From NCBI RefSeq assembly GCF_902713615.1, contig NC_052172.1:12938185-13002184 (forward strand): a stretch of DNA of 64,000 nt, given 5' to 3'. Shown here piece by piece: positions 1 to 64,000 of this stretch. The notes under the pieces are model-generated. The model searched no databases. It was not told where the DNA came from and worked only from the letters and a program-made list of their open reading frames with translations. This DNA is from Scyliorhinus canicula. Taxonomy: Eukaryota. The first letter of the stretch is position 1. Each line of letters opens with the position of its first letter. The position numbers were made by a program, and so were the translations under genes.

Positions 1-3000
1 TCAGAGGGATGCAATGGGGGCACAGCCCCGTTGCTCATTTTCTACTCAGGGCTCCAAATCAACATGGGGCAATATTTCAGATCGTGTGTACAATTTGGGG
101 ATTTAGGGGCTGTAAATAGGTGTAATTTTTATCAATTGGTTTGGGCCCTACCAACATCATTGAATGAATATGCCCCTGGGCAGCTTCATAGGGCCCCATG
201 AGCGACAGATCAAAATTACTCCATATTGTATCCCCGAAGTAAGGTTGAACATTATTTTCATTAATCGTTGCGCTGCAAGTGTGTGTGTGTGTGTGTTTTC
301 CGAGACTTTTGCTTTTATTTGTCCACGATTTCAAGTTTTTTCTTTTTTTTTTTGAAAATCAAGATTATACAAGGGAAGAGTTGTCCTTTTTGTTTTAGAA
401 TGTGAAGCGACGAAACGTGATGCTGGATGCGGGGAAACTGGAATAAAGCTGCCTCTGGAGTGAAACCACGGCCTCAGTTGCAATTCGCCTCGCCTGTTCC
501 AGAGGAGGTGGCTCAGGAAGGCCCGACCCTTACCAGAAGTAGATGTGGTTGCAAACAAAATGCTTTATATTAATGTCTGCAGGTGAATGTGAAACCGGTA
601 GTGTTTAAACTCTGCAGCTTTTGAGATGAGTAACATGGGGGTGGGGGGGGGGGGGGCAGGCTCCAGCTGTCATGCTAGGTAATGTTGCAAGACTTGCCAC
701 ATTTCTTGTCCAGCTTTTGAGGCCAGTTTCCTGATTAACCTCTTTCCCCACTCGTGCACTGTGGACTTTATATCTGCTTAAGAGACAAAGCAAGCTGATT
801 GCATTGAATCCCTGCCCCGCCATCATCCTGCTGCTGTGGTGCGAAGCAGTCCTATGCCTTAATGCTCTTCCATGCAGTTGGAATCTGGTCTGGCTGCCAA
901 TCAATCAATCAATCCTCTTTCTCCCCCCCCCCCCCCCCCCCCCCCCAACGAAAGGGGGGTTCCTTTCCAAATGGAGTCAGCTGCCTATATTGCCTTTTCT
1001 GAACTCAAATTTGCTGACCACCACTGGCGGGGAGGATAATGGCTGACGGTGGTCTGCTCGAAGACGCGTGGTATTTGACAAACTTACAAGCCTTTTATCT
1101 AGCTAACTGGCCAGTTCCAATTGGTACAGTGTAGTGGTGCTGAAATGACTACACTGATCCTTCGTCGCTATTGGTGTTTTTCTTTGCCCCGGTATGTTGA
1201 TATTCTTCTAACCTGCAGAACATCAGGTGTCAGGTCTGAATTTCATAAGGTTTTGACACTTGCTTTTCACTGCAGGGGGTGCTGTACCATTCAGTATTGT
1301 TATTTAAGTAGATATGAAGAACATGGGTACCGCTGTGTAAGGTTGAGATTCCTTTTCAGTTTTATAAGTGAAGATAGGTTAAATAGCCATATTAACTGAT
1401 CGGTGTTAATACCGCACTATAGGCACAGTTAAATATTTTTAATCTTTGTTTCATGACGGCACATTGCATGGAGCAGAGTTTTACAATGATCTTTAATTTT
1501 TGTACTGTATATAAGACACTTAATTTGTGGTGTTTATTCTGAGGAGGGGGGACGTGTTGGCTGCGTAGGGTTCAAACGAAATAATTTACTGAGGAGAGGC
1601 TCGTGTTTTTGAGCCAGTCCTAGAATTATCTGATTCACGAGGCACAGTTTTTAAAAATGATACTGCTGTTCACCTAATACTCCCACACGTGGTGGAAGCC
1701 GTGGTGGCTTCCTACCCTAAAGGACTTGGTTTGAAATAAAATGTGGGTGGGGGGGTGTCCAGTGAGGGTCATTTTCCATCTTCTATAAAATAAGTTTTAC
1801 GTGGCCGCAATCATGAAGCAACGCGAGTGCATTAACGCTAGGTGTGAGGAAAGGTGCCTCTAGCATCACTGGTGACCAACAGTGAGGGTGTGGCCACAAC
1901 CACGTGGGTTGCTGAACTGAAGGAGAGATTCTAGTTCGTGGCTTTACCATGTTGGAAGGGTTCACTGAATCGTTCTTCCAGCTGCGCTGTCCCGTTTACC
2001 CGCCCTGCTTGGGTTTTACCATCCGCACATTGGGCAGTACAATGTCGATCATTTTTGGGAGGGCTGAACAATGGAGAAACTAGCCTGCTTTTCACTTTTA
2101 TTTATTCTGTCACTTTATAATGTATTGGTTTTGCACCTGTTATCCGATAATACTGAGCAGATACCGTAATTTCCAATGAAACACTTCCTCCCCCCTCCAC
2201 ACCGCCAGTCTTCTCACCCGCTGCTCACGGTTCTACACAGTGAGGATTTGGGTGATGTCTCGTGGCCTGACTCTTGAATCCTATTTTAAGCCGTGCTTTG
2301 ATTGTAGAACTTTTAATTTTTTTTCTACGCCACTTGCCTGTGAATGTTTTCTTTAATCTTTGGCGCAAGGCTCGTTTGTACACACGATGCTCCCTCCTAC
2401 TGTTAACAGAATAATTTTAGGCAAATTAAGTTTACAATGTTGGCAATTCTGAATTTGTAACCTGGAGTGTTGAGGTCCTTACTGAATCAGAATTTTGGTC
2501 TCTCTCTCCTACAGCATTTGATGTTTAGTTTCCTTTTTAATTGGCTGCTCATGACACAACTTATAGTTCAGGGTTCAAATTTTTGAGAGCTCTCGGCACC
2601 TAAAAACTTGGTGTCCAGTTTTGTGTCCCTGGAAGACTGATGTCTACTTCCCACGTGTGGGAGGGACTGCACACTTTATGCCTGTCTGTGAAGCTCCGTT
2701 TGTTCTATGCAAGTTTTTAAGTTTCTTGGCACTGAAAGGATTTTTTTTTTTAACAAAACGTTGCTTGGAAGATGTTTAATCATGGGCATGAGTTGTTTGG
2801 GATGGGTATATACTTTCACCCGCCCCCAAACCGGGCTTCGGTTTGACTATTTAAGAAAACAAAAATGTTTAAAAGTTTTCACCTTTTATTTTCTTGGTGC
2901 TTTGCAAAGTTTACTGCAGGCTTGTCCAGTAAGAGGTCGGGGACTGCCTTGCACAGCTGCGTTTTAAAAAAAAAAAAAGAAAATCTCATCTTGAAGTGGG

Positions 3001-4450
3001 AATTCTACCACTTGTGGTGGTAGAAAGTGGTGCTGTCAATGGGTAACCATAGAAGTATCATTAATGACTGGTTTAATGATTGGGGTTTGGCAGTACGGAG
3101 TGTGTCAGTGCAGGCTAGTGAGCATGCTTCCTTTTTTTCCCCTGTTGGCCAGGTTACACAATCTGATCCGACAGGCTGCCCATCATTATCCCGTGGCGAG
3201 GCAGCTGTAGTCCCCCATGTCTTGGAACGGTGCAATTCTGATCAGTCGCCCTGGGGACTGGAGAAGGAGGATGTGCTGTACCAGTCTGGCCACTCACTCG
3301 ACGGCAGAAGCCCGAGGTCGTGGTTTTTAAGTCTGGCTGTGGAAGCACTCCATTAGGTCAATCAGCGGCTAAAAGAGATGGCTAGGCCACTCCTTCGGGC
3401 CGGACTGTTTATTAATCGATCTCTTTTTCCCAAGCCGACTGACCTGCTGGGTGTTTTCACATTCCTTGTTTTCTCTTGGTGGGAAAAGCTAACCCCCAAC
3501 TCGATCCAGACTTTCTGGAATTCAAGAATAACCTTAAGAATAACCCTTTCATTGCAAGTCACAAGTTTTCAAATTCTTCAGGCTAACGTACTGTGGGATG
3601 GTAAAACCTGTTTCTGATTATGTCAATTCTATATTTGAGAGAGCAGATAGTTCAGAAAGGTCTTGTGTGTGTTTATGTGTGTGCGTGTGTACATATAAAA
3701 TATATATATATTGAAAAAAAGACTATCTCGTTAAGAGAGAATTGTGAATTTTATTTAATGTTAATAGTTATATATTTATGGAAATGTTTGACACAGGAAG
3801 TTTTGCTTTGATGCAGTAAGTCTTTTAGAGTGTAATTACACATCCTACCTGTTAACAGTTTCACATGAACCCAGCACAGCTGTTGAAACACTGACCTCTA
3901 GGGAAAAAGCAGTGGACCTGAGAGGTTTTTATTTGGTCCTCCTGTGTCTGAGGCACTGACATGATGACGTACGGTTGCTGAGAGTCTTCCTGCATGATTC
4001 CAGCCTGTTTGGAGAGGGATTGGTGCATGACGTTGATCCCTTTGTGCACCTCCTGTCTCCACACACGCACTTTTCAATACAGATTGCCGAACCATTCTAG
4101 AATGAGAACTCTTAACTTCTCTACTCCCAAAAGCCTCGAATTCCAAAGTTTCCTGCCACTCTCGGGGGAGGTTTATTAACTCTCCTGTCTTGATTAAACT
4201 GGTTAACCAAAGGCTGCTGTTGAATATCTGGATCTGCAATTGTGGTGAGGATAATAAAAGGAACAGTGACTTTGGGTGTGCGAGGTCCTTGTTATTGGAA
4301 CTGCTAATGCAAGGCCTGGTCGGTGCCAGCAGGTGTGCTGTGGTTTCGTGTGCCAAGCAGACTGTGGTGCTGCTCAAATGTCTATGCAATTACTGTCCAA
4401 TGAAAATGCAGGTATTTACATTTTCTTAAAATAAAATTTTTAAAATTACA
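1..4450 (+). other. Probable long 3' UTR (terminal exon) of an unidentified upstream gene
   Basis: 4.4 kb with no recognisable transposon, whereas the rest of the window is repeat-saturated. U-rich tracts, Pumilio-type TGTAHATA (1506, ~3688), AATAAA at 4430-4435, and no credible ORF. Confidence 0.55.
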
Positions 4451-4689
4451 TTAACGGAGTGTCTGCGGGTTTTATTTCCTTGAGACCTTTCATCTTATCT
4501 TTGCATTCAACAATAGGCGTACTTCAGCCACGACTTTCCGGGTGGGTGAAAACAGAGATGCATTTATATTTGCCCCTTTCGCACTCCCAGGAGGGGGGGG
4601 GTGGTATGGTGGTACAGTGGTTAGCACTGCTGCCTCACTGCGCCAGGGACCCGGGTTCGATTTACACTTTGGGTGACTGCAGGGTCTGC

Positions 4690-6460
4690 ACACCACCTTA
4701 TCTTCTCTGGCCCCACCTGCTCCATCAATGTGCCGAGTTCTTTTGCCATGTTTGAGGTCTTCCCGGTTTTGGGGTTCGAACAGTCTGTCCACGGGACCTG
4801 CACACATTTAAAGCAACCCCCCCTCCTCCCTGGCATGATAAGCCGTGTGTGTATATGTCGGGGACTTCCGCCATAACCTTCTTTATAAACTCCGTGTCGT
4901 CCCATTTGGGTGCGTATAAGTTAGCCAGGACACCGCCGACCATGACGTACCATCCCCTGGGTCCGTAACTGTCCTCACAGTAAACACTGTCCTCAAGTTT
5001 ATCAGTATGGCTAAACCCGTCCCCTCTCCCTCAGCTCCCGTCCCATAACATGAATGGTGGGTCTGTCCCACCCAGCCCTTACCCGCAGTCGGTCCTGTTC
5101 TCTCAGGTGTGTCTCTTTGAGGAAGATTATGTCGGCTCTCATACTTTTTAGGTGGGCGAAGACTCTGGATCTTTTCACTGGGCAGTTAAGTCCTCTGACG
5201 TTCCAGGTGACTATTCTGATGTTTCTTTAAATTCTCCCCCCTCCCCCTTGCAGGATCAACCATATTTAATGTGTGGATGCGCCCCTGCATTCGGGGTTTC
5301 CTTTTGTTAGGAGACCGTCCAAAATGGCCGTGTACACTGTGTACTCTCCATGAGATCGGTCCCCTGCGCTCCGGGGTTTCCCTTTGTCCAGGGGCTACCC
5401 GACATGGCCACAAACTAAGAGTACGCCATATGGATGTTTCCCTTTGGGAACTCTCCAAAGTGGATGTCTGCAGCACCATCCTGTTCCCTGTCGCCACGTG
5501 TGGCCTGTTGTAACCAGCCTAAAGCCCTTCCCCAACCCCCCAGTCCAAAGATGTGCAGGTTAGGTGGATTGGCCATGCTAAATTGCCTGTAGTGTAAGGT
5601 AATGGGGGATTGTTGGTTACGGGTATACGGGTTACGTGGGTTTAAGTGGGGTGATCATTGCTCGGCACAACATCGAGGGCCGAAGGGCCTGTTCTGTGCT
5701 GTACTGTTCTATGTTCTATGTTCCTTTGCTCCCCTATGATTCCACCCCCCCCCCTTCTGCTGGTGTGTTTCCCCCCCCCCCCCTCCTCCTAGACCCCCTT
5801 GTAATGTTTACTCCCCCTTCGCCAGATGTGCTCTCCCCCGTGGGAGATATGCCGCGATTCCCCCTCTCGTACCTCCTAGCTTTCCTGCTGGTGTGATGGC
5901 CCCCTCCTGGGTTCGGTCTGTTTTCCCTCTCCCCTCATCCTCCCCTGGGTCGCCACCAACCTTGCTATGTCCGCCTGTAGGGTGACGATCCAGTCCGCTT
6001 GGTCCGTGGGGCCTTTTCTTGTTCTCCGATTGTGTTTTCCTGGGCCTCCGTTTTGTCGAGGGCCGTCCGCTAGGTGGCCAGTGCTTCCATGACCCCCACC
6101 TTGACCGCTGCCTGGATCTCAACCCTTTTGCCCTCCTCGAGCTCCTACAGCTCTCGGGCGATGAATTTCCTCCCGGCGCCATCCGGCGAGGGCGAATTCC
6201 TTGCCCGGCTCATTGGCCCATCTCGGGTGTGGGCAGGGCTTTCTCGCCGTTGCCTCGCCATTTGGTTTCTCTCGGCTCCTGTGACCTCTGGTGTAGCTGC
6301 TGTGCGCCATTTCGGTTATTGGCTTGTATCTTCGTTTGTGTGTTGAAGAGGGTGATGAGGGGGTGCTTTTTCCCTCGGATCTGACTGGCTAATTTTGGAT
6401 AAAATTGCCTAAATTCAAGAGCCGCCATCTGTGTGTCCACTCGGCACATCCTTGTCACTA
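4690..6460 (-). mobile_element. L1 (LINE-1)-clade fragment: 5' region plus start of ORF2 endonuclease, interrupted by a V-SINE 3' half (5540-5722)
   Basis: Minus strand near 5186-5220 reads RIVTWNVRGLN. A degenerate GGDFN-like segment (GGCFKCV) and an NLYAP motif follow. AGATGGCGG 5'-UTR motif near 6430. Confidence 0.7.
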
Positions 6461-6989
6461 GAAAGCTCTTCCCCTCTTCTAAAAAGTTTGTAACGTATCT
6501 GTTCTAATAAACCTTTGGCCATCTGCCCTGATGTCTTCTGTGACTCCGTGTCTGATGTTCTCAGGTGAAGCACCTTGGGACTTTTACTCTGTTCCAAGTT
6601 GCTGCTTTCCAACAATGAGTCCACAGAACTACTGCAGATAGAAAAATAAAGTCAGGCCTTAAAATTATACCAGTCCAGAGCCGTTCCCTTGAGACATCCC
6701 TCGATTACAAAACGTGTGATTATGCAGCTATGTTGATATGAAGCAGAACCAGTCTTACGCTGGAGAGTTGGCCTTGATTTAACAGAAGTCCTAGTGTGCG
6801 AGTGGCTGCTATCATGCCATCCATTGACCCAAGAGCTATCTGGCATGTATGACTGTTACACGTTCATAAGTAATGTTTACCTTTGAAGAGTAAGGTAGAG
6901 GACCGTGGACACCATTGGCTTAACACAGAGAAACATCCCTCATGGTTCCCATTCGAAACAACCTTTCTAACAATCAAGTTCAATCATTA

Positions 6990-7321
6990 TGGGTGGAGTG
7001 GTAGCATAGTGGCTAGCACAGTTGCTTCACGGCTCCAGGGTCCCAGGTTCGATTCCCGGCTTGGGCCACTGTCTGTGCGGAGTCTGCACATTCTCCCCGT
7101 CTCTGTGTAGGCTTCCTCCGGGTGCTCCGGTTTCCTCCCACAGTCCAAAGACGTGCAGGTTAGGTGGGTTGGCCATGATAAATTGCCCTTAGTGTCCAAA
7201 AAGGTTGGGTAGGGTTACGGGGATAGGGTGGAGGCACGGGCTTAGGAGGGGTGCTCTTTCCAAGGCCGGTGCAGACTCGATGGGTCTGAATGGTCTCCTT
7301 CTGCACTGTAAATTCTATGAT
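6990..7321 (+). mobile_element. V-SINE (HE1-like), CR1-type tail B
   Basis: tRNA-like head with box B GGTTCGATTCC, V-domain GGTTTCCTCCCACAGTCCAAAGA, tail CCTTCTGCACTGTAAATTCTATGA. Confidence 0.9.
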
Positions 7322-7439
7322 GGTCTGGAAAACCAATTGTTTCTTTGGCGATTCAATTTCTCAAAACGTTGCAGGACAATTAAAAAGGAAACTAAACATC
7401 AAATGCTGTAGGAGAGAGAGACTGACATTCTGATTCAAA

Positions 7440-7750
7440 GGAGTGACAGGCTGCCTGTTTTTCTCTGGCTGGTGCGTCTAAGATCAGAGGACAAAATCTT
7501 TTGGGTAGCCATTTAAGACTGAAATGAGGAGGCATTTCTTCACTCAAGAGGATGGTGAATCTTTGAAATTCTTTGACCTAGGGGCTGTGGAAGCTCATTC
7601 ATTGAGCATGTTCAAGACAGAAATCGATAGATTTCTGGAGATGGATCACATCCAGGGGATAGTGCGGCGAAAGTGGTGTTGAGGAAGTCGATTAGCCATG
7701 ATCCAATTGAATGGTAGAGCAGGTTTAATGGGCCAAATAGTCTCCTCTTC
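7440..7750 (+). mobile_element. Old CR1 LINE 3' fragment
   Basis: Degenerate RRHFFTQR-VVNLWN-type C-terminal coding remnant and CR1 3' tail. Confidence 0.7.
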
Positions 7751-7989
7751 CTTTGCTCAAAGCAGTGTGCATCGGCATACTAAATGTTCAACTCTGAAAC
7801 TGCCTGGAGAAGCCTCGGACAAGCAATTTGTATATGAACTACTCCATCTAGTTAATGGCAAAATATGGCACTTGCCATTCCAAGGCCTTACTAGAGAAGC
7901 CTGTGAAAGCTTTTTGTCCTAACCTCTTTTATTTGTGACGTGTAGGATATTTCATAAGCATGAAACGCCCATCTCTGTACAAGTGAATG

Positions 7990-9325
7990 TTACATAGAAC
8001 AGTACAGCACAGAACAGGCCCTTCGGCCCTCGATGTTGTGCCGAGCTTTGTCCGAAACCAAGATCAAGCTATCCCACTCCCTGTCATTCTGGTGTGCTCC
8101 ATGTGCCTATCCAATAGCCGCTTGAAAGTTCCTAAAGTGTCCGACTCCACTATCACAGCAGGTAGTCCATTCCACACCCGAACCACTCTCTGAGTAAACT
8201 ACCTCGGATATCCCTCCAATATCTCCCACCCTGAATCTTATAGTTATGCCCCCTTGTAACAGCTACATCCACCCTAGGAAATAGTCTCTGAACTCTATCT
8301 ATCCCCCTCATCATCTTTATAAACCTCTGTTAAGTCACCTCTCATCCTCCTCCGCACCAAAGAAAAAAGCCCTAGCTCCCTCAACCTTTCCTCATAAGAC
8401 CTATCCTGCAAACCAGGCAGCATCCTGGTAAATCACCTTTGCACCCTTTCCAATGCTTCCACATCCTTCCTATAGTGAGGTGACCAGAACTGCACACAGT
8501 ACTCCAAATGTGGTCTCACCAGGGTCATGTATAGTTGCAGCATAACCCCACGGCTCTTAAACTCAAGCCCCCTGTTAATAAACGCTAACACACTATAAGT
8601 CTTCTTCACGGTTCTATCTGCTTGAGTGGCAACTTTCAGAGATCTGTGGACATGAACCCCAAGATCTCTCTGTTCCTCCACATTCCTCAGAACCCTGCCG
8701 TTGACCCTGTCAAATTTTTTCTACCAAAATGATTCACCTCGCACTTATCAGGGTTAAACTCCATCTGCCATTTTTCGGCCCAGCTCTGCATCCTATCAAT
8801 GTCTCTTTGCAGCCTACAGCCCTCCACCTCATCCACTACTCCACCAATCTTGGTGTCATCAGCAAATTTACTGACCCACCCTTCAGCCCCCTCCTCCAAG
8901 TCATTGATAAAAATCGCAAATAGCAGAGGACCCAGTACTGATCCCTGTAGTACACCGCTGGTAACTGGTCTCCAGTCTGAAAATTTTCCATCCACCACCA
9001 CCCTCTGTCTTCTTTGTGATAGTCAGTTACTTATCCAATTGGCCAAATTTCCCTCTATCCCACACCTCCTTACTTTCTTCATGAGCCGACCATGGGGAAC
9101 CTTATCAAACGCCTTACTAAACTCCATGTATACGACATCAACTGCTCTACCTTCATCTACACACTTAGTTACCTCCTCAAAGAATTCAATCAAATTTGTG
9201 AGGCAAGACTTACACTTCACGAATCCCTGTTGACTCTCCCGGATTAAGCGGCATTTTTCCAAATGGTCATAAATCCTATCCTTAAGGACATTTTCCACTA
9301 ACTTACTGACCACCGAAGTGAGGAC
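7990..9325 (-). mobile_element. CR1 LINE, 3' part (RT), decayed
   Basis: ORFs 9023-9388, 8687-9001 and 8433-8681 give SKAFDKVPH, QGSVLGP, FADDTK and RPHLEYCVQFWSP. 3' tail GGGCCGAAGGGCCTGTTCTGTGCTGTACTGTTCTATG at ~7992-8030. Confidence 0.95.
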
Positions 9326-12300
9326 CCTCTGAAGGAAGACCACGATCTGGAAAGGATCCTGCGGTCCCCAACACACTGTCCTGGCCATTGCCTCATCCGC
9401 AACACGATCCCAGAGACGTCATCCACTTACCGGCCTTCACCCAATCCACGCCGGAGCGTGGTCTGGACATCCACCAACCTGTGAAGGCAAATCGCAGCCC
9501 GACAGCGACCCGGAACGCTCGACCGTGCAGACCCACCTACCGACGCAGGAACCGCAAGCAAGGCAACAAATCCTCCATTCACACAACAACCAGAGTGAAT
9601 AACCTCATTGGACACAACCATACCCTTAACACTGCATACTCTCACCATCTCCCAGGCTCGAAAAGAAGCAGTCACTCCAGGAAGCGTAGAAAACGTGCAG
9701 GCCTGCAGGTGAGAGTGAAACAACGCGGCCCCAAAGCCCCTCTGCCTCGCTTACTCCTAGAGTCCAATCTCCAGAAAACAAGCAAGACGAACTTAAAGCC
9801 AGACTCACTGTTCAAAGAGAACTGGGGGACTGTTGTGTGCTCTGTTTCACGGAGACATGGCTCACTCCTGCTTCCCCAGACTGTGCCCTACAACCAAAGG
9901 GCTTCTCAATCCACAGAATGGACCGTATGGCGGCCCCAGGCAAGGCTGGGGGAGGTGGGGGTCTGCCTCCTAATCAACACCTCCTGGTGCCTAGATGTAG
10001 CAACACTGGCGAGTTTCTGCTCCCCGGACCTAGAATACCTGACGCTAAAATGCCGCCCCTACTACCTTCCGCGAGAGTTCAGCTCTGTTATCCTGACGGC
10101 AGTTTACATCCCACCCCATGCGAACGTGACAATCCCACTGGACGAAATATTGACCACCACAAATAGCCTTGAAACGAAACATCCCGAGGCCTTGTTCATT
10201 GTAGCTGGGGACTTCAATCAGGCCAAGCTCAAGAGCGTACTACCAAGTTACCACCAACACATCACCTGTTCCACCAGAGGCCCAAACATCCGGGATCACT
10301 GCTTCACAAATATCAAACATGCGTATTGCTGCCCACACTTTGGCAAATCTGACCACAAGGCTGTGCTCCTGCTCCCGGCCTAGAAGAAAAAACCAAAGCG
10401 GGAGAATCCGTCAAAGAAAGTTGTGCATTATTAGTCTGAGGAATCGGATGATCTCCTACAGGATTGCTTCGAGTCAGTGGACTGGTCAGTATTTAAAAAC
10501 TCTGCGACCAGCCTGAACGAGTACGCCACTACAGTAACTGACTTCATTAGTAAGTGTGTAGAAGACTGTGTGCCAAAGAAACAAATTCACATGTTTCCCA
10601 ACTGGAAACCCTGGATGAACAGGGATATCCATTGCTTACTGAAGTCTAGGTCTGAGGCATTCAAGTCAGACGACCCTGATCTACACAAGAAAGCCAGATA
10701 CGATCTAAAGAAATCCATCAAAGATGCCAAAAGACCGTACCGGACCAAGCTCGAGTCCCAGGCTAGCCACACGGATCCCTGCCGTCTATGGCAAGGTCTG
10801 CAAGACATAACGGGCTAACAAGATGAAGGCATGTAAAATCACCAGCTCCAATGCACCCCTCCCTGATGAGCTCAACGCATTCTATGCCCGCTTTGAGCAA
10901 GAGGTCAGTGAGAGCGAGCCCTCCACCCCAGAAGCCTCTGATGAACATATATCTGAGATCACCATTGCAGACATCAGAGCAGCCTTCTCGAAGGTCAACC
11001 CACGGAAAGCCACTGGCCCGGATGGGGTACCCAAACGGACACTCGGGTCTTGCGTGGATCAGCTGGCGTGGGTATTCGCAGACATCTTCAACCTCTCTTT
11101 ACAACAATCTCGGGTCCCGACCTGCTTCAAGGAGACGACCATCATCCCTGTACCAGAAAGAAATCAAGCAGTGTGCCTGAATGACTATCATCCAGTGGCT
11201 CTGACATCCATCATCATGAAGTGCTTCGAAAGGTTAGTCATGGCACGAATCAACTCCAGCCTCCCGGATTGCTTTGATCCACTACAGTTCGCCTACCGCT
11301 GCAACAGGTCCACAGCAGACGCCATTTCCATGGCCCTGCACACCTAGATAACAAAGATACCTATTTATCGACTACAGCTCAGCCTTCAACACCATCATTC
11401 CTACAAAACTCATCTCCAAATTCCGTGGCCTTGGCCTCGGCTCCTCCCTCTGCGACTGGATCCTGAACTTTCTAACCCAACAGGCCACAATCAATAAGGA
11501 TAGGCAACAGCACCTCCTCCACGATCATCCTCAACACCGGTGCCCCACAAGGCTGTGTCCTCGGCCCCCTATGATACTCCTTATACACCTATGACTGTGT
11601 GACCAAATTCCCCTCCAACTCGATTTTCAAATTTGCTGATGACACCACCGTAGTGGGTCGGATTTCAAACAATGACGAGACAGAGTACAGGAATGAGATA
11701 GAGAATCTGGTGAACTGGTGCAACGACAATAATCTCTCCCTCAGTGTCAACAAAACAAAGGAGATTGTCATCAACTTCAGAAAGCATAGTGGAGAACATG
11801 CCCCAGTCTACATCAATGGGAACGAAGTAGAAAGGGTCGAGAGCTTCAGGTTTTTAGGTGTACGATCATCAACAGCCTGTCCTGGTCCCCCCCCCCCCCC
11901 CCCCCCCCCCCCACCCCCATGCCGACATTATAGTTACGAAAGCCCACCAACGACTCTACTTTCTCAGAAGACTAAGGAAATTTGGCATGTCACCTACCCT
12001 CACCAACTTCTACAGATGCACCATAGAAAGCATTCTTTCTGGTTGTATCACAGCTTGGTATGGAGCCTGCTCTGCCCAAGACAGCAGGAACCCACAAACG
12101 GTCCTGAATGTAGCCCAGTCCATCACGCAAACCAGCCTCCCATCCATTGACTCTATCTATAATTCCCGCTGCCTCAGAAAGGCAGCCAGCATAAGTAAGG
12201 ACCCACGCACCCCAGACATACTCTCTTCCACCTTCTTCCGTCAGGAAAAAGATACCAAAGTTTGAGGTCACGTACCAACCGACTCAAGAACAGCTTCTTC

Positions 12301-12497
12301 CCTGCTGCCATCCGACTTTTGAATGTTCCTGCCTCGTATTAAGTTGATCTTTTCTCTACACCTTGCTATAACTGTAACATATTCTGCAGTCTCTCCTTCC
12401 TTCCCTATGTATGGTATGCATTGTTTGTACAGCGTGCAAGAAACAATACTTTTCACTGTATACTAATACATGTGACAATAATAAATCAAATCAAATC
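9326..12497 (+). mobile_element. Rex1/Babar-type non-LTR retrotransposon, near full ORF (APE endonuclease + RT) with frameshifts and stops
   Basis: LCFTETWL, AVYIPP, AGDFN, SDH, KATGPDG, ALTSIIMKCFERLV, FADDTTVVG and YRCTIESIL motifs. 3' end TTTTCACTGTA...GTGACAATAATAAA(TCAAA)n. Confidence 0.9.
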
Positions 12498-15405
12498 AGG
12501 TAGAAAAGGGCTTTGAAAATAGACCAAACGTATGAAGCTCGCAGAGAAATTATACTTTTGGAGGAGTTTAAAAATTCAATTCCTAATGTAGTGAGAACTC
12601 ATGTAGAAGAACAGAGGGTTAAAACTGTGAGGTTAGCAGCAGAAATGGCAGATGATTATGAATTAGTTCATAAATCAAAGCTTGGTTTTCAACATCAGTT
12701 TCAGCCTGTGAGGGATAGAAACTGGGGACATGAGAAATACTCAAGTAGCAAAGGTAAAGGTGATCTGATGGGAGATAATATGGAGAGTGTACCTCAGATT
12801 AAAAAAGAAATCCAGGAGGGTGGAAAAGAAATGAAGTTTCAAATGTTTTCACTGCAATAAACTAGGCCATGTAAAATCACAGTGTTGGTGATTGAAGAAA
12901 AGCACTAGGAAGGAAGGCTGATATGGTAAAACAGGATAAGACAGTGAGGTTTGTTAAAGTGGTAAAGGAAAGCCCAAGTGAAGCGAAGGAGGTGCAATAG
13001 ATTGTTCAGCCTGATCATGAGGTGATTGATAAGAAGGTGCCAGATCTCTTTAAAGAATTTTCTTGTGTGGGTAAAGTTTACTCATGTGTATCAGGAGGAG
13101 CAGGTAAAGAAGTCACAATTCTAAGAGATACGGGAGCTAGCCAATATTTAATGGTAAGAGATGAGGAGTTTGGGAAGAATATTGCCAGAAAAGGTGGTAA
13201 TATGTGGAATTCAGGGTGAGAGGAGTAGTGTTCCATTATATAAGGTACGGTTGGAAAGTCCAGTGAAGAGTGGTGAAGTGGTAGTAGGAGTAATAGAGAA
13301 ACTATCTTGTCCAGGAATACAGTTTATCTTGGGTAATGATAGAGTTGGATCGCAGGTGGGAGTGATAAGCCAGTTGAAAATCAGACATCTGAAATGTTGA
13401 AGGACGAATATCCTGGGATATTTCCGGATTGTGTAGTAACAAGGTTACAAAGTCACAGGTTAAGACAAGAGGAGAAATCAAAGAGTGAAGATGAAGTTGA
13501 AGTGCAATTTCAGAAACGATTTTTGATCAGATGGTTGAAAAAGAACAAGAACAGGTGGAGGATGAGGCGGATATTTTTAGTTCAGGAAAATTGACAGAGT
13601 TACAACAGAAAGAATTGAAATAAAATGGATATATCAGAAAGCATATACGGAAGAGGAATCGGAGTGTGTACCAGAGTGTTATTGCCGTAAAAGTGATGTC
13701 TTGATGAGAAAATGGAGACCTTTACATATGCAGGCGGATGAAAGGTGGGCAGACGTTCATCAAGTAGTATTGCCGGTAGGGTATAGAAAAGAGGTGTTGC
13801 GAGTAGCACATGAGGTACCAGTGGGAGGTCATTTGGGAGTAAGGAAAACTCAAGCTAAAATTGATAGGGAAACCTCAAACAGTGATAAAACCAGCGCCCT
13901 TAACACCCATTCTAGCATTTGAGGAACCTTTTAGAAGGATCCTAATTGATTGCGTAGGACCACTTCCTAAAATGAAAAGTGGAATCAATATCTTTTGACT
14001 GTAATGGATGTGTCTACTAGTTTTCAGAGGCCATTCCAGTACGTAATATTACAACTAAAAAGATTGTGGAGGAGTTACTTAAATTCTTTACTAGATATGG
14101 ACTACCCACAGAAATACAATCGGATCAAGGATCGAATTTTACCTCAAGGTTATTCAAAGAAGTTATGGATAGCTTAGGAATAAAACAATTTAAATCAACT
14201 GCGTACCATCCAGAATCGCAGGGAGCGATAGAAAGGTGGCATCAGTCATTAAAGACAATGTTGAGGGTTATTGGCAAGATTATCCAGAGGATTGGGATAA
14301 AGGAATTCCATTCGTACTGTTTGCAATTAGGGATGCACCTAATGAGTCAACCAAATTCAGTCCTTTTGAACTAATTTTTGGTCATGAGGTAAGAGGACCA
14401 CTTAAATTGATTAAGGAAAAATTGGTGAGTGAGAAATCAGAAATTACATTATTGGATTACATGTCAAATTTTAGGGAATGATTAAATAGATGAATTGGCT
14501 GGACAACATTTAAAAGGTGCACAACATGTGATGAAACAGGTCACGGACAAGAAATCCAAAGTTCGTAGTTTTGCCTGTGGAGTTAAAGTTTTAGTGTTGT
14601 TACCAGTGGCAGGTGAACTTTTAAAAGCAAGGTTTTGTGGACCTTATCAAATTGAAAGGAAATTAAGTGAGGTGAATTATGTAGTATGAACGCCAGATAG
14701 AAGGAAGACTCACCGAGTGTGTCATGTGAATATGCTTAAAAGGTACTTTGAAAGGGAAGGAGAGAAAAAGGAGGCGGTTTTAATGATTCTAACTCAGTGA
14801 CGAACCAAATCCAGATGACTGTGAATTTGACATACCTCAAATTAAATCGGAAAATGACGATGTTCTTAAAAATTGGGATAAATTGTTGAGTTACCTTCCA
14901 GACGAAAAAAGGACTGACCTGAAAGAGTTATTGATATCACATGGGCATGTTTGTAGAGATAAATTGGGAAGTACTAAAATGGCTATACATGATGTAGATG
15001 TGGGAAACGCTGTTCCAATCAAACAACATCCATACAGACTTAACCCTTTAAAATTGGCACAGGTTAACAAAGAGATTATGCTTAAAAATGGCATAACTGA
15101 AGTGGGTTTTAGCCAATGGAGCTCACCCATAGTGATGGTACCTAAACCAGACGGTACCCAACGGTTGTGTGTGGACTATAGAAAGGTTAATGCAGTTACA
15201 AGAACGGACTCTTATCCTATCCCACGTTTGGAGGATTGTATTGAGAAAGTGGGACAATCAGTTTTGATTTCCAAACTGGATTTACTTAAAGGTTACTGGC
15301 AGGTACCTTTATCCGAAAGGGCAAAGGAGATTTCAGCTTTTGTGACTCCAGATGGTATATACCAATTCAAAGTTATGCCGTTTGGCATGAAAAACGCCCC
15401 AACCA
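12498..15405 (+). mobile_element. Gmr1-like Ty3/Gypsy LTR-retrotransposon internal fragment (gag-PR-IN-RT order), decayed
   Basis: gag LEEFK and CFHCNKLGHVKSQC zinc knuckle (~12845-12885); protease ILRDTGAS (~13120); integrase HEVPVGGHLGVRKT, SDQGSNF, YHPESQG (13800-14250); then Gypsy-type RT PIKQHPYR, WSSP, RLCVDYRKVN, LDLLKGYWQV, VMPFGM (14900-15400). Confidence 0.92.
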
Positions 15406-15417
15406 CTGGTCTGAGGT

Positions 15418-15716
15418 AATAATCTTTATTAGTGTCACAAGTAGGCTTAAATTAACATTGCAATTAAGTTACTGTGAAAAGCCCCTAGTTGCCACATTCC
15501 AGCGCCTGTTCAGGTACACAGAGGGAGAATTCAGAATGTGCAATTCACCTAAAAAGCACGTCTTTCGGAACTTGTGGGAGGAAACTGGAGCGCCCGGAGG
15601 AAACACACGCAGACATGGGGAGAACGTACACACTCCGCACAGACAGTGACCCAAACCGGGAATCGAACCTGGGACCTGGTGCTGTGAAGCAACAGTGCTA
15701 ACCATTGTGCTACCGT
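15418..15716 (-). mobile_element. V-SINE variant with Rex1-type tail
   Basis: V-domain body followed by GGCTTTTCACAGTAAC...CTTGTGACACTAATAAAGATTATTA. Confidence 0.85.
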
Positions 15717-15844
15717 TCCAACAGCTGTTGAATTTGAACAAAGCACTGCTGCTGGTCATGGGAACATCGTCATGTGAAACTCTCTAGTAAGGCCTTGAGT
15801 GGCAAGTGCCATACATACCCATTCACTACATAGAGTACAATTCT

Positions 15845-16260
15845 TACGTGGGGCAGGAGCAGGGGGACCTGGATGTATTTGTGCCTCAATCATTGAAGGT
15901 GGCAGGATAGGTGGAGAGAGCAGTTAATAACGCTGAGAGTATATGGGCTTTATTAATAGGGGCACAGAGTACAAGAGCGAGGAGGTTATGCTGAACTTAT
16001 ACAAGACACGAGTTAGCCCTCAGCTGGAATATTGTGCACAGTTCTGGGAGACACACTATAGGAAGGATGTGAACACATTGGAGAGAGAGCAGAAGAGGTT
16101 TACAAGAACGGTTCCAGGGATGAGAAACTTCAGCGATGAGGAGAGATTGGGACTGTCCTCCTTGGAGAGAGGAAGGCCGAGAGGCGATTTGATGGAGATG
16201 TTCCAAATCACGAGGGGGCCGGACAGAGTAGACGAGGAGAAACTGTTCCTGCTGGGAGAG
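15845..16260 (+). mobile_element. CR1 LINE 3' fragment
   Basis: ORF 15943-16278: LEYCAQFW, KRFTRTVPG, RGDLMEMF. Confidence 0.85.
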
Positions 16261-16467
16261 CCGATCCTGACACAATAGGCCCAATGGCCTCCTTCTGCAC
16301 CGCAATGATTCTGTGACCTGGACATTTCTGCAAGATAAGAGATCAAGGTCCAACTAGTTCACCTTCCGGTAATCACATAATACACCAATAATTGAGTTGT
16401 TGTCCAATCAGGACAATTGGTCTTTATCAACTTATCTCCAACAAGTCCAGGCATGTAGCGAAACGCA

Positions 16468-16630
16468 AATTACTGTAGATGCTGGAATCTGAAACAAAAA
16501 CAGAACATACTGGACAATCTCAGCAGGATTGACAGCATCTGTGGCTACAGAAGGGAGCTAACGTTTTGAATGTGGATGACTCTTTGTCAACTTTGATGCT
16601 GTCAGATCTGCTGAGATTGTCCAGTATTTG
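16468..16630. mobile_element. Penelope-derived inverted-repeat remnant
   Basis: TACTGGACAATCTCAGCAG...GACAGCATC is inverted against GATGCTGTC...CTGCTGAGATTGTCCAGTA. The same sequence family recurs at ~30060, 32130, 33625, 36925 and 37725. Confidence 0.6.
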
Positions 16631-16653
16631 GGTCTCGGCATGTCACACGATAA

Positions 16654-16996
16654 CAGCACGGTAGCATGGTGGTTAGCATAAATGCTTCACAGCTCCAGGG
16701 TCCCAGGTTCGATTCCCGGCTGGGTCACTGTCTGTGTGGAGTCTGCACGTCCTCCCCGTGTGTGCGTGGGTTTCCTCCGGGTGCTCCGGTTTCCTCCCAC
16801 AGTCCAAAGATGTGCGGGTTAGGTGGATTGGCCATGCTAAATTGCCCGTAGTGTCCTAAAAAGTAAGGTTTGGGGGGGGGGTTTCGTTGGGTTACGGGTA
16901 TAGGGTGGATCCGTGGGTTTGAGTAGGGTGATCATGGCTCGGCACAACATCGAGGGCCGAAGGGCCTGTTCTGTGCTGTACTGTTCTATGTTCTAT
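16654..16996 (+). mobile_element. V-SINE, CR1-type tail A
   Basis: Full head and V-domain; tail GCTCGGCACAACATCGAGGGCCGAAGGGCCTGTTCTGTGCTGTACTGTTCTATG is identical to the 3' end of the CR1 at 7990. Confidence 0.92.
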
Positions 16997-17409
16997 CCAG
17001 TGGTGGACCTAGGCCCAAAGACACCGACTGCTCGCAGCACCCCCTACCTATTGCCATTACACGATCAACGTACTGACTACAACAGTTTAACAAGGAAGCC
17101 CAATGCTACCTTCTCAAGGCTAGTTAGGGTTGCCAAAGACACTCACATATCGAGTCCCCCCCCACTTAACTGATCTCAGCGCCACGGTTGATCTCGACGT
17201 TCTTGGGACACAGGATGCAGAGTCGGTCCAAGTCCCTACTCCTGATTACCAACTTGCCAGAAAGAGATGTCACGGAGGCTGAGATGGGCACCATAACGCA
17301 TTGACATTTACCACCTCCGTTCACACTTGGGAGAATGGCTTTTCGGGGACACCCAATACGTGTCCAAATTTGTCCTTGAGTTTGGTTCTGTTATTCTATT
17401 TATGTTCTG

Positions 17410-18510
17410 GTATTCAAGAAGCTCGACACCATCCAGGATAAAGCAGCCCCGCTTGATTGCTCCCCCTTCCACAAACATTTAAACCCTCCGCCACTGACAA
17501 ACATTGGCAGCCGTGTATATCATCTACAAGATGCACTACAGTAACTCACCAGTTCCTTCCACAGCACCTTCCAAATTCACAACCACTACCATCAAGAAGG
17601 ACAAGAGCAGCAGATACCTGGGAACCCCACCACCTACCGTCCAAGTCACTCACCACCCTGACTTGGAAACATATCGCCGCTCCTTCACTGTCACTGGGCA
17701 ACATCTTGGAACTCCCTCCCTAACAGCACAGTGGGTGTACCTACACCCCAAGGACTGTAGTGATTCAAGAAGACAGCTCACCGCCACTTTATTAAAAATT
17801 TGTTCATGGGACGTAGGCGTGGACATCGCAGGCTGCACGGTAGCATTGTGGATAGCACAATCGCTTCACAGCTCCAGGGTCCCAGGTTCGATTCCGGCTT
17901 GGGCCACTGTCTGTGTGGAGTCTGCACATCCTCCCCGTGTGTGCGTGGGTTTCCTCCCACAGTCCAAAGATGTGCAGGTCAGATAAATTGCCCTTAGTGT
18001 CCAAAATTGCCCTTAGTGTTGGGTGGGGTTACTGGGTTATGGGGATAGGGTGGAGATGTTAACCTTGGGTAGGGTGCTCTTTCCAGGAGCCGGTGCAGAC
18101 TCAATGGGCCGAATGGCCTCCTTCTGCACTGTAAATTCAATGATCAATGATCATTTATTGCCCCTTGATCATTTAAGAGTCAGCCACATTTCTGTCCGTC
18201 TGAAGTCACATGTAGGGCAGACCAGGTAAGGACGGCAGATTTCCTTCCCGAAAGGACATTAGTGAACCAGATAGCGTTTTATGACAATCGACAATGGTTT
18301 CATGGTCATCATTAGACTCTATTGAATTCAAATTTCACCATCTGCAGTGGTGGGAATTGAACCTGTGTCCCCAGAGCATTAGTCTGGGTGGCTGGATTAG
18401 GAGTCCAGTGACAATACCACTCGGCCTTGGCCACGGCAGCCTCTTAAGGGCAACTAGGGACGGGCAATAAATGCTGAGCTAACCAGCGACGCCCACATCC
18501 CGTAAATTAA
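17410..18510. mobile_element. CR1-group LINE 3' remnants interrupted by a V-SINE (17832-18145)
   Basis: AAGCTCGACACCATCCAGGA(T/C)AAAGCAGCC family sequence, also seen at ~20010-21280, ~54290-54490 and 59850-61460. Confidence 0.7.
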
Positions 18511-18559
18511 TTAAAAATGAAACTAAAAGGCCCGTACCCATTCTGTGGGCGTCTCAAAG

Positions 18560-18860
18560 GTCTTTTTCCCTGTTGGACACTCTCAGAACTACAACTCCCG
18601 GGAGGCACCCTGGCGGCAAGCGGCTTGGTGCGCAGGAAGGGAGGGAAGGAAGGAGGGAGGGGAACAAATACCCTCCCCTTGCCTCCTGCCCACCTTTTCC
18701 CCCCTCCGTCCCGCCACAGCAGCCCTGTCAAGTTGCCCAGCAACTAGATCCGGGTCCGCGATCGGAAGCGGCTGACACTCGCCTTTCCAGTGAAACTGAC
18801 ACAGCGGCGGAAAGGTTACAATATAGCGCGCGCGCGCTGACTGGACGCAGCGGGTGAGTT
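18560..18860 (+). promoter_or_regulatory. CpG-rich promoter and non-coding exon 1a of the SERTAD gene
   Basis: ZNF143/SBS-type GAACTACAACTCCCGGGAGGC (18586-18606), RFX X-box GTTGCCCAGCAAC (18732-18744), ETS CGGAAG (~18763), (CG)n run, and consensus donor CGG|GTGAGT at 18853/18854. Local CpG enrichment. Confidence 0.7.
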
Positions 18861-19341
18861 AGTTACAAAGTGTCAGTTTCTTGTATCTTTCCCAAAGTGG
18901 ATACTTTTGTGGCAGAGAAAGGATCTTCACGTTCGGGTGTGTGTTTGAAAATATATAATCGAGTTGTTACTTTGACTTTAAAGATTGAATTCGACTTGAA
19001 ATCCGATTCTCCCAAAGCTGGAGTTAGTTAGGAATCCCCGCGCTGCTGAAATTTTAAGTTGTTTGAAGTGTTAGATGAGGGTGGGAGGGGAGATTGGGAA
19101 GGCGCGCGGGGGAGATTCAGAGGAAGAAGGTAAGAGGCGGTGGGAATTGCGTGAGTCGTACTTGGTAAATTGCGAATGATTCACCCCCCGGCAGGAGAGA
19201 GCGCCTTCAGAATCGTGACGAATGCAGCAGACTCCGCGCCGACCTTGTCTCCTCCCCTCTAGTTTAACTCTTACTAGCACCGTTCAGCGAGAGGGAACGA
19301 GAGAGGGAGAGAGAGGACAGGCTGGGAGTAGGGTTAAGGGC

Positions 19342-19458
19342 TATAAAGTTTCACATCAGCGCTGAAGGTTGTTGCTTAGGTTTCAGGGTCCTGGAAGCAA
19401 CTCGGTCGCCTGTGCCCGAAATGGGCCGGGGTTGGGAAGCGTCTTGGTGACGGTGAGT
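19342..19458 (+). promoter_or_regulatory. Putative alternative TATA promoter and non-coding exon 1b
   Basis: TATAAAG at 19342-19348 and donor ACG|GTGAGT at 19452/19453, within the CpG-rich zone. Confidence 0.5.
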
Positions 19459-19496
19459 GTCCCGGCTTTCCAGTCTCGCTTCCCGCTGGCGTTTGC

Positions 19497-19688
19497 ATGA
19501 ATGAAATTAAAATCGCTTATTGTCACGACTGGGCTTCAATGAAGTTATTGTGAAAAGCCCCTAGTCGCCACATTCCGGCGCCTGTCCGGGGAGGCTGGTA
19601 CGGGAATCGAACCGTGCTGCTGGCCTGCTTTAAAAGCCAGCGATTTAGCCTTCTGAGCTAAACCAGCCCGTACTTGAGCTAAACCAGC
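19497..19688 (-). mobile_element. Short tRNA(Ile-like)-derived SINE with (TTTCA)n tail
   Basis: Near-identical to copies at 24180, 25817, 27096, 36035, 42911 and 54896. Confidence 0.85.
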
Positions 19689-20569
19689 ATCTGTGGGTGC
19701 TCAATGCTCTCTGATACCCCACCAGTGGTTGGCCTTCATCCACTGGCCCAGACTGTTCCACCGGTCATCGTTTCAGCTTCACAAGTTACACTTTCTAACA
19801 GTCTCCTCCCCCCCCCTGCCCCAATGGGCGGGTTAGATGGATTGGCCAGGCTAAATTGTCCTTAGTGTCCAAAAAAGGTTGGGTGGGGTTACGGGGGTAG
19901 GGTGGAGGTGTGGGCTTAGGTAGGGTGTTCTTTCCAAGGGCCGGTGCAGACTCGGTGGGCCGAATGGCCTCCTTCCGCACTGTAAATTCTATGATATGAT
20001 TCTATGAACTCAGTCTCAGGACAACACTGCAGGAGTTCCTCAGGAGATTATCCTAAGCCCCGTCCATCTTCAGCTGCTTCATCAATGACCTTTCCTCCAT
20101 CATAAGGTCGGAAGTGGGAATGTTCGCTGATGGTTGCACAATGTCATACCATTCGCAACACCTCAGATACTGAAGCAGTCCTTGTCCATGTCCAGATCTT
20201 GGCTTGGGCTAATAAGTAGAAAGTTCAATTTGTGCCACACGAGTGCCAGACAATGACCCATACTCAACAAGAGAGAATCCAACCATTTCCCCATGGCATG
20301 AAATTTATATTGCTATGGCTGAATCCCGCACTATCAACATCCAAGGGGCTACCATTGGCCAGAGACTGAACTGGACCAAGCATATAAATACTGTGGCTAC
20401 AAGAGCAGGTCAGAGGTTGGGAATTCTGCAACAAATAACTCTCCATTTGATTCACCAAAACCTGTCCACCATCTACAAGTCAGGTGTGTGATGGAAACAC
20501 TCTCCACTTGCCTAGGATGAGTGCAGCTCCAACAACAGAAGCTCAACAGCATCCCGATCAAAACAGCCC

Positions 20570-20718
20570 CTTTGCGATCCCACTGTCCGTGTGGAGTTTG
20601 CACATTCTGCGTGGGTTTTGCCCCCACAACCCAAAAGATGTGCAGGGTATGTGGATTGGCCACGCTAAATTGCCCCTTAATTGGGAAAAACAATAATTGG
20701 GTACTCTAAATTTTAAAG
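20570..20718 (+). mobile_element. Short V-SINE variant with A-rich tail and 10-bp TSD
   Basis: Flanked by AAAACAGCCC at 20560-20569 and 20719-20728. Confidence 0.85.
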
Positions 20719-22664
20719 AAAACAGCCCACTGGATTGGCACCCTAGCCACCATCTTAACATTCAAGCCCTCCACCATTGATGCACAATGCCAGCAGTGAG
20801 TACCGTCTACAAGAAGCACTGCACCAAGGCTCCTTCGACATCATCTTCCAAACTGATGACCTCTACCACTTAGAAAGACAAAGACAGCAGATGAGTGGCA
20901 CAGTGGTCAGCACTGCTGCCTCACAGTGCCAGGGACCTGGGTTTAATTCCGACTTTAATGGCCAAAGATGTGCAGGTTAGGTTGCGGGAATGGCGGGGGA
21001 GTGGGTCTGGGTGGGGTGGTCTTTCGGAGGTTTGGTGCAGACTCGATGGGCCGAATGGCCTCCTTTTGCACTGTCGGGATCCAATGGATTTCTATGAAAC
21101 GGAACAGCACCACGCTTCCTCCCAATACCAGCACCATCCTGACTTGGCGCTGTATCGCCATATCCTCAGTGCCACTCGGCCAAATTCCCAGAACTCTTTG
21201 ACAGCACGGTCGCTGTACCTACACCATGTTGAATGTAATGGTTCAAGAAGGCGACTCACATCCAGGGATTCAACTCACCTTGAATAACTATCTGGTCTAC
21301 AGCAACTATAAATCAACTACTAATCACTAATTTACCTAACAGACTAATCCATCAAATAATTAATACCAGATATCAAGTGATCCTGTTGGCTTCAGACTGC
21401 TAACAAATTAATAATGCCGAGAAGTAGCAGGGCAGGCAGGAAGTCAGGACTGTAATATGTGGGAGTTTGTGAACAACAAGTCTGTCCTGGATCACACGAC
21501 TTGTAATTATCTCACTGCTGGTTGCCAGAGTGTGCTGTGTGCAAATTGGTTGCTCTGTTTGCTACATTACAACAGTGAGTACATCCAATGGTCACGTGAT
21601 GCACTGTAGAAATGCAAGTCCGTTCTTTTTTTTAAACCTTTGTCTCGTCTCCTCTCTTGGTCTTCGCTTCGGAAGAGAGAACGGAGTCCTCAATCCTTCC
21701 TCATGCACCAGTCATTCCCTTAACACCCGCTTGCAGTTACAGAGTGCCGTAAAAAAATGTCCCCACCACTTTATGTATAAACAAACACCGTGCCGCATAA
21801 ATATTAGGAGAGGTGATCAAATGCTTAATTAAAGAGTACTGTTATTAGGAGACTCTGTAAAGGATGAAAGAGAAATGGAGAGATTGCAGACAGGAATTCC
21901 AGAGTTTCGGATCTAGGCAGCTGCAGATTCTGGGTCCAATGGTGTAGTACCATTGTCATGCAGTGGGATGAGTCAGCCCTGATTCATGAGTTGGCTTCTC
22001 GCCTGCCTTTGCCACTCCCACTGATCCCTTCAAACTCCTTCAGGTAGAAATGTCAGATATCTTATTAACACCTTGTGTTCCCATCCCTCCTGTAATCTTC
22101 CATTTCATTCGATACCACACAGTAAGGCACATGGAGTCAGCGGACAATTGGCTGAATGCAAGTTTAGCGGGATGCCCAAATGTTGGTTTTACACCAGCGC
22201 GAATTTACAGCCGCACCTTCTGCCGCTGCCCGCCATGATGGGCGGGGATACCCGCTGGAGGCCGCCGTAAAACCCGTTTGCATCCCCCTAATGGTCTGCA
22301 GATGAAGGCCTGGCCACCCCTGCCCGATTCTTTGTGGAATCAGCAGAGGGATACGCCGGTAGGAAACATGTTTGGAACAACGTGGTGTGCAGATGTCGGG
22401 ACCCACCTGAACAATGCCTGGCGCTGTCTCCGGAGTTCAGGATGGACGCTGACTGCAACGCTGGGCCCAGGAACACCACAGCAGTGGGAGAGGGGAGCAT
22501 CTACAGCTGGTCCTTCCAGATCTGGTGTCCGCAAAGGGGGCACATCTTCCAGCCTCAATGTTCCTGGAGATCCATCCTGTTTCTCAGGAGGCCCATCTTC
22601 CAATCTCAGAGGGCTCTTGGTGATCAACCTTCATTTTCAGGAGATCCACCTTCTTTCTTTCTTG

Positions 22665-23205
22665 AATTGTATTGGATTGGATTTGTCTATTATCACGTGT
22701 ACCGAGGTACAGTGAAAAGTATTTTTCTGCGAGCAGCTCAACAGATCATTAAGTACAAGAAATGAAAAAGAAATAAAAGAAAGTGCATAATAGGGCAACA
22801 CAAGGTACACAATGTAACTACATGAGCACCGGCATCGGATGAAGCATACAAGGGTGTAGTGTTAATGAGGTCAGTCCCTAAGAGGGCCGTTTAGGAGTCT
22901 GGTAACAGCGGGGAAGAAGCTGTTTTTGAGTCTGTTTGTGCGTGTTCTCAGACTTCTATATCTCCTGCCCGATGGAAGAAGTTGGAAGAGTGAGTAAGCC
23001 GCCTGGGAGGGGTCTTTGATTATGCAGCCCTGTTTCCCCAGGCAGCGGGAGGTGTAGATGGAGTCAATGGATGGGAGGCATGTTTGTGTGATGGACTGGG
23101 CTGTGTTCACGACTCTCTGAAGTTTCTTGCGGTCCTGGGCCGAGCAGTTGCCATACCAGGCTGTGATGCAGCCAGATAGGATGCTTTCTATGGTGCATCT
23201 GCAAA
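22665..23205 (-). mobile_element. Rex1-type LINE 3' fragment
   Basis: ORF 22871-23215 RCTIESILSGCITAWYG...RLKNSFFP; tail TTTTCACTGTACC...GTGATAATA(CCAAT)n. Confidence 0.9.
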
Positions 23206-23418
23206 ATATCTTCAATAGTGAGTCAGTGATGTTGGGCGCCTTTTCAATAGGCCCCCGGAAGAGATGACAGACGAGGCACCATCAGGCCTGCCCCGTCACA
23301 GAATCAGAAACCAGCACATCAAGGGGTCAATGAAAATTGTGGGAGCGTCAAAGAAATTGACATGGTATGTCTATCTGTGGTAGTGAGAGAAAGAGAGGAA
23401 ATGCGGTGAGGGGAGTGA

Positions 23419-23790
23419 TGATTTGATTTGATTTTGATTTGATTTATTGTCACACGTACCGAAATACAGCGAAGTATTTCTCTGCGGCCGAGGGAACATA
23501 CACAGTACGTACATAGTAGACAAAAGACAACAGAGTACATTGACAAATGGTACATCGACAAACAGTGATTGGTTGCAGTGCAGAAGAAGGGGCCAAGCAA
23601 TGCGAACAAACCAAATACATGCATAGGGTCCTCAGATCTGTAAGAAAACATAGAAGAACATTGTTATTAATTATATATGAAGAGGAAAATAGCTTTAGTA
23701 GGTCAGAACACTGATCAGAGATAATAAAGGGACAGGGGGAAAGAGCTCGCAGAGAGTCGCCATGCTCCGGCGCCATCTTGGATTCCAATA
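23419..23790 (-). mobile_element. Short non-autonomous Rex1-related element (5' UTR-like head joined to Rex1 tail)
   Basis: Starts AAGATGGCGCCGGAG, ends GTGACAATAAA(TCAAA)n, with no RT coding between them. Confidence 0.6.
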
Positions 23791-24179
23791 ATGGAGATGG
23801 AGCAGTGAGAAAGAAGGAGATGAGGAAGGCCTGAGAACCAACGGAAAGATCCGGTCATGAGAGTCTTGAGCACAGCGGGATTGGAAGAAGAATGGCTAAG
23901 AGGCAGAAGGCGACGGAGAAGGATGATCAGCTCGCATTATCGTGATTGACCCCTAAGTAAAATGGGAGAAGCCAAACGAAGAAAAAAGCTATCGGGAAAA
24001 CCTCACAGGCTGGGGCTTTTACTCCTTTGAACTTGTAGACCTGATAGTCACATCCCACAGACCAGAAACAGTTCATCGGGCCCAAATAGTCTGCGCTGGT
24101 GTTTATGCTGCACGGGAGCCTCCTCCGACCTTCCCAGGGAGGCCGCGACAATGCAGTATTGTCACTAGACTAGCAATAA

Positions 24180-24352
24180 GGGGCTGGTTTAGCTCACTGG
24201 GCTAAATCGCTGGCTTTTAAAGCAGGCCAGCAGCACGGTTCGATTCCCGTACCAGCCTCGCCGGACAGGCGCCGGAATGTGGCGACTAGGGGCTTTTCAC
24301 AGTAACTCCATTGAAGCCTACTCGTGACAATAAGCGATTTTCATTTCATTTT
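24180..24352 (+). mobile_element. Short tRNA(Ile-like)-derived SINE
   Basis: GGGGCTGGTTTAGCTCA...GGTTCGATTCCCGTACCAGCC head; tail GGCTTTTCACAGTAAC...GTGACAATAAGCGA(TTTCA)n. Confidence 0.88.
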
Positions 24353-24477
24353 TGTTCATACAGAGACCCAGGGTAATGTTCTGGGGTCCCGGGTTAGAAG
24401 CCCACCATGGCAGATGGTAAAATTTAAATTCAATAAAAATCTGGAATTAAAGGTAATCTGATGACCATGAAACCATT

Positions 24478-24763
24478 GCCGATTGCTTCACAGCGCCAGG
24501 GTCCCAGGTTCGATTCCCGGCTTGGGTCACTGTGCAGAGTCTGCATGTTCTCCCCGTGTCTGCGTGGGTTTCCTCCGGGGGCTCCGGTTTCCTCCCACAA
24601 GTCCCGAAAGACGTGCTGTTAGATGAATTAGGCATTCTGAATTCTCCCTCTGTGTACCCAAACAGGCGCTGGAGTGTGGCGACTAGGGGATTTTCACAGT
24701 AACTTAATTGCAGTGTTAATGTAAGGCTACTTGTGACACTAATAAAGATTATTATTATTATTA
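24478..24763 (+). mobile_element. V-SINE variant with Rex1-type tail
   Basis: V-domain followed by TTTTCACAGTAAC...GTGACACTAATAAAG(ATT)n. Confidence 0.85.
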
Positions 24764-25816
24764 TTGGATGGGAAACAAATGCTGGCCCAGCCCAGCGATG
24801 CCACATCCCAAGAACAAATTTTTAAAATCTAACCCTGATAGCATACCCTTCCATTCCTCTTTCCCTCTAGTATTGAGTGATTGATTGTCAACCCCATCTT
24901 GGTAAAGAAGATTTTCCCGGATGGCCTGTTGGGTTAATTCGGAACGACTGCAGATTTGTAAACTCCAGTTTGAGCACCACAACAAGTGGTAACAAAATTC
25001 TGACTGCTCCCCATAAAACCCTTTTCATAATTGTAAAGCTCCCTAGAGAGAAGAGCCCTTCACTTTTTAATGATAGTTACCATCTCGGCTTCAGTTTGAT
25101 CCTCGTGAATATTTATTTTTGCATTCTCTCCGTTACCAATATGGAGACCACAACTGTGCTCAGTATTTTAAACTTGGCGCATCCAATGTTCTGTACAGGC
25201 TTTGTCGAGAGGATTTGAAAATCAATTTTACATTTGTTGGACCAAGTAGATAGATTATCATAGAATTTACAGTGCAGAAGGAGGCCATTCGGCCCATCGC
25301 GTCTGCACCGGCTCTTGGAAAGAGCACCCTACCCAAAGGTCCACACATCCACCCTCTCACTGGAGAGTTTGTTTCTGTTTGTGTGATAATTCAAAATGAG
25401 AGGCATAAAGGCACGGTAGATACTGACACATCCAACAAGGATATCAGGAGTAGTTTCTTGATTCAAAAAGTGGTTAGAATGTGAAACGTCGTACCACAGG
25501 CAGATACCTTTCAAAAGGAAACTAGCTGAGTACACAAGAGAAAAAGGAACGTGCTGAGGGGACTGGGAGGAGCTGCAGGTGGAATGACTGGGCGGATTTG
25601 GCCTGTTCCTTGGCAGCTGACATTCATTTCTGGGTTATATACCTTTTTCTAAAAAAAAATGAGGAGACAAGAACTACACACACCAACTCCAGATGTGGTC
25701 CACTCAGGTCTAAATATGGTTTTAAAATGACCCCTCTTGGTTTATGGTATTTGCCTTGGCTGTTCCCTATAATTCTGTCTGCCTGCAGGACGTAAACGCT
25801 GGAGCATTTCAGCTAT

Positions 25817-26610
25817 AAATGAAATGAAAATCGCTTATTGTCACGAGTAGGCTTCAATGAAGTTACTGTGAAAAGCCCCTAGTCGCCACATTCCGGCGCC
25901 TGTCCGGGGAGGCTGGTACGGGAATCGAACCGTGCTGCTGGCCTGCTTTAAAAGCCAGCGATTTAGCTCAGTGAGCTAAACCAGGCTGGGGTTGTTTTCC
26001 TTGGAGCAGAGAAGGCTGAGGGGGGCATCGGATTGAGGTGTACAAAATTATGAGGGACATCGATAGGGAGAATCCTCTTCTCTTAGTAGAGGTCAATAAC
26101 CAGGGGGGCATGGATTTAAGGTAATGGACAGGGGATTTGAGGAAAACCATTTTCACCCAGAGGGTGGTGGGAATCTGGAACTCGCTGCCTGAAAGGGTGG
26201 TAGAGGCGGAACCGTCACATTTAAGAAGCATTTCATAGACTTTACAGTGCAGAAGGAGGCCATTCGGCCCATCGAGTCTGCACCGGCTCTTGGAAAGAGC
26301 ACCCTACCCAAGGTCAACACCTCCACCCTATCCCCATAACCCAGTAACCCCACCCAACACTAAGGGCAATTTTGGACACTAAGGGCAATTTATCATGGCC
26401 AATCCACCTAACCTGCACATCTTTGTGACTGTGGGAGGAAACCGGAGCACCCGGAGGAAACCCACGCACACACGGGGAGGATAAATTTAGACGAGCACTT
26501 GAAACATCATAGAATACCAGGATACGGAGCAAGGGCTGAAAAATGGGAATAGAATAGATAGGTGCTTGATGGCTGATGCAGACATGGTGGGTCGAAGGGC
26601 CGCTTTCTGT
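25817..26610. mobile_element. CR1 3' fragment (+) carrying a short tRNA SINE (25817-25988, -) and a V-SINE (26233-26481, -)
   Basis: CR1 sequence resumes on either side of each SINE. Confidence 0.8.
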
Positions 26611-27095
26611 GGATCCAATCGCTACCTGTTACGGGTCAGAATACAGCCTTTTGGCCAATCTATTGCCACCAATCAAACTGAGTCCCACCCCATCTCCCGG
26701 GTGTCACAAAATCTGAGTTTTGCGGTCCAAAGCCAGCAAAGGGTTCTCTTTGAATTCATCATCTCCCCTGCTTGACTTAAAGGTATATGTCCATTCAGCA
26801 TCAATGGATCAAAAATGATAACTGCACAAATAAAGGGGAAATAAGGGGATCGACAGGGAGCTCCAGTACAAAGTCCAGTGTTTCCCTGGAAACAATTCTC
26901 ATGTCGAGCTCCATTCCCGGTTTCCAATCAGATTTAAATTAGGTGGATTGGCCATGCTAAATTGCCGTTCGTGCCCAGGTTAGGTTGGAGGTGTAGCCTT
27001 AAGTAGCGTGCTCTTTCCAAGGGCTGGTGCAGACTTGATGGACCGAATGGCCTCCTTCTGCACTGTAAATTCTCTGAATCTATGAAGGGCATATA

Positions 27096-27275
27096 ATGAA
27101 ATGAAAATCGCTTATTGTCACGAGTAGGCTTCAAATGAAGTTAATGTGAAAAGCCCCTAGTCGCCACATTCCGGCGCCTGTTCGGGGAGGCTGTTACGGG
27201 AATTGAACCGTGCTGCTGGCTTGCCTGGGTCTGCTTTCAAAGCCAGCGATTTAGCCCAGTGAGCTAAACAGCCTC
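27096..27275 (-). mobile_element. Short tRNA(Ile-like)-derived SINE
   Basis: Same consensus as the 24180 copy. Confidence 0.85.
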
Positions 27276-28027
27276 TGGCCCATATGGGCCAGCCCATATC
27301 TGGCCATGCAAAATATTCTGGAAATCAAGGTAATAGGACAGCCACCCCCATCTCCAATATCTTTTGATTTTCAAAATTCACGTTATTTTGTTTCCTGGTC
27401 CTAGATAGGAAGAGGGCGGTCATTCATCCCCTCTATTCTGTTCTGCCATTCAGATGGTGACTGTTCCCCCCCCCCCTCCATCCGAGCACCCACCTTTGTT
27501 CGATATCCCTGGATAGATCCTCACCCCACGAGGCTATCTGTCTCAGCCATGAATATTCCCTTGCTAAGTAGCATTTTTTTCTTTACTGCCCTGCTCTGAT
27601 CGTCGTGACAGAGGATGAGTCACCCGTGACTCGCCTGGAGGTTGTACTCAGCACCCACATAGTCCCTGTCGCCTCCTCCAGCTTGAAATTTCAATCTTCC
27701 CATTAACTCCTTGTGTCATCCCCTTCTGTCCCTGTCAGATTTTTCACAAGTGATTTCATTGCAGTGTTAATGCAAATCGACTTGTGACACTAATATTATT
27801 ATCCTCCAGTGCCCTGATCCCCAGTTGCTCCTGCTATTTGCCCCCTGTACGGGGTTACCTGGGCTGCTGAATGTGCCTTGGATGCAGCCAGCTTGAGAGT
27901 GACACTGGGGAGGGTGAGGGAGGCGCTGGGGAGGGGGAGGGAGGCGCTGGGGAGGGGGAGGGAGGAGCTGTCAGCAGCAGCCCAGTGGCTGGGAACAGCA
28001 AGGAGGGGGAGGGAAGGAGGCTCCTTA

Positions 28028-28047
28028 ACTTTCAGTTTCACTTCCTG
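28028..28047 (-). promoter_or_regulatory. ETS-IRF composite plus ISRE motif in SERTAD intron 1
   Basis: Minus strand reads CAGGAAGTGAAACTGAAAGT (GGAAnnGAAAnnGAAA), in unique, non-repeat sequence. Confidence 0.5.
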
Positions 28048-28412
28048 TGTGTGTGGGTCGGATTTACTCTATATCATGTGACAGGGGCGGGAGTGCCGCT
28101 CAGCTGCTGGGTGACAGCAAGCAGCCAGGCAGCTGGAGCCAATCCTCACTGTACAGTGCACATATTCATGGCAAGCAGGAAGGGGTATTCTGGAAGGCGC
28201 TGCAGAAGAAGCTTCAAAGGCTAGGACGGATCAGTTGGGCCGAATGCCCCACTTGCTGTATATCATGGTAGGATGAACCTGCGAGAGGAAGTGGCAGGGT
28301 GCATGTAGTTTCTTAGTCCGGCGAGTTCTCTAAGGGACTGCCCCTTAGTTATTCCCATTCTGTTGCTCTGGGATTGTGATCGAGACTGGGAAGATCGTCC
28401 TCGATCTCGCTC

Positions 28413-29283
28413 NNNNNNNNNNNNNNNNNNNNNNNNNNNNNNNNNNNNNNNNNNNNNNNNNNNNNNNNNNNNNNNNNNNNNNNNNNNNNNNNNNNNNNNN
28501 NNNNNNNNNNNNNNNNNNNNNNNNNNNNNNNNNNNNNNNNNNNNNNNNNNNNNTACGTCTCCNNNNNNNNNNNNNNNNNNNNNNNNNNNNNNNNNNNNNN
28601 NNNNNNNNNNNNNNNNNNNNNNNNNNNNNNNNNNNNNNNNNNNNNNNNNNNNNNNNNNNNNNNNNNNNNNNNNNNNNNNNNNNNNNNNNNNNNNNNNNNN
28701 NNNNNNNNNNNNNNNNNNNNNNNNNNNNNNNNNNNNNNNNNNNNNNNNNNNNNNNNNNNNNNNNNNNNNNNNNNNNNNNNNNNNNNNNNNNNNNNNNNNN
28801 NNNNNNNNNNNNNNNNNNNNNNNNNNNNNNNNNNNNNNNNNNNNNNNNNNNNNNNNNNNNNNNNNNNNNNNNNNNNNNNNNNNNNNNNNNNNNNNNNNNN
28901 NNNNNNNNNNNNNNNNNNNNNNNNNNNNNNNNNNNNNNNNNNNNNNNNNNNNNNNNNNNNNNNNNNNNNNNNNNNNNNNNNNNNNNNNNNNNNNNNNNNN
29001 NNNNNNNNNNNNNNNNNNNNNNNNNNNNNNNNNNNNNNNNNNNNNNNNNNNNNNNNNNNNNNNNNNNNNNNNNNNNNNNNNNNNNNNNNNNNNNNNNNNN
29101 NNNNNNNNNNNNNNNNNNNNNNNNNNNNNNNNNNNNNNNNNNNNNNNNNNNNNNNNNNNNNNNNNNNNNNNNNNNNNNNNNNNNNNNNNNNNNNNNNNNN
29201 NNNNNNNNNNNNNNNNNNNNNNNNNNNNNNNNNNNNNNNNNNNNNNNNNNNNNNNNNNNNNNNNNNNNNNNNNNNNNNNNNNN
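28413..29283. other. Assembly gap (N run)
   Basis: Ns with one 9-bp island; abuts a (TC/TG)-rich microsatellite. Confidence 1.
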
Positions 29284-29407
29284 TGTGTCCATCTCTCTCT
29301 GTCTGTGTCCATCTCTCTCTGTCTGTGTCCATCTCTCTCTGGCTGTGTCCATCTCTCTCTGGCTGTCTGTCTGTCTCTGTCTGTCTGTCTCTCTGTCTGT
29401 CTCTCTC

Positions 29408-29439
<32 letters not shown>

Positions 29440-29440
29440 C
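29284..29440. repeat. Compound TC/TG microsatellite (22-bp TGTGTCCATCTCTCTCTG(T/G)C units plus TCTG)
   Basis: Read directly from the sequence. Confidence 0.95.
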
Positions 29441-29844
29441 TGAAGACTATGATGGGGATTCGGGATTTCCCATTCCAAGCTGTGGGGGGGGGGGGGGGAG
29501 TTTTGTTTTTAATTCTGCTCCAGCTTTTGCCTGCGCCTCGCTTTGCCAGCCCAGCCTGACATTCTTCGGGAATCACAGTGCAGATATCACTGTCCCATTT
29601 AAACTGTGGTGTTGAGCTGGACATCTCCCTGGACCTCCCTCTGGGTGGGAGGGTTCCACTCATTTCCCCCTCACCCCCACCCAGTGGAGGGGAGCGTCTG
29701 ACTAGTTCAGAGCTGTTTTATAAGCCCTCTTTTTTTGCCTCTGGAAATCTCCAATTTCTGCCTGCCTTCTTGCCCTGCTTCCTGCTCCGATTGTAACTCT
29801 TCTGCTTTACTCACCCCTCGCTCTCTCTGGTTAACATGCCAAGT

Positions 29845-30385
29845 GTAGTCACTGTTTTAAGACTGGATCAGGGGCACAGCCAATTTGTGCACAGCAAGCT
29901 TCCTCGATAAGCACGGAGATGCATGGCCATTGTATTGATGTTGATTGAGTGATAGATATTGGCCAGGACTGGGCGAAATCCCTTGCTGTTTGAAATAGTG
30001 ACATGTGATTCTTTAACGCCCACTGTAGTGGAAAGTTAGGAATAAAATAAATGTGAAATGTGAAAATCGGAAACAAAAACAGCAAACGCTGGGGGGAAAA
30101 AAAGTCACCAGGTCTGGCAGCATCCATGGAGAGAGAGAGGAAAAATATAGAGTTAAACGTTTGAGTCCGTATGAGTCACACCGATTCCAAACGTTAATTA
30201 TTGTCTCTCCCACACGTGTGCTGTCAAATGTCTCTCCAACCTCCAAAGTCAGTCACGTAAATTCAGGGAGATTAGTTTAACATTTCATCAGAGCGACGGC
30301 ATATCCAGCGATACAGTATACCCTCCGTCCTGCCTGGGTTCCTGCACTTGAGTTGGTGGCGTGAGACTTAAACTCAGGACTTTTC
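29845..30385 (-). mobile_element. Deu-domain SINE (SacSINE1/AmnSINE-like) split by a Penelope remnant
   Basis: CAGCCCAATTTGTGCACAGCAAG...GATGTTGATTGAG...ATATTGGCCAGGAC...GAAATAGTG. Homologous copy at 62020-63030. Confidence 0.7.
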
Positions 30386-31610
30386 ATAGAATTACACAGA
30401 ATTTTACAGTGCGCAACGTGGCCATTTGGCCCATCGAGTCTGCATCGGCCCACTGAAAGAGCACCCTACTTAAGCCCAACCCTCCACTCTATCCCGGCAA
30501 CCCCACCCAACATTTTGGGCGCTAAGGGCCAATTTAGCATAACATAGAAAAATACAGCACAGAACAGGCCCTTCGGCCCACTATGTTGTGCCGAACCTTT
30601 GTCCTAGATTAATCATAGATTATCATAGAATTTACAGTGCAGAAGGAGGCCAAACGGCCCATCGAGTCTGCACCGACTCTTAGAAAGAGCACCCTACCCG
30701 AGGTCAACACCTCCACCCTATCCCCATAACCCAGTAACCCCACCCAATACTAAGGGCAATTTTGGACACTAAGGGCAATTTATCATGGCCAATCCACCTT
30801 GTCATAGTATATACCAATATATCATGGTGCAGACACACACTGATGGACACACACAGGGACCAATCAACATGTACAAACACGGCAGCCAATCACCAGTTAG
30901 AATACACACACTATAAAGGCAGAGGGCACCACGGTTCCCTCTCATTCTGGGTGCTGCCTCTCAGTGAAACAAGAACTCATCCAGCCCAGCACAGACTCAC
31001 ACCACGTGCTGAGAGAATCAACTGGTTCGGACAAGGCTTAGGTCTCTAGTTCAAGTTAGCATCGTTTAGACCCACAGTCATCGTGTGTTAGTTAGTTAGA
31101 AATAGTTAATAAAATTGAGTTGAACCTTCATCTGTGTTGGAAGTGTCTGTTCATCTCTCCAGCCTACACAAGCCAACACATCACGCCTAACCTGCACATC
31201 TGTGGGAGGAAACCGGAGCACCCGGAGGAAACCCACGCAGACACGGTGAGAACGTGCAGGCTCCGCACAGACAGTGACCCAAGCCGGGAATCAAATCTGG
31301 GACCCTGGAGCTGTGAAGCAATTGTGCTGACCGCAATGCTACCGTGCTGCCCTTAAGAACAAATTAATCTACACTCCATCATTCTACCATAATCCATGTA
31401 CCTATCCAATAGCCGCTTGAAGGTCCCTAATGTTTCCAACTCAACTACTTCCACACCAATCCACCTAACCTGCACAACTTTTTGGACTGGTGGGAGGAAA
31501 CCCACACAGACCCGGGGAGAACGTGCAAACTCCACTCAGAAAGTGACCCGAGCTGGGAATTGAACCTGGGACCCTGGAGCTGAGGCAGCAGCGCTAACCA
31601 CCTCCGCCTT
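30385..31610 (-). mobile_element. Nested V-SINE cluster
   Basis: At least three V-SINE pieces; the one at 30540-31352 has a double (B+A) CR1 tail and hosts a solo LTR. Confidence 0.85.
30800..31183 (+). mobile_element. Solo LTR (384 bp)
   Basis: TG...CA ends; 5-bp TSD CACCT/CGCCT splitting the V-SINE motif AATCCACCT|AACCTG; CCAAT boxes (~30860, ~30885), TATAAA at 30912, AATAAA at 31108. Confidence 0.85.
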
Positions 31611-32409
31611 GAGGTGAGAATGCTGTCCACTGACTCGGGCTGACAACTGAAGCTTCTGGGACTGTAATCTCCTCGTTCTGATGTTCCCTTTTGTGAATGT
31701 TGGCACTCCCTCCAGTCCTTGAGGGCAGTCCCAAACCCAGGGAGCAATTAATTAGTCCTAATTTCCTTTCAGCACCCATGGGTGACTGACTTCTTCTCTT
31801 ATGCAGCTTTCCCCTGAGAGTTTTGAAGTTTCCAAATGTGGGGAGATCAAAAACTTAGAACCATTAGTATAATCTAGCTTTGATTTTTCAGAATATTGGG
31901 GACAAACTGGGGTTCCCCTCTCTAGAAATGAGAAGGTAAAGGAGGTGACCGAATAGAAGTCTCTAAAATTTCTGAAGAGGTTTAATAGGAAAGACACAGA
32001 AATGGTGTTTCCACTTGCAGCAAAACTAGGGGAAATAAATATAAAGCAATCACTGATCAATCCAATAGGGTAGTCAATGGCAACGCTATAAACCCAGAGG
32101 AGCGATGAGAATGTAGGTAAAAGTAAATTACTGCGGGTGCTGGAATAACAGAAAATACTGGACATTCCCAGCAGGTCCGTCAGTGTCTGGAGAGAAAAGG
32201 GAGCTAACGTTTCGAGTCTGGATGACTCTTTGTCAAGGCTGGTGAGAATGTAGAACTCGCTACCACAGGGAGTAGGTCCGGTAAGCAGCATAAAATATAT
32301 TTAAGGGAACGTTGGTGAAGGGTGAAAGAGTATGCTGATTGGGTCAGATAAAGTAAGACAAGAGGAAGCTTACCTGGGCGTTAAGGTCAGCATGATTGGC
32401 CTATTCCTC

Positions 32410-32745
32410 TGGACGTTGGACAGCAACAAGCTTTTTCCAAGAGTGGGGGTGTCAGTTACAAGGCATCACGATTTCAAAGTGAGAGGGGGAAAGTTTAAGG
32501 GAGATGTGCGTGGAAAGTTTTTTACGCAGAGGGTGGTGGCTGCCTGGAATGCTTTTCCAGCGGAGGTGGTAGAGGCGGGCACGATAGCATCATTTAAGAG
32601 GCATCTAGACGGGTATATGAACGGGCGGGAACAGAGGGAAGTAGAGCTTGGAAAATAGGAGACAGGTTGAGATAAAGGATCTGGATCGGCGCAGGCTGGG
32701 AGGGCCGAAGGGCCTGTTCCTGTGCTGTAATTTTCTTTGTTCTTT
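32410..32745 (+). mobile_element. CR1 3' fragment
   Basis: KFFTQRVVAAWN and the CR1 tail GGGCCGAAGGGCCTGTTCC. Confidence 0.85.
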
Positions 32746-32866
32746 GTAACGGAACCTGAGCTAATCCAAATTTTCTCTTTTGTTTTTAGGTGTTGAATGG
32801 TTGTGAAGAAGGGGTGTGAGAAGTGTGGATATCTCACCAGCTTGAGTCGATCTCTCGGAAGTAGCA

Positions 32867-32880
32867 ATGGCTGACGTCAG
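32867..32880 (+). CDS. SERTAD1: SERTAD gene coding exon A (MADV-R), within exon 32790-32880
   Basis: Acceptor TTTTCTCTTTTGTTTTTAG|G at 32789/32790; Kozak GCAATGG; donor CAG|GTGCGT at 32880/32881. AG+G forms Arg and joins in frame to FPFGKGVKRK at 37817. Confidence 0.75.
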
Positions 32881-32909
32881 GTGCGTTCAGAACCTCTGAA
32901 GGCAAAATG

Positions 32910-33353
32910 TATTTTTTTCTTTTTTAAATTTCCAATTCAGGGGCAATTTGGCGTGGCTACCCTGTATATCTTTTGGGTTGTGGGGGTGAGACCCACGCAG
33001 ACACGGGGAGAATGTGCAAACTCCACATGGACAGTAACCCGGGTCCTCGGCGCCGTGAGGCAGCTATGCTAACCACTGCGCCACCCCGCACAATATAGTT
33101 TTGTGTAAAATCGAAGAGTCGTAAGGAGTTAAATATTTCTCTCTTGGGAGGGCACGGTTAGCACTGCTGCCTCACGGTGCCAAGGACCGGGTTCGATCCC
33201 GGCCCTGGATCACAATGTGGAGTTTGCACATTCTCCCCATGTCTGCATGAGTTTCAGCCCCAGAAGCCAAAGATGTGCAGCGTAGGTGGATTGGCCACGC
33301 TAAATTGCCCCTTAATTGGAAATAAAGAGAATTGGGGACTTTAAGATGTATAT
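32910..33353. mobile_element. Two short V-SINE variants (32910-33087 -, 33148-33353 +)
   Basis: The second is flanked by the 12-bp TSD ATATTTCTCTCT (33133-33144 and 33354-33365). Confidence 0.85.
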
Positions 33354-34749
33354 ATATTTCTCTCTCTCACCAAAGACTCTCTGTGAGCTTTCTCCAACAG
33401 ATCCACTTTTTACTTAACTTATTCTCGTTCTCATCTTTTAAAATTTAATTTTAAGACTAACATTACTACTAATCTCTCTCTTTTACATTGTATACCTCGT
33501 GTTGCCCTATTATGTATTTTCTTTTATTCTCTTTTCTTCCCATGTACTTAATGATCTGTTGAGCTGCTCGCAGAAGAATACTTTTCACTGTACCTCTGTA
33601 CACATGACAATAAACAAATCCAATCCAATGACGCTGCCAGACTTGCAAAGTCTTTCCAGCATTTTCCGGTTTTATTACAGAGCCAGCAGTTAATGGCTAC
33701 CCATTCCTCGGGGGAAGAGTGCGTGTGTGCTTTGCGCAATTTATCCCTTCCTGCGAAGGCACTTGCTTCCTGGAATGGGGTTGGGGCAATTGTGCCGGAA
33801 AATCCTGGCCCAGATCCCAACACATGTTAGATACTGGACAAGAACCCCAAACACTTCTCTTAAAATTTGTAAAACTGTGAGGAAAGAATACTTTGCTCCA
33901 AGAGTGATTGCACTGACAAATAGGGATATGGTATATTAAACCAAACTTTATTCTTAACGCAGGATTAAATTACATTAATATCACAGAAAACCGGGAGGCA
34001 AGGTGGCGCAGTGGTTAGCCCTACTGCCTCAGGGCGCCGAGGACCCGGGTTCAATCCCGGCCCTGGGTCATTGTCACTGTGGAGTTTGCACATTCTCCCC
34101 GTGTCTGCGTGGGTTTCGCCCCCCACAACCCAAAGATGTGCAGGGTAGGTGGCCACGCTAAATTGCCCCTTAATTGGAAAAAAATTATTGGGCTCTCTAA
34201 ATTTATTCGAAACAAAAATCTCAGAAAATAGCTTTTCATTAACAATTAAACAATTATGGACAATAAAACGCAACACTTTAACTTCTCACTGATACCTTCT
34301 CTATCCCCAATTAAGCAAAGCCCATTACTGATCAAAAGCCACTTGGAAATACAGTTCGCAGACACAGGAATATTTGCTGTCCTTTTGAATAGAGGTTTCT
34401 TGGAAAGACTGCTTGGAGAGAGTGAAGCCCTTTCAGACACCAGCTCCAAGTCCTGCTGTCTTTGGCAGAGTTTTTAAAAGCTAAACTGCCCGCTGCAGAC
34501 CTGGCTCATCCCATTAATTACATCATCTTTATCCCACTCCGATCTCATGACCTGTTTACCTAAATCCAAATACAATGTCTAAAATTATCTACTCTCCAGG
34601 GAATCTCCAGCAATCATAAAATTCCATTAGGCCTGTCTTTGTAAACAAAATACATGGTTGGAATGATGGTCTCACTTTACAACATCTTAATTGCACCTAT
34701 TGACAGACAGTAAATCAAACTAAAATGAATACCAATCCGAAGAAAGAAA

Positions 34750-35370
34750 GAGGTAACCGAAAGTGGTATGTTTTAAGAAGCACCTTTTAAAGGAAGCAAT
34801 TGAGGCAGCAAGGGTTAAGGAGAAAATTACAGAGTTTAAGGCCTAGGTACCTGAAGCTGGGGTGAAGGAAGTGGAGAATTCACGAGCGACCCCAATTAGA
34901 GAAACGTAGAGCTCTTAAAAGTTTTGCAGGAAGTTAGAGATGGGGAGGAGTTCAGACACAGAGAGATTTAAAATTCAACGCGTTGGTGGAAGGGAGCACA
35001 TGTAAGTCAGTGAGCACAGATTGCTGGGTGAACAAGACCTGGTGCAAGTTAGGAAACAGCAGTGCTCTGGAAGAGATGAGCTTCCGAGGTGGATGTTGGC
35101 TGGCTAGGCACAAGTGCATAGATCAACGGTGTGTGAAAGTCACAATAGCAAGGTTGAGAGTTTCAGCAGCCAGTGAATGAGCTGAGGTGTCATCCAGAGG
35201 TGGAAGTGGGAAGTCCTCCTGATAAGGGATCAGAAATTCAGCTCTGGCTCCGATAGGGTGCTGAGATTGTGAAGAGTTTGGTTTGGCCTCACGGTGGTCA
35301 GGGAGAGCAATGGAATTTGTGACAAGGAAATGAGTGGCAGAAATCATTTATTGGAGGAAATTTCTGCTAT
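34750..35370 (-). mobile_element. Old L2-type LINE remnant
   Basis: Purine-rich degenerate sequence resembling the antisense of L2 3' regions; similar remnants at ~21800 and ~56200. Confidence 0.45.
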
Positions 35371-35614
35371 CCATGGCCAATTGATCTTTCTCTGGCACTA
35401 GTGCTATCACCTTGACGGAGCTAAATCAACACAGACTGGGCTCTAGCTGATAGACTGGACACTGCAGTGAGCCACTGTGGAGGGAGTGGGTGGTCTGCCC
35501 TGTGTTCTCATTCAAGGGATAGAACTTTCATCCTTGTGACCTTATTCATTACTGATTGAAGCTGACCTTTTATCTCCTTCCTCCCCACTGTCCAGAGCCC
35601 CTCCAAAAATAAAC

Positions 35615-35925
35615 CTAATAGGTGGAACAGCGATATCTGGTATACCATACCTGCTGTTCACGATGTGATCACCTCTACATTGGGAATACCAAACCCAGAT
35701 CGGGTGACCGCTTTGCAAAATACATCCATTCAGTCTGCACGTGCGCCCTTGGGATTCTGATCTTTTACCACTCTGGGTCTCCTTCCTCGCTCCCCACTTT
35801 GAACTCTCCGTCCGTGATCTCCGACACTGATCCAGTAAAGCTCAATGCAAATTTGAGGGACATCATCTTGTCTTTCAATTAGACACTTTGCAGCCTTCCC
35901 GGTTCAACACGGCGTTCAACACCTT
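35615..35925 (+). mobile_element. Penelope-like element remnant (GIY-YIG endonuclease)
   Basis: ORF 35622: CSRCDHLYIGNTKPRSGDRFAKYIHSV, matching the Penelope CxxC..LYIGET..RL.DRF.EH motif. Confidence 0.8.
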
Positions 35926-36034
35926 TTATAGAGCCATAGACGGTTACAGGCCCTTCGACACAACTTGTCCATTCCGCCCAGTTTTAACCACTAAGCTAGA
36001 CCCAATTCTCCGTATTTGGCCCATATCCAAATAT

Positions 36035-36227
36035 GGCTGGTTTAGCTCACAGGGCTAATCGCTGGCTTTTAAAGCAGACCAAGCAGGCCAGCAGCACGGT
36101 TCGATTCCCGTACCAGCCTCCCCGGACAGGCGCCGGAATGTGGCGACTAGGGGCTTTTCACAGTAACTTCATTGAAGCCTACTCGTGACAAGAAGCGATT
36201 TTCATTTCATTTTTTCATTTCGTTTCA
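36035..36227 (+). mobile_element. Short tRNA(Ile-like)-derived SINE
   Basis: Same consensus as the 24180 copy. Confidence 0.88.
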
Positions 36228-36282
36228 TCCCTCGATACCCATCTATTCGTGTAACTGTCTAACTGCTAGATCATTACCACTG

Positions 36283-36545
36283 TGATGCGACCATCAATTC
36301 ACTCAGAGACACGAGTTGGAGTAAACTGTGGCTTTAATCGGCTTACAACTGAGCCTGCCTGCGACTGTGCTGAACTGAGGGCGGGCTCGCAGGACCGCAG
36401 CACTTGTACTTCCTGCTGGGGGCGGAGCCCTGTACATGCTCCTCATCTCCCCCTGTGGACAGAGCCGCGCAACGGCTCACAGACGGAGCCCACAGGGACA
36501 CAGTAATGTACAGTGTGAATTTATAGTGGTTACACATTCACCACA
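36283..36545 (-). mobile_element. Solo LTR (263 bp)
   Basis: TG...CA ends, perfect 5-bp TSD CACTG (36278-36282 and 36546-36550), ATTAAA on the minus strand near 36335. Confidence 0.8.
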
Positions 36546-37114
36546 CACTGCTCTCATTTGATCCAAGTTAGGAGCTGAATATAATGATTTTACTTTTCCC
36601 ATTTAGACTTCCATCTCTTGTTACATTCCTTATCCCATCACAATCTCCTTTCGCCTTGCACCATCAGCCTTTTAGTCATTTAACCACTTCTGTATCCTAT
36701 CCTGACTGGTAAATATTTGCCATTTCTTTACTGTGGCTGGGTCAAGATCTTGGAGCTCCCTCCCTAACACCACTGTTGGTATATCTACGCCACACGGACT
36801 GCAGCAGTTTAAGGCAACGGCTCACCACCACCTTCTCAAACACAATTACGGATGGGCAACAAATGTTGACCTAGCCAGCGACATCCGCGTCCTTTAAGAA
36901 AAATCACTGATCTTTTAATGAAACCAAATGCTGCAAATGGCGGTAATTTATAATAAATTGCAGAAACTGCTGGGAATGTTTGGCAACATCTGTGGAGAAA
37001 CAGAGCTAACATTCCAGTTCGATGCCTTTCTGTTAGAACTGAGATCTTAAACTCTGTTGCTCTCTCTTTTTTTTCTCTGCCTTTTGTTTTTTTTCCCTTC
37101 CCATTGTCTTACAT

Positions 37115-37650
37115 TGAACATACAGTGCAGAAGGAGACCATTCGGCCCATCGAGTCTGCACCGACCCACTCAAGCCCTCACTTCCATCTTGTCCCCATAA
37201 CCCAATAACCCATCACAACGAGGACAATTTATCATAGAACATAGAACGGTACAGCACAGAACAGGCCCTTCGGCCCTCAATGTTGTGCCGAGCCATGATC
37301 ACCCTACTCAACCCACGTATCCACTCCACACCCGTAACCCAACAACCCCCCCTTAACCTTACTTTTATTAGGACACTATGGGCAATTTATCATGGCCAAT
37401 CCACCTAACCCGCACATCTTTGGACTGTGGGAGGAAACCGGAGCACCCGGAGGAAACCCACGCACACACGGGGAGGACGTGCAGACTCCACACAGACAGT
37501 GACCCAGCCGGGAATCGAACCTGGGACCCTGGCGCTGTGAAGCATTTATGCTAACCACCATGCTACCCTGCTGCCCCTGTTACCCTGCTGCCCCATGGCC
37601 AATGGGACCCTGGAGCTGTGAAGCCACAGTGCTAACCACTGTGCTACCCT
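37115..37650 (-). mobile_element. V-SINE (tail A) nested in an older V-SINE (tail B)
   Basis: The host motif AATTTATCAT|GGCCAAT is split by a full copy at ~37233-37595. Confidence 0.85.
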
Positions 37651-37816
37651 GGCTTCTTTTGTCCTTTGTTTTAAAAATTGTTACAATGTTTGCGTGAAAG
37701 GGTATGGATCGAGGTGTAAACTCTGTCCCTCAGACGCTACCTGAACCTGCTGAGGATTTCTGGCATTTTCTGTTTTGGTTGCTGATGGAAGCTTTTTTTG
37801 TATTTGTTTTGCTCAG

Positions 37817-38633
37817 GTTCCCATTTGGTAAAGGAGTGAAGCGGAAACGGCATGAAGATGATGGTGGCGGGCAGCCTGCGGTGCAGTGTGCATCGCAAAC
37901 CTTTCACTGCGGCACGCTGCTTGATCTCTCATTGTTTAAACTGCACCAGAACTGTGTGCTGGCTGAACGCAACCTACACCGCTCGGTGCTGATCGCCAAT
38001 ACCCTGCGCAGGCTGCAAGCGGAGATCCACCTGGACCGAGGCCGCAGCGAAATGCCCACCGGCCGTTTGGCGCCAGCACAGCCGCCCGGGCCACCTGCCA
38101 GTGGTGCCAACCAGGTGGGGCCTGTCTCAAAGCCGGCAGGAGGGGCCTTCACTGACCTGAACAATAACCGCGCTGGGGTAACGAAGCCAACCCTCACCGA
38201 GGCGCCCTTCTGCCTCCTCTCGGGGAATGACAGCTCGCTCTCCTCCGCCATCTCCACCATTCTCCAGGACCTGGATTTTGTGGAGGACCTGAGTCCACCA
38301 CCCGTCCAGCTTTCCCCCGAAGATGACCATGACCACCTCTTGCCTCTGAAGCCGGCGAGCCTGGACCCCCGAGCGGAGCCAAGGTCCCCCGACTCCATCT
38401 TCGCAGCCTTCGAAATCGCCGACTCCAATGACTTTCTCATCGACGGCTCCCTTGATGCAATCTTCGAGGACATTGACACCTCCATGTATGACATCCAGCA
38501 GGGTTGCCCAGCCGGGACCTGCCCCACCAGCCAGCCCCTCAAAACTACCCGAAGCTCCTCTTCAATAATGCCCCACAACAGCCGGACAGACTTCACTGAG
38601 CTGGAGAACCTGATGGATCTCCTCGTCGGCTGA
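37817..38633 (+). CDS. SERTAD1: SERTA domain-containing transcriptional co-regulator (TRIP-Br family), main coding exon; 276 aa when spliced to exon A
   Basis: GKGVKRKR N-terminal motif, SERTA domain LLDLSLFKL...SVLIANTLRRLQ, SSAISTILQDL, C-terminal FEDIDTSMYD and ELENLMDLLVG*. Acceptor TTTGTTTTGCTCAG at 37816. Family assignment is secure; paralogue assignment is moderate. Confidence 0.9.
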
Positions 38634-39191
38634 CGATTTATGCAGGGGGCTTTATTCCCTTTTGTGGACTTTGAAACATTAACTGGTGTTTCTCAAAACT
38701 TGCAAGACTTGCACAAGAACTCTCTAGGCTGCTGTTCCACCCTCTTTCTATCTCTCCCTCTCTATCTCCCCCTCTCTGCAGAGTCCCCACTTTAAATCCA
38801 CTGGGATTAAGCTTTCCCCCCTGAGGATAAGGTGGCATCTGGCGTCTGCTGGCAGATTTGCGCCTGGAATGTGCCTCTGGGAACTAGATTTGTACATAAG
38901 GGGTTATGCCGATTGGAGTAGATGATGTTGGGTGGGAGGAGGTTCGTGTGGGACATCAAACACTGTCATGGCCTGTCTCTGTGCTGTGCTGTGTTGCCCT
39001 GAAGGGTTGGTCCTCTATGCCTGATGTGTAGGTGCTCCCAGTGAATAGGACGTTTCTCTGAGCTGATTACTTGGTAATCAGGTACACACAACTCAAGAAG
39101 GGAACTAACCACCACCTTCTCGAAGGCAATTCGGGATGGGTAACAGCTTAAGGCACCCACATCCCAGGAAAGGATTAAAAAGTTCCAGTCC

Positions 39192-39413
39192 GGGGCAGCA
39201 CGGTGGCGCAGTGGATAGCACTGCTGCCTCGCGTCGCCGAGGTTCAATCCCGGCTCTGGGTCACTGTCCGTGTGCAGTTTGCACATTCTCCCCGTGTTTG
39301 CGTGGGTTTCGCCCCCACAATCCAAAGATGCGCAGGCTAAGTGGATTGGCCACGCTAAACTGTCCCTTAATTGGGAAAAAATGAATTGGGTACTGTAAAT
39401 TTTTTTTTTTAAA
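39192..39413 (+). mobile_element. Short V-SINE variant in the 3' UTR
   Basis: TSD AGTTC(C/T)AGTCC, with TTAAAA immediately before the left copy. Confidence 0.85.
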
Positions 39414-39533
39414 GAGTTCTAGTCCCCATGTTTCTAATGCCCAATATCCTCTCTTGAGCCCTTCTAAAGGCTCTGGATAATTCTGGGATGACAGCTCAAG
39501 CAAAGGGGGTGCTGATTTATCTCCCACTGCACA

Positions 39534-39992
39534 GTCTGGGATATTCGGGCAGATTGGGATATTCGGGCAGATTGTCTGGGGCATTCGGGCTGATTGTCTG
39601 GGGCAGTCGGGCAGATTGTCTGGGGCAGTCGGGCAGATTGTCTGGGGCAGTCGGGCAGATTGTCTGGGGCAGTCGGGCAGACTGCCTGGGGCAGCCGGGC
39701 AGACTGCCTGGGGCAGCCGGGCAGATTGCCTGGGGCAGCCGGGCTGATTGCCTGGGGCAGCCGGGCAGACTGCCTGGGGCAGCCGGGCAGACTGCCTGGG
39801 GCAGCCGGGCAGACTGCCTGGGGCAGCCGGGCAGACTGCCTGGGGCAGCCGGGCAGACTGCCTGGGGCAGCCGGGCAGACTGCCTGGGGCAGCCGGGCAG
39901 ACTGCCTGGGGCAGCCGGGCAGACTGCCTGGGGCAGCCGGGCAGACTGCCTGGGGCAGCCGGGCAGACTGCCTGGGGCAGCCGGGCAGATTG
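39534..39992. repeat. 22-bp GC-rich minisatellite (CTGCCTGGGGCAGCCGGGCAGA)n, about 20 copies
   Basis: Read directly; variants are polarised from 5' to 3'. Confidence 0.97.
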
Positions 39993-40289
39993 CAAGTCCT
40001 CCTGTTCCCAAGCTCAGCCCAGGGTTCACAGTGGCCACTCGTTCTGAGAGAATCTCATGCCCAGTTTCTGTATGTATGTTAATATTCAGATGTGTATGTA
40101 TATGTAATATATATGTATATATAGATTTTTTTTTTGTCCTCCTGCATGCCCAAGATACTCCTGGACGGTAACATATAACTTGGTAAACATTAACTCATAG
40201 GCTTTGGTGCAGATGCTAAGTCATTTGACTTGTTTATTTCTCAAGTCTTTTTTTTCTCCAAAAGGTGCTTCTCTCCCAGGGATACAAGT

Positions 40290-41740
40290 TCCACAGTCCC
40301 TGACTCCCCCTGGGGTACGGTTTCCACAGGCCCTGACTCCCCCTGGGGTACGGTTTCCACAGGCCCTGACTCCCCCTGGGGTACGGTTTCCACAGGCCCT
40401 GACTCTCCCTGGGGTATGGTTTCCACAGGCCCGACTCCCCCTGGGGCACAGTTTCCATAGGCCCTGACTCCCCCTGGGGTATGGTTTCCACAGGCCCTGA
40501 CTCCCCCTGGGGTACGGTTTCCACAGGCCCTGACTCTCCCTGGGGTACGGTTTCCACAGGCCCTGACTCTCCCTGGGGTATGGTTTCCACAGGCCCTGAC
40601 TCCCCCTGGGGTACAGTTTCCATAGGCCCTGACTCTCCCTGGGGTATGGTTTCCACAGGCCCTGACTCTCCCTGGGGTATGGTTTCCATAGGTCCCGACT
40701 TGCCCTGGGGTACAGTTTCCATAGGCCCTGACTCCCCCTGGGGTACGGTTTCCACAGGCCCTGACTCCCCCTGGGGTACAGTTTCCACAGGCCCTGACTC
40801 CCCCTGGGGTATGGTTTCCACAGGCCCTGACTCCCCCTGGGGTACAGTTTCCATAGGCCCTGACTCCCCCTGGGGTACAGTTTCCATAGGCCCTGACTCC
40901 CCCTGGGGTACAGTTTCCATAGGCCCTGACTCCCCCTGGGGTACAGTTTCCATAGGCCCTGACTCCCCCTGGGGTACGGTTTCCACAGGCCCTGACTCCC
41001 CCTGGGGTATGGTTTCCACAGGCCCTGACTCCCCCTGGGGTATGGTTTCCACAGGCCCTGACTCCCCCTGGGGTATGGTTTCCACAGGCCCCGACTCCCC
41101 CTGGGGTACGGTTTCCACAGGCCCCGACTCCCCCTGGGGTACAGTTTCCATAGGCCCTGACTCCCCCTGGGGTATGGTTTCCACAGGCCCTGACTCCCCC
41201 TGGGGTATAGTTTCCACAGGCCCTGACTCCCCCTGGGGTATGGTTTCCACAGGCCCCGACTCCCCCTGGGGTACAGTTTCCATAGGCCCTGACTCCCCCT
41301 GGGGTACGGTTTCCACAGGCCCTGACTCTCCCTGGGGTATGGTTTCCACAGGCCTTGACCTCTCTCTGGAGATGGGTTTCCACAGGCCCTGACCTCTCTC
41401 TGGAGATGGGTTTCCACAGGCCCTGACCTCTCTCTGGAGTTGGGTTTACACGGGCCCTGATCTCTCTCTGGTGTAGGGTTTCCACGGGCCCTGACCTCTC
41501 TCTCTCTGGAATTGGGTTTACACGGGCCCTGACCTCCCTCTGGAGTTGGGTTTACACGGGCCCTGACCTCCCTCTAGGGTTCGGTTTCCACAGGCCCTGA
41601 TCTCCATCGGGGTATGGTTTCCACAGGTCCTGATCTCACTCTGGGGTATAGTTTCCACAGGCCCGGACTCTCTCCCTGGAGTATGGTTTTCACGGGCCTG
41701 ATCTCTCCCAAGAGGTTCCGCAGGCCCCGAATCCTTCCCC
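40290..41740. repeat. 33-bp minisatellite (CCCTGACTCCCCCTGGGGTAYRGTTTCCAYAGG)n, about 40 copies including a degenerate 3' part
   Basis: Read directly. Confidence 0.97.
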
Positions 41741-42621
41741 TTGGGTACGGGATACAAAGGCCCCGACTCTTTTTTCCGTATTTCTTTTATACCCATCGGG
41801 GCTGTGCCCAGTCGCTGCTGTCTGTGTTTGACTGTGACAGCTCTAATTTTTCAATGCAGTAACTTTTTAATGTAAAGCGGACATTCACCATGCCATTTCC
41901 ATGATGGATGGGATAGGTGCAGACTGTCCTGGCACACACTGCGGGCAGAGTGTGACAGCTTTGACGCTTGTGACCAAGAGAGATCCACTCCTATTTATTT
42001 ATTGAGCAGCCAGGCAAGATCTTGGGGGCTCGATCGAGGGGTTGTAAAGGAACAGGTTACTTGAGACTGAGGACAGGCACCAAAGGATTGTGGAGGAACT
42101 TTGGGGTCAGTTCGTACGTGGTTTATTCAAGCCCTGACTTCTTCCATGCCTGTTTTTTGGTCATCATTAACAAAATAATTAAATGACGTTGTGCCGCTTT
42201 TGAGCTTAACAGAATTAATTTAAGAACAATAAACTTTTTTTTCTTATGACGTTTCATGTGCTGTCTCTTTGGCTTCTGGTCAGTCATTGAGTGTGGCAGT
42301 GGGTTCTTTGAACGTGCCCACAGTTCAATGGTTCACACAGCAAACTTGAGATTGGATATACTCCGGTTAGTTTATTCGTACACACTCAAAAGGCTGGGGG
42401 TGGGGATAGAGAGAAAGAAAGATTTAGAGGACAAAGACCACAGGGAAAGAAAGATTTACACGCGGAATCCAAGTCCCATGGTCGGAGGGTTGAAATATTC
42501 ACTTTTGCTGTAGAGTTGACTTCCACGATGAGACAGACAGACGGAGAACAATCATTCTTGTAGGCAGCTGATACAAACACTCCAGTCAAAATAGTGTCGT
42601 TGGGGGGCCAGGCATTCAAAC

Positions 42622-43130
42622 CATAGAATCCTTACAGTGCCGAAAGAAGCCATTCGGCCCATCAAGTCTGCACCAACTTTCCGAAGGGGCACCCTACCTA
42701 GACCCCCTCCCTTTCCCTATTCCTGTAATCCCACTTAGCCTGCACATCTTTGGACATTACGAGACAATTTAGCATAGCTAATCCACCCTAACCCGCACAT
42801 CTTTGGACTGTGGGAGGAAACCGGAGCACCCGGAGGAAACCCACGCAGACACGGGGAGAACGTGCAGACCCCGCGCGTTTACACAAGGTCAGAATCGAAC
42901 CCGGGCCCCTGAAATGAAATGAAATGAAAATCGCTTATTGTCACGAGTAGGCTTCAATGAAGTTACTGTGAAAAGTCCCTAGTCGCCACATTCCGGCGCC
43001 TGTCCGGGGAGGCTGGTACGGGAATCGAACCGTGCTGCTGGCCTGCTTGGTCTGCTTTAAAAGCCAGCGATTTAGCCTTGTGAGCTAAACCAGCCCCTGG
43101 TGGCGTGAGGCAGCAGTACTAACCACTGTG
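42622..43130 (-). mobile_element. V-SINE containing a short tRNA(Ile-like) SINE (42911-43097)
   Basis: The V-SINE head is split at CCCTG by the short SINE. Confidence 0.88.
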
Positions 43131-43739
43131 GCTAGCAGTCAGGAGTCTGAGTGCTGATCCTCCTTGGCGATGGTGGCAAGGCGTCCAAGAGTACGGGTAG
43201 TCCCGGGATAATGTGGAGCTCACACTTGGGAGTCTGAGGTAGGAGGCAGTCCGGGGTGCAGTGGGCACACTGCAGGAGGAATCATTGTGTGTTCTCCAGC
43301 TGCAGGGTGGGACAAGGGCAAAAAGCAGAGTGTCGGCCTGTCGCACAGTCACTGTCCTTGGGCTTGGCTACCTCTGTACTGGGCTGCAGATGGAATGTGA
43401 TGGTAACTGGAGGCGCCTGTAGCTTGGAAACATAATAAACAGAGGATGTGTGAAGCTCTCCTGGAAGCTCGGCTTGGTTGGTGAGCATTCTAGATGGGGT
43501 GGGTACAGGTCCACATGGGGCTTGGATACGTCACAAGTGATGGGCTCGGGGGGGGGGGGGGGGGGGGGGGGGGGCTACGACTGCCAGCTGATGTCTCCAA
43601 CAGCACTGTAAAGGGATACTCCAGAATCACAATCGCTACATCTCAGGAGTGAAGCGGGTACAGCTACATCACTTATGGCATTCCAACAATGAAGGCCCAT
43701 CGCATGTTCACCAGAATTGCCATTCATTTTGCCATTTTG

Positions 43740-46700
43740 CTCACATGCTGAGAGTTGAGGTAAGAGTGGGAGTTTAGGGAAGTGGGAGAGCGGAGATTTA
43801 AAAAGAGCGGGAGCTGTGAGGGACACCTGTGCAGTGGGTTGAGTTTGAAAAACAATCCAGGAGTAGCGTCGCAGGGAGTGGGTAAGTTCATTGGCTGGTA
43901 AGTAACTGCTAATTTGCATGACCTAAATTGCTTTCAGATTAGAGGTAAAAAGAGAAAAATGTTCCACGTTAGAAAGACTAAATCCAGCTGGAAATTTAAA
44001 ATAAAACAAAAATACAAATTAAATAAAATTGAGATGCAGGGCCAAGTGATGTGTTTTACCTGCATGATGTGGGAGCTGGTGGACCCCCATCTTGGTTCCT
44101 GGTGAACACGTCTGTATCAAATGTTGGTTGCTTGAAGAACTCCGGCTCAAAGTTGATGAGCTGGAGTCCGCGTTTCGGACACTGCGGCACATCAGGGAAG
44201 GGGGGACCCGGATGCTGTGATTCAGGAGGGAGTCGCAGCCTTTTACATCAGGAGGGAGTCGCAGGAGGAATTAACTACCTTGAATTTGGTCAGGGGCAGG
44301 AGGGTGTGACTATGAGTGAGGTAGGTAGGGGGATCCAGGAGGTAGGGTTGCAGGACCTCAGCCCTTGTCCCTGCCCAAGATTTGAGATCATTGCTCTCTG
44401 TGTGGACGAGAGTGGGGACTGTTGGGGGGATGAGCCAACTGACCACAGCACCGTGGTATGGGGAGCCTTCAAGTGTAGTCGGAATCGGGGATAGTATAGT
44501 TAGGGGCATTGACACTGTTCTCTGTGACCAGGATTGAGAACCCTGAAGGTTGCGTTGCAGCCCAGTACAGAGGTAGCCAAGGTTCTCAGGTTCAGGGTAT
44601 CTCATCTGGGCTGCAAATGAACTTGGAGTGAGAGGGTAAAGATCCAGGTGTCGTGGTCCACGTAGGTACCAATAGGTAGAACAAGGACAGAGGTTCTGCT
44701 GAAGGAATATGAGAAACTAGGAGCTAGATTAAAAAAGCAGAACCAAGGAGGTAATAATCTCTGGAATACTACCTGAGCCGCAAGCGAATTGGCACAGGGT
44801 CAATAAGATTAAAGAGGTGAATGTGTGGCTCGAAGGTTGGCGTGGGAGAAATGGGTTTGAATTCATGGGACATTGGCACCAGTCCTGGGGAGAGGGAACC
44901 TGTTCCGATGGGAAGGTCTTCATCCGAATCATGCTGGGTAACAAAGTCCTATGTAATCGGGTAACTAGGGCTGTAGATAGGGCTTTAAACTAAATAGTGG
45001 GGGAAGGGTTCAGTTGTATGGAGAATTAGAAAATCAGAGTTAAAGGAGAAGGTAGAAGTGCAGGTTAATAATGAGGACTTTAAACTAGTCAAAGGGTCCG
45101 AAGGTGCAAGAGAGGTCAGTAAAGTTTCCAGAACAAGTCATAGAACACAGGGTATGGAAAGCGGCAGGAATCTAACTTCAGGTACAGCAGATAAGGGGAC
45201 CACTATGAGGAGAGGGACGGTCAACGCAGGACTAAGGGTCTTGTACCTAAATGCGCGCAGTATACGGAACAAGGTAAATGAGCTTGTTGCGCATACTGAA
45301 ATTGGCTGGTACGATGTTGTGGGCATCACAGAGACGTGGCTGCAAGGGGATCTAAATATCCAAGGATATGTGTCCTATCGAAAGGACAGGCAGATGGGCA
45401 AAGAGGGTGTAACCCTGTTGGTAAGGAATAAAGTTAAATCGATAGCAAGAAGTGATTATAAGGTCTGAAGGCACAGAATCTCTGTGGGTAGAGTTGAGGA
45501 ATCGCAAAGGAAAAAAGATCCTGGTGGGAAATATGTACAGGCTCCCTAGCAGTAGTCAGGATGTGGGACAAAAAATAAATCAGGAGATAGAAAAGGCATT
45601 TAAGAAAGGCGATATTACAATAATCATGGGGGACTTCAATATGCAGGTGGACTGGGAAAATCAGGTTGGTAGCGGATCCCAAGAAAATAAATTTGTGGAG
45701 TGTTTATGAGATGTTTTTTCTGGAGCTGCTTATGACAGAGCCGAGTAGGGAACAGGCAATTCTGGATTTGGTGATGTGTAATGAGGCAGACTTGATTAGG
45801 GAACTTAAAGTGAAGGAACCCTTAGGGAGCAGTGATCACAATATGATAGAATTCACCCTGCAGTTTGAGAGGGGGAAACTGGAATAAGATGTAACGGTAT
45901 TACAATTAAATAAGGGTAACTACAAAGACATGAGGGAGGGTCTGGCTAGAGTTGATTGGAGGGAGCATACAATGTGGTGAGGATGAGAGGGAAGCCAGAG
46001 GATTGGGAAGCCTTTGAAAGCAAGCATAGGATAAGTAAAAAAGCAATAAAGAGAAGATGAAATGTGAGTATAAACTAGCTAGCAATATAAAAGAAGATTG
46101 CAAGATTTTTTTCAATATATAAAAGGCTAGAGAGAAGCAAGAATGGACAATTGGACCACTGGAAAATGAGGCTGAGAAGTAGTAATGGGGAACAAGGAAT
46201 TGGCAGAGGAGCTGAATAAATTCTTGTCATCAGTCTTCACAGTGGAAGACACCAATGGCATGCCAGAACTTTAAGAGAGTTAGGGGCCAGAGGTGAGTGT
46301 AGTGGCCATCACTAAGGAGAAGGTGCTGTGGAAGCTGGAAGGTGCGAAGGTGATAAATCACTTGGGCCGGATAGATTAGACCCCAGGGTTCCGAAGGAGA
46401 TAGCTGAGGGGATTGTGGAGTTATTGGTGGTGATCTTTCAGGAAGCACTAATCAGGGAGTGTCCCAGAGGACCAGAAAATGGCTAATGTAACACCGCTGT
46501 TTAAGAAGGGAAGGAGGCAGGTGAAGGGAAATTATCGGCGAATTAGCCTGACTTCTACCATTGGTCCATTATTAAAAATGAGATTGTGGAGTACTTGAAA
46601 GTGCACGATAAAATAGGAATGAATCAGCACGGCTTCGTCAAGGGGATGTCACGTCCGACAAATCTGTTAGAATTGTTTGAAGATATCACGAGAAAGTTAG

Positions 46701-48197
46701 ACAAAGGAGAGCCAGTGGACGTGATCTATTTGAATTTCCAGAAGGCCTTTGGACAAGGTGCCGTACAGGAGGCTGCTAAATAAGATAAGAGCCCATGGTG
46801 TTAGGGGCAAGGTACTGGCACGGATAGAGGATTGGCTGACTGGCAGAAAGCGGGGAGTGGGGATAAAGGGGTCTTTTTCAGGATCATAGATCATAGAATT
46901 TACAGTGCAGAAGGAGGCCATTCAGCCCATCGAGTCTGCATCGGCTCTTGGAAAGAGAACCCTACCCAAGGTCAACACCTCCACCCTATCCCCATAACCC
47001 AGTAACCCCACCCAACACTAAGGGCAATTTTGGACACTAAGGGCAATTTATCATGGCCAATCCACCTAACCTGCACATCTTTGGACTGTGGGAGGAAACT
47101 GGAGCACCCGGAGGAAACCCACACACACACTGGGAGGATGTGCAGACTCCGCACAGACAGTGACCCAAGCCGGAATCGAACCTAGGACCCTGGAGCTGTG
47201 AAGCAATTGTGCTATCCACAATGCTACCGTGCTGCCCTATGGCAGCAGGTGACTAGTGGTTTCCTGCAGAGATCAGTTTGCGACCACAACTTTTCACAAT
47301 ATACATTAACAATCTGGAAGAAGGAACTGAGGGCATCGTTGCTAAGTTTGCAAAGATATGTAGAGGGACAGGTAGTTTTGAGGAAGTGTTGAGGGTGCAG
47401 AAGGACTTGGACAGGCTAGGAGAGTGGGCTAGGAAGTGGCAGATGGAATACCATGTGGAAAAGTGTGAGGCTATGCTGTTTGGGGGGAAGAATAGAGGCA
47501 TAAACTATTTTCTAAATGGGGAAAGGCTTCGGAAATCTGAAGCATAAAAGGACTTGGGAGTCCTCGTTCAGGATTCTCCTAAGGTTAAAATTCAATGTTA
47601 GTATTCATTTCGAGAGGGCTAGAATACAAGAGTAGGAATGTATTGCTGAGGCTATATAAGGCTCTGGTCAGACTACGTTTGGAGTATTGTGAACAGTTTT
47701 GGGCCCTGTATCTAAGGAAGGATGTGCTGGGCCTTGGAAAGGGTCTGGAGGAGGTTGACAAGAATGATCCCTGGAATGAACAGCTTGTCGTATAAGGAAT
47801 GGTTGAGGACTCTGGGTGTGTACTCGATAGGAGTTTAGAAGGATGAGGAGGGAATCTCATTGTAACTTGAAGAATACTGAGAGGCCTAGATAGAGTGGAT
47901 GTGAAGAAGATGTTTCCACTGGTAGGAGAGGCTAGAACCCAAGGGCACGGCCTAAGGCTGAAGGGATGATCCTTTAAAACTGGGATGAGGAGGAATTTCT
48001 TCAGCCAGAGGGTGGTGAATCTGTGGAACTCATTGCCCCAGGAGGCTGTGGAGACCAAGTCACTGAGTGTCTTTAAGACAGAGATAGATAGGTTCTTGTT
48101 AATAAGGGGATTCGGGGTTATGGGGAGAAGGCAGGAGAATGGAGATGAGAAACATATCAGCCATGATCGAATGGCGGAGCAGACCCAATGGGCCTAA
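43740..48197 (+). mobile_element. Near full-length decayed CR1 LINE (ORF1 zinc finger/esterase, ORF2 EN-RT), interrupted by a V-SINE (46884-47237, -)
   Basis: ORF1 CFTCMMWE and VVVHVGTN; ORF2 LYLNARSIRNK, GITETW, MGDFN, GSSDH, QHGFVKG, FQKAF, RRNFFSQRVVNLWN. Confidence 0.93.
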
Positions 48198-48371
48198 TTC
48201 ACACCTTACCAGCCCCCTCAGGGCTCCAGATGTTACAAATCTGGGATTCCATCTTGGTCACTCCAGTGTGTGTGCTGGCATCTCAGAGACAAGGCTGCAT
48301 TAGCCACCGTGCAAGCAGGGCAGGAAAAACTATAAACCCTTAAAGCTATCATAGGTTTGATACTCTGAACA

Positions 48372-48922
48372 CGTGTGTGCGTGGGTTTCCTCCGGGTGCT
48401 CCGGTTTCCTCCCACAGTCCAAAGATGTGAAGGTTGGGTGGATTGGCCATGATAAATTGCCCTTAGTGTCCAAAATTCTATGATTAAACTAGGACAAAAG
48501 TTTGGCACAACATCGTGGGCCGAAGGGCCTGTTCTGTGCTGTATTTCTCTAAATCTAAATCTAAATCTTCATTCTGTTGAATCTTCAATCATTAATGTCT
48601 TCAATGTTCGGGCGGCATGGTGGTGCCCTGCTGCCTCACGGCGCTGAGGTCCCAGGTTCGATCCCAGCCCTGGGTCACTGTCCGTGTGGAGTTTGCACAT
48701 TCTCCGTGTGTCTTTTTTCAAAAATTAATTGACAGTGCCCAATTTTGTTTTCCCAATTAAGGGGCAATTTAGCATAGGCAATCCACCTAACCTGCACATC
48801 TTTGTGTTGTGGGGGTGAGACCTATGCAGACACGGGGAGAATGTGCAAACTCCACACAGATGGTCCACCGTGCCTGCCCGTTAATTTGGAAAAAAAATAA
48901 TTGGCTACTCTGAATTTAAATA
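48372..48922. mobile_element. V-SINE cluster, including a short variant with 11-bp TSD and an inverted nested copy
   Basis: TSD AATGTCTTCAA at 48594-48604 and 48923-48933. Confidence 0.85.
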
Positions 48923-48969
48923 AATGTCTTCAAGGTTTCATTTCAGAGAGAAGGGAAAAGCGCAAAGAG

Positions 48970-50830
48970 ATCCGGGACTCAATGCTGCCTTTGTCAGGGT
49001 CCTAATGCAATGGATGAGGCGAATGAGGGAGAGGTGATGCTGTGTGCAACTCTAGCAGGATGCCCCGCCTGAGGGACATGGTCAAGAGGGAGCCAGAGCA
49101 TGAACAGAAGGGTCAGAAGGAGAGACCCAGATTTCAGAGGCGAATCATCAGACCAAAGGTAAACCCAAGAAGAGTCTCCAATTTAGAAATGAGTGAGAGA
49201 CAATGTCAGATGTCTGCACTTGTCATGACCTCTGACAGATCAATGACGCCATATTCTTTGTGAAGACTTGACACCACGAGGAGTTGGAGCTTTCCCCCTG
49301 AACATAGAACATAGACATAGAACAGTACAGCACAGAACAGGCCCTTCGGCCCTCGATGTTGTGCCGAACAATGATCACCCTACTTAAACCCACGTAACCC
49401 GTATACCCATAACCCAACAATCCCCCCATTAACCTTACACTACGGGCAATTTAGCATGGCCAATCCACCTAACCCGCACATCTTTGGACTGTGGGAGGAA
49501 ACCGGAGCACCCGGAGGAAACCCACGCACACACGGGGAGGACGTGCAGACTCCACACAGACAGTGACCCAGCCGAGAATCAAACCTGGGACCCTGGAGCT
49601 GTGAAGCATTGATGCTAACCACCATGCTACCGTGAGGCAGCGCAGTTTCTGCCTGCGGGGGCTTTCCAGTGATCAACTGGGTACTTCTGTGGCATCACTC
49701 AGTCCCAAACACACAGATGCATAAAGGTCAAAGTTGCTCTTTACAAGAAGGTACATCAGTTTGTCAGGTTTGCTCTGGATGAAAATAGGCCGGCTGCAGA
49801 TTCACCACCGTCGCCACCATCTCAGGTTTCCCAAGAGTGCAGGGTGCAATAGACTGCACCCATGTAGCTTTATGGGCTCCATTGCAGCAGCCCCTAATGT
49901 TATTAAAGTGCAAAAGCTACCATTCTATCAATGTGCAGATCGTATGTGATCATTGCATGAACAAAATGCACGTTAGTACACGATACACTGGGAGTTGCCA
50001 TGATTTCTGCATCCTAAATCACTCCCAGGTCCACATGAGACTTTCAAAGGGCCAGTACATCTGCAGGAGTGACTACTTCGGGATAAGTGGTGCCCACTGA
50101 AACGCTGGCTGATGATACTGGTACGTTGCCATCACAGTCATTCCAAGGAGAGATACAACGCTGCTCACAACTCCACACGCTCTCTTATAGAGAGAACCAT
50201 ATGACTTCTGAAGATGCATTTCAGGGCAGCACGGTAGCATTGTGGGTAGCACAATGGCTTCACAGCTCCAGGGTCCCAGGTTCGATTCCGGCTTGGGTCA
50301 CTGTCTGTGCGGAGTCTGCACATCCTCCCCGTGTGTGCGTGGGTTTCCTCCGGGTGCTCCGGTTTCCTCCCACAGTCCAAAGATGTGCAGGTTAGGTGGA
50401 TTGGCCATGATAAATTGCCCTTAGTGTCCAAAATTGCTCTTAGTGTTGGGTGGGGTTACTGGGTTATGGGGATAGGGTGGAGGTGTTGACCTTGGGTAGG
50501 GTGCTCTTTCCAAGAGCCGGTGTAGACTTGATGGGCCAAATGGCCTCCTTCTGCACTGTAAACTCTATGAAAGGTGCTTGGACTGCTCAGATGGTTCACG
50601 GAAATACAATCCCAATAGGGTTTCACCCATCATTGCAAGTGTGTTGCATCCTTCACAAACTGGCAATGTAAAGAGATGATCCTTTGCCAGAAGGTGAAAT
50701 GGAGGCGGATGAGAGCTTAGCAGTGGATGAAGATACAGAGGAAGCTCAGGAGGCTGCTGAGGGTCAGTATGAACGTGATGACACTACGGAGGAAGCAAGA
50801 CATGGGAGACGTGCTGACAGGTCCCAGTTA
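48970..50830 (+). mobile_element. PIF/Harbinger DDE transposase pseudo-ORF, split by two V-SINEs (49301-49640 -, 50224-50549 +)
   Basis: GAIDCTHV, YHSINVQIVCD, GSCHD, RCLD and CCILH motifs of HARBI1-type transposases. Confidence 0.88.
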
Positions 50831-51829
50831 AGGGAGGGCATATATGGCCACATCTCTCGCGCCCTCAATGCCATCCATTTACATCTCAGCGCTTGTACAA
50901 CCACTCGCATTCTAGTCTCATTAATCGCCAGGGCATGCTCTCTGCGTTGGTCTGTGATGCCCTGTGAATGCACTCATTCTGGAAACTGAGGGTCCACTGA
51001 GGAACGAAAGCAAAATGACAGAAGATTTGAAGCTTTCGCCGCCAGATAATGATGCAAACACGGCAGCTACTGAGAGGAAGATATAGTTAGGGATCTCCTC
51101 CACTCTTGCTTCATAGTTAGGGATCTCCTCCACTCTTGCTTCATAGTTAGGGATTTCCTGCTCCGGGGCTGATGCACCCTCTTGCACGTCTTGTCTTCTG
51201 TCACTGCCATTGAGGAGATACAAATGCCTCTAGAATATCAATACTGATGGGCTATCCTCACTCAATGGTGCTCCTTGTGGAAGGAGGGTTAGAAACGCAT
51301 ATATCACACACTTCAAATAAAGATTTAAACACATCTCCCTGACCTCACCCAAAGGTATGGAGACTAGGTGAAGAGAGGTCAACATCACAGGAATGTTAAC
51401 CATACGGTGGGACATTATCGCTGTAGGGTGGGGAGGATAAACCTTAATATAAGAGAATTCTAATGTTCAAAATCACAACGTTATCAAAACATTCACATAC
51501 CCATCAAATGGATTCACAAAAGTGCAATTTCTTTACAATGACAGCACACCCGTGACTCCAAAATTTGTTAACTTTACTAACCATACACGGTGGCTCAGTG
51601 GTTAGCACTGCTGCTTCACCGTGCCCAGGACCCGGATTCGATCCTGGCCCCGGGTCACTGTCCGTGTGGAGTTTGCACATTCTCCCCGTGTCTGCGTGGG
51701 TTTCACCCCCACAGCCCAAAGATGGGCAGGGTAGGTGGATTGGCCACTCTAAATTGAGCCTTAATTGGAAAAAAATAAATCGACATTCTAAATTTTTTTT
51801 TAAAGTTTCCTAACCATTCTCTGGAACAG

Positions 51830-54075
51830 CCCGACATCTGCAGAAAAGGCGGAGGCAGCCTGTTGACTGCTCTGTCGTGATGTGCGCGATTACCTTGGTG
51901 GGCGCCCTCTGCTGGCCCAAAGCCTGGAGGTTCCCCACCTGATCAGGATCTCCTGCTCCGGGGCTGATGCACCCTCTGCAGTCTGAGGAACTGGGGTGGA
52001 TGGGGTCACAGGCAGTGAGGACTTGAGCGGTTGCACATTCTTGGAGTGTCCTGTGAGGAGGCCCCCGGGGTGTCCGGCTGGTGATCACCCACCCTGTGGG
52101 TTCCCAGGTTTTCCGACCTTGAGGAGTTGGTGCACCTGGAGTGAGGTCAACGCCCGCATATCATCTACATTTTGATGGTGCCCACCTGGGTGTGTAGCCA
52201 TGAAGTGCAGGGTCGAGCGCAAATACGGGAAGACCTACTGGATCATGGTCTCCACAGTGGTCACCGGCCTTCCCATTGTGACCTCGATGGAACATGGACC
52301 GACTCCTCTGTTGTTCGCTCTAGTCTGCTGAGTGACTGTTGAATGATCTTCCATGCCTGATCTTCCGCTGCCTGTTGTCACACCTCCAACATTGGGTTGG
52401 CGGCCACTCGCAGAGGTTCATCTTCTGATGCAGCCCTTCGAGTGCCGCAGACCTGGGCTGCCCCTGCTTCTGACTGCTGCACGGATGTGTCAGTGAGATG
52501 CCCTCCCCAGCCTGATCTGGAGCTGCGCCCCATCGAGGTGTGTGTCTCTGCGCTGGTGGAGGTTGCGGGTGAGCGCTATGACCCTTCTTCCAGCACTTCC
52601 TCTTCAGACGTGGTCTGGGGGCTCCGACTGATGCCGGGCTGCCTTGTGGGCCGCGATCTGCTGCTCCCTAGAAAATAGAGTTTCAGTTGACGAGCATGAA
52701 CAATGTAACGCTGCACTGTGAGTGTCAGGATTTGGTGAAGTGATGGGTCTGTGATCCAGCTAAGGTTGGTCAGACGAAACCGATCTTCCCTTCCCCACAG
52801 GAGTAACCCCTGTCCTCCCCAGCCAGCTCAGCAGTTGTCTCCTCAAACTCTGTGAGGACATAAGAACTAGGAGCAGGAGTAGGCCATCTGGCCCCTCGAA
52901 CCTGCTCCGCCATTCAATGGCTGATCTTTTGTGGACTCAGCTCCACTTTCCGGCCCGAACACCATAAACCTTAATCCCTTTATTCTTCAAAAAACTATCT
53001 ATCTTTACCTTAAAAACATTTAATGAAGGAGCCTCAACTGCTTCACTGGGAAAGGAATTCCATAGATTTACAACCCTTTGGGTGAAGAAGTTCCTCCTAA
53101 ACTCAGTCCTAAATCTACTTCCCCTTATTTTGAGGCTATGTCCCCTAGTTCTGCTTTCACCCGCCAGTGGAAACAACCTGCCCGCATCTATCCTATCTAT
53201 TCCCTTCATAATTTTATAGGTTTCTATAAGATCCCCACTCCTAAATTCCAACGAGTACAGTCCCAGTCTACTCAACCTCTCCTCATAATCCAACCCTTTC
53301 AGCTCTGGGATTAACCGAGTGAATCTCCTCTGCACACCCTCCAGTGCCAGTACGTCCTTTCTCAGGTAAGGAGACCAAAACTGAACACAGTACTCCAGGT
53401 GTGGCCTCACTAACATCTTATACAATTGCAGTATAACCTCCCTAGTCTTAAATCCATCCCTCTAGCAATGAAGGGCAAAATTCCAAAATGTGCCTTCTTA
53501 ATCACCTGTTGTACCTGTAAACCAACTTTTTGCGACTCATGCACTAGCACACCCGGGTCTCTCTGCACAGCGGCATGCTTTAATATTTTATTATTTAAAT
53601 AATAAATAACAATAAGGACAATGATATTGGTCATCCGTTCCCTGGTCTGCGCCCTTTCCCTTCTGTTGTAAGTCAGCTTGTCCTGTATGAAGATGAAAGA
53701 AAGGCATGTAACCAGAGGGGATGGAGCAGAGGTCGGGTGAGGTACATATCCCTGTGTGTGGTGAGTCTTTCCCAGAAGGGCCAGAAGATGGGGTGTGAGC
53801 AACATGCTGGATGGGATGGTGGTGATGTGAAAGGTTCTGTGAGACAATACGTGGCGAGGTGTGTCCCCTGCTAATGGATGTGTGAGATTCCTGAAGAGAG
53901 TACCCCTTTTGAGTCCACAAAGCCATGATTGGAGGTTGTTGAAGGGTGACCTACCCTGTGCCAACCTCCTGTACAGGGCAGAGTGATGAGGCTGGTGGTC
54001 TTCCATCCCTGGGGTACAGGACATGCCTCTCCTCCCACACTCCTCTGGTCAAAGCCTCAAGGGCCTGGTGGGTGA
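51830..54075 (-). mobile_element. Probable Harbinger second gene (Myb/SANT-like), decayed, interrupted by a CR1
   Basis: Convergent with the transposase. Acceptor-like CATACAG then DKLTYNRRERAQT (~53685-53645); EERHVLYP segment near 54030. Confidence 0.55.
52858..53600 (-). mobile_element. CR1 LINE 3' fragment, relatively intact
   Basis: ORF 52937-53425 RPHLEYCVQFWSP...RRNFFTQRVVNLWN with a CR1 tail. Confidence 0.93.
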
Positions 54076-54102
54076 AGTGGGGGACCAAGTAACCTGTTTG
54101 AT

Positions 54103-54272
54103 TGGGCAGGTTTAGCTCAGTGGGCTCGACAGCTGGTTTACAATGCAGAACAAGGCCAGCGGCGCGGGTTCAATTCCCGTACCTGCTGACCCGAACAGGT
54201 GCCGGAATGTGGCGTCTAGGGGCTTTTCACAGTAACTTCATGCTTGTGACAATAAAAAATTATTATTATTAT
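54103..54272 (+). mobile_element. Diverged short tRNA-derived SINE with (TTA)n tail
   Basis: Same architecture as the 24180 family. Confidence 0.8.
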
Positions 54273-54496
54273 TCAATCAGTTACCTTCAAATCCACTCCC
54301 TCTTTCACCAGTGTGTGTACCATCGACAAGATGCACTGCAGTAACTCACAAGGACGCCTTCGACAGCACCTTCCAACTGCGACCATCTAGAGAAGGAGGA
54401 GGCAGCTGGTACATGGGACCGCCACCTGCCAATTCCCCTCCAAGCCACACACCATCCTGATTTGGAATCATTGCCATTTCTTCAGTGCCACCAGAA

Positions 54497-55770
54497 TCAT
54501 AGAATCGCTACAGTGCAGGAGGCCATTCGGTCCATCAAATCTGCACCAACCCTCTGAAAGAGCACCCTACCCAGACCCACATCCCACCCTAACCCCAGAA
54601 GCCCCCCCCCCCAACCTTTTTGGACACTAAGGGGCAATTTGGAATGGCCAATCCACCTAACCTGCACATCTTTGGACTGTGGGAAGAAACCCACGCACAC
54701 ACAAAGAACAACGCTGCCCGTCTAAACTAAAATCTTCTACACTTCCTGGGTCCGTATCCCTCTATTCCCATCCATTTCATGTATTTGTCAAGATGCCCCT
54801 TAAACGTCACTATCGTCCCTGCTTCCACCACCTCCTCCGGCAGCGAGTTCCAGGCACCCACTACCCTCTGTGTAAAAAACTTGCCTCGCACATCTGAAAT
54901 GAAATGAAAATCGCTTATTATCAAGTAGGCTTGAAATGAAGTTACTGTGAAAAGCCCCTAGTCGTCACATTCTGGCACCTGTTCAGGGAGGCTGTTACGG
55001 GAATTGAACCGTGCTGCTGGCCTGCCTTGGTCTGCTTTCAAAGCCAGCGATTTAGCCCTGTGCTAAACAGCCCCTAAACATTTCCTCTAAACCTTGCCCC
55101 TCGCATCTTAAACCTATGCCCCCTAGTAATTGACCCCTCTACCCTGGGGGAGAACGTGCAGACTCCACACAGTGACCCAAGGCCGGAATTGAACCCGGGG
55201 TCCCTGGCGCTGTGAGATAGCAGTGCTAACCACTGTGCCAAAATCCTGGTACTCCCTCTCTCTCGCGGTACTGTGGGCATTCCGACATGAGAGGGGACTG
55301 TACTGGTTCAAGAAGGCGACTCACCACCCCCTTCCCAAGGGCAATTAGAGAGGGGCAAAATGCTGGACTAGCCGGGGACGCCCACATCACATGAAAGAAT
55401 GGGGGGGGGGGGCAGAAAAAGGGTCAATCAGCATCTGTGGATGGGCAGCACGGTAGCATTGTGGATAGCACAATCGCTTCACAGCTCCAGGGTCCCAGGT
55501 TCGATTCCGGCTTGGGTCACTGTCTGTGCGGAGTCTGCTCATCCTCCCCGCGTGTGCGTGGGTTTCCTCCGGGTGCTCTGGTTTCCTCCCACAGTCCAAA
55601 GATGTGCACGTTAGGTGGATTGGCCATGATAGATTGGCCTTAGTGTCCAAAATTTGCCCTTAGTGTTGGGTTGGGTTATGGGGATAGGGTGGAGGTGTTA
55701 ACCTTGGGTAGGGTGCTCTTTACGGGAGCCGGTGCAGACTATGGCCTCCTTCTGCATTGTAAATTCTATG
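54497..55770. mobile_element. SINE/CR1 cluster: V-SINE pieces, CR1 fragment, short tRNA SINE (54896-55075 -), full V-SINE (55443-55770 +)
   Basis: Matches to the consensus sequences described above. Confidence 0.85.
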
Positions 55771-56031
55771 TCTATATTTCGGTGAGATACGGAAGACGTG
55801 GGCTGGAGGAACTGGTGAGTGTTGGAGGGGGAGTGGACCAATGGGGGATAAAATGGAGCTGGAGGCGAGGGGAGATGTGCTGCTCAGAGCCAGTAGGGGG
55901 CAGCGAGGCACTGAGGGTGGCTGTCTCCAGCCCCAGAACAGGAAATGAACATGTGAAAAAACCCCTGACACTTCAGCGACTGCTGGAGTGTGAGCAAAGT
56001 ATGAGTTGTGCTCAGTGCTGATGGTCCAACA

Positions 56032-56136
56032 ATGAACACCAACCAGGCAGCTTTGGACATCTCTTGCAAGAACCCACAAGATGACTTTGAGATTATCCAG
56101 AGGGTTGGAGGGGGAACCTATGGGGAGGTTTACAAG
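56032..56136 (+). CDS. MAP4K1: First coding exon of a GCK-I family MAP4K Ser/Thr kinase, most like MAP4K1/HPK1; the gene continues beyond the window
   Basis: [35 protein letters not shown] (kinase subdomain I); Kozak ACAATG; donor AAG|GTAAGG in phase 0. GGGTYGEV favours MAP4K1 over MAP4K2/3/5 (GxGTYGDV). Family assignment is secure; paralogue is less certain. Confidence 0.85.
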
Positions 56137-56836
56137 GTAAGGACCCAGGTTGGCTGGGCTGGTGGAAGTCTGCAGGATGTATTGTGGCTCAGTTACAGAA
56201 ATAGAGACGTTTAAATCGCTGCACCTTCAGCAGCCTGGGGCTCTGGAATTCGCTCCCTCTACCTCCTAGCCCTTTCCCCCTCCCTCTTTCTTTCCAGTAG
56301 ATGCTCATTGCAACCTTCTTCTCTGGCCCTCCTGTCTCCTCGTGTGGTTGCTCCAGTGTCACGTCCTTGCCCGGGAACAATCCCTGGCTCTGGGATGTGA
56401 CCGTTTACATTTGACTCCACCAAGTCCTAAATAGGATCCGATGAAGGGGGTTTGCCCATTGGGTGTGCATCTGATGGGACAATTCTCACTCATTGAAGAA
56501 TTGGAGTTGGGTGCAGGGAGGCACAGGTTTGTTACGGTGGGGGGTGAGATCCAGCACCCAAGGCCAGTCAGACACGTTCCTGGGAAGCTGTGAGGGCTGC
56601 CACAGTCGGTCAGCTGGCTCTGAATTCCCCGCGGGTGTGGCTGGCTGGCCACGCAGCGGCCCTGGGACAACTTGTGGAGTCGGAGTGAATGAGAGCGAAA
56701 CCTGGCCTGACCGAAACCGATAGTGAGGGGGAGAGGAGTGAGGGGGTGGAAAGGAGGGTGGGGGGTGTTCCTGTGAGATTCACAATTCCTCACTGAGCAA
56801 CCTGTCTGGCTCAGGAGTGCCCCCCCCCCCCCCATC

Positions 56837-59717
56837 CTGGGGAGATTGGGGAGGGAGCTGGGGCAGGAGGGATGGGGAGATTGGGGAGGGAGGGGGCAGG
56901 AGGGATGGGGAGATTGGGGAGGGAGTTGGGGCAGGAGGGATGGGGAGATTGGGGGGTTGGGGCAGGAGGGATGGGGAGATTGGGGAGGGAGTAGGGGCAG
57001 GAGGGATGGGGAGATTGGGGAGGGAGGGGGCAGGAGGGATGGAGAGATTGAGGAGGGAGTAGGGGCAGGTAGGATGGGGAGATTGGGGAGGGTAGGGGTA
57101 GAAGGGATGGGGAGATTGGGGAGGGTAGGGGCAGGAGATTGGGGAGGGTAGGGGCAGGAGGGATGGGGACATTGGGGAGGGAGTTGGGGCAGGAGGGATG
57201 GGGAGATTGGGGAGGGTAGGGGCAGGAGGGATGGGGAGATTGGGGAGGGTAGGGGCAGGAGGGATGGGGAGATTCGGGAGGGTTGGGGCAGGAGGGATGG
57301 GGAGATTGGGGAGGGTCGGGGCAGGAGGGATGGGGAGATTGGGGAGGGTAGGGGCAGGAGGGATGGGGAGATTGGGGAGGGTAGGGGCAGGAGGGATGGG
57401 GAGATTGGGGAGGGTAGGGGCAGGAGGGATGGGGAGATTGGGGAGGGTCGGGGCAGGAGGGATGGGGAGATTGGGGAGGGTAGGGGCAGGAGGGATGGGG
57501 AGATTGGGGAGGGTAGGGGCAGGAGGGATGGGGAGATTGGGGAGGGTAGGGGCAGGAGGGATGGGGAGATTGGGGAGGGTGTTGGGGCAGGAGGGATGGG
57601 GAGATTGGGGAGGGAGGGGGCAGGAGGGATGGGGAGATTGGGGAGGGTAGGGGCAGGAGGGATGGGGAGATTGGGGAGGGTAGGGGCAGGAGGGATGGGG
57701 AGCTTGGGGAGGGAGTTGGGGCAGGAGGGATGGGGAGATTGGGGAGGGTGTTGGGGCAGGAGGGATGGGGAGATTGGGGAGGGAGTTGGGGCAGGAGGGA
57801 TGGGGAGATTGGGGAGGGAGGGGGCAGGAGGGATGGGGAGATTGGGGAGGGAGGGGGCAGGAGGGATGGGGAGATTGGGGAGGGTAGGGGCAGGAGGGAT
57901 GGGGAGATTGGGGAGGGTAGGGGCAGGAGGGATGGGGAGATTGGGGAGGGTTGGGGCAGGAGGGATGGGGAGATTGGGGAGGGTCGGGGCAGGAGGGATG
58001 GGGAGATTGGGGAGGGTAGGGGCAAGAGGGATGGGGAGATTGGGGAGGGTAGGGGCAGGAGGGATGGGGAGATTGGGGAGGGTAGGGGCAGGAGGGATGG
58101 GGAGATTGGGGAGGGTGTTGGGGCAGGAGGGATGGGGAGATTGGGGAGGGAGGGGGCAGGAGGGATGGGGAGATTGGGGAGGGTAGGGGCAGGAGGGATG
58201 GGGAGATTGGGGAGGGTAGGGGCAGGAGGGATGGGGAGCTTGGGGAGGGAGTTGGGGCAGGAGGGATGGGGAGATTGGGGAGGGTGTTGGGGCAGGAGGG
58301 ATGGGGAGATTGGGGAGGGAGTTGGGGCAGGAGGGATGGGGAGATTGGGGAGGGAGGGGGCAGGAGGGATGGGGAGATTGGGGAGGGAGGGGGCAGGAGG
58401 GATGGGGAGATTGGGGAGGGTGTAGGGGCAGGAGGGATGGGGAGATTGGGGAGGGTGTAGGGGCAGGAGGAATGGGGAGATTGGGGAGGGAGTTGGGGCA
58501 GGAGGGATGGGGAGATTGGGGAGGGTAGGGGCAGGAGGGATGGGGAGATTGGGGAGGGTAGGGGCAGGAGGGATGGGGAGATTGGGGAGGGTAGGGGCAG
58601 GAGGGATGGGGAGATTGGTGGGGGGGCAGGAGGGATGGGGAGATTGGGGAGGGTAGGGGCAGGAGGGATGGGGAGATTGGGGAGGGTAGGGGCAGGAGGG
58701 ATGGGGAGATTGGGGAGGGTAGGGGCAGGAGGGATGGGGGAGATTGGGGAGGGTGTTGGGGCAGGAGGGATGGGGAGATTGGGGAGGGAGTTGGGGCAGG
58801 AGGGATGGGGAGATTGGGGAGGGAGGGGGCAGGAGGGATGGGGAGATTGGGGAGGGAGGGGGCAGGAGGGATGGGGAGATTGGGGAGGGTGTAGGGGCAG
58901 GAGGGATGGGGAGATTGGGGAGGGTGTAGGGGCAGGAGGAATGGGGAGATTGGGGAGGGAGTTGGGGCAGGAGGGATGGGGAGATTGGGGAGGGTCGGGG
59001 CAGGAGGGATGGGGAGATTGGGGAGGGTAGGGGCAGGAGGGATGGGGAGATTGGGGAGGGTAGGGGCAGGAGGGATGGGGAGATTGGTGGGGGGGCAGGA
59101 GGGATGGGGAGATTGGGGAGGGTAGGGGCAGGAGGGATGGGGAGATTGGGGAGGGTAGGGGCAGGAGGGATGGGGAGATTGGGGAGGGTAGGGCAGGAGG
59201 GATGGGGAGATTGGGGAGGGTAGGGCAGGAGGGATGGGGAGATTGGGGAGGGTAGGGCAGGAGGGATGGGGAGATTGGGGAGGGTAGGGCAGGAGGGATG
59301 GGGAGATTGGGGAGGGTAGGGCAGGAGGGATGGGGAGATTGGGGGGTTGGGGCAGGAGGGATGGGGAGATTGGGGAGGGAGTAGGGGCAGGAGGGATGGG
59401 GAGGGTGTTGGGGCAGGAGGGATGGGGAGATTGGGGGGTTGGGGCAGGAGGGATGGGGAGATTGGGGAGGGTAGGGGCAGGAGGGATGGGGAGGGTGTTG
59501 GGGCAGGAGGGATGGGGAGATTGGGGAGGGAGTTGGGGCAGGTGGGATGGGGAGATTGAGGAGGGTAGGGGCAGGAGGGATGGGGAGATTGAGGAGGGAG
59601 TAGGGGCAGGAGGAATGGGGAGATTGAGGAGGGAGGGGGCAGGAGGGATGGGGAGATTGAGGAGGGAGGGGGCAGGAGGGATGGGGAGATTGAGGAGGGA
59701 GTAGGGGCAGGTAGGAT
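56837..59717. repeat. G-rich ~33-35-bp minisatellite (GGGGCAGGAGGGATGGGGAGATTGGGGAGGGTA)n, about 2.9 kb
   Basis: Read directly. Confidence 0.98.
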
Positions 59718-60052
59718 AGTGAGGTTGAGGGCAGAGGGTAAGAGGAGGGAAGATGGAGGAAGGTGAGCGTTGGGGATAAATTACCTTTCTGGTACAAAGT
59801 GCCGGACAATGACTATCTCCTATAATAGAGGACCTAACCGCCGCCCCTTTACAGTCAATAGCATTACCATCACTGAATGCCCCACAATCAATGCCTTGGT
59901 TGTCACTATTGAACTGGACTGGCCATATTAGTCCTGTAGCTACCAGAGCAGGTCAGAGGCTGTGAATCCTGCGGCGAGTAACTCACCACCTGCCCCCAAG
60001 AGCCTGTCCACCATCTACCACCAAGTCGGGAATGTGTTTGAATACTCTCCAC

Positions 60053-60997
60053 CCACATTGTTGGAGGGGGACTGGAGAAGGGGGTAGTGTCGGCGGTTTA
60101 CAGGGCTATTTTGGAAGTGGAGAAGGCACCACTGAAAGGGATCAGGGCAAAGTGGGAGGAAGAGTTGGGAGAGGGTATGGAGGAGGGGTTCTGGTGTGAG
60201 GTGCTCCAGAGGGTGAATGCCTCCACCTCGTGCGCGAGGGTGGGGCTGATACAGCTGAAGGTGGTGTACAGAGCGCACCTCACAAGGGCGAGGATGAGCC
60301 GGCTCTTTGAGGGGGTAGAAGATGTGTGAACGTTGCGGGGTGGGGGGGGGGGGGGCGCAAACCATGTTCACATGTTTTGGTCCTGTCCAAACCTGGAGGA
60401 TTACTGGAAGGAGGTTTTTCGGGTAATCTCTAAAGTGGTGCACGTGAAACTGGACCCGGGTCCCCCGGAGGCCTGATTCGGGGTGTCGGACCAGCCGGGG
60501 TTGGAAACGGGTGCGGAGGCGGATGTTGTAGCCTTCGCCTCGTTGATCGCCCGAAGGCGGATCCTGTTGGGATGGAGAGCAGCCTCTCCACCCTGTGCCC
60601 TGGCGTGGCGGGGGGTCCTGCTGGAATTCTTGACTCTTGAGAAGATCAAATTTGAACTGAGGGGAGGGATGGAGGGGTTCTACAATTCATGGGCGTTATT
60701 CATTCTGCACTTTCGAGAATTGGATAATATCGAACATTAGGGGTGGGGGTTGGGAGAGTTGGGGGGAGGAGGGACTGTGTGTGTTAATGGTGACTATGGG
60801 TGATTCCTGATTCCTTTTTGGCATTTGTTTATGTGAACATGCGGGCTGTTGTTGGGGGGTTTGATGGGAGGATGGGATTGGTGTTATTGATATGAGTATT
60901 GACATTGCATTCATTACTGATTATTGTTTATTGTTGGTGGGTGTAAATTTGGGAGAAAATGTGAAAAAAGAGGAGAGTAAAAAATATTTAAAAAAAA
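60053..60997 (+). mobile_element. 5'-truncated L1 insertion (C-terminal zinc-finger region, 3' UTR, A-tail) inside a CR1-group remnant
   Basis: IQLKVVYRAHLT, NHVHMFWSC and ARRRILLGW motifs; 13-bp TSD GAATACTCTCCAC at 60040-60052 and 60998-61010. Confidence 0.92.
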
Positions 60998-62019
60998 GAA
61001 TACTCTCCACTTGCCTGGATGAGTGCAACTCCAACAACACTCAACAAGCTCGACACCATCCAGGACAAAGCAGCCAGGCGTGATTGCTCCTTCCACAAAC
61101 ATTTAAACCCTCCACTACCGACGAACAGTGCCAGCCGTGTGTACCATCCACGAGATGCACTGCGGTAACTCACTAAGGTTCCTTAGGCAGCACCTTCCAA
61201 ACCCACCACCACTACCATCCAGAAGGACAAGAGCAGCAGATGCCTGGGAACCCCACCACCTGGAGGTTCCCCTCCAAGTCACTCACCACCCCAACCTGGA
61301 AATATATCGGCCGTTCCTTCACTGTCGCTTGGTCAAAATCCTGGAACTCCCTCCCTAACAGCACAGTGGGTGTACCTACACCTCAGGGACTGCAACGGCT
61401 CAAAAAGGCAACTCCACACCCTAACCCTAACCAGCGAAGCCCGCATCCCGTAAATACATTTAAAAAAATTGTGTGCATCAGTAACAAAATTAAAATAGAC
61501 TTGCAGTATTTGCAGAAATAAATCTATCAGTGACCCCATCACTTCCTCATTTGGTGAGGCGGGTATAAACCTTTCAGTAATCTGCACTACCACGTGTTAC
61601 CTGTTTAAACTAGTTCTGCTGAGGGAGCGCTTCATGTGGATCCCATAGCATCAGTAGGGGTTCAGGGGTCACGGGTCACGGGTCATGAAGCAGCCGTTTA
61701 GCCCCTTTGGGAATCCTCGGGACGTGCGGATGGTTGCAATGTCGTCATTCTGCGTCCTTAACATCGCTGTGCAGTTGCTACTGTCCAGATTAAACGTTTT
61801 TATTTTATGGATTCATGGGGTGGTCATTGCTGGTTAGGTCAGCATTTTTCAAGCCCGTCCCTAGTTGCCTTTGAAAAGGGCAATTATGGTCTCTCCCTCT
61901 CTCTCTCTCTCTCTCTCCTGTGTTGGGGTTTGTACATCATGTCAGACCCACCTGTTCCTTCAAACACTTTCTAAACCACTTCACCTCACTACCTTACTTC
62001 CTCCTTTCAAAGACCACTC

Positions 62020-63030
62020 CTTAAATGACACCACAAAGTGCTTTACAGACAGCCAAGTGTTTTCTGAAGTTTAGTCACTTGTAATGTAGCCAATATGTAC
62101 GCAGCAAGATTCCACAAACATCAATGATCTGTTTTTCGGGATGTTGACATAAACTTATTATGTCCACCTGAGAGAGCAGGTGGGGGCCTCGTTTTAATGT
62201 CATCCAAAACACAATGGGCAGGATTCTCTCATCCTGAGGCTAAGTGTTGAAGCCGTCGTAAAGGCCGTCACGTTTCTCGACGGCGTCAACAGGGCCTTCA
62301 GGAGCAGTGATTCTGACCCCTGCAGGGGGCCAGCACGGTACTGGAGCGCCCCACGCCGCTCCAGCTGCCGATCCTGGCGTCAGATGGGCGCTGCGGGTCT
62401 GCGCATGCGGAGTGGGACCGGCGCCAATGCGCGCATGCGCGGTGGCTCCCTTCTCCGCGCCGGCCCCGACGCAACATGGCGCAGGGCTACAGGGGCCAGA
62501 ACGAAACCAAAAGAGGCCCCCAGCCCGAGAGGCCGGCCCGCCGGTCGGTAGGCCCCGATCGCGGGTCAAGCCGCCGCGGAGGCCCCCCCCGGGGTCGGAC
62601 AACCCCCCCCCCCCCCCGGCCCCCCCCCCCCCCCCCACCCCCCACCACCACCAGGCCGTCCCCGGATGCATGCACGCCGAGGTCCCGCCGGGTCCGACCA
62701 CACATGGACTCCGCCGGTGGGACTCGGATTTTCTGCGTGGCCGCTCGGCCCATCGGAGAATCGCCGCGCATAGAGCGGACCCAACTGGTGCCGCGCCGGC
62801 ACCGATTCTCCGCTCTCCGGAGAAGCGGCGGACCGGCATTGGGGCATCATCGCGCGATTCGAGCCCGTCCCGGCAATTCTCCGGCCCGGCCTGGGCTGAG
62901 AGAATCCGGCCCAGTATCTCCAACATTGCGGCACCCCCTCAGTACTGGGACTGCCAGCCGCGATTATGTGCTCAGGTCTCTGAAGTGCGACTTGAACCCA
63001 CAACCCACTGCCTCAGTGGCAAAATTGCTA
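62020..63030 (-). mobile_element. Deu-domain SINE split by a MITE
   Basis: GTCCACCTGAGAGAGCAG...GGGGCCTCG...CATCC before the insert; CTCAGTACTG...GACTTGAACCCACAACC after it. Confidence 0.75.
62216..62912. mobile_element. GC/CpG-rich MITE with Harbinger-like TIRs
   Basis: TIR GGGCAGGATTCTCTC / GAGAGAATCCGGCCC (14 of 15 match); flanks AAT/AGT; sub-terminal hairpins. Confidence 0.75.
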
Positions 63031-63199
63031 CTTCCTGATACCATGACTGGTGCCTGGAAAGTGCAGCTTTCCTGAAGGGAGTGAAAGAGCAAGAAAAGAA
63101 CAAGGTGTCCTTGATAGGCTGCCAACCAGAACTGACCTGGAGTCTCCAAGAATTGAGGATGAATCTCCACGGGTCTGCTGTGAGAAACATCTGGAAATC

Positions 63200-63720
63200 A
63201 GCACATGCTTAGCACTGTTGCTTCACAGCTCCAGGATCCCAGGTTCGACTCCCGGTTTGGGTCACCGTCTGTGCGGAGTCTGCACGTTCTCCCCGTGTCT
63301 GCGTGGCTTTTCCTCCGGGTGCTCCGGTTTCCTCCCACAGCCCAAAGACGTGTAGGTTAGGTGGATTGCTCTTGCTAAATTGCCCCCTTAGTGTCCAAAA
63401 AAAGGTTGGGTTGGGTGGGGTTACTGGGATAGGGTGAGGGTGTGGGCTTAGGTAGGGTGCTCTTTCCAAGGGCCGGTGCAGACTCGATGGGCCGAATGGC
63501 CTCCTTCTGCACTGTAAATTGTATGATTCTACGTGCCGATTAGGTGGATTGACCATGATAAATTGCCCTTAGTATCCAAAAGGGGTTGGATGGGGTTGCT
63601 GGGTTACGGGGATAGAGTGGAGGTGTGGGCTTAAGTGGGGGTGCTCTTTCCAAGGGCCGGCCCAGACTCGATGGGCCGAGTGATCTCCTTCTGCACTGTC
63701 AATCCTATGATTCTGTGATC
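63200..63720 (+). mobile_element. V-SINE plus a tandem second 3' half
   Basis: Matches the V-SINE consensus. Confidence 0.88.
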
Positions 63721-64000
63721 ATAGAAGGAGAGGCACTAATTTTGTTAAAAATCATTTACTTTAAGAAGTTTTGCTGATTTAGTTGCGTGGATATTAGAGA
63801 ATCAGGACTCATCCAGTTGGTCAACGAAGAATCTGAGATCCATTGGTGGCTCTCCATTGGTGTGTCTCCAAAAGAATGGACATGTTGGGTGGCCAATTGT
63901 GGCAGTGTGGGGGTGGGGCATTGGGAGGCAGGAGGTCATGTGATGAAACATCCAACTGGCATTATGAGACTTCGTGAGGGCCACGAAGAATCCAGCACGA

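What the first reader, a model, noticed from the sequence alone, without database searches (positions are those of the whole stretch)
6990..63720. One V-SINE body with four interchangeable 3' tails that match three different LINE clades present in the window
Seen: the same tRNA head and V-domain core end in four ways. (A) GCTCGGCACAACATCGAGGGCCGAAGGGCCTGTTCTGTGCTGTAC(TGTTCTA)n, identical to the 3' end of the CR1 at 7990 (e.g. 16654, 37233, 49301). (B) GGGCCGAATGGCCTCCTTCTGCACTGTAAATTCTATGA, another CR1-type end (6990, 50224, 63200). (C) CTTTTCACAGTAAC...GTGACACTAATAAAG(ATT)n, which echoes the Rex1-type LINE end CTTTTCACTGTA...GTGACAATAATAAA at ~12450-12497 (15418, 24478). (D) A short A-rich tail with 10-14-bp TSDs. 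Established: SINEs borrow LINE RT through shared 3' ends, and V-SINEs are known to pair with CR1/L2-group LINEs. Inference: this shark SINE family has swapped tails to use CR1, Rex1/Babar and L1 machinery in parallel.
Basis: partly seen in the sequence, partly recalled or inferred. Interest (0 to 1): 0.72.

Follow-up and report, generated by a model that had tools for sequence, protein, structure and literature searches.

The report
Shark SINE family with swapped tails
One family of short jumping-DNA elements in this shark-like genome keeps the same front and middle but occurs as four sub-lineages with different 3' ends, each fitted to a different helper element; this is a clear example of a process already described in other animals.

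Summary
About 12% of the window is one tRNA-headed V-domain SINE, and it ends in four ways at the cited places.

- **Tail A:** its last 53 nt are 53/53 identical to the 3' end of the CR1 LINE at 7990-9418(-).
- **Tail B:** the classic HE1-like CR1 end, matching 45 of 60 aligned columns of a CR1 fragment ending at 16316.
- **Tail C:** shares a two-block terminal motif with the Rex1-like LINE ending at 12497. Its roughly 100-nt module is shared with a second, V-less tRNA-SINE.
- **Tail D:** a ~40-nt A/T-rich module. Only D copies have 10-15-bp target-site duplications, which start with A and often follow TT.

- No L1 lies in the window, so only two LINE clades are present.
- A tree of head plus core shows A, C and D each as a single clade, so each tail was gained once.
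- Ages differ: D is old, C is intermediate, and A and young B are recent.

Partner switching by tail exchange is published for the V-, CORE- and Meta-SINE superfamilies. This scan's first readers flagged the same pattern in at least six other windows of this genome. I found no paper describing Rex1-type or L1-type tails on shark V-SINEs.

The parts
50224..50572 (+). Full-length class B V-SINE (reference copy): tRNA-like head, V core, ~140-nt CR1-type post-core region, hairpin, ATTCTATG-like end
46891..47237 (-). Full-length young class B copy, inserted in a CR1 LINE (46565-48215). Other B copies: 6992-7320+, 17831-18143+, 55443-55772+, 63200-63526+. 5'-truncated B copies: 19824-19994+, 25258-25358-, 26231-26482-, 26939-27078+, 30623-30799-, 30403-30540-, 37108-37219-, 54497-54691-, 63533-63710+
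42622..42911 (-). Old class B copy with a D-like head variant and a B tail, interrupted by a SINE2 insertion (42922-43096) with at most 3 bp of duplication
49296..49634 (-). Full-length class A V-SINE. Other A copies: 16654-16996+, 37233-37576-, 5537-5723+ (5'-truncated)
7990..9418 (-). 5'-truncated CR1 LINE with an RT core (FADD motif at 8866) and a C-terminal region. Its last 53 nt are identical to tail A
15943..16316 (+). CR1 LINE fragment (internally deleted) whose 3' end is of the B type (45 of 60 aligned columns identical to the SINE B tail)
32428..32745 (+). CR1 C-terminal fragment with an A-type 3' end (37/41 identical to tail A)
52850..53598 (-). CR1 fragment with a third type of 3' hairpin end that no V-SINE in the window carries
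15417..15718 (-). Full-length class C V-SINE. Other C copies: 24482-24765+ (5'-truncated), 27741-27795+ (tail only)
9322..12497 (+). Rex1-like LINE: endonuclease region, RT core (FADD at 11632), PF09004-type C-terminus, frameshifted. It ends in CTTTTCACTGTA, a hairpin, GTGACAATAATAAA and (TCAAA)n
22672..23215 (-). Second, diverged Rex1-like C-terminus and 3' end with the same terminal motif and a covarying hairpin
25822..25987 (-). SINE2, a simple tRNA-like-head SINE without a V core. It carries the C'-type tail that shares about 80-100 nt with V-SINE tail C. Other copies: 19504-19669-, 24182-24346+, 27099-27275-, 36035-36207+, 42922-43096-, 54902-55068-
54105..54270 (+). SINE2 variant whose last 38 nt match the Rex1-like LINE end 33/38 (z = 11). 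It ends in (ATT)n like tail C and bridges the LINE end and tail C
39193..39411 (+). Full-length class D V-SINE with a 15-bp TSD (13/15) preceded by TT. Other D copies: 33998-34216+, 51586-51784+, 33150-33345+, 20590-20720+ (5'-truncated), 32945-33075-
48612..48925 (+). Class D copy interrupted by another D copy in the opposite orientation (48715-48875-)
30538..30799 (-). Composite: a 5'-truncated B SINE with a complete B tail, followed directly by a ~75-nt A' CR1 3' end, then another 5'-truncated B SINE (30403-30540)
48372..48557 (+). V core joined to the same A' CR1 end through the same ATTCTATGA junction, with the B post-core region missing. The result is a core-plus-new-tail structure

Best explanation
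The window holds many copies of one tRNA-derived V-domain SINE family of the HE1 type known from sharks. It has split into sub-lineages, each of which replaced its 3' module once.

**Ancestral-looking form (B).** It ends in a CR1 3' region about 140 nt long. This has a two-tier hairpin and an ATTCTATG-like microsatellite, the signal that a CR1 reverse transcriptase recognises and primes on.

**Class A.** A young offshoot of B that exchanged only the last ~53 nt for the end of a currently young CR1 lineage.

**Class C.** It replaced everything after the V core with a ~100-nt module that it shares with a second, simple tRNA-SINE. The terminal hairpin and GTGACA-TAATAAA-plus-short-repeat end of that module are those of a Rex1-like LINE.

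**Class D.** The oldest class. It has a short A/T-rich end with no LINE similarity. It integrated by an L1-like route: a nick at TT|A-rich sites and 10-15-bp duplications.

**Shown here:**
- the shared body;
- the exact or significant tail-to-LINE matches;
- the conserved hairpins;
- the class-specific TSD behaviour;
- a single origin for each of A, C and D;
- the different ages.

**Inferred:**
- that each tail actually recruits that LINE's enzymes;
- that exchange arose by template switching, or by LINE-end insertion into the SINE's microsatellite followed by deletion;
- that the helper of D is L1.
For: **Body**
- Head plus core align over about 200 nt in all classes.
- Box A and box B are kept.
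- A 31-mer of a published teleost V-SINE consensus (supplement of PMC6887750) hits 13 copies at <=3 mismatches, against 0.00 expected.

**CR1 tails**
- A matches the CR1 at 7990 53/53 and the CR1 at 32428 37/41. B matches the end of the CR1 at 15943 in 45 of 60 aligned columns.
- The same hairpin with compensatory stems occurs in 4 SINE and 3 of the 4 LINE ends; the internally deleted CR1 end at 16275 keeps only the inner stem.
- The octamer-like microsatellite is present.
- Four of 24 CR1-type tails are followed directly by another 5'-truncated CR1-tailed SINE. That fits microsatellite-primed insertion.

**Rex1-like tail**
- The exact two-block pattern occurs only at the LINE end and on SINE C.
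- Local alignment gives z about 6 for C and z = 11 for the SINE2 variant. Tails A, B and D give z between about -1 and 2.
- The motif and hairpin are conserved in a second diverged LINE copy. Three outside contigs of the 12497 lineage show the same terminal sequence with a few substitutions.

**Class D**
- Five of 6 copies have flank matches above every null pair. None of 8 A/B copies and none of 2 C copies do.
- The TSDs start with A, and 3 of 6 are preceded by TT.

**Single origins**
- Clade supports are A 100/99, C 100/98 and D 99/98. B is paraphyletic, with A nested among young B.

**Literature**
- HE1 V-SINE paired with the HER1 LINE in sharks (table in PMC3747384).
- Tail change by template switching (PMC4824008; bioRxiv 10.1101/081950).
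- Multiple LINE partners of V-SINEs in bivalves (PMC11481361).
Against: - There is no L1 in the window, and tail D was found only on V-SINEs, so the helper of D is not identified.
- D copies end in a T-run with very few A's, which is not a textbook L1-type tail.
- The LINE at 12497 shares only about 12 + 15 nt with tail C, with a different loop length. No Rex1-like copy with the full C module was found.
- The clade name Rex1 could not be tested against named references (searches returned only unnamed or generic names).
- Sample sizes are small (A 4, C 3, D 8 copies) and come from one 64-kb window.
- The tree root is only a midpoint, so 'B ancestral' is an inference.
Confidence: 0.75

Rival explanations
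1. The classes, D above all, are independently old V-SINE families that share the head and V domain only by deep common ancestry. Under this reading nothing was swapped in this lineage, and D may never have had a CR1 tail.
For: D is only 71-80% identical to A, B and C in head plus core. It lacks the 18-19-nt internal repeat and forms the deepest split in the tree. V domains are conserved across phyla (PMC4824008).
Against: - Old B copies (42622, 20956, 55147) carry the D-like head variant together with the B tail. The same body lineage therefore bore both ends.
- The internal repeat is present in teleost V-SINEs and is also lost by slippage in B copy 17831. Its absence in D is therefore derived.
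- A and C are nested within B diversity, so for them replacement is hard to avoid.
Confidence: 0.2
2. Tail C was not captured from a Rex1-like LINE. It came from the simple tRNA-SINE (SINE2) through a SINE-to-SINE template switch or recombination. The LINE similarity is inherited second-hand.
For: C and SINE2 share about 80-100 nt at 78-89% identity, starting near the 3' end of SINE2's tRNA part. The LINE shares only the terminal two blocks. The SINE2 variant at 54105 is closer to the LINE (33/38) than C is.
Against: This does not contradict use of the Rex1-like enzyme; it only changes the donor. A LINE lineage with the longer C-type loop may exist elsewhere in the genome. Only one LINE lineage and one diverged copy were seen.
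Confidence: 0.5
3. Class D is mobilised by a LINE other than L1 that recognises the specific ~40-nt D tail, for example an RTE-like or other stringent element. The A-rich TSD starts would then reflect only that enzyme's own nick preference.
For: The D tail is a conserved sequence module, not a plain poly(A). The A-run after the T-run is very short. No L1 is in the window.
Against: - No LINE with this tail was seen in the window.
- TSD length of 10-15 bp and TT|A-rich targets are the L1 signature.
- Earlier notes of this scan report L1 lineages elsewhere in this genome (not checked by me).
Confidence: 0.25
4. The resemblance between tail C and the LINE end at 12450-12497 is a chance echo of short A/T-rich words.
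For: The shared blocks are short (12 and 14-15 nt) and the spacer differs (13 nt against 33 nt).
Against: - The exact two-block pattern has 0.00 expected matches and occurs only at these ends.
- Shuffle z is about 6, and 11 for the SINE2 variant, while the other tails score as background.
- Both blocks sit immediately before the terminal short repeat in SINE and LINE alike.
- They flank a hairpin that covaries between two LINE copies.
Confidence: 0.04

Closest known systems
HE1 V-SINE and its partner HER1 LINE of sharks and rays (Ogiwara et al. 1999, 2002; listed in PMC3747384)
   Same: A tRNA-derived head, a V domain and a CR1-like LINE-derived tail in an elasmobranch host. Class B (~345 nt) fits this description.
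   Different: The HE1 sequence itself was not available to compare. I found no description of classes A, C and D (a second CR1 end, a Rex1-like end, an A/T-rich end with long TSDs) in the papers I could search.
HCD SINEs of bivalves with multiple LINE partners (Martelossi et al. 2024, PMC11481361; Nishihara et al. 2016, PMC4824008)
   Same: The same conserved-domain SINE superfamily, including V, carries tails homologous to several LINE clades. Homologous tails are shared between different SINE families. Tandem-like SINE arrays occur.
   Different: Those partners are CR1-Zenon, Nimb, L2 and CR1. Here they are two CR1 lineages, a Rex1-like LINE and an L1-like route, all within one vertebrate genome and one closely related family.
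CORE-SINEs (MIR with L2, MIR3 with L3/CR1, Mar-1 with RTE; table in PMC3747384)
   Same: One head and core with different LINE-derived tails in different sub-lineages. This is the textbook case of partner switching.
   Different: A different core domain, and the variants are mostly spread over different host lineages rather than lying side by side in one locus.
TguSINE1 / PittSINE of passerines (Suh et al., bioRxiv 10.1101/081950)
   Same: CR1-derived SINE tails with the RT-binding hairpin and an 8-nt microsatellite. Template switching is proposed as the source of new modules.
   Different: There the head was exchanged and the tail kept. Here the tail was exchanged and the head kept.
Mammalian L1-dependent SINEs, including the 'T+' type with a pol III terminator and a polyadenylation signal in the tail (own knowledge, not checked here)
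   Same: Class D has long TSDs that start with A at TT|A sites, and a T-run near its 3' end followed by A's.
   Different: D has a V core and only very short A-runs. An AATAAA is present in only 2 of 8 copies. No L1 partner was seen in this window.

Membership tests
V-SINE superfamily | tRNA-derived head with pol III box A and box B | tested here: met
   Box A and box B with 25-45-nt spacing occur in full-length copies of classes A, B, C and D, and the heads align. ARAGORN does not call these heads as tRNAs, so they are diverged.
V-SINE superfamily | Conserved central V domain | tested here: met
   A 31-mer of a published catfish Ac1-like V-SINE consensus (PMC6887750 supplement) matches 13 copies at <=3 mismatches, most at 1, against 0.00 expected. 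Class D has lost one copy of the internal 18-19-nt repeat.
V-SINE superfamily | 3' tail shared with a partner LINE | tested here: met
   - A: 53/53.
- B: 45 of 60 aligned columns.
- C: terminal two-block motif, z about 6.
- D: no LINE match in the window, so the feature is not met for D.
HE1 family (Ogiwara 1999) | Sequence identity to the HE1 consensus | not testable with these tools
   The HE1 papers are not held and no HE1 sequence was available. The assignment rests on the description in PMC3747384.
CR1-clade partner (tails A and B) | 3' UTR hairpin plus an ~8-nt microsatellite end | tested here: met
   A two-tier hairpin with compensatory outer stems is seen in the SINE A and B ends and in 3 of the 4 CR1 LINE ends folded. 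The ends are ATTCTATG-like or TGTTCTA-like repeats. The feature is as described for CR1 in 10.1101/081950 and PMC4316615.
CR1-clade partner (tails A and B) | RT groups with CR1 in a phylogeny | not tested
   Only the RT motif context and C-terminal motifs were read. No named references were at hand. CR1 versus Zenon was not resolved.
Rex1/Babar-clade partner (tail C) | RT and C-terminus group with named Rex1 elements | not testable with these tools
   The nearest relatives carry RVT_1 plus PF09004. They come from sharks, rays, salmonids and other teleosts. Those taxa are reported as richest in Rex1 (PMC13343379). No hit is named Rex1.
Rex1/Babar-clade partner (tail C) | 3' end made of short tandem repeats after a conserved terminal motif | tested here: met
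   The ends are (TCAAA)n and (AATCC)n after CTTTTCACTGTA, a hairpin and GTGAYAATA. This holds in two diverged window copies and in three outside contigs of the first copy's lineage.
L1-type (relaxed, poly(A)-primed) mobilisation (class D) | Target-site duplications of about 7-20 bp | tested here: met
   Five of 6 D copies have 10-15-bp TSDs above every null pair. None of 10 A, B or C copies do.
L1-type (relaxed, poly(A)-primed) mobilisation (class D) | TT|AAAA-like nick site | tested here: inconclusive
   Three of 6 TSDs are preceded by TT, and all 6 start with A. The sample is too small for a logo.
L1-type (relaxed, poly(A)-primed) mobilisation (class D) | 3' poly(A) tail | tested here: inconclusive
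   Copies end in a T-run followed by 0-14 A's that merge with the A-rich TSD start.
L1-type (relaxed, poly(A)-primed) mobilisation (class D) | An L1 LINE present as enzyme source | tested here: not met
   Only two RT cores are in the window, CR1 and Rex1-like. L1 elsewhere in the genome is known to me only from earlier unchecked notes.

The most novel reading that the evidence does not exclude
Class D would be the first V-SINE lineage shown to have left stringent CR1-type recognition for relaxed, L1-type mobilisation. It would do so with a tail built like mammalian 'T+' SINEs: a terminator T-run followed by an added A-tail. Separately, the two composite copies (a B tail followed by an A' CR1 end, and a V core joined directly to A') would be caught intermediates of tail exchange. 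The route would be insertion of a LINE end into the SINE's own microsatellite, followed by deletion of the old tail.
Probability: 0.25. Interest if true: 0.6.

Novelty: new member of a known kind. Interest (0 to 1): 0.4.

Why it matters
This single locus shows side by side how a SINE survives turnover of its helper LINEs. The promoter head and conserved core stay the same, and the 3' recognition module is replaced.

Sharks have very large, CR1-dominated genomes (PMC8455134, PMC13343379), and their SINEs have been little curated since HE1. A four-tail subfamily scheme would improve repeat annotation there. It would also give dated markers for shark phylogeny.

The system is natural material for testing two questions:
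- which 3' features each LINE reverse transcriptase needs;
- whether the conserved V domain helps tail exchange, an old open question quoted in PMC6887750.

The principle itself is already established, so the value is that of a clean, testable example rather than a new mechanism.

Tried and rejected
1. **Read laying** on 15300-20800 was meant to find empty insertion sites in other individuals or species. Empty-site proof of TSDs and insertion ages is therefore missing.
2. **Chromosome-scale shark loci** for more LINE and SINE copies could not be fetched. The records were too large and no DNA was returned. Only three short contigs of the same LINE lineage (L001-L003) and one teleost-like contig (L004, cut before its end) were obtained.
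3. **Naming the LINE clade** from database names failed. Two word searches gave only 'uncharacterized', 'reverse transcriptase domain' or 'AlkB homologue 8 N-terminal domain' labels.
4. **The original V-SINE and HE1 papers** are not held.
5. **A LINE carrying tail D** was not found in the window; there are only D copies.
6. **A third RT (L1)** was not found, either by motif scan or by relaxed tblastn.
8. **Readings rejected:**
   - The 1009-aa ORF at 56780-59809 is not a LINE or a gene; it is a translated GC-rich minisatellite.
   - The identical junction of the two A' composites does not prove a composite master copy. Microhomology-guided 5' joining could give the same junction twice.

Full report
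**Scope and the gap**

The finding spans 6990-63720 and includes an assembly gap (28413-28553 and 28563-29283).
- I looked at both gap edges first. The left edge is ordinary sequence and the right edge is a ~20-nt tandem repeat.
- No SINE copy touches either edge.
- Every element used below lies wholly on one side. Nothing here depends on continuity across the gap, which remains unknown.

Yes.
- The core of tail A occurs 7 times at <=1 mismatch, and that of tail B 13 times at <=3 mismatches. Both have 0.00 expected by shuffling.
- The end of tail C occurs on two SINEs and, with 2 mismatches, at the end of a LINE.
- A blastn of three representative copies against the window finds about 35 loci.
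- With all classes as queries, 46 blocks totalling 8.4 kb match, about 12% of the read bases once a few LINE and SINE2 tail hits are discounted. A second SINE family adds 1.5 kb.

**The shared body**

An alignment of 15 full-length copies shows the four classes share the tRNA-like head and the core over about 200 nt, then part.
- Box A and box B with tRNA-like spacing are kept in full-length copies of every class.
- The core is a V domain. The supplement of PMC6887750 prints consensus sequences of teleost V-SINEs. A 31-mer taken from the catfish one matches 13 window copies, most with a single mismatch, against 0.00 expected.
- Class D has lost one copy of an internal 18-19-nt repeat. The teleost elements have this repeat, and B copy 17831 has lost it independently.

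**Tails A and B are CR1 ends**

Only two reverse-transcriptase cores exist in the window.
- One belongs to a 5'-truncated CR1 on the minus strand (9418 down to 7990). Its reading frames carry the usual CR1-type RT and C-terminal motifs.
- The last 53 nt of this CR1 are 53/53 identical to SINE tail A. A second CR1 fragment (32428-32745) matches tail A 37/41.
- Tail B matches the end of an internally deleted CR1 fragment (15943-16316) in 45 of 60 aligned columns, z about 15.
- A third kind of CR1 end (52850-52913) is on no SINE here.
- The four SINE ends and three of the four CR1 LINE ends fold into the same two-tier hairpin (the internally deleted end at 16275 keeps only the inner stem). The inner stem is GGCC-NNNN-GGCC. 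The outer stem of 7-9 bp differs in sequence but stays paired.
- The hairpin is followed by ATTCTATG-like or TGTTCTA-like repeats. This is the hairpin plus octamer microsatellite described as the CR1 RT-binding and priming signal (PMC4316615; bioRxiv 10.1101/081950).
- A and B also remain alignable with each other through about 130 nt after the core. Both share a GGGTTATGGGGA-type stretch with CR1 3' regions. The whole post-core part of B is therefore CR1-derived, and A differs mainly by exchange of the terminal 53 nt.

**Tail C and the Rex1-like LINE**

The second RT core belongs to a plus-strand LINE (9322-12497).
- It has an endonuclease region, an RT and a C-terminus that matches Pfam PF09004 in its relatives.
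- Its closest relatives come from sharks, rays, salmonids and other teleosts. Rays and sockeye salmon are the taxa reported as richest in Rex1 (PMC13343379).
- No hit is named Rex1 and I had no named reference. 'Rex1' is therefore likely (about 0.8) but untested.
- The LINE ends in CTTTTCACTGTA, a short hairpin, GTGACAATAATAAA and (TCAAA)n.
- The pattern 'CTTTTCACNGTA, 8-38 nt, GTGACANTAATAAA' matches exactly only there and on SINE C.
- Local alignment of the last 110 nt gives z about 6 (0 of 500 shuffles) for both C copies. Tails A, B and D give z between about -1 and 2.
- A second, diverged Rex1-like copy (23215 down to 22672) has the same two blocks, and the top of its hairpin covaries. Three outside contigs of the first lineage repeat the terminal motif with a few substitutions.
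- One qualification matters. Tail C shares about 80-100 nt, not just the end, with a separate simple SINE that has a tRNA-like head and no V core ('SINE2', eight copies).
- One SINE2 variant (54105-54270) matches the LINE end 33/38 with z = 11 and ends in (ATT)n like tail C.
- The chain therefore runs from the LINE end to SINE2 to V-SINE C. The C module may have been taken from SINE2 rather than from the LINE itself.

**Tail D**

After CCCCTTA the D copies carry a conserved ~40-nt A/T-rich module. It usually ends in AAATTT plus a T-run, followed by 0-14 A's.
- This module occurs only on V-SINEs in the window.
- I compared the 30 nt upstream and 45 nt downstream of each well-bounded copy, using all mismatched flank pairs as the null (240 pairs, maximum score 7.5).
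- Five of 6 D copies score 9-12.5, with the match adjacent to the element. None of 8 A/B copies and none of 2 C copies exceed chance.
- The D duplications are 10-15 bp long, all six start with A, and 3 of 6 are preceded by TT. This is the L1-type signature.
- By contrast, a SINE2 copy that split an older V-SINE shows at most 3 bp of duplication.
- Four of 24 CR1-type tails are followed within a few bases by another 5'-truncated CR1-tailed SINE in the same orientation. About 0.1 would be expected from element density. That fits priming on the microsatellite.
- No L1 RT is in the window, however. That L1 lineages exist elsewhere in this genome I know only from earlier, unchecked notes of this scan.

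**Are the tails interchangeable and used in parallel?**

The evidence does not support this. I built a maximum-likelihood tree from head plus core only, with 18 copies of at least 140 nt; shorter copies were left out.

| Class | Tree result | Head plus core identity within class |
|---|---|---|
| A | One clade, 100/99, nested among young B | 96-98% |
| B | Paraphyletic | Young B 95-100%; older B down to 76% |
| C | One clade, 100/98, next to an old B copy | 90% |
| D | One clade, 99/98 | 76-89%; 71-80% to the other classes |

- Old B copies carry the D-like head variant.
- The simplest history is an old CR1-tailed family from which D, then C, then A arose by single tail replacements, with activity shifting over time.
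- The tree root is a midpoint only, so the direction of change is inferred.

**Possible intermediates**

Two loci join a V-SINE to a ~75-nt end of a further CR1 sub-lineage (A') through the same ATTCTATGA junction.
- One locus (30538-30799) keeps the complete B tail in front of A'.
- The other (48372-48557) has lost the B post-core region, so the V core runs straight into A'.
- This is what tail exchange by LINE-end insertion into the SINE's microsatellite, followed by deletion, would look like.
- There are only two copies, and microhomology-guided joining could make the same junction twice. I give this as a lead only.

**Comparison with what is known**

- HE1 is the shark and ray V-SINE, and HER1 is its LINE partner (table in PMC3747384). 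Class B fits that description, but I could not compare sequences because the papers are not held.
- SINE superfamilies are reported to survive by changing LINE partners, probably by template switching. This is stated for MetaSINEs (PMC4824008), noted by Kojima (PMC5786205), and shown for V, CORE, Meta and Deu SINEs of bivalves with four LINE clades (PMC11481361).
- The principle is therefore known. In the papers I could search I found no description of a second CR1 end, a Rex1-like end shared with another SINE, or an L1-like class within shark V-SINEs.
- First readers of this scan flagged the same pattern in at least six other windows of this genome, and the A-tailed class in three more. Those are repeats of the same reading, not independent support.

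**Limits**

- The data come from one window with few copies per class.
- The organism name is coded.

Noticed in passing
window 19504-19669(-), 24182-24346(+), 25822-25987(-), 27099-27275(-), 36035-36207(+), 42922-43096(-), 54105-54270(+), 54902-55068(-): A second, simple SINE family ('SINE2'). It has a ~90-nt tRNA-like head, which ARAGORN calls tRNA-Phe(aaa), Ser or Ile, joined directly to a Rex1-like tail that ends in (ATTTC)n or (ATT)n. It has no V core.
   Followed up: partly
window 37704-38633 (+): An intact 309-aa ORF with a SERTA motif (Pfam PF06031, E = 1.3e-12) and an acidic C-terminus. It is probably a single-exon SERTAD-family host gene.
   Followed up: partly
window 56780-59809 (-): The 1009-aa 'ORF' with no Pfam hit is the translation of a ~3-kb, 66% G+C minisatellite with proline-rich 8-11-residue units. 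It is not a gene model I would trust.
   Followed up: partly
window 29284-29440: A ~20-nt tandem repeat (GTCTGTGTCCATCTCTCTCT-like) starts immediately at the right edge of the assembly gap, which probably explains the gap.
   Followed up: no
window 63200-63710, 37108-37576, 30403-30799: There are tail-to-head arrays of CR1-tailed SINEs. A 5'-truncated copy starts within a few bases of the preceding copy's microsatellite in 4 of 24 tails. This suggests that the microsatellites themselves are preferred targets.
   Followed up: partly
window 48612-48925: A class D SINE is interrupted by another class D copy in the opposite orientation, forming a ~100-nt inverted repeat.
   Followed up: no
window 54690-55240 (-): A CR1 C-terminal region is interrupted by a SINE2 insertion. 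Its 3' UTR runs directly into a 5'-truncated B SINE. This could be a nested insertion or a template-switch chimera.
   Followed up: no
window 40200-41500: This 61% G+C stretch has long ORFs open in several frames on both strands and no Pfam hit. It may be a CpG-island-like or low-complexity region.
   Followed up: no
window 31186-31611 (-): This is a complex junction. A V-SINE is cut at the core, followed by ~100 nt of CR1 C-terminal coding sequence ending at its stop codon, and then directly by the head of a B-type SINE.
   Followed up: no
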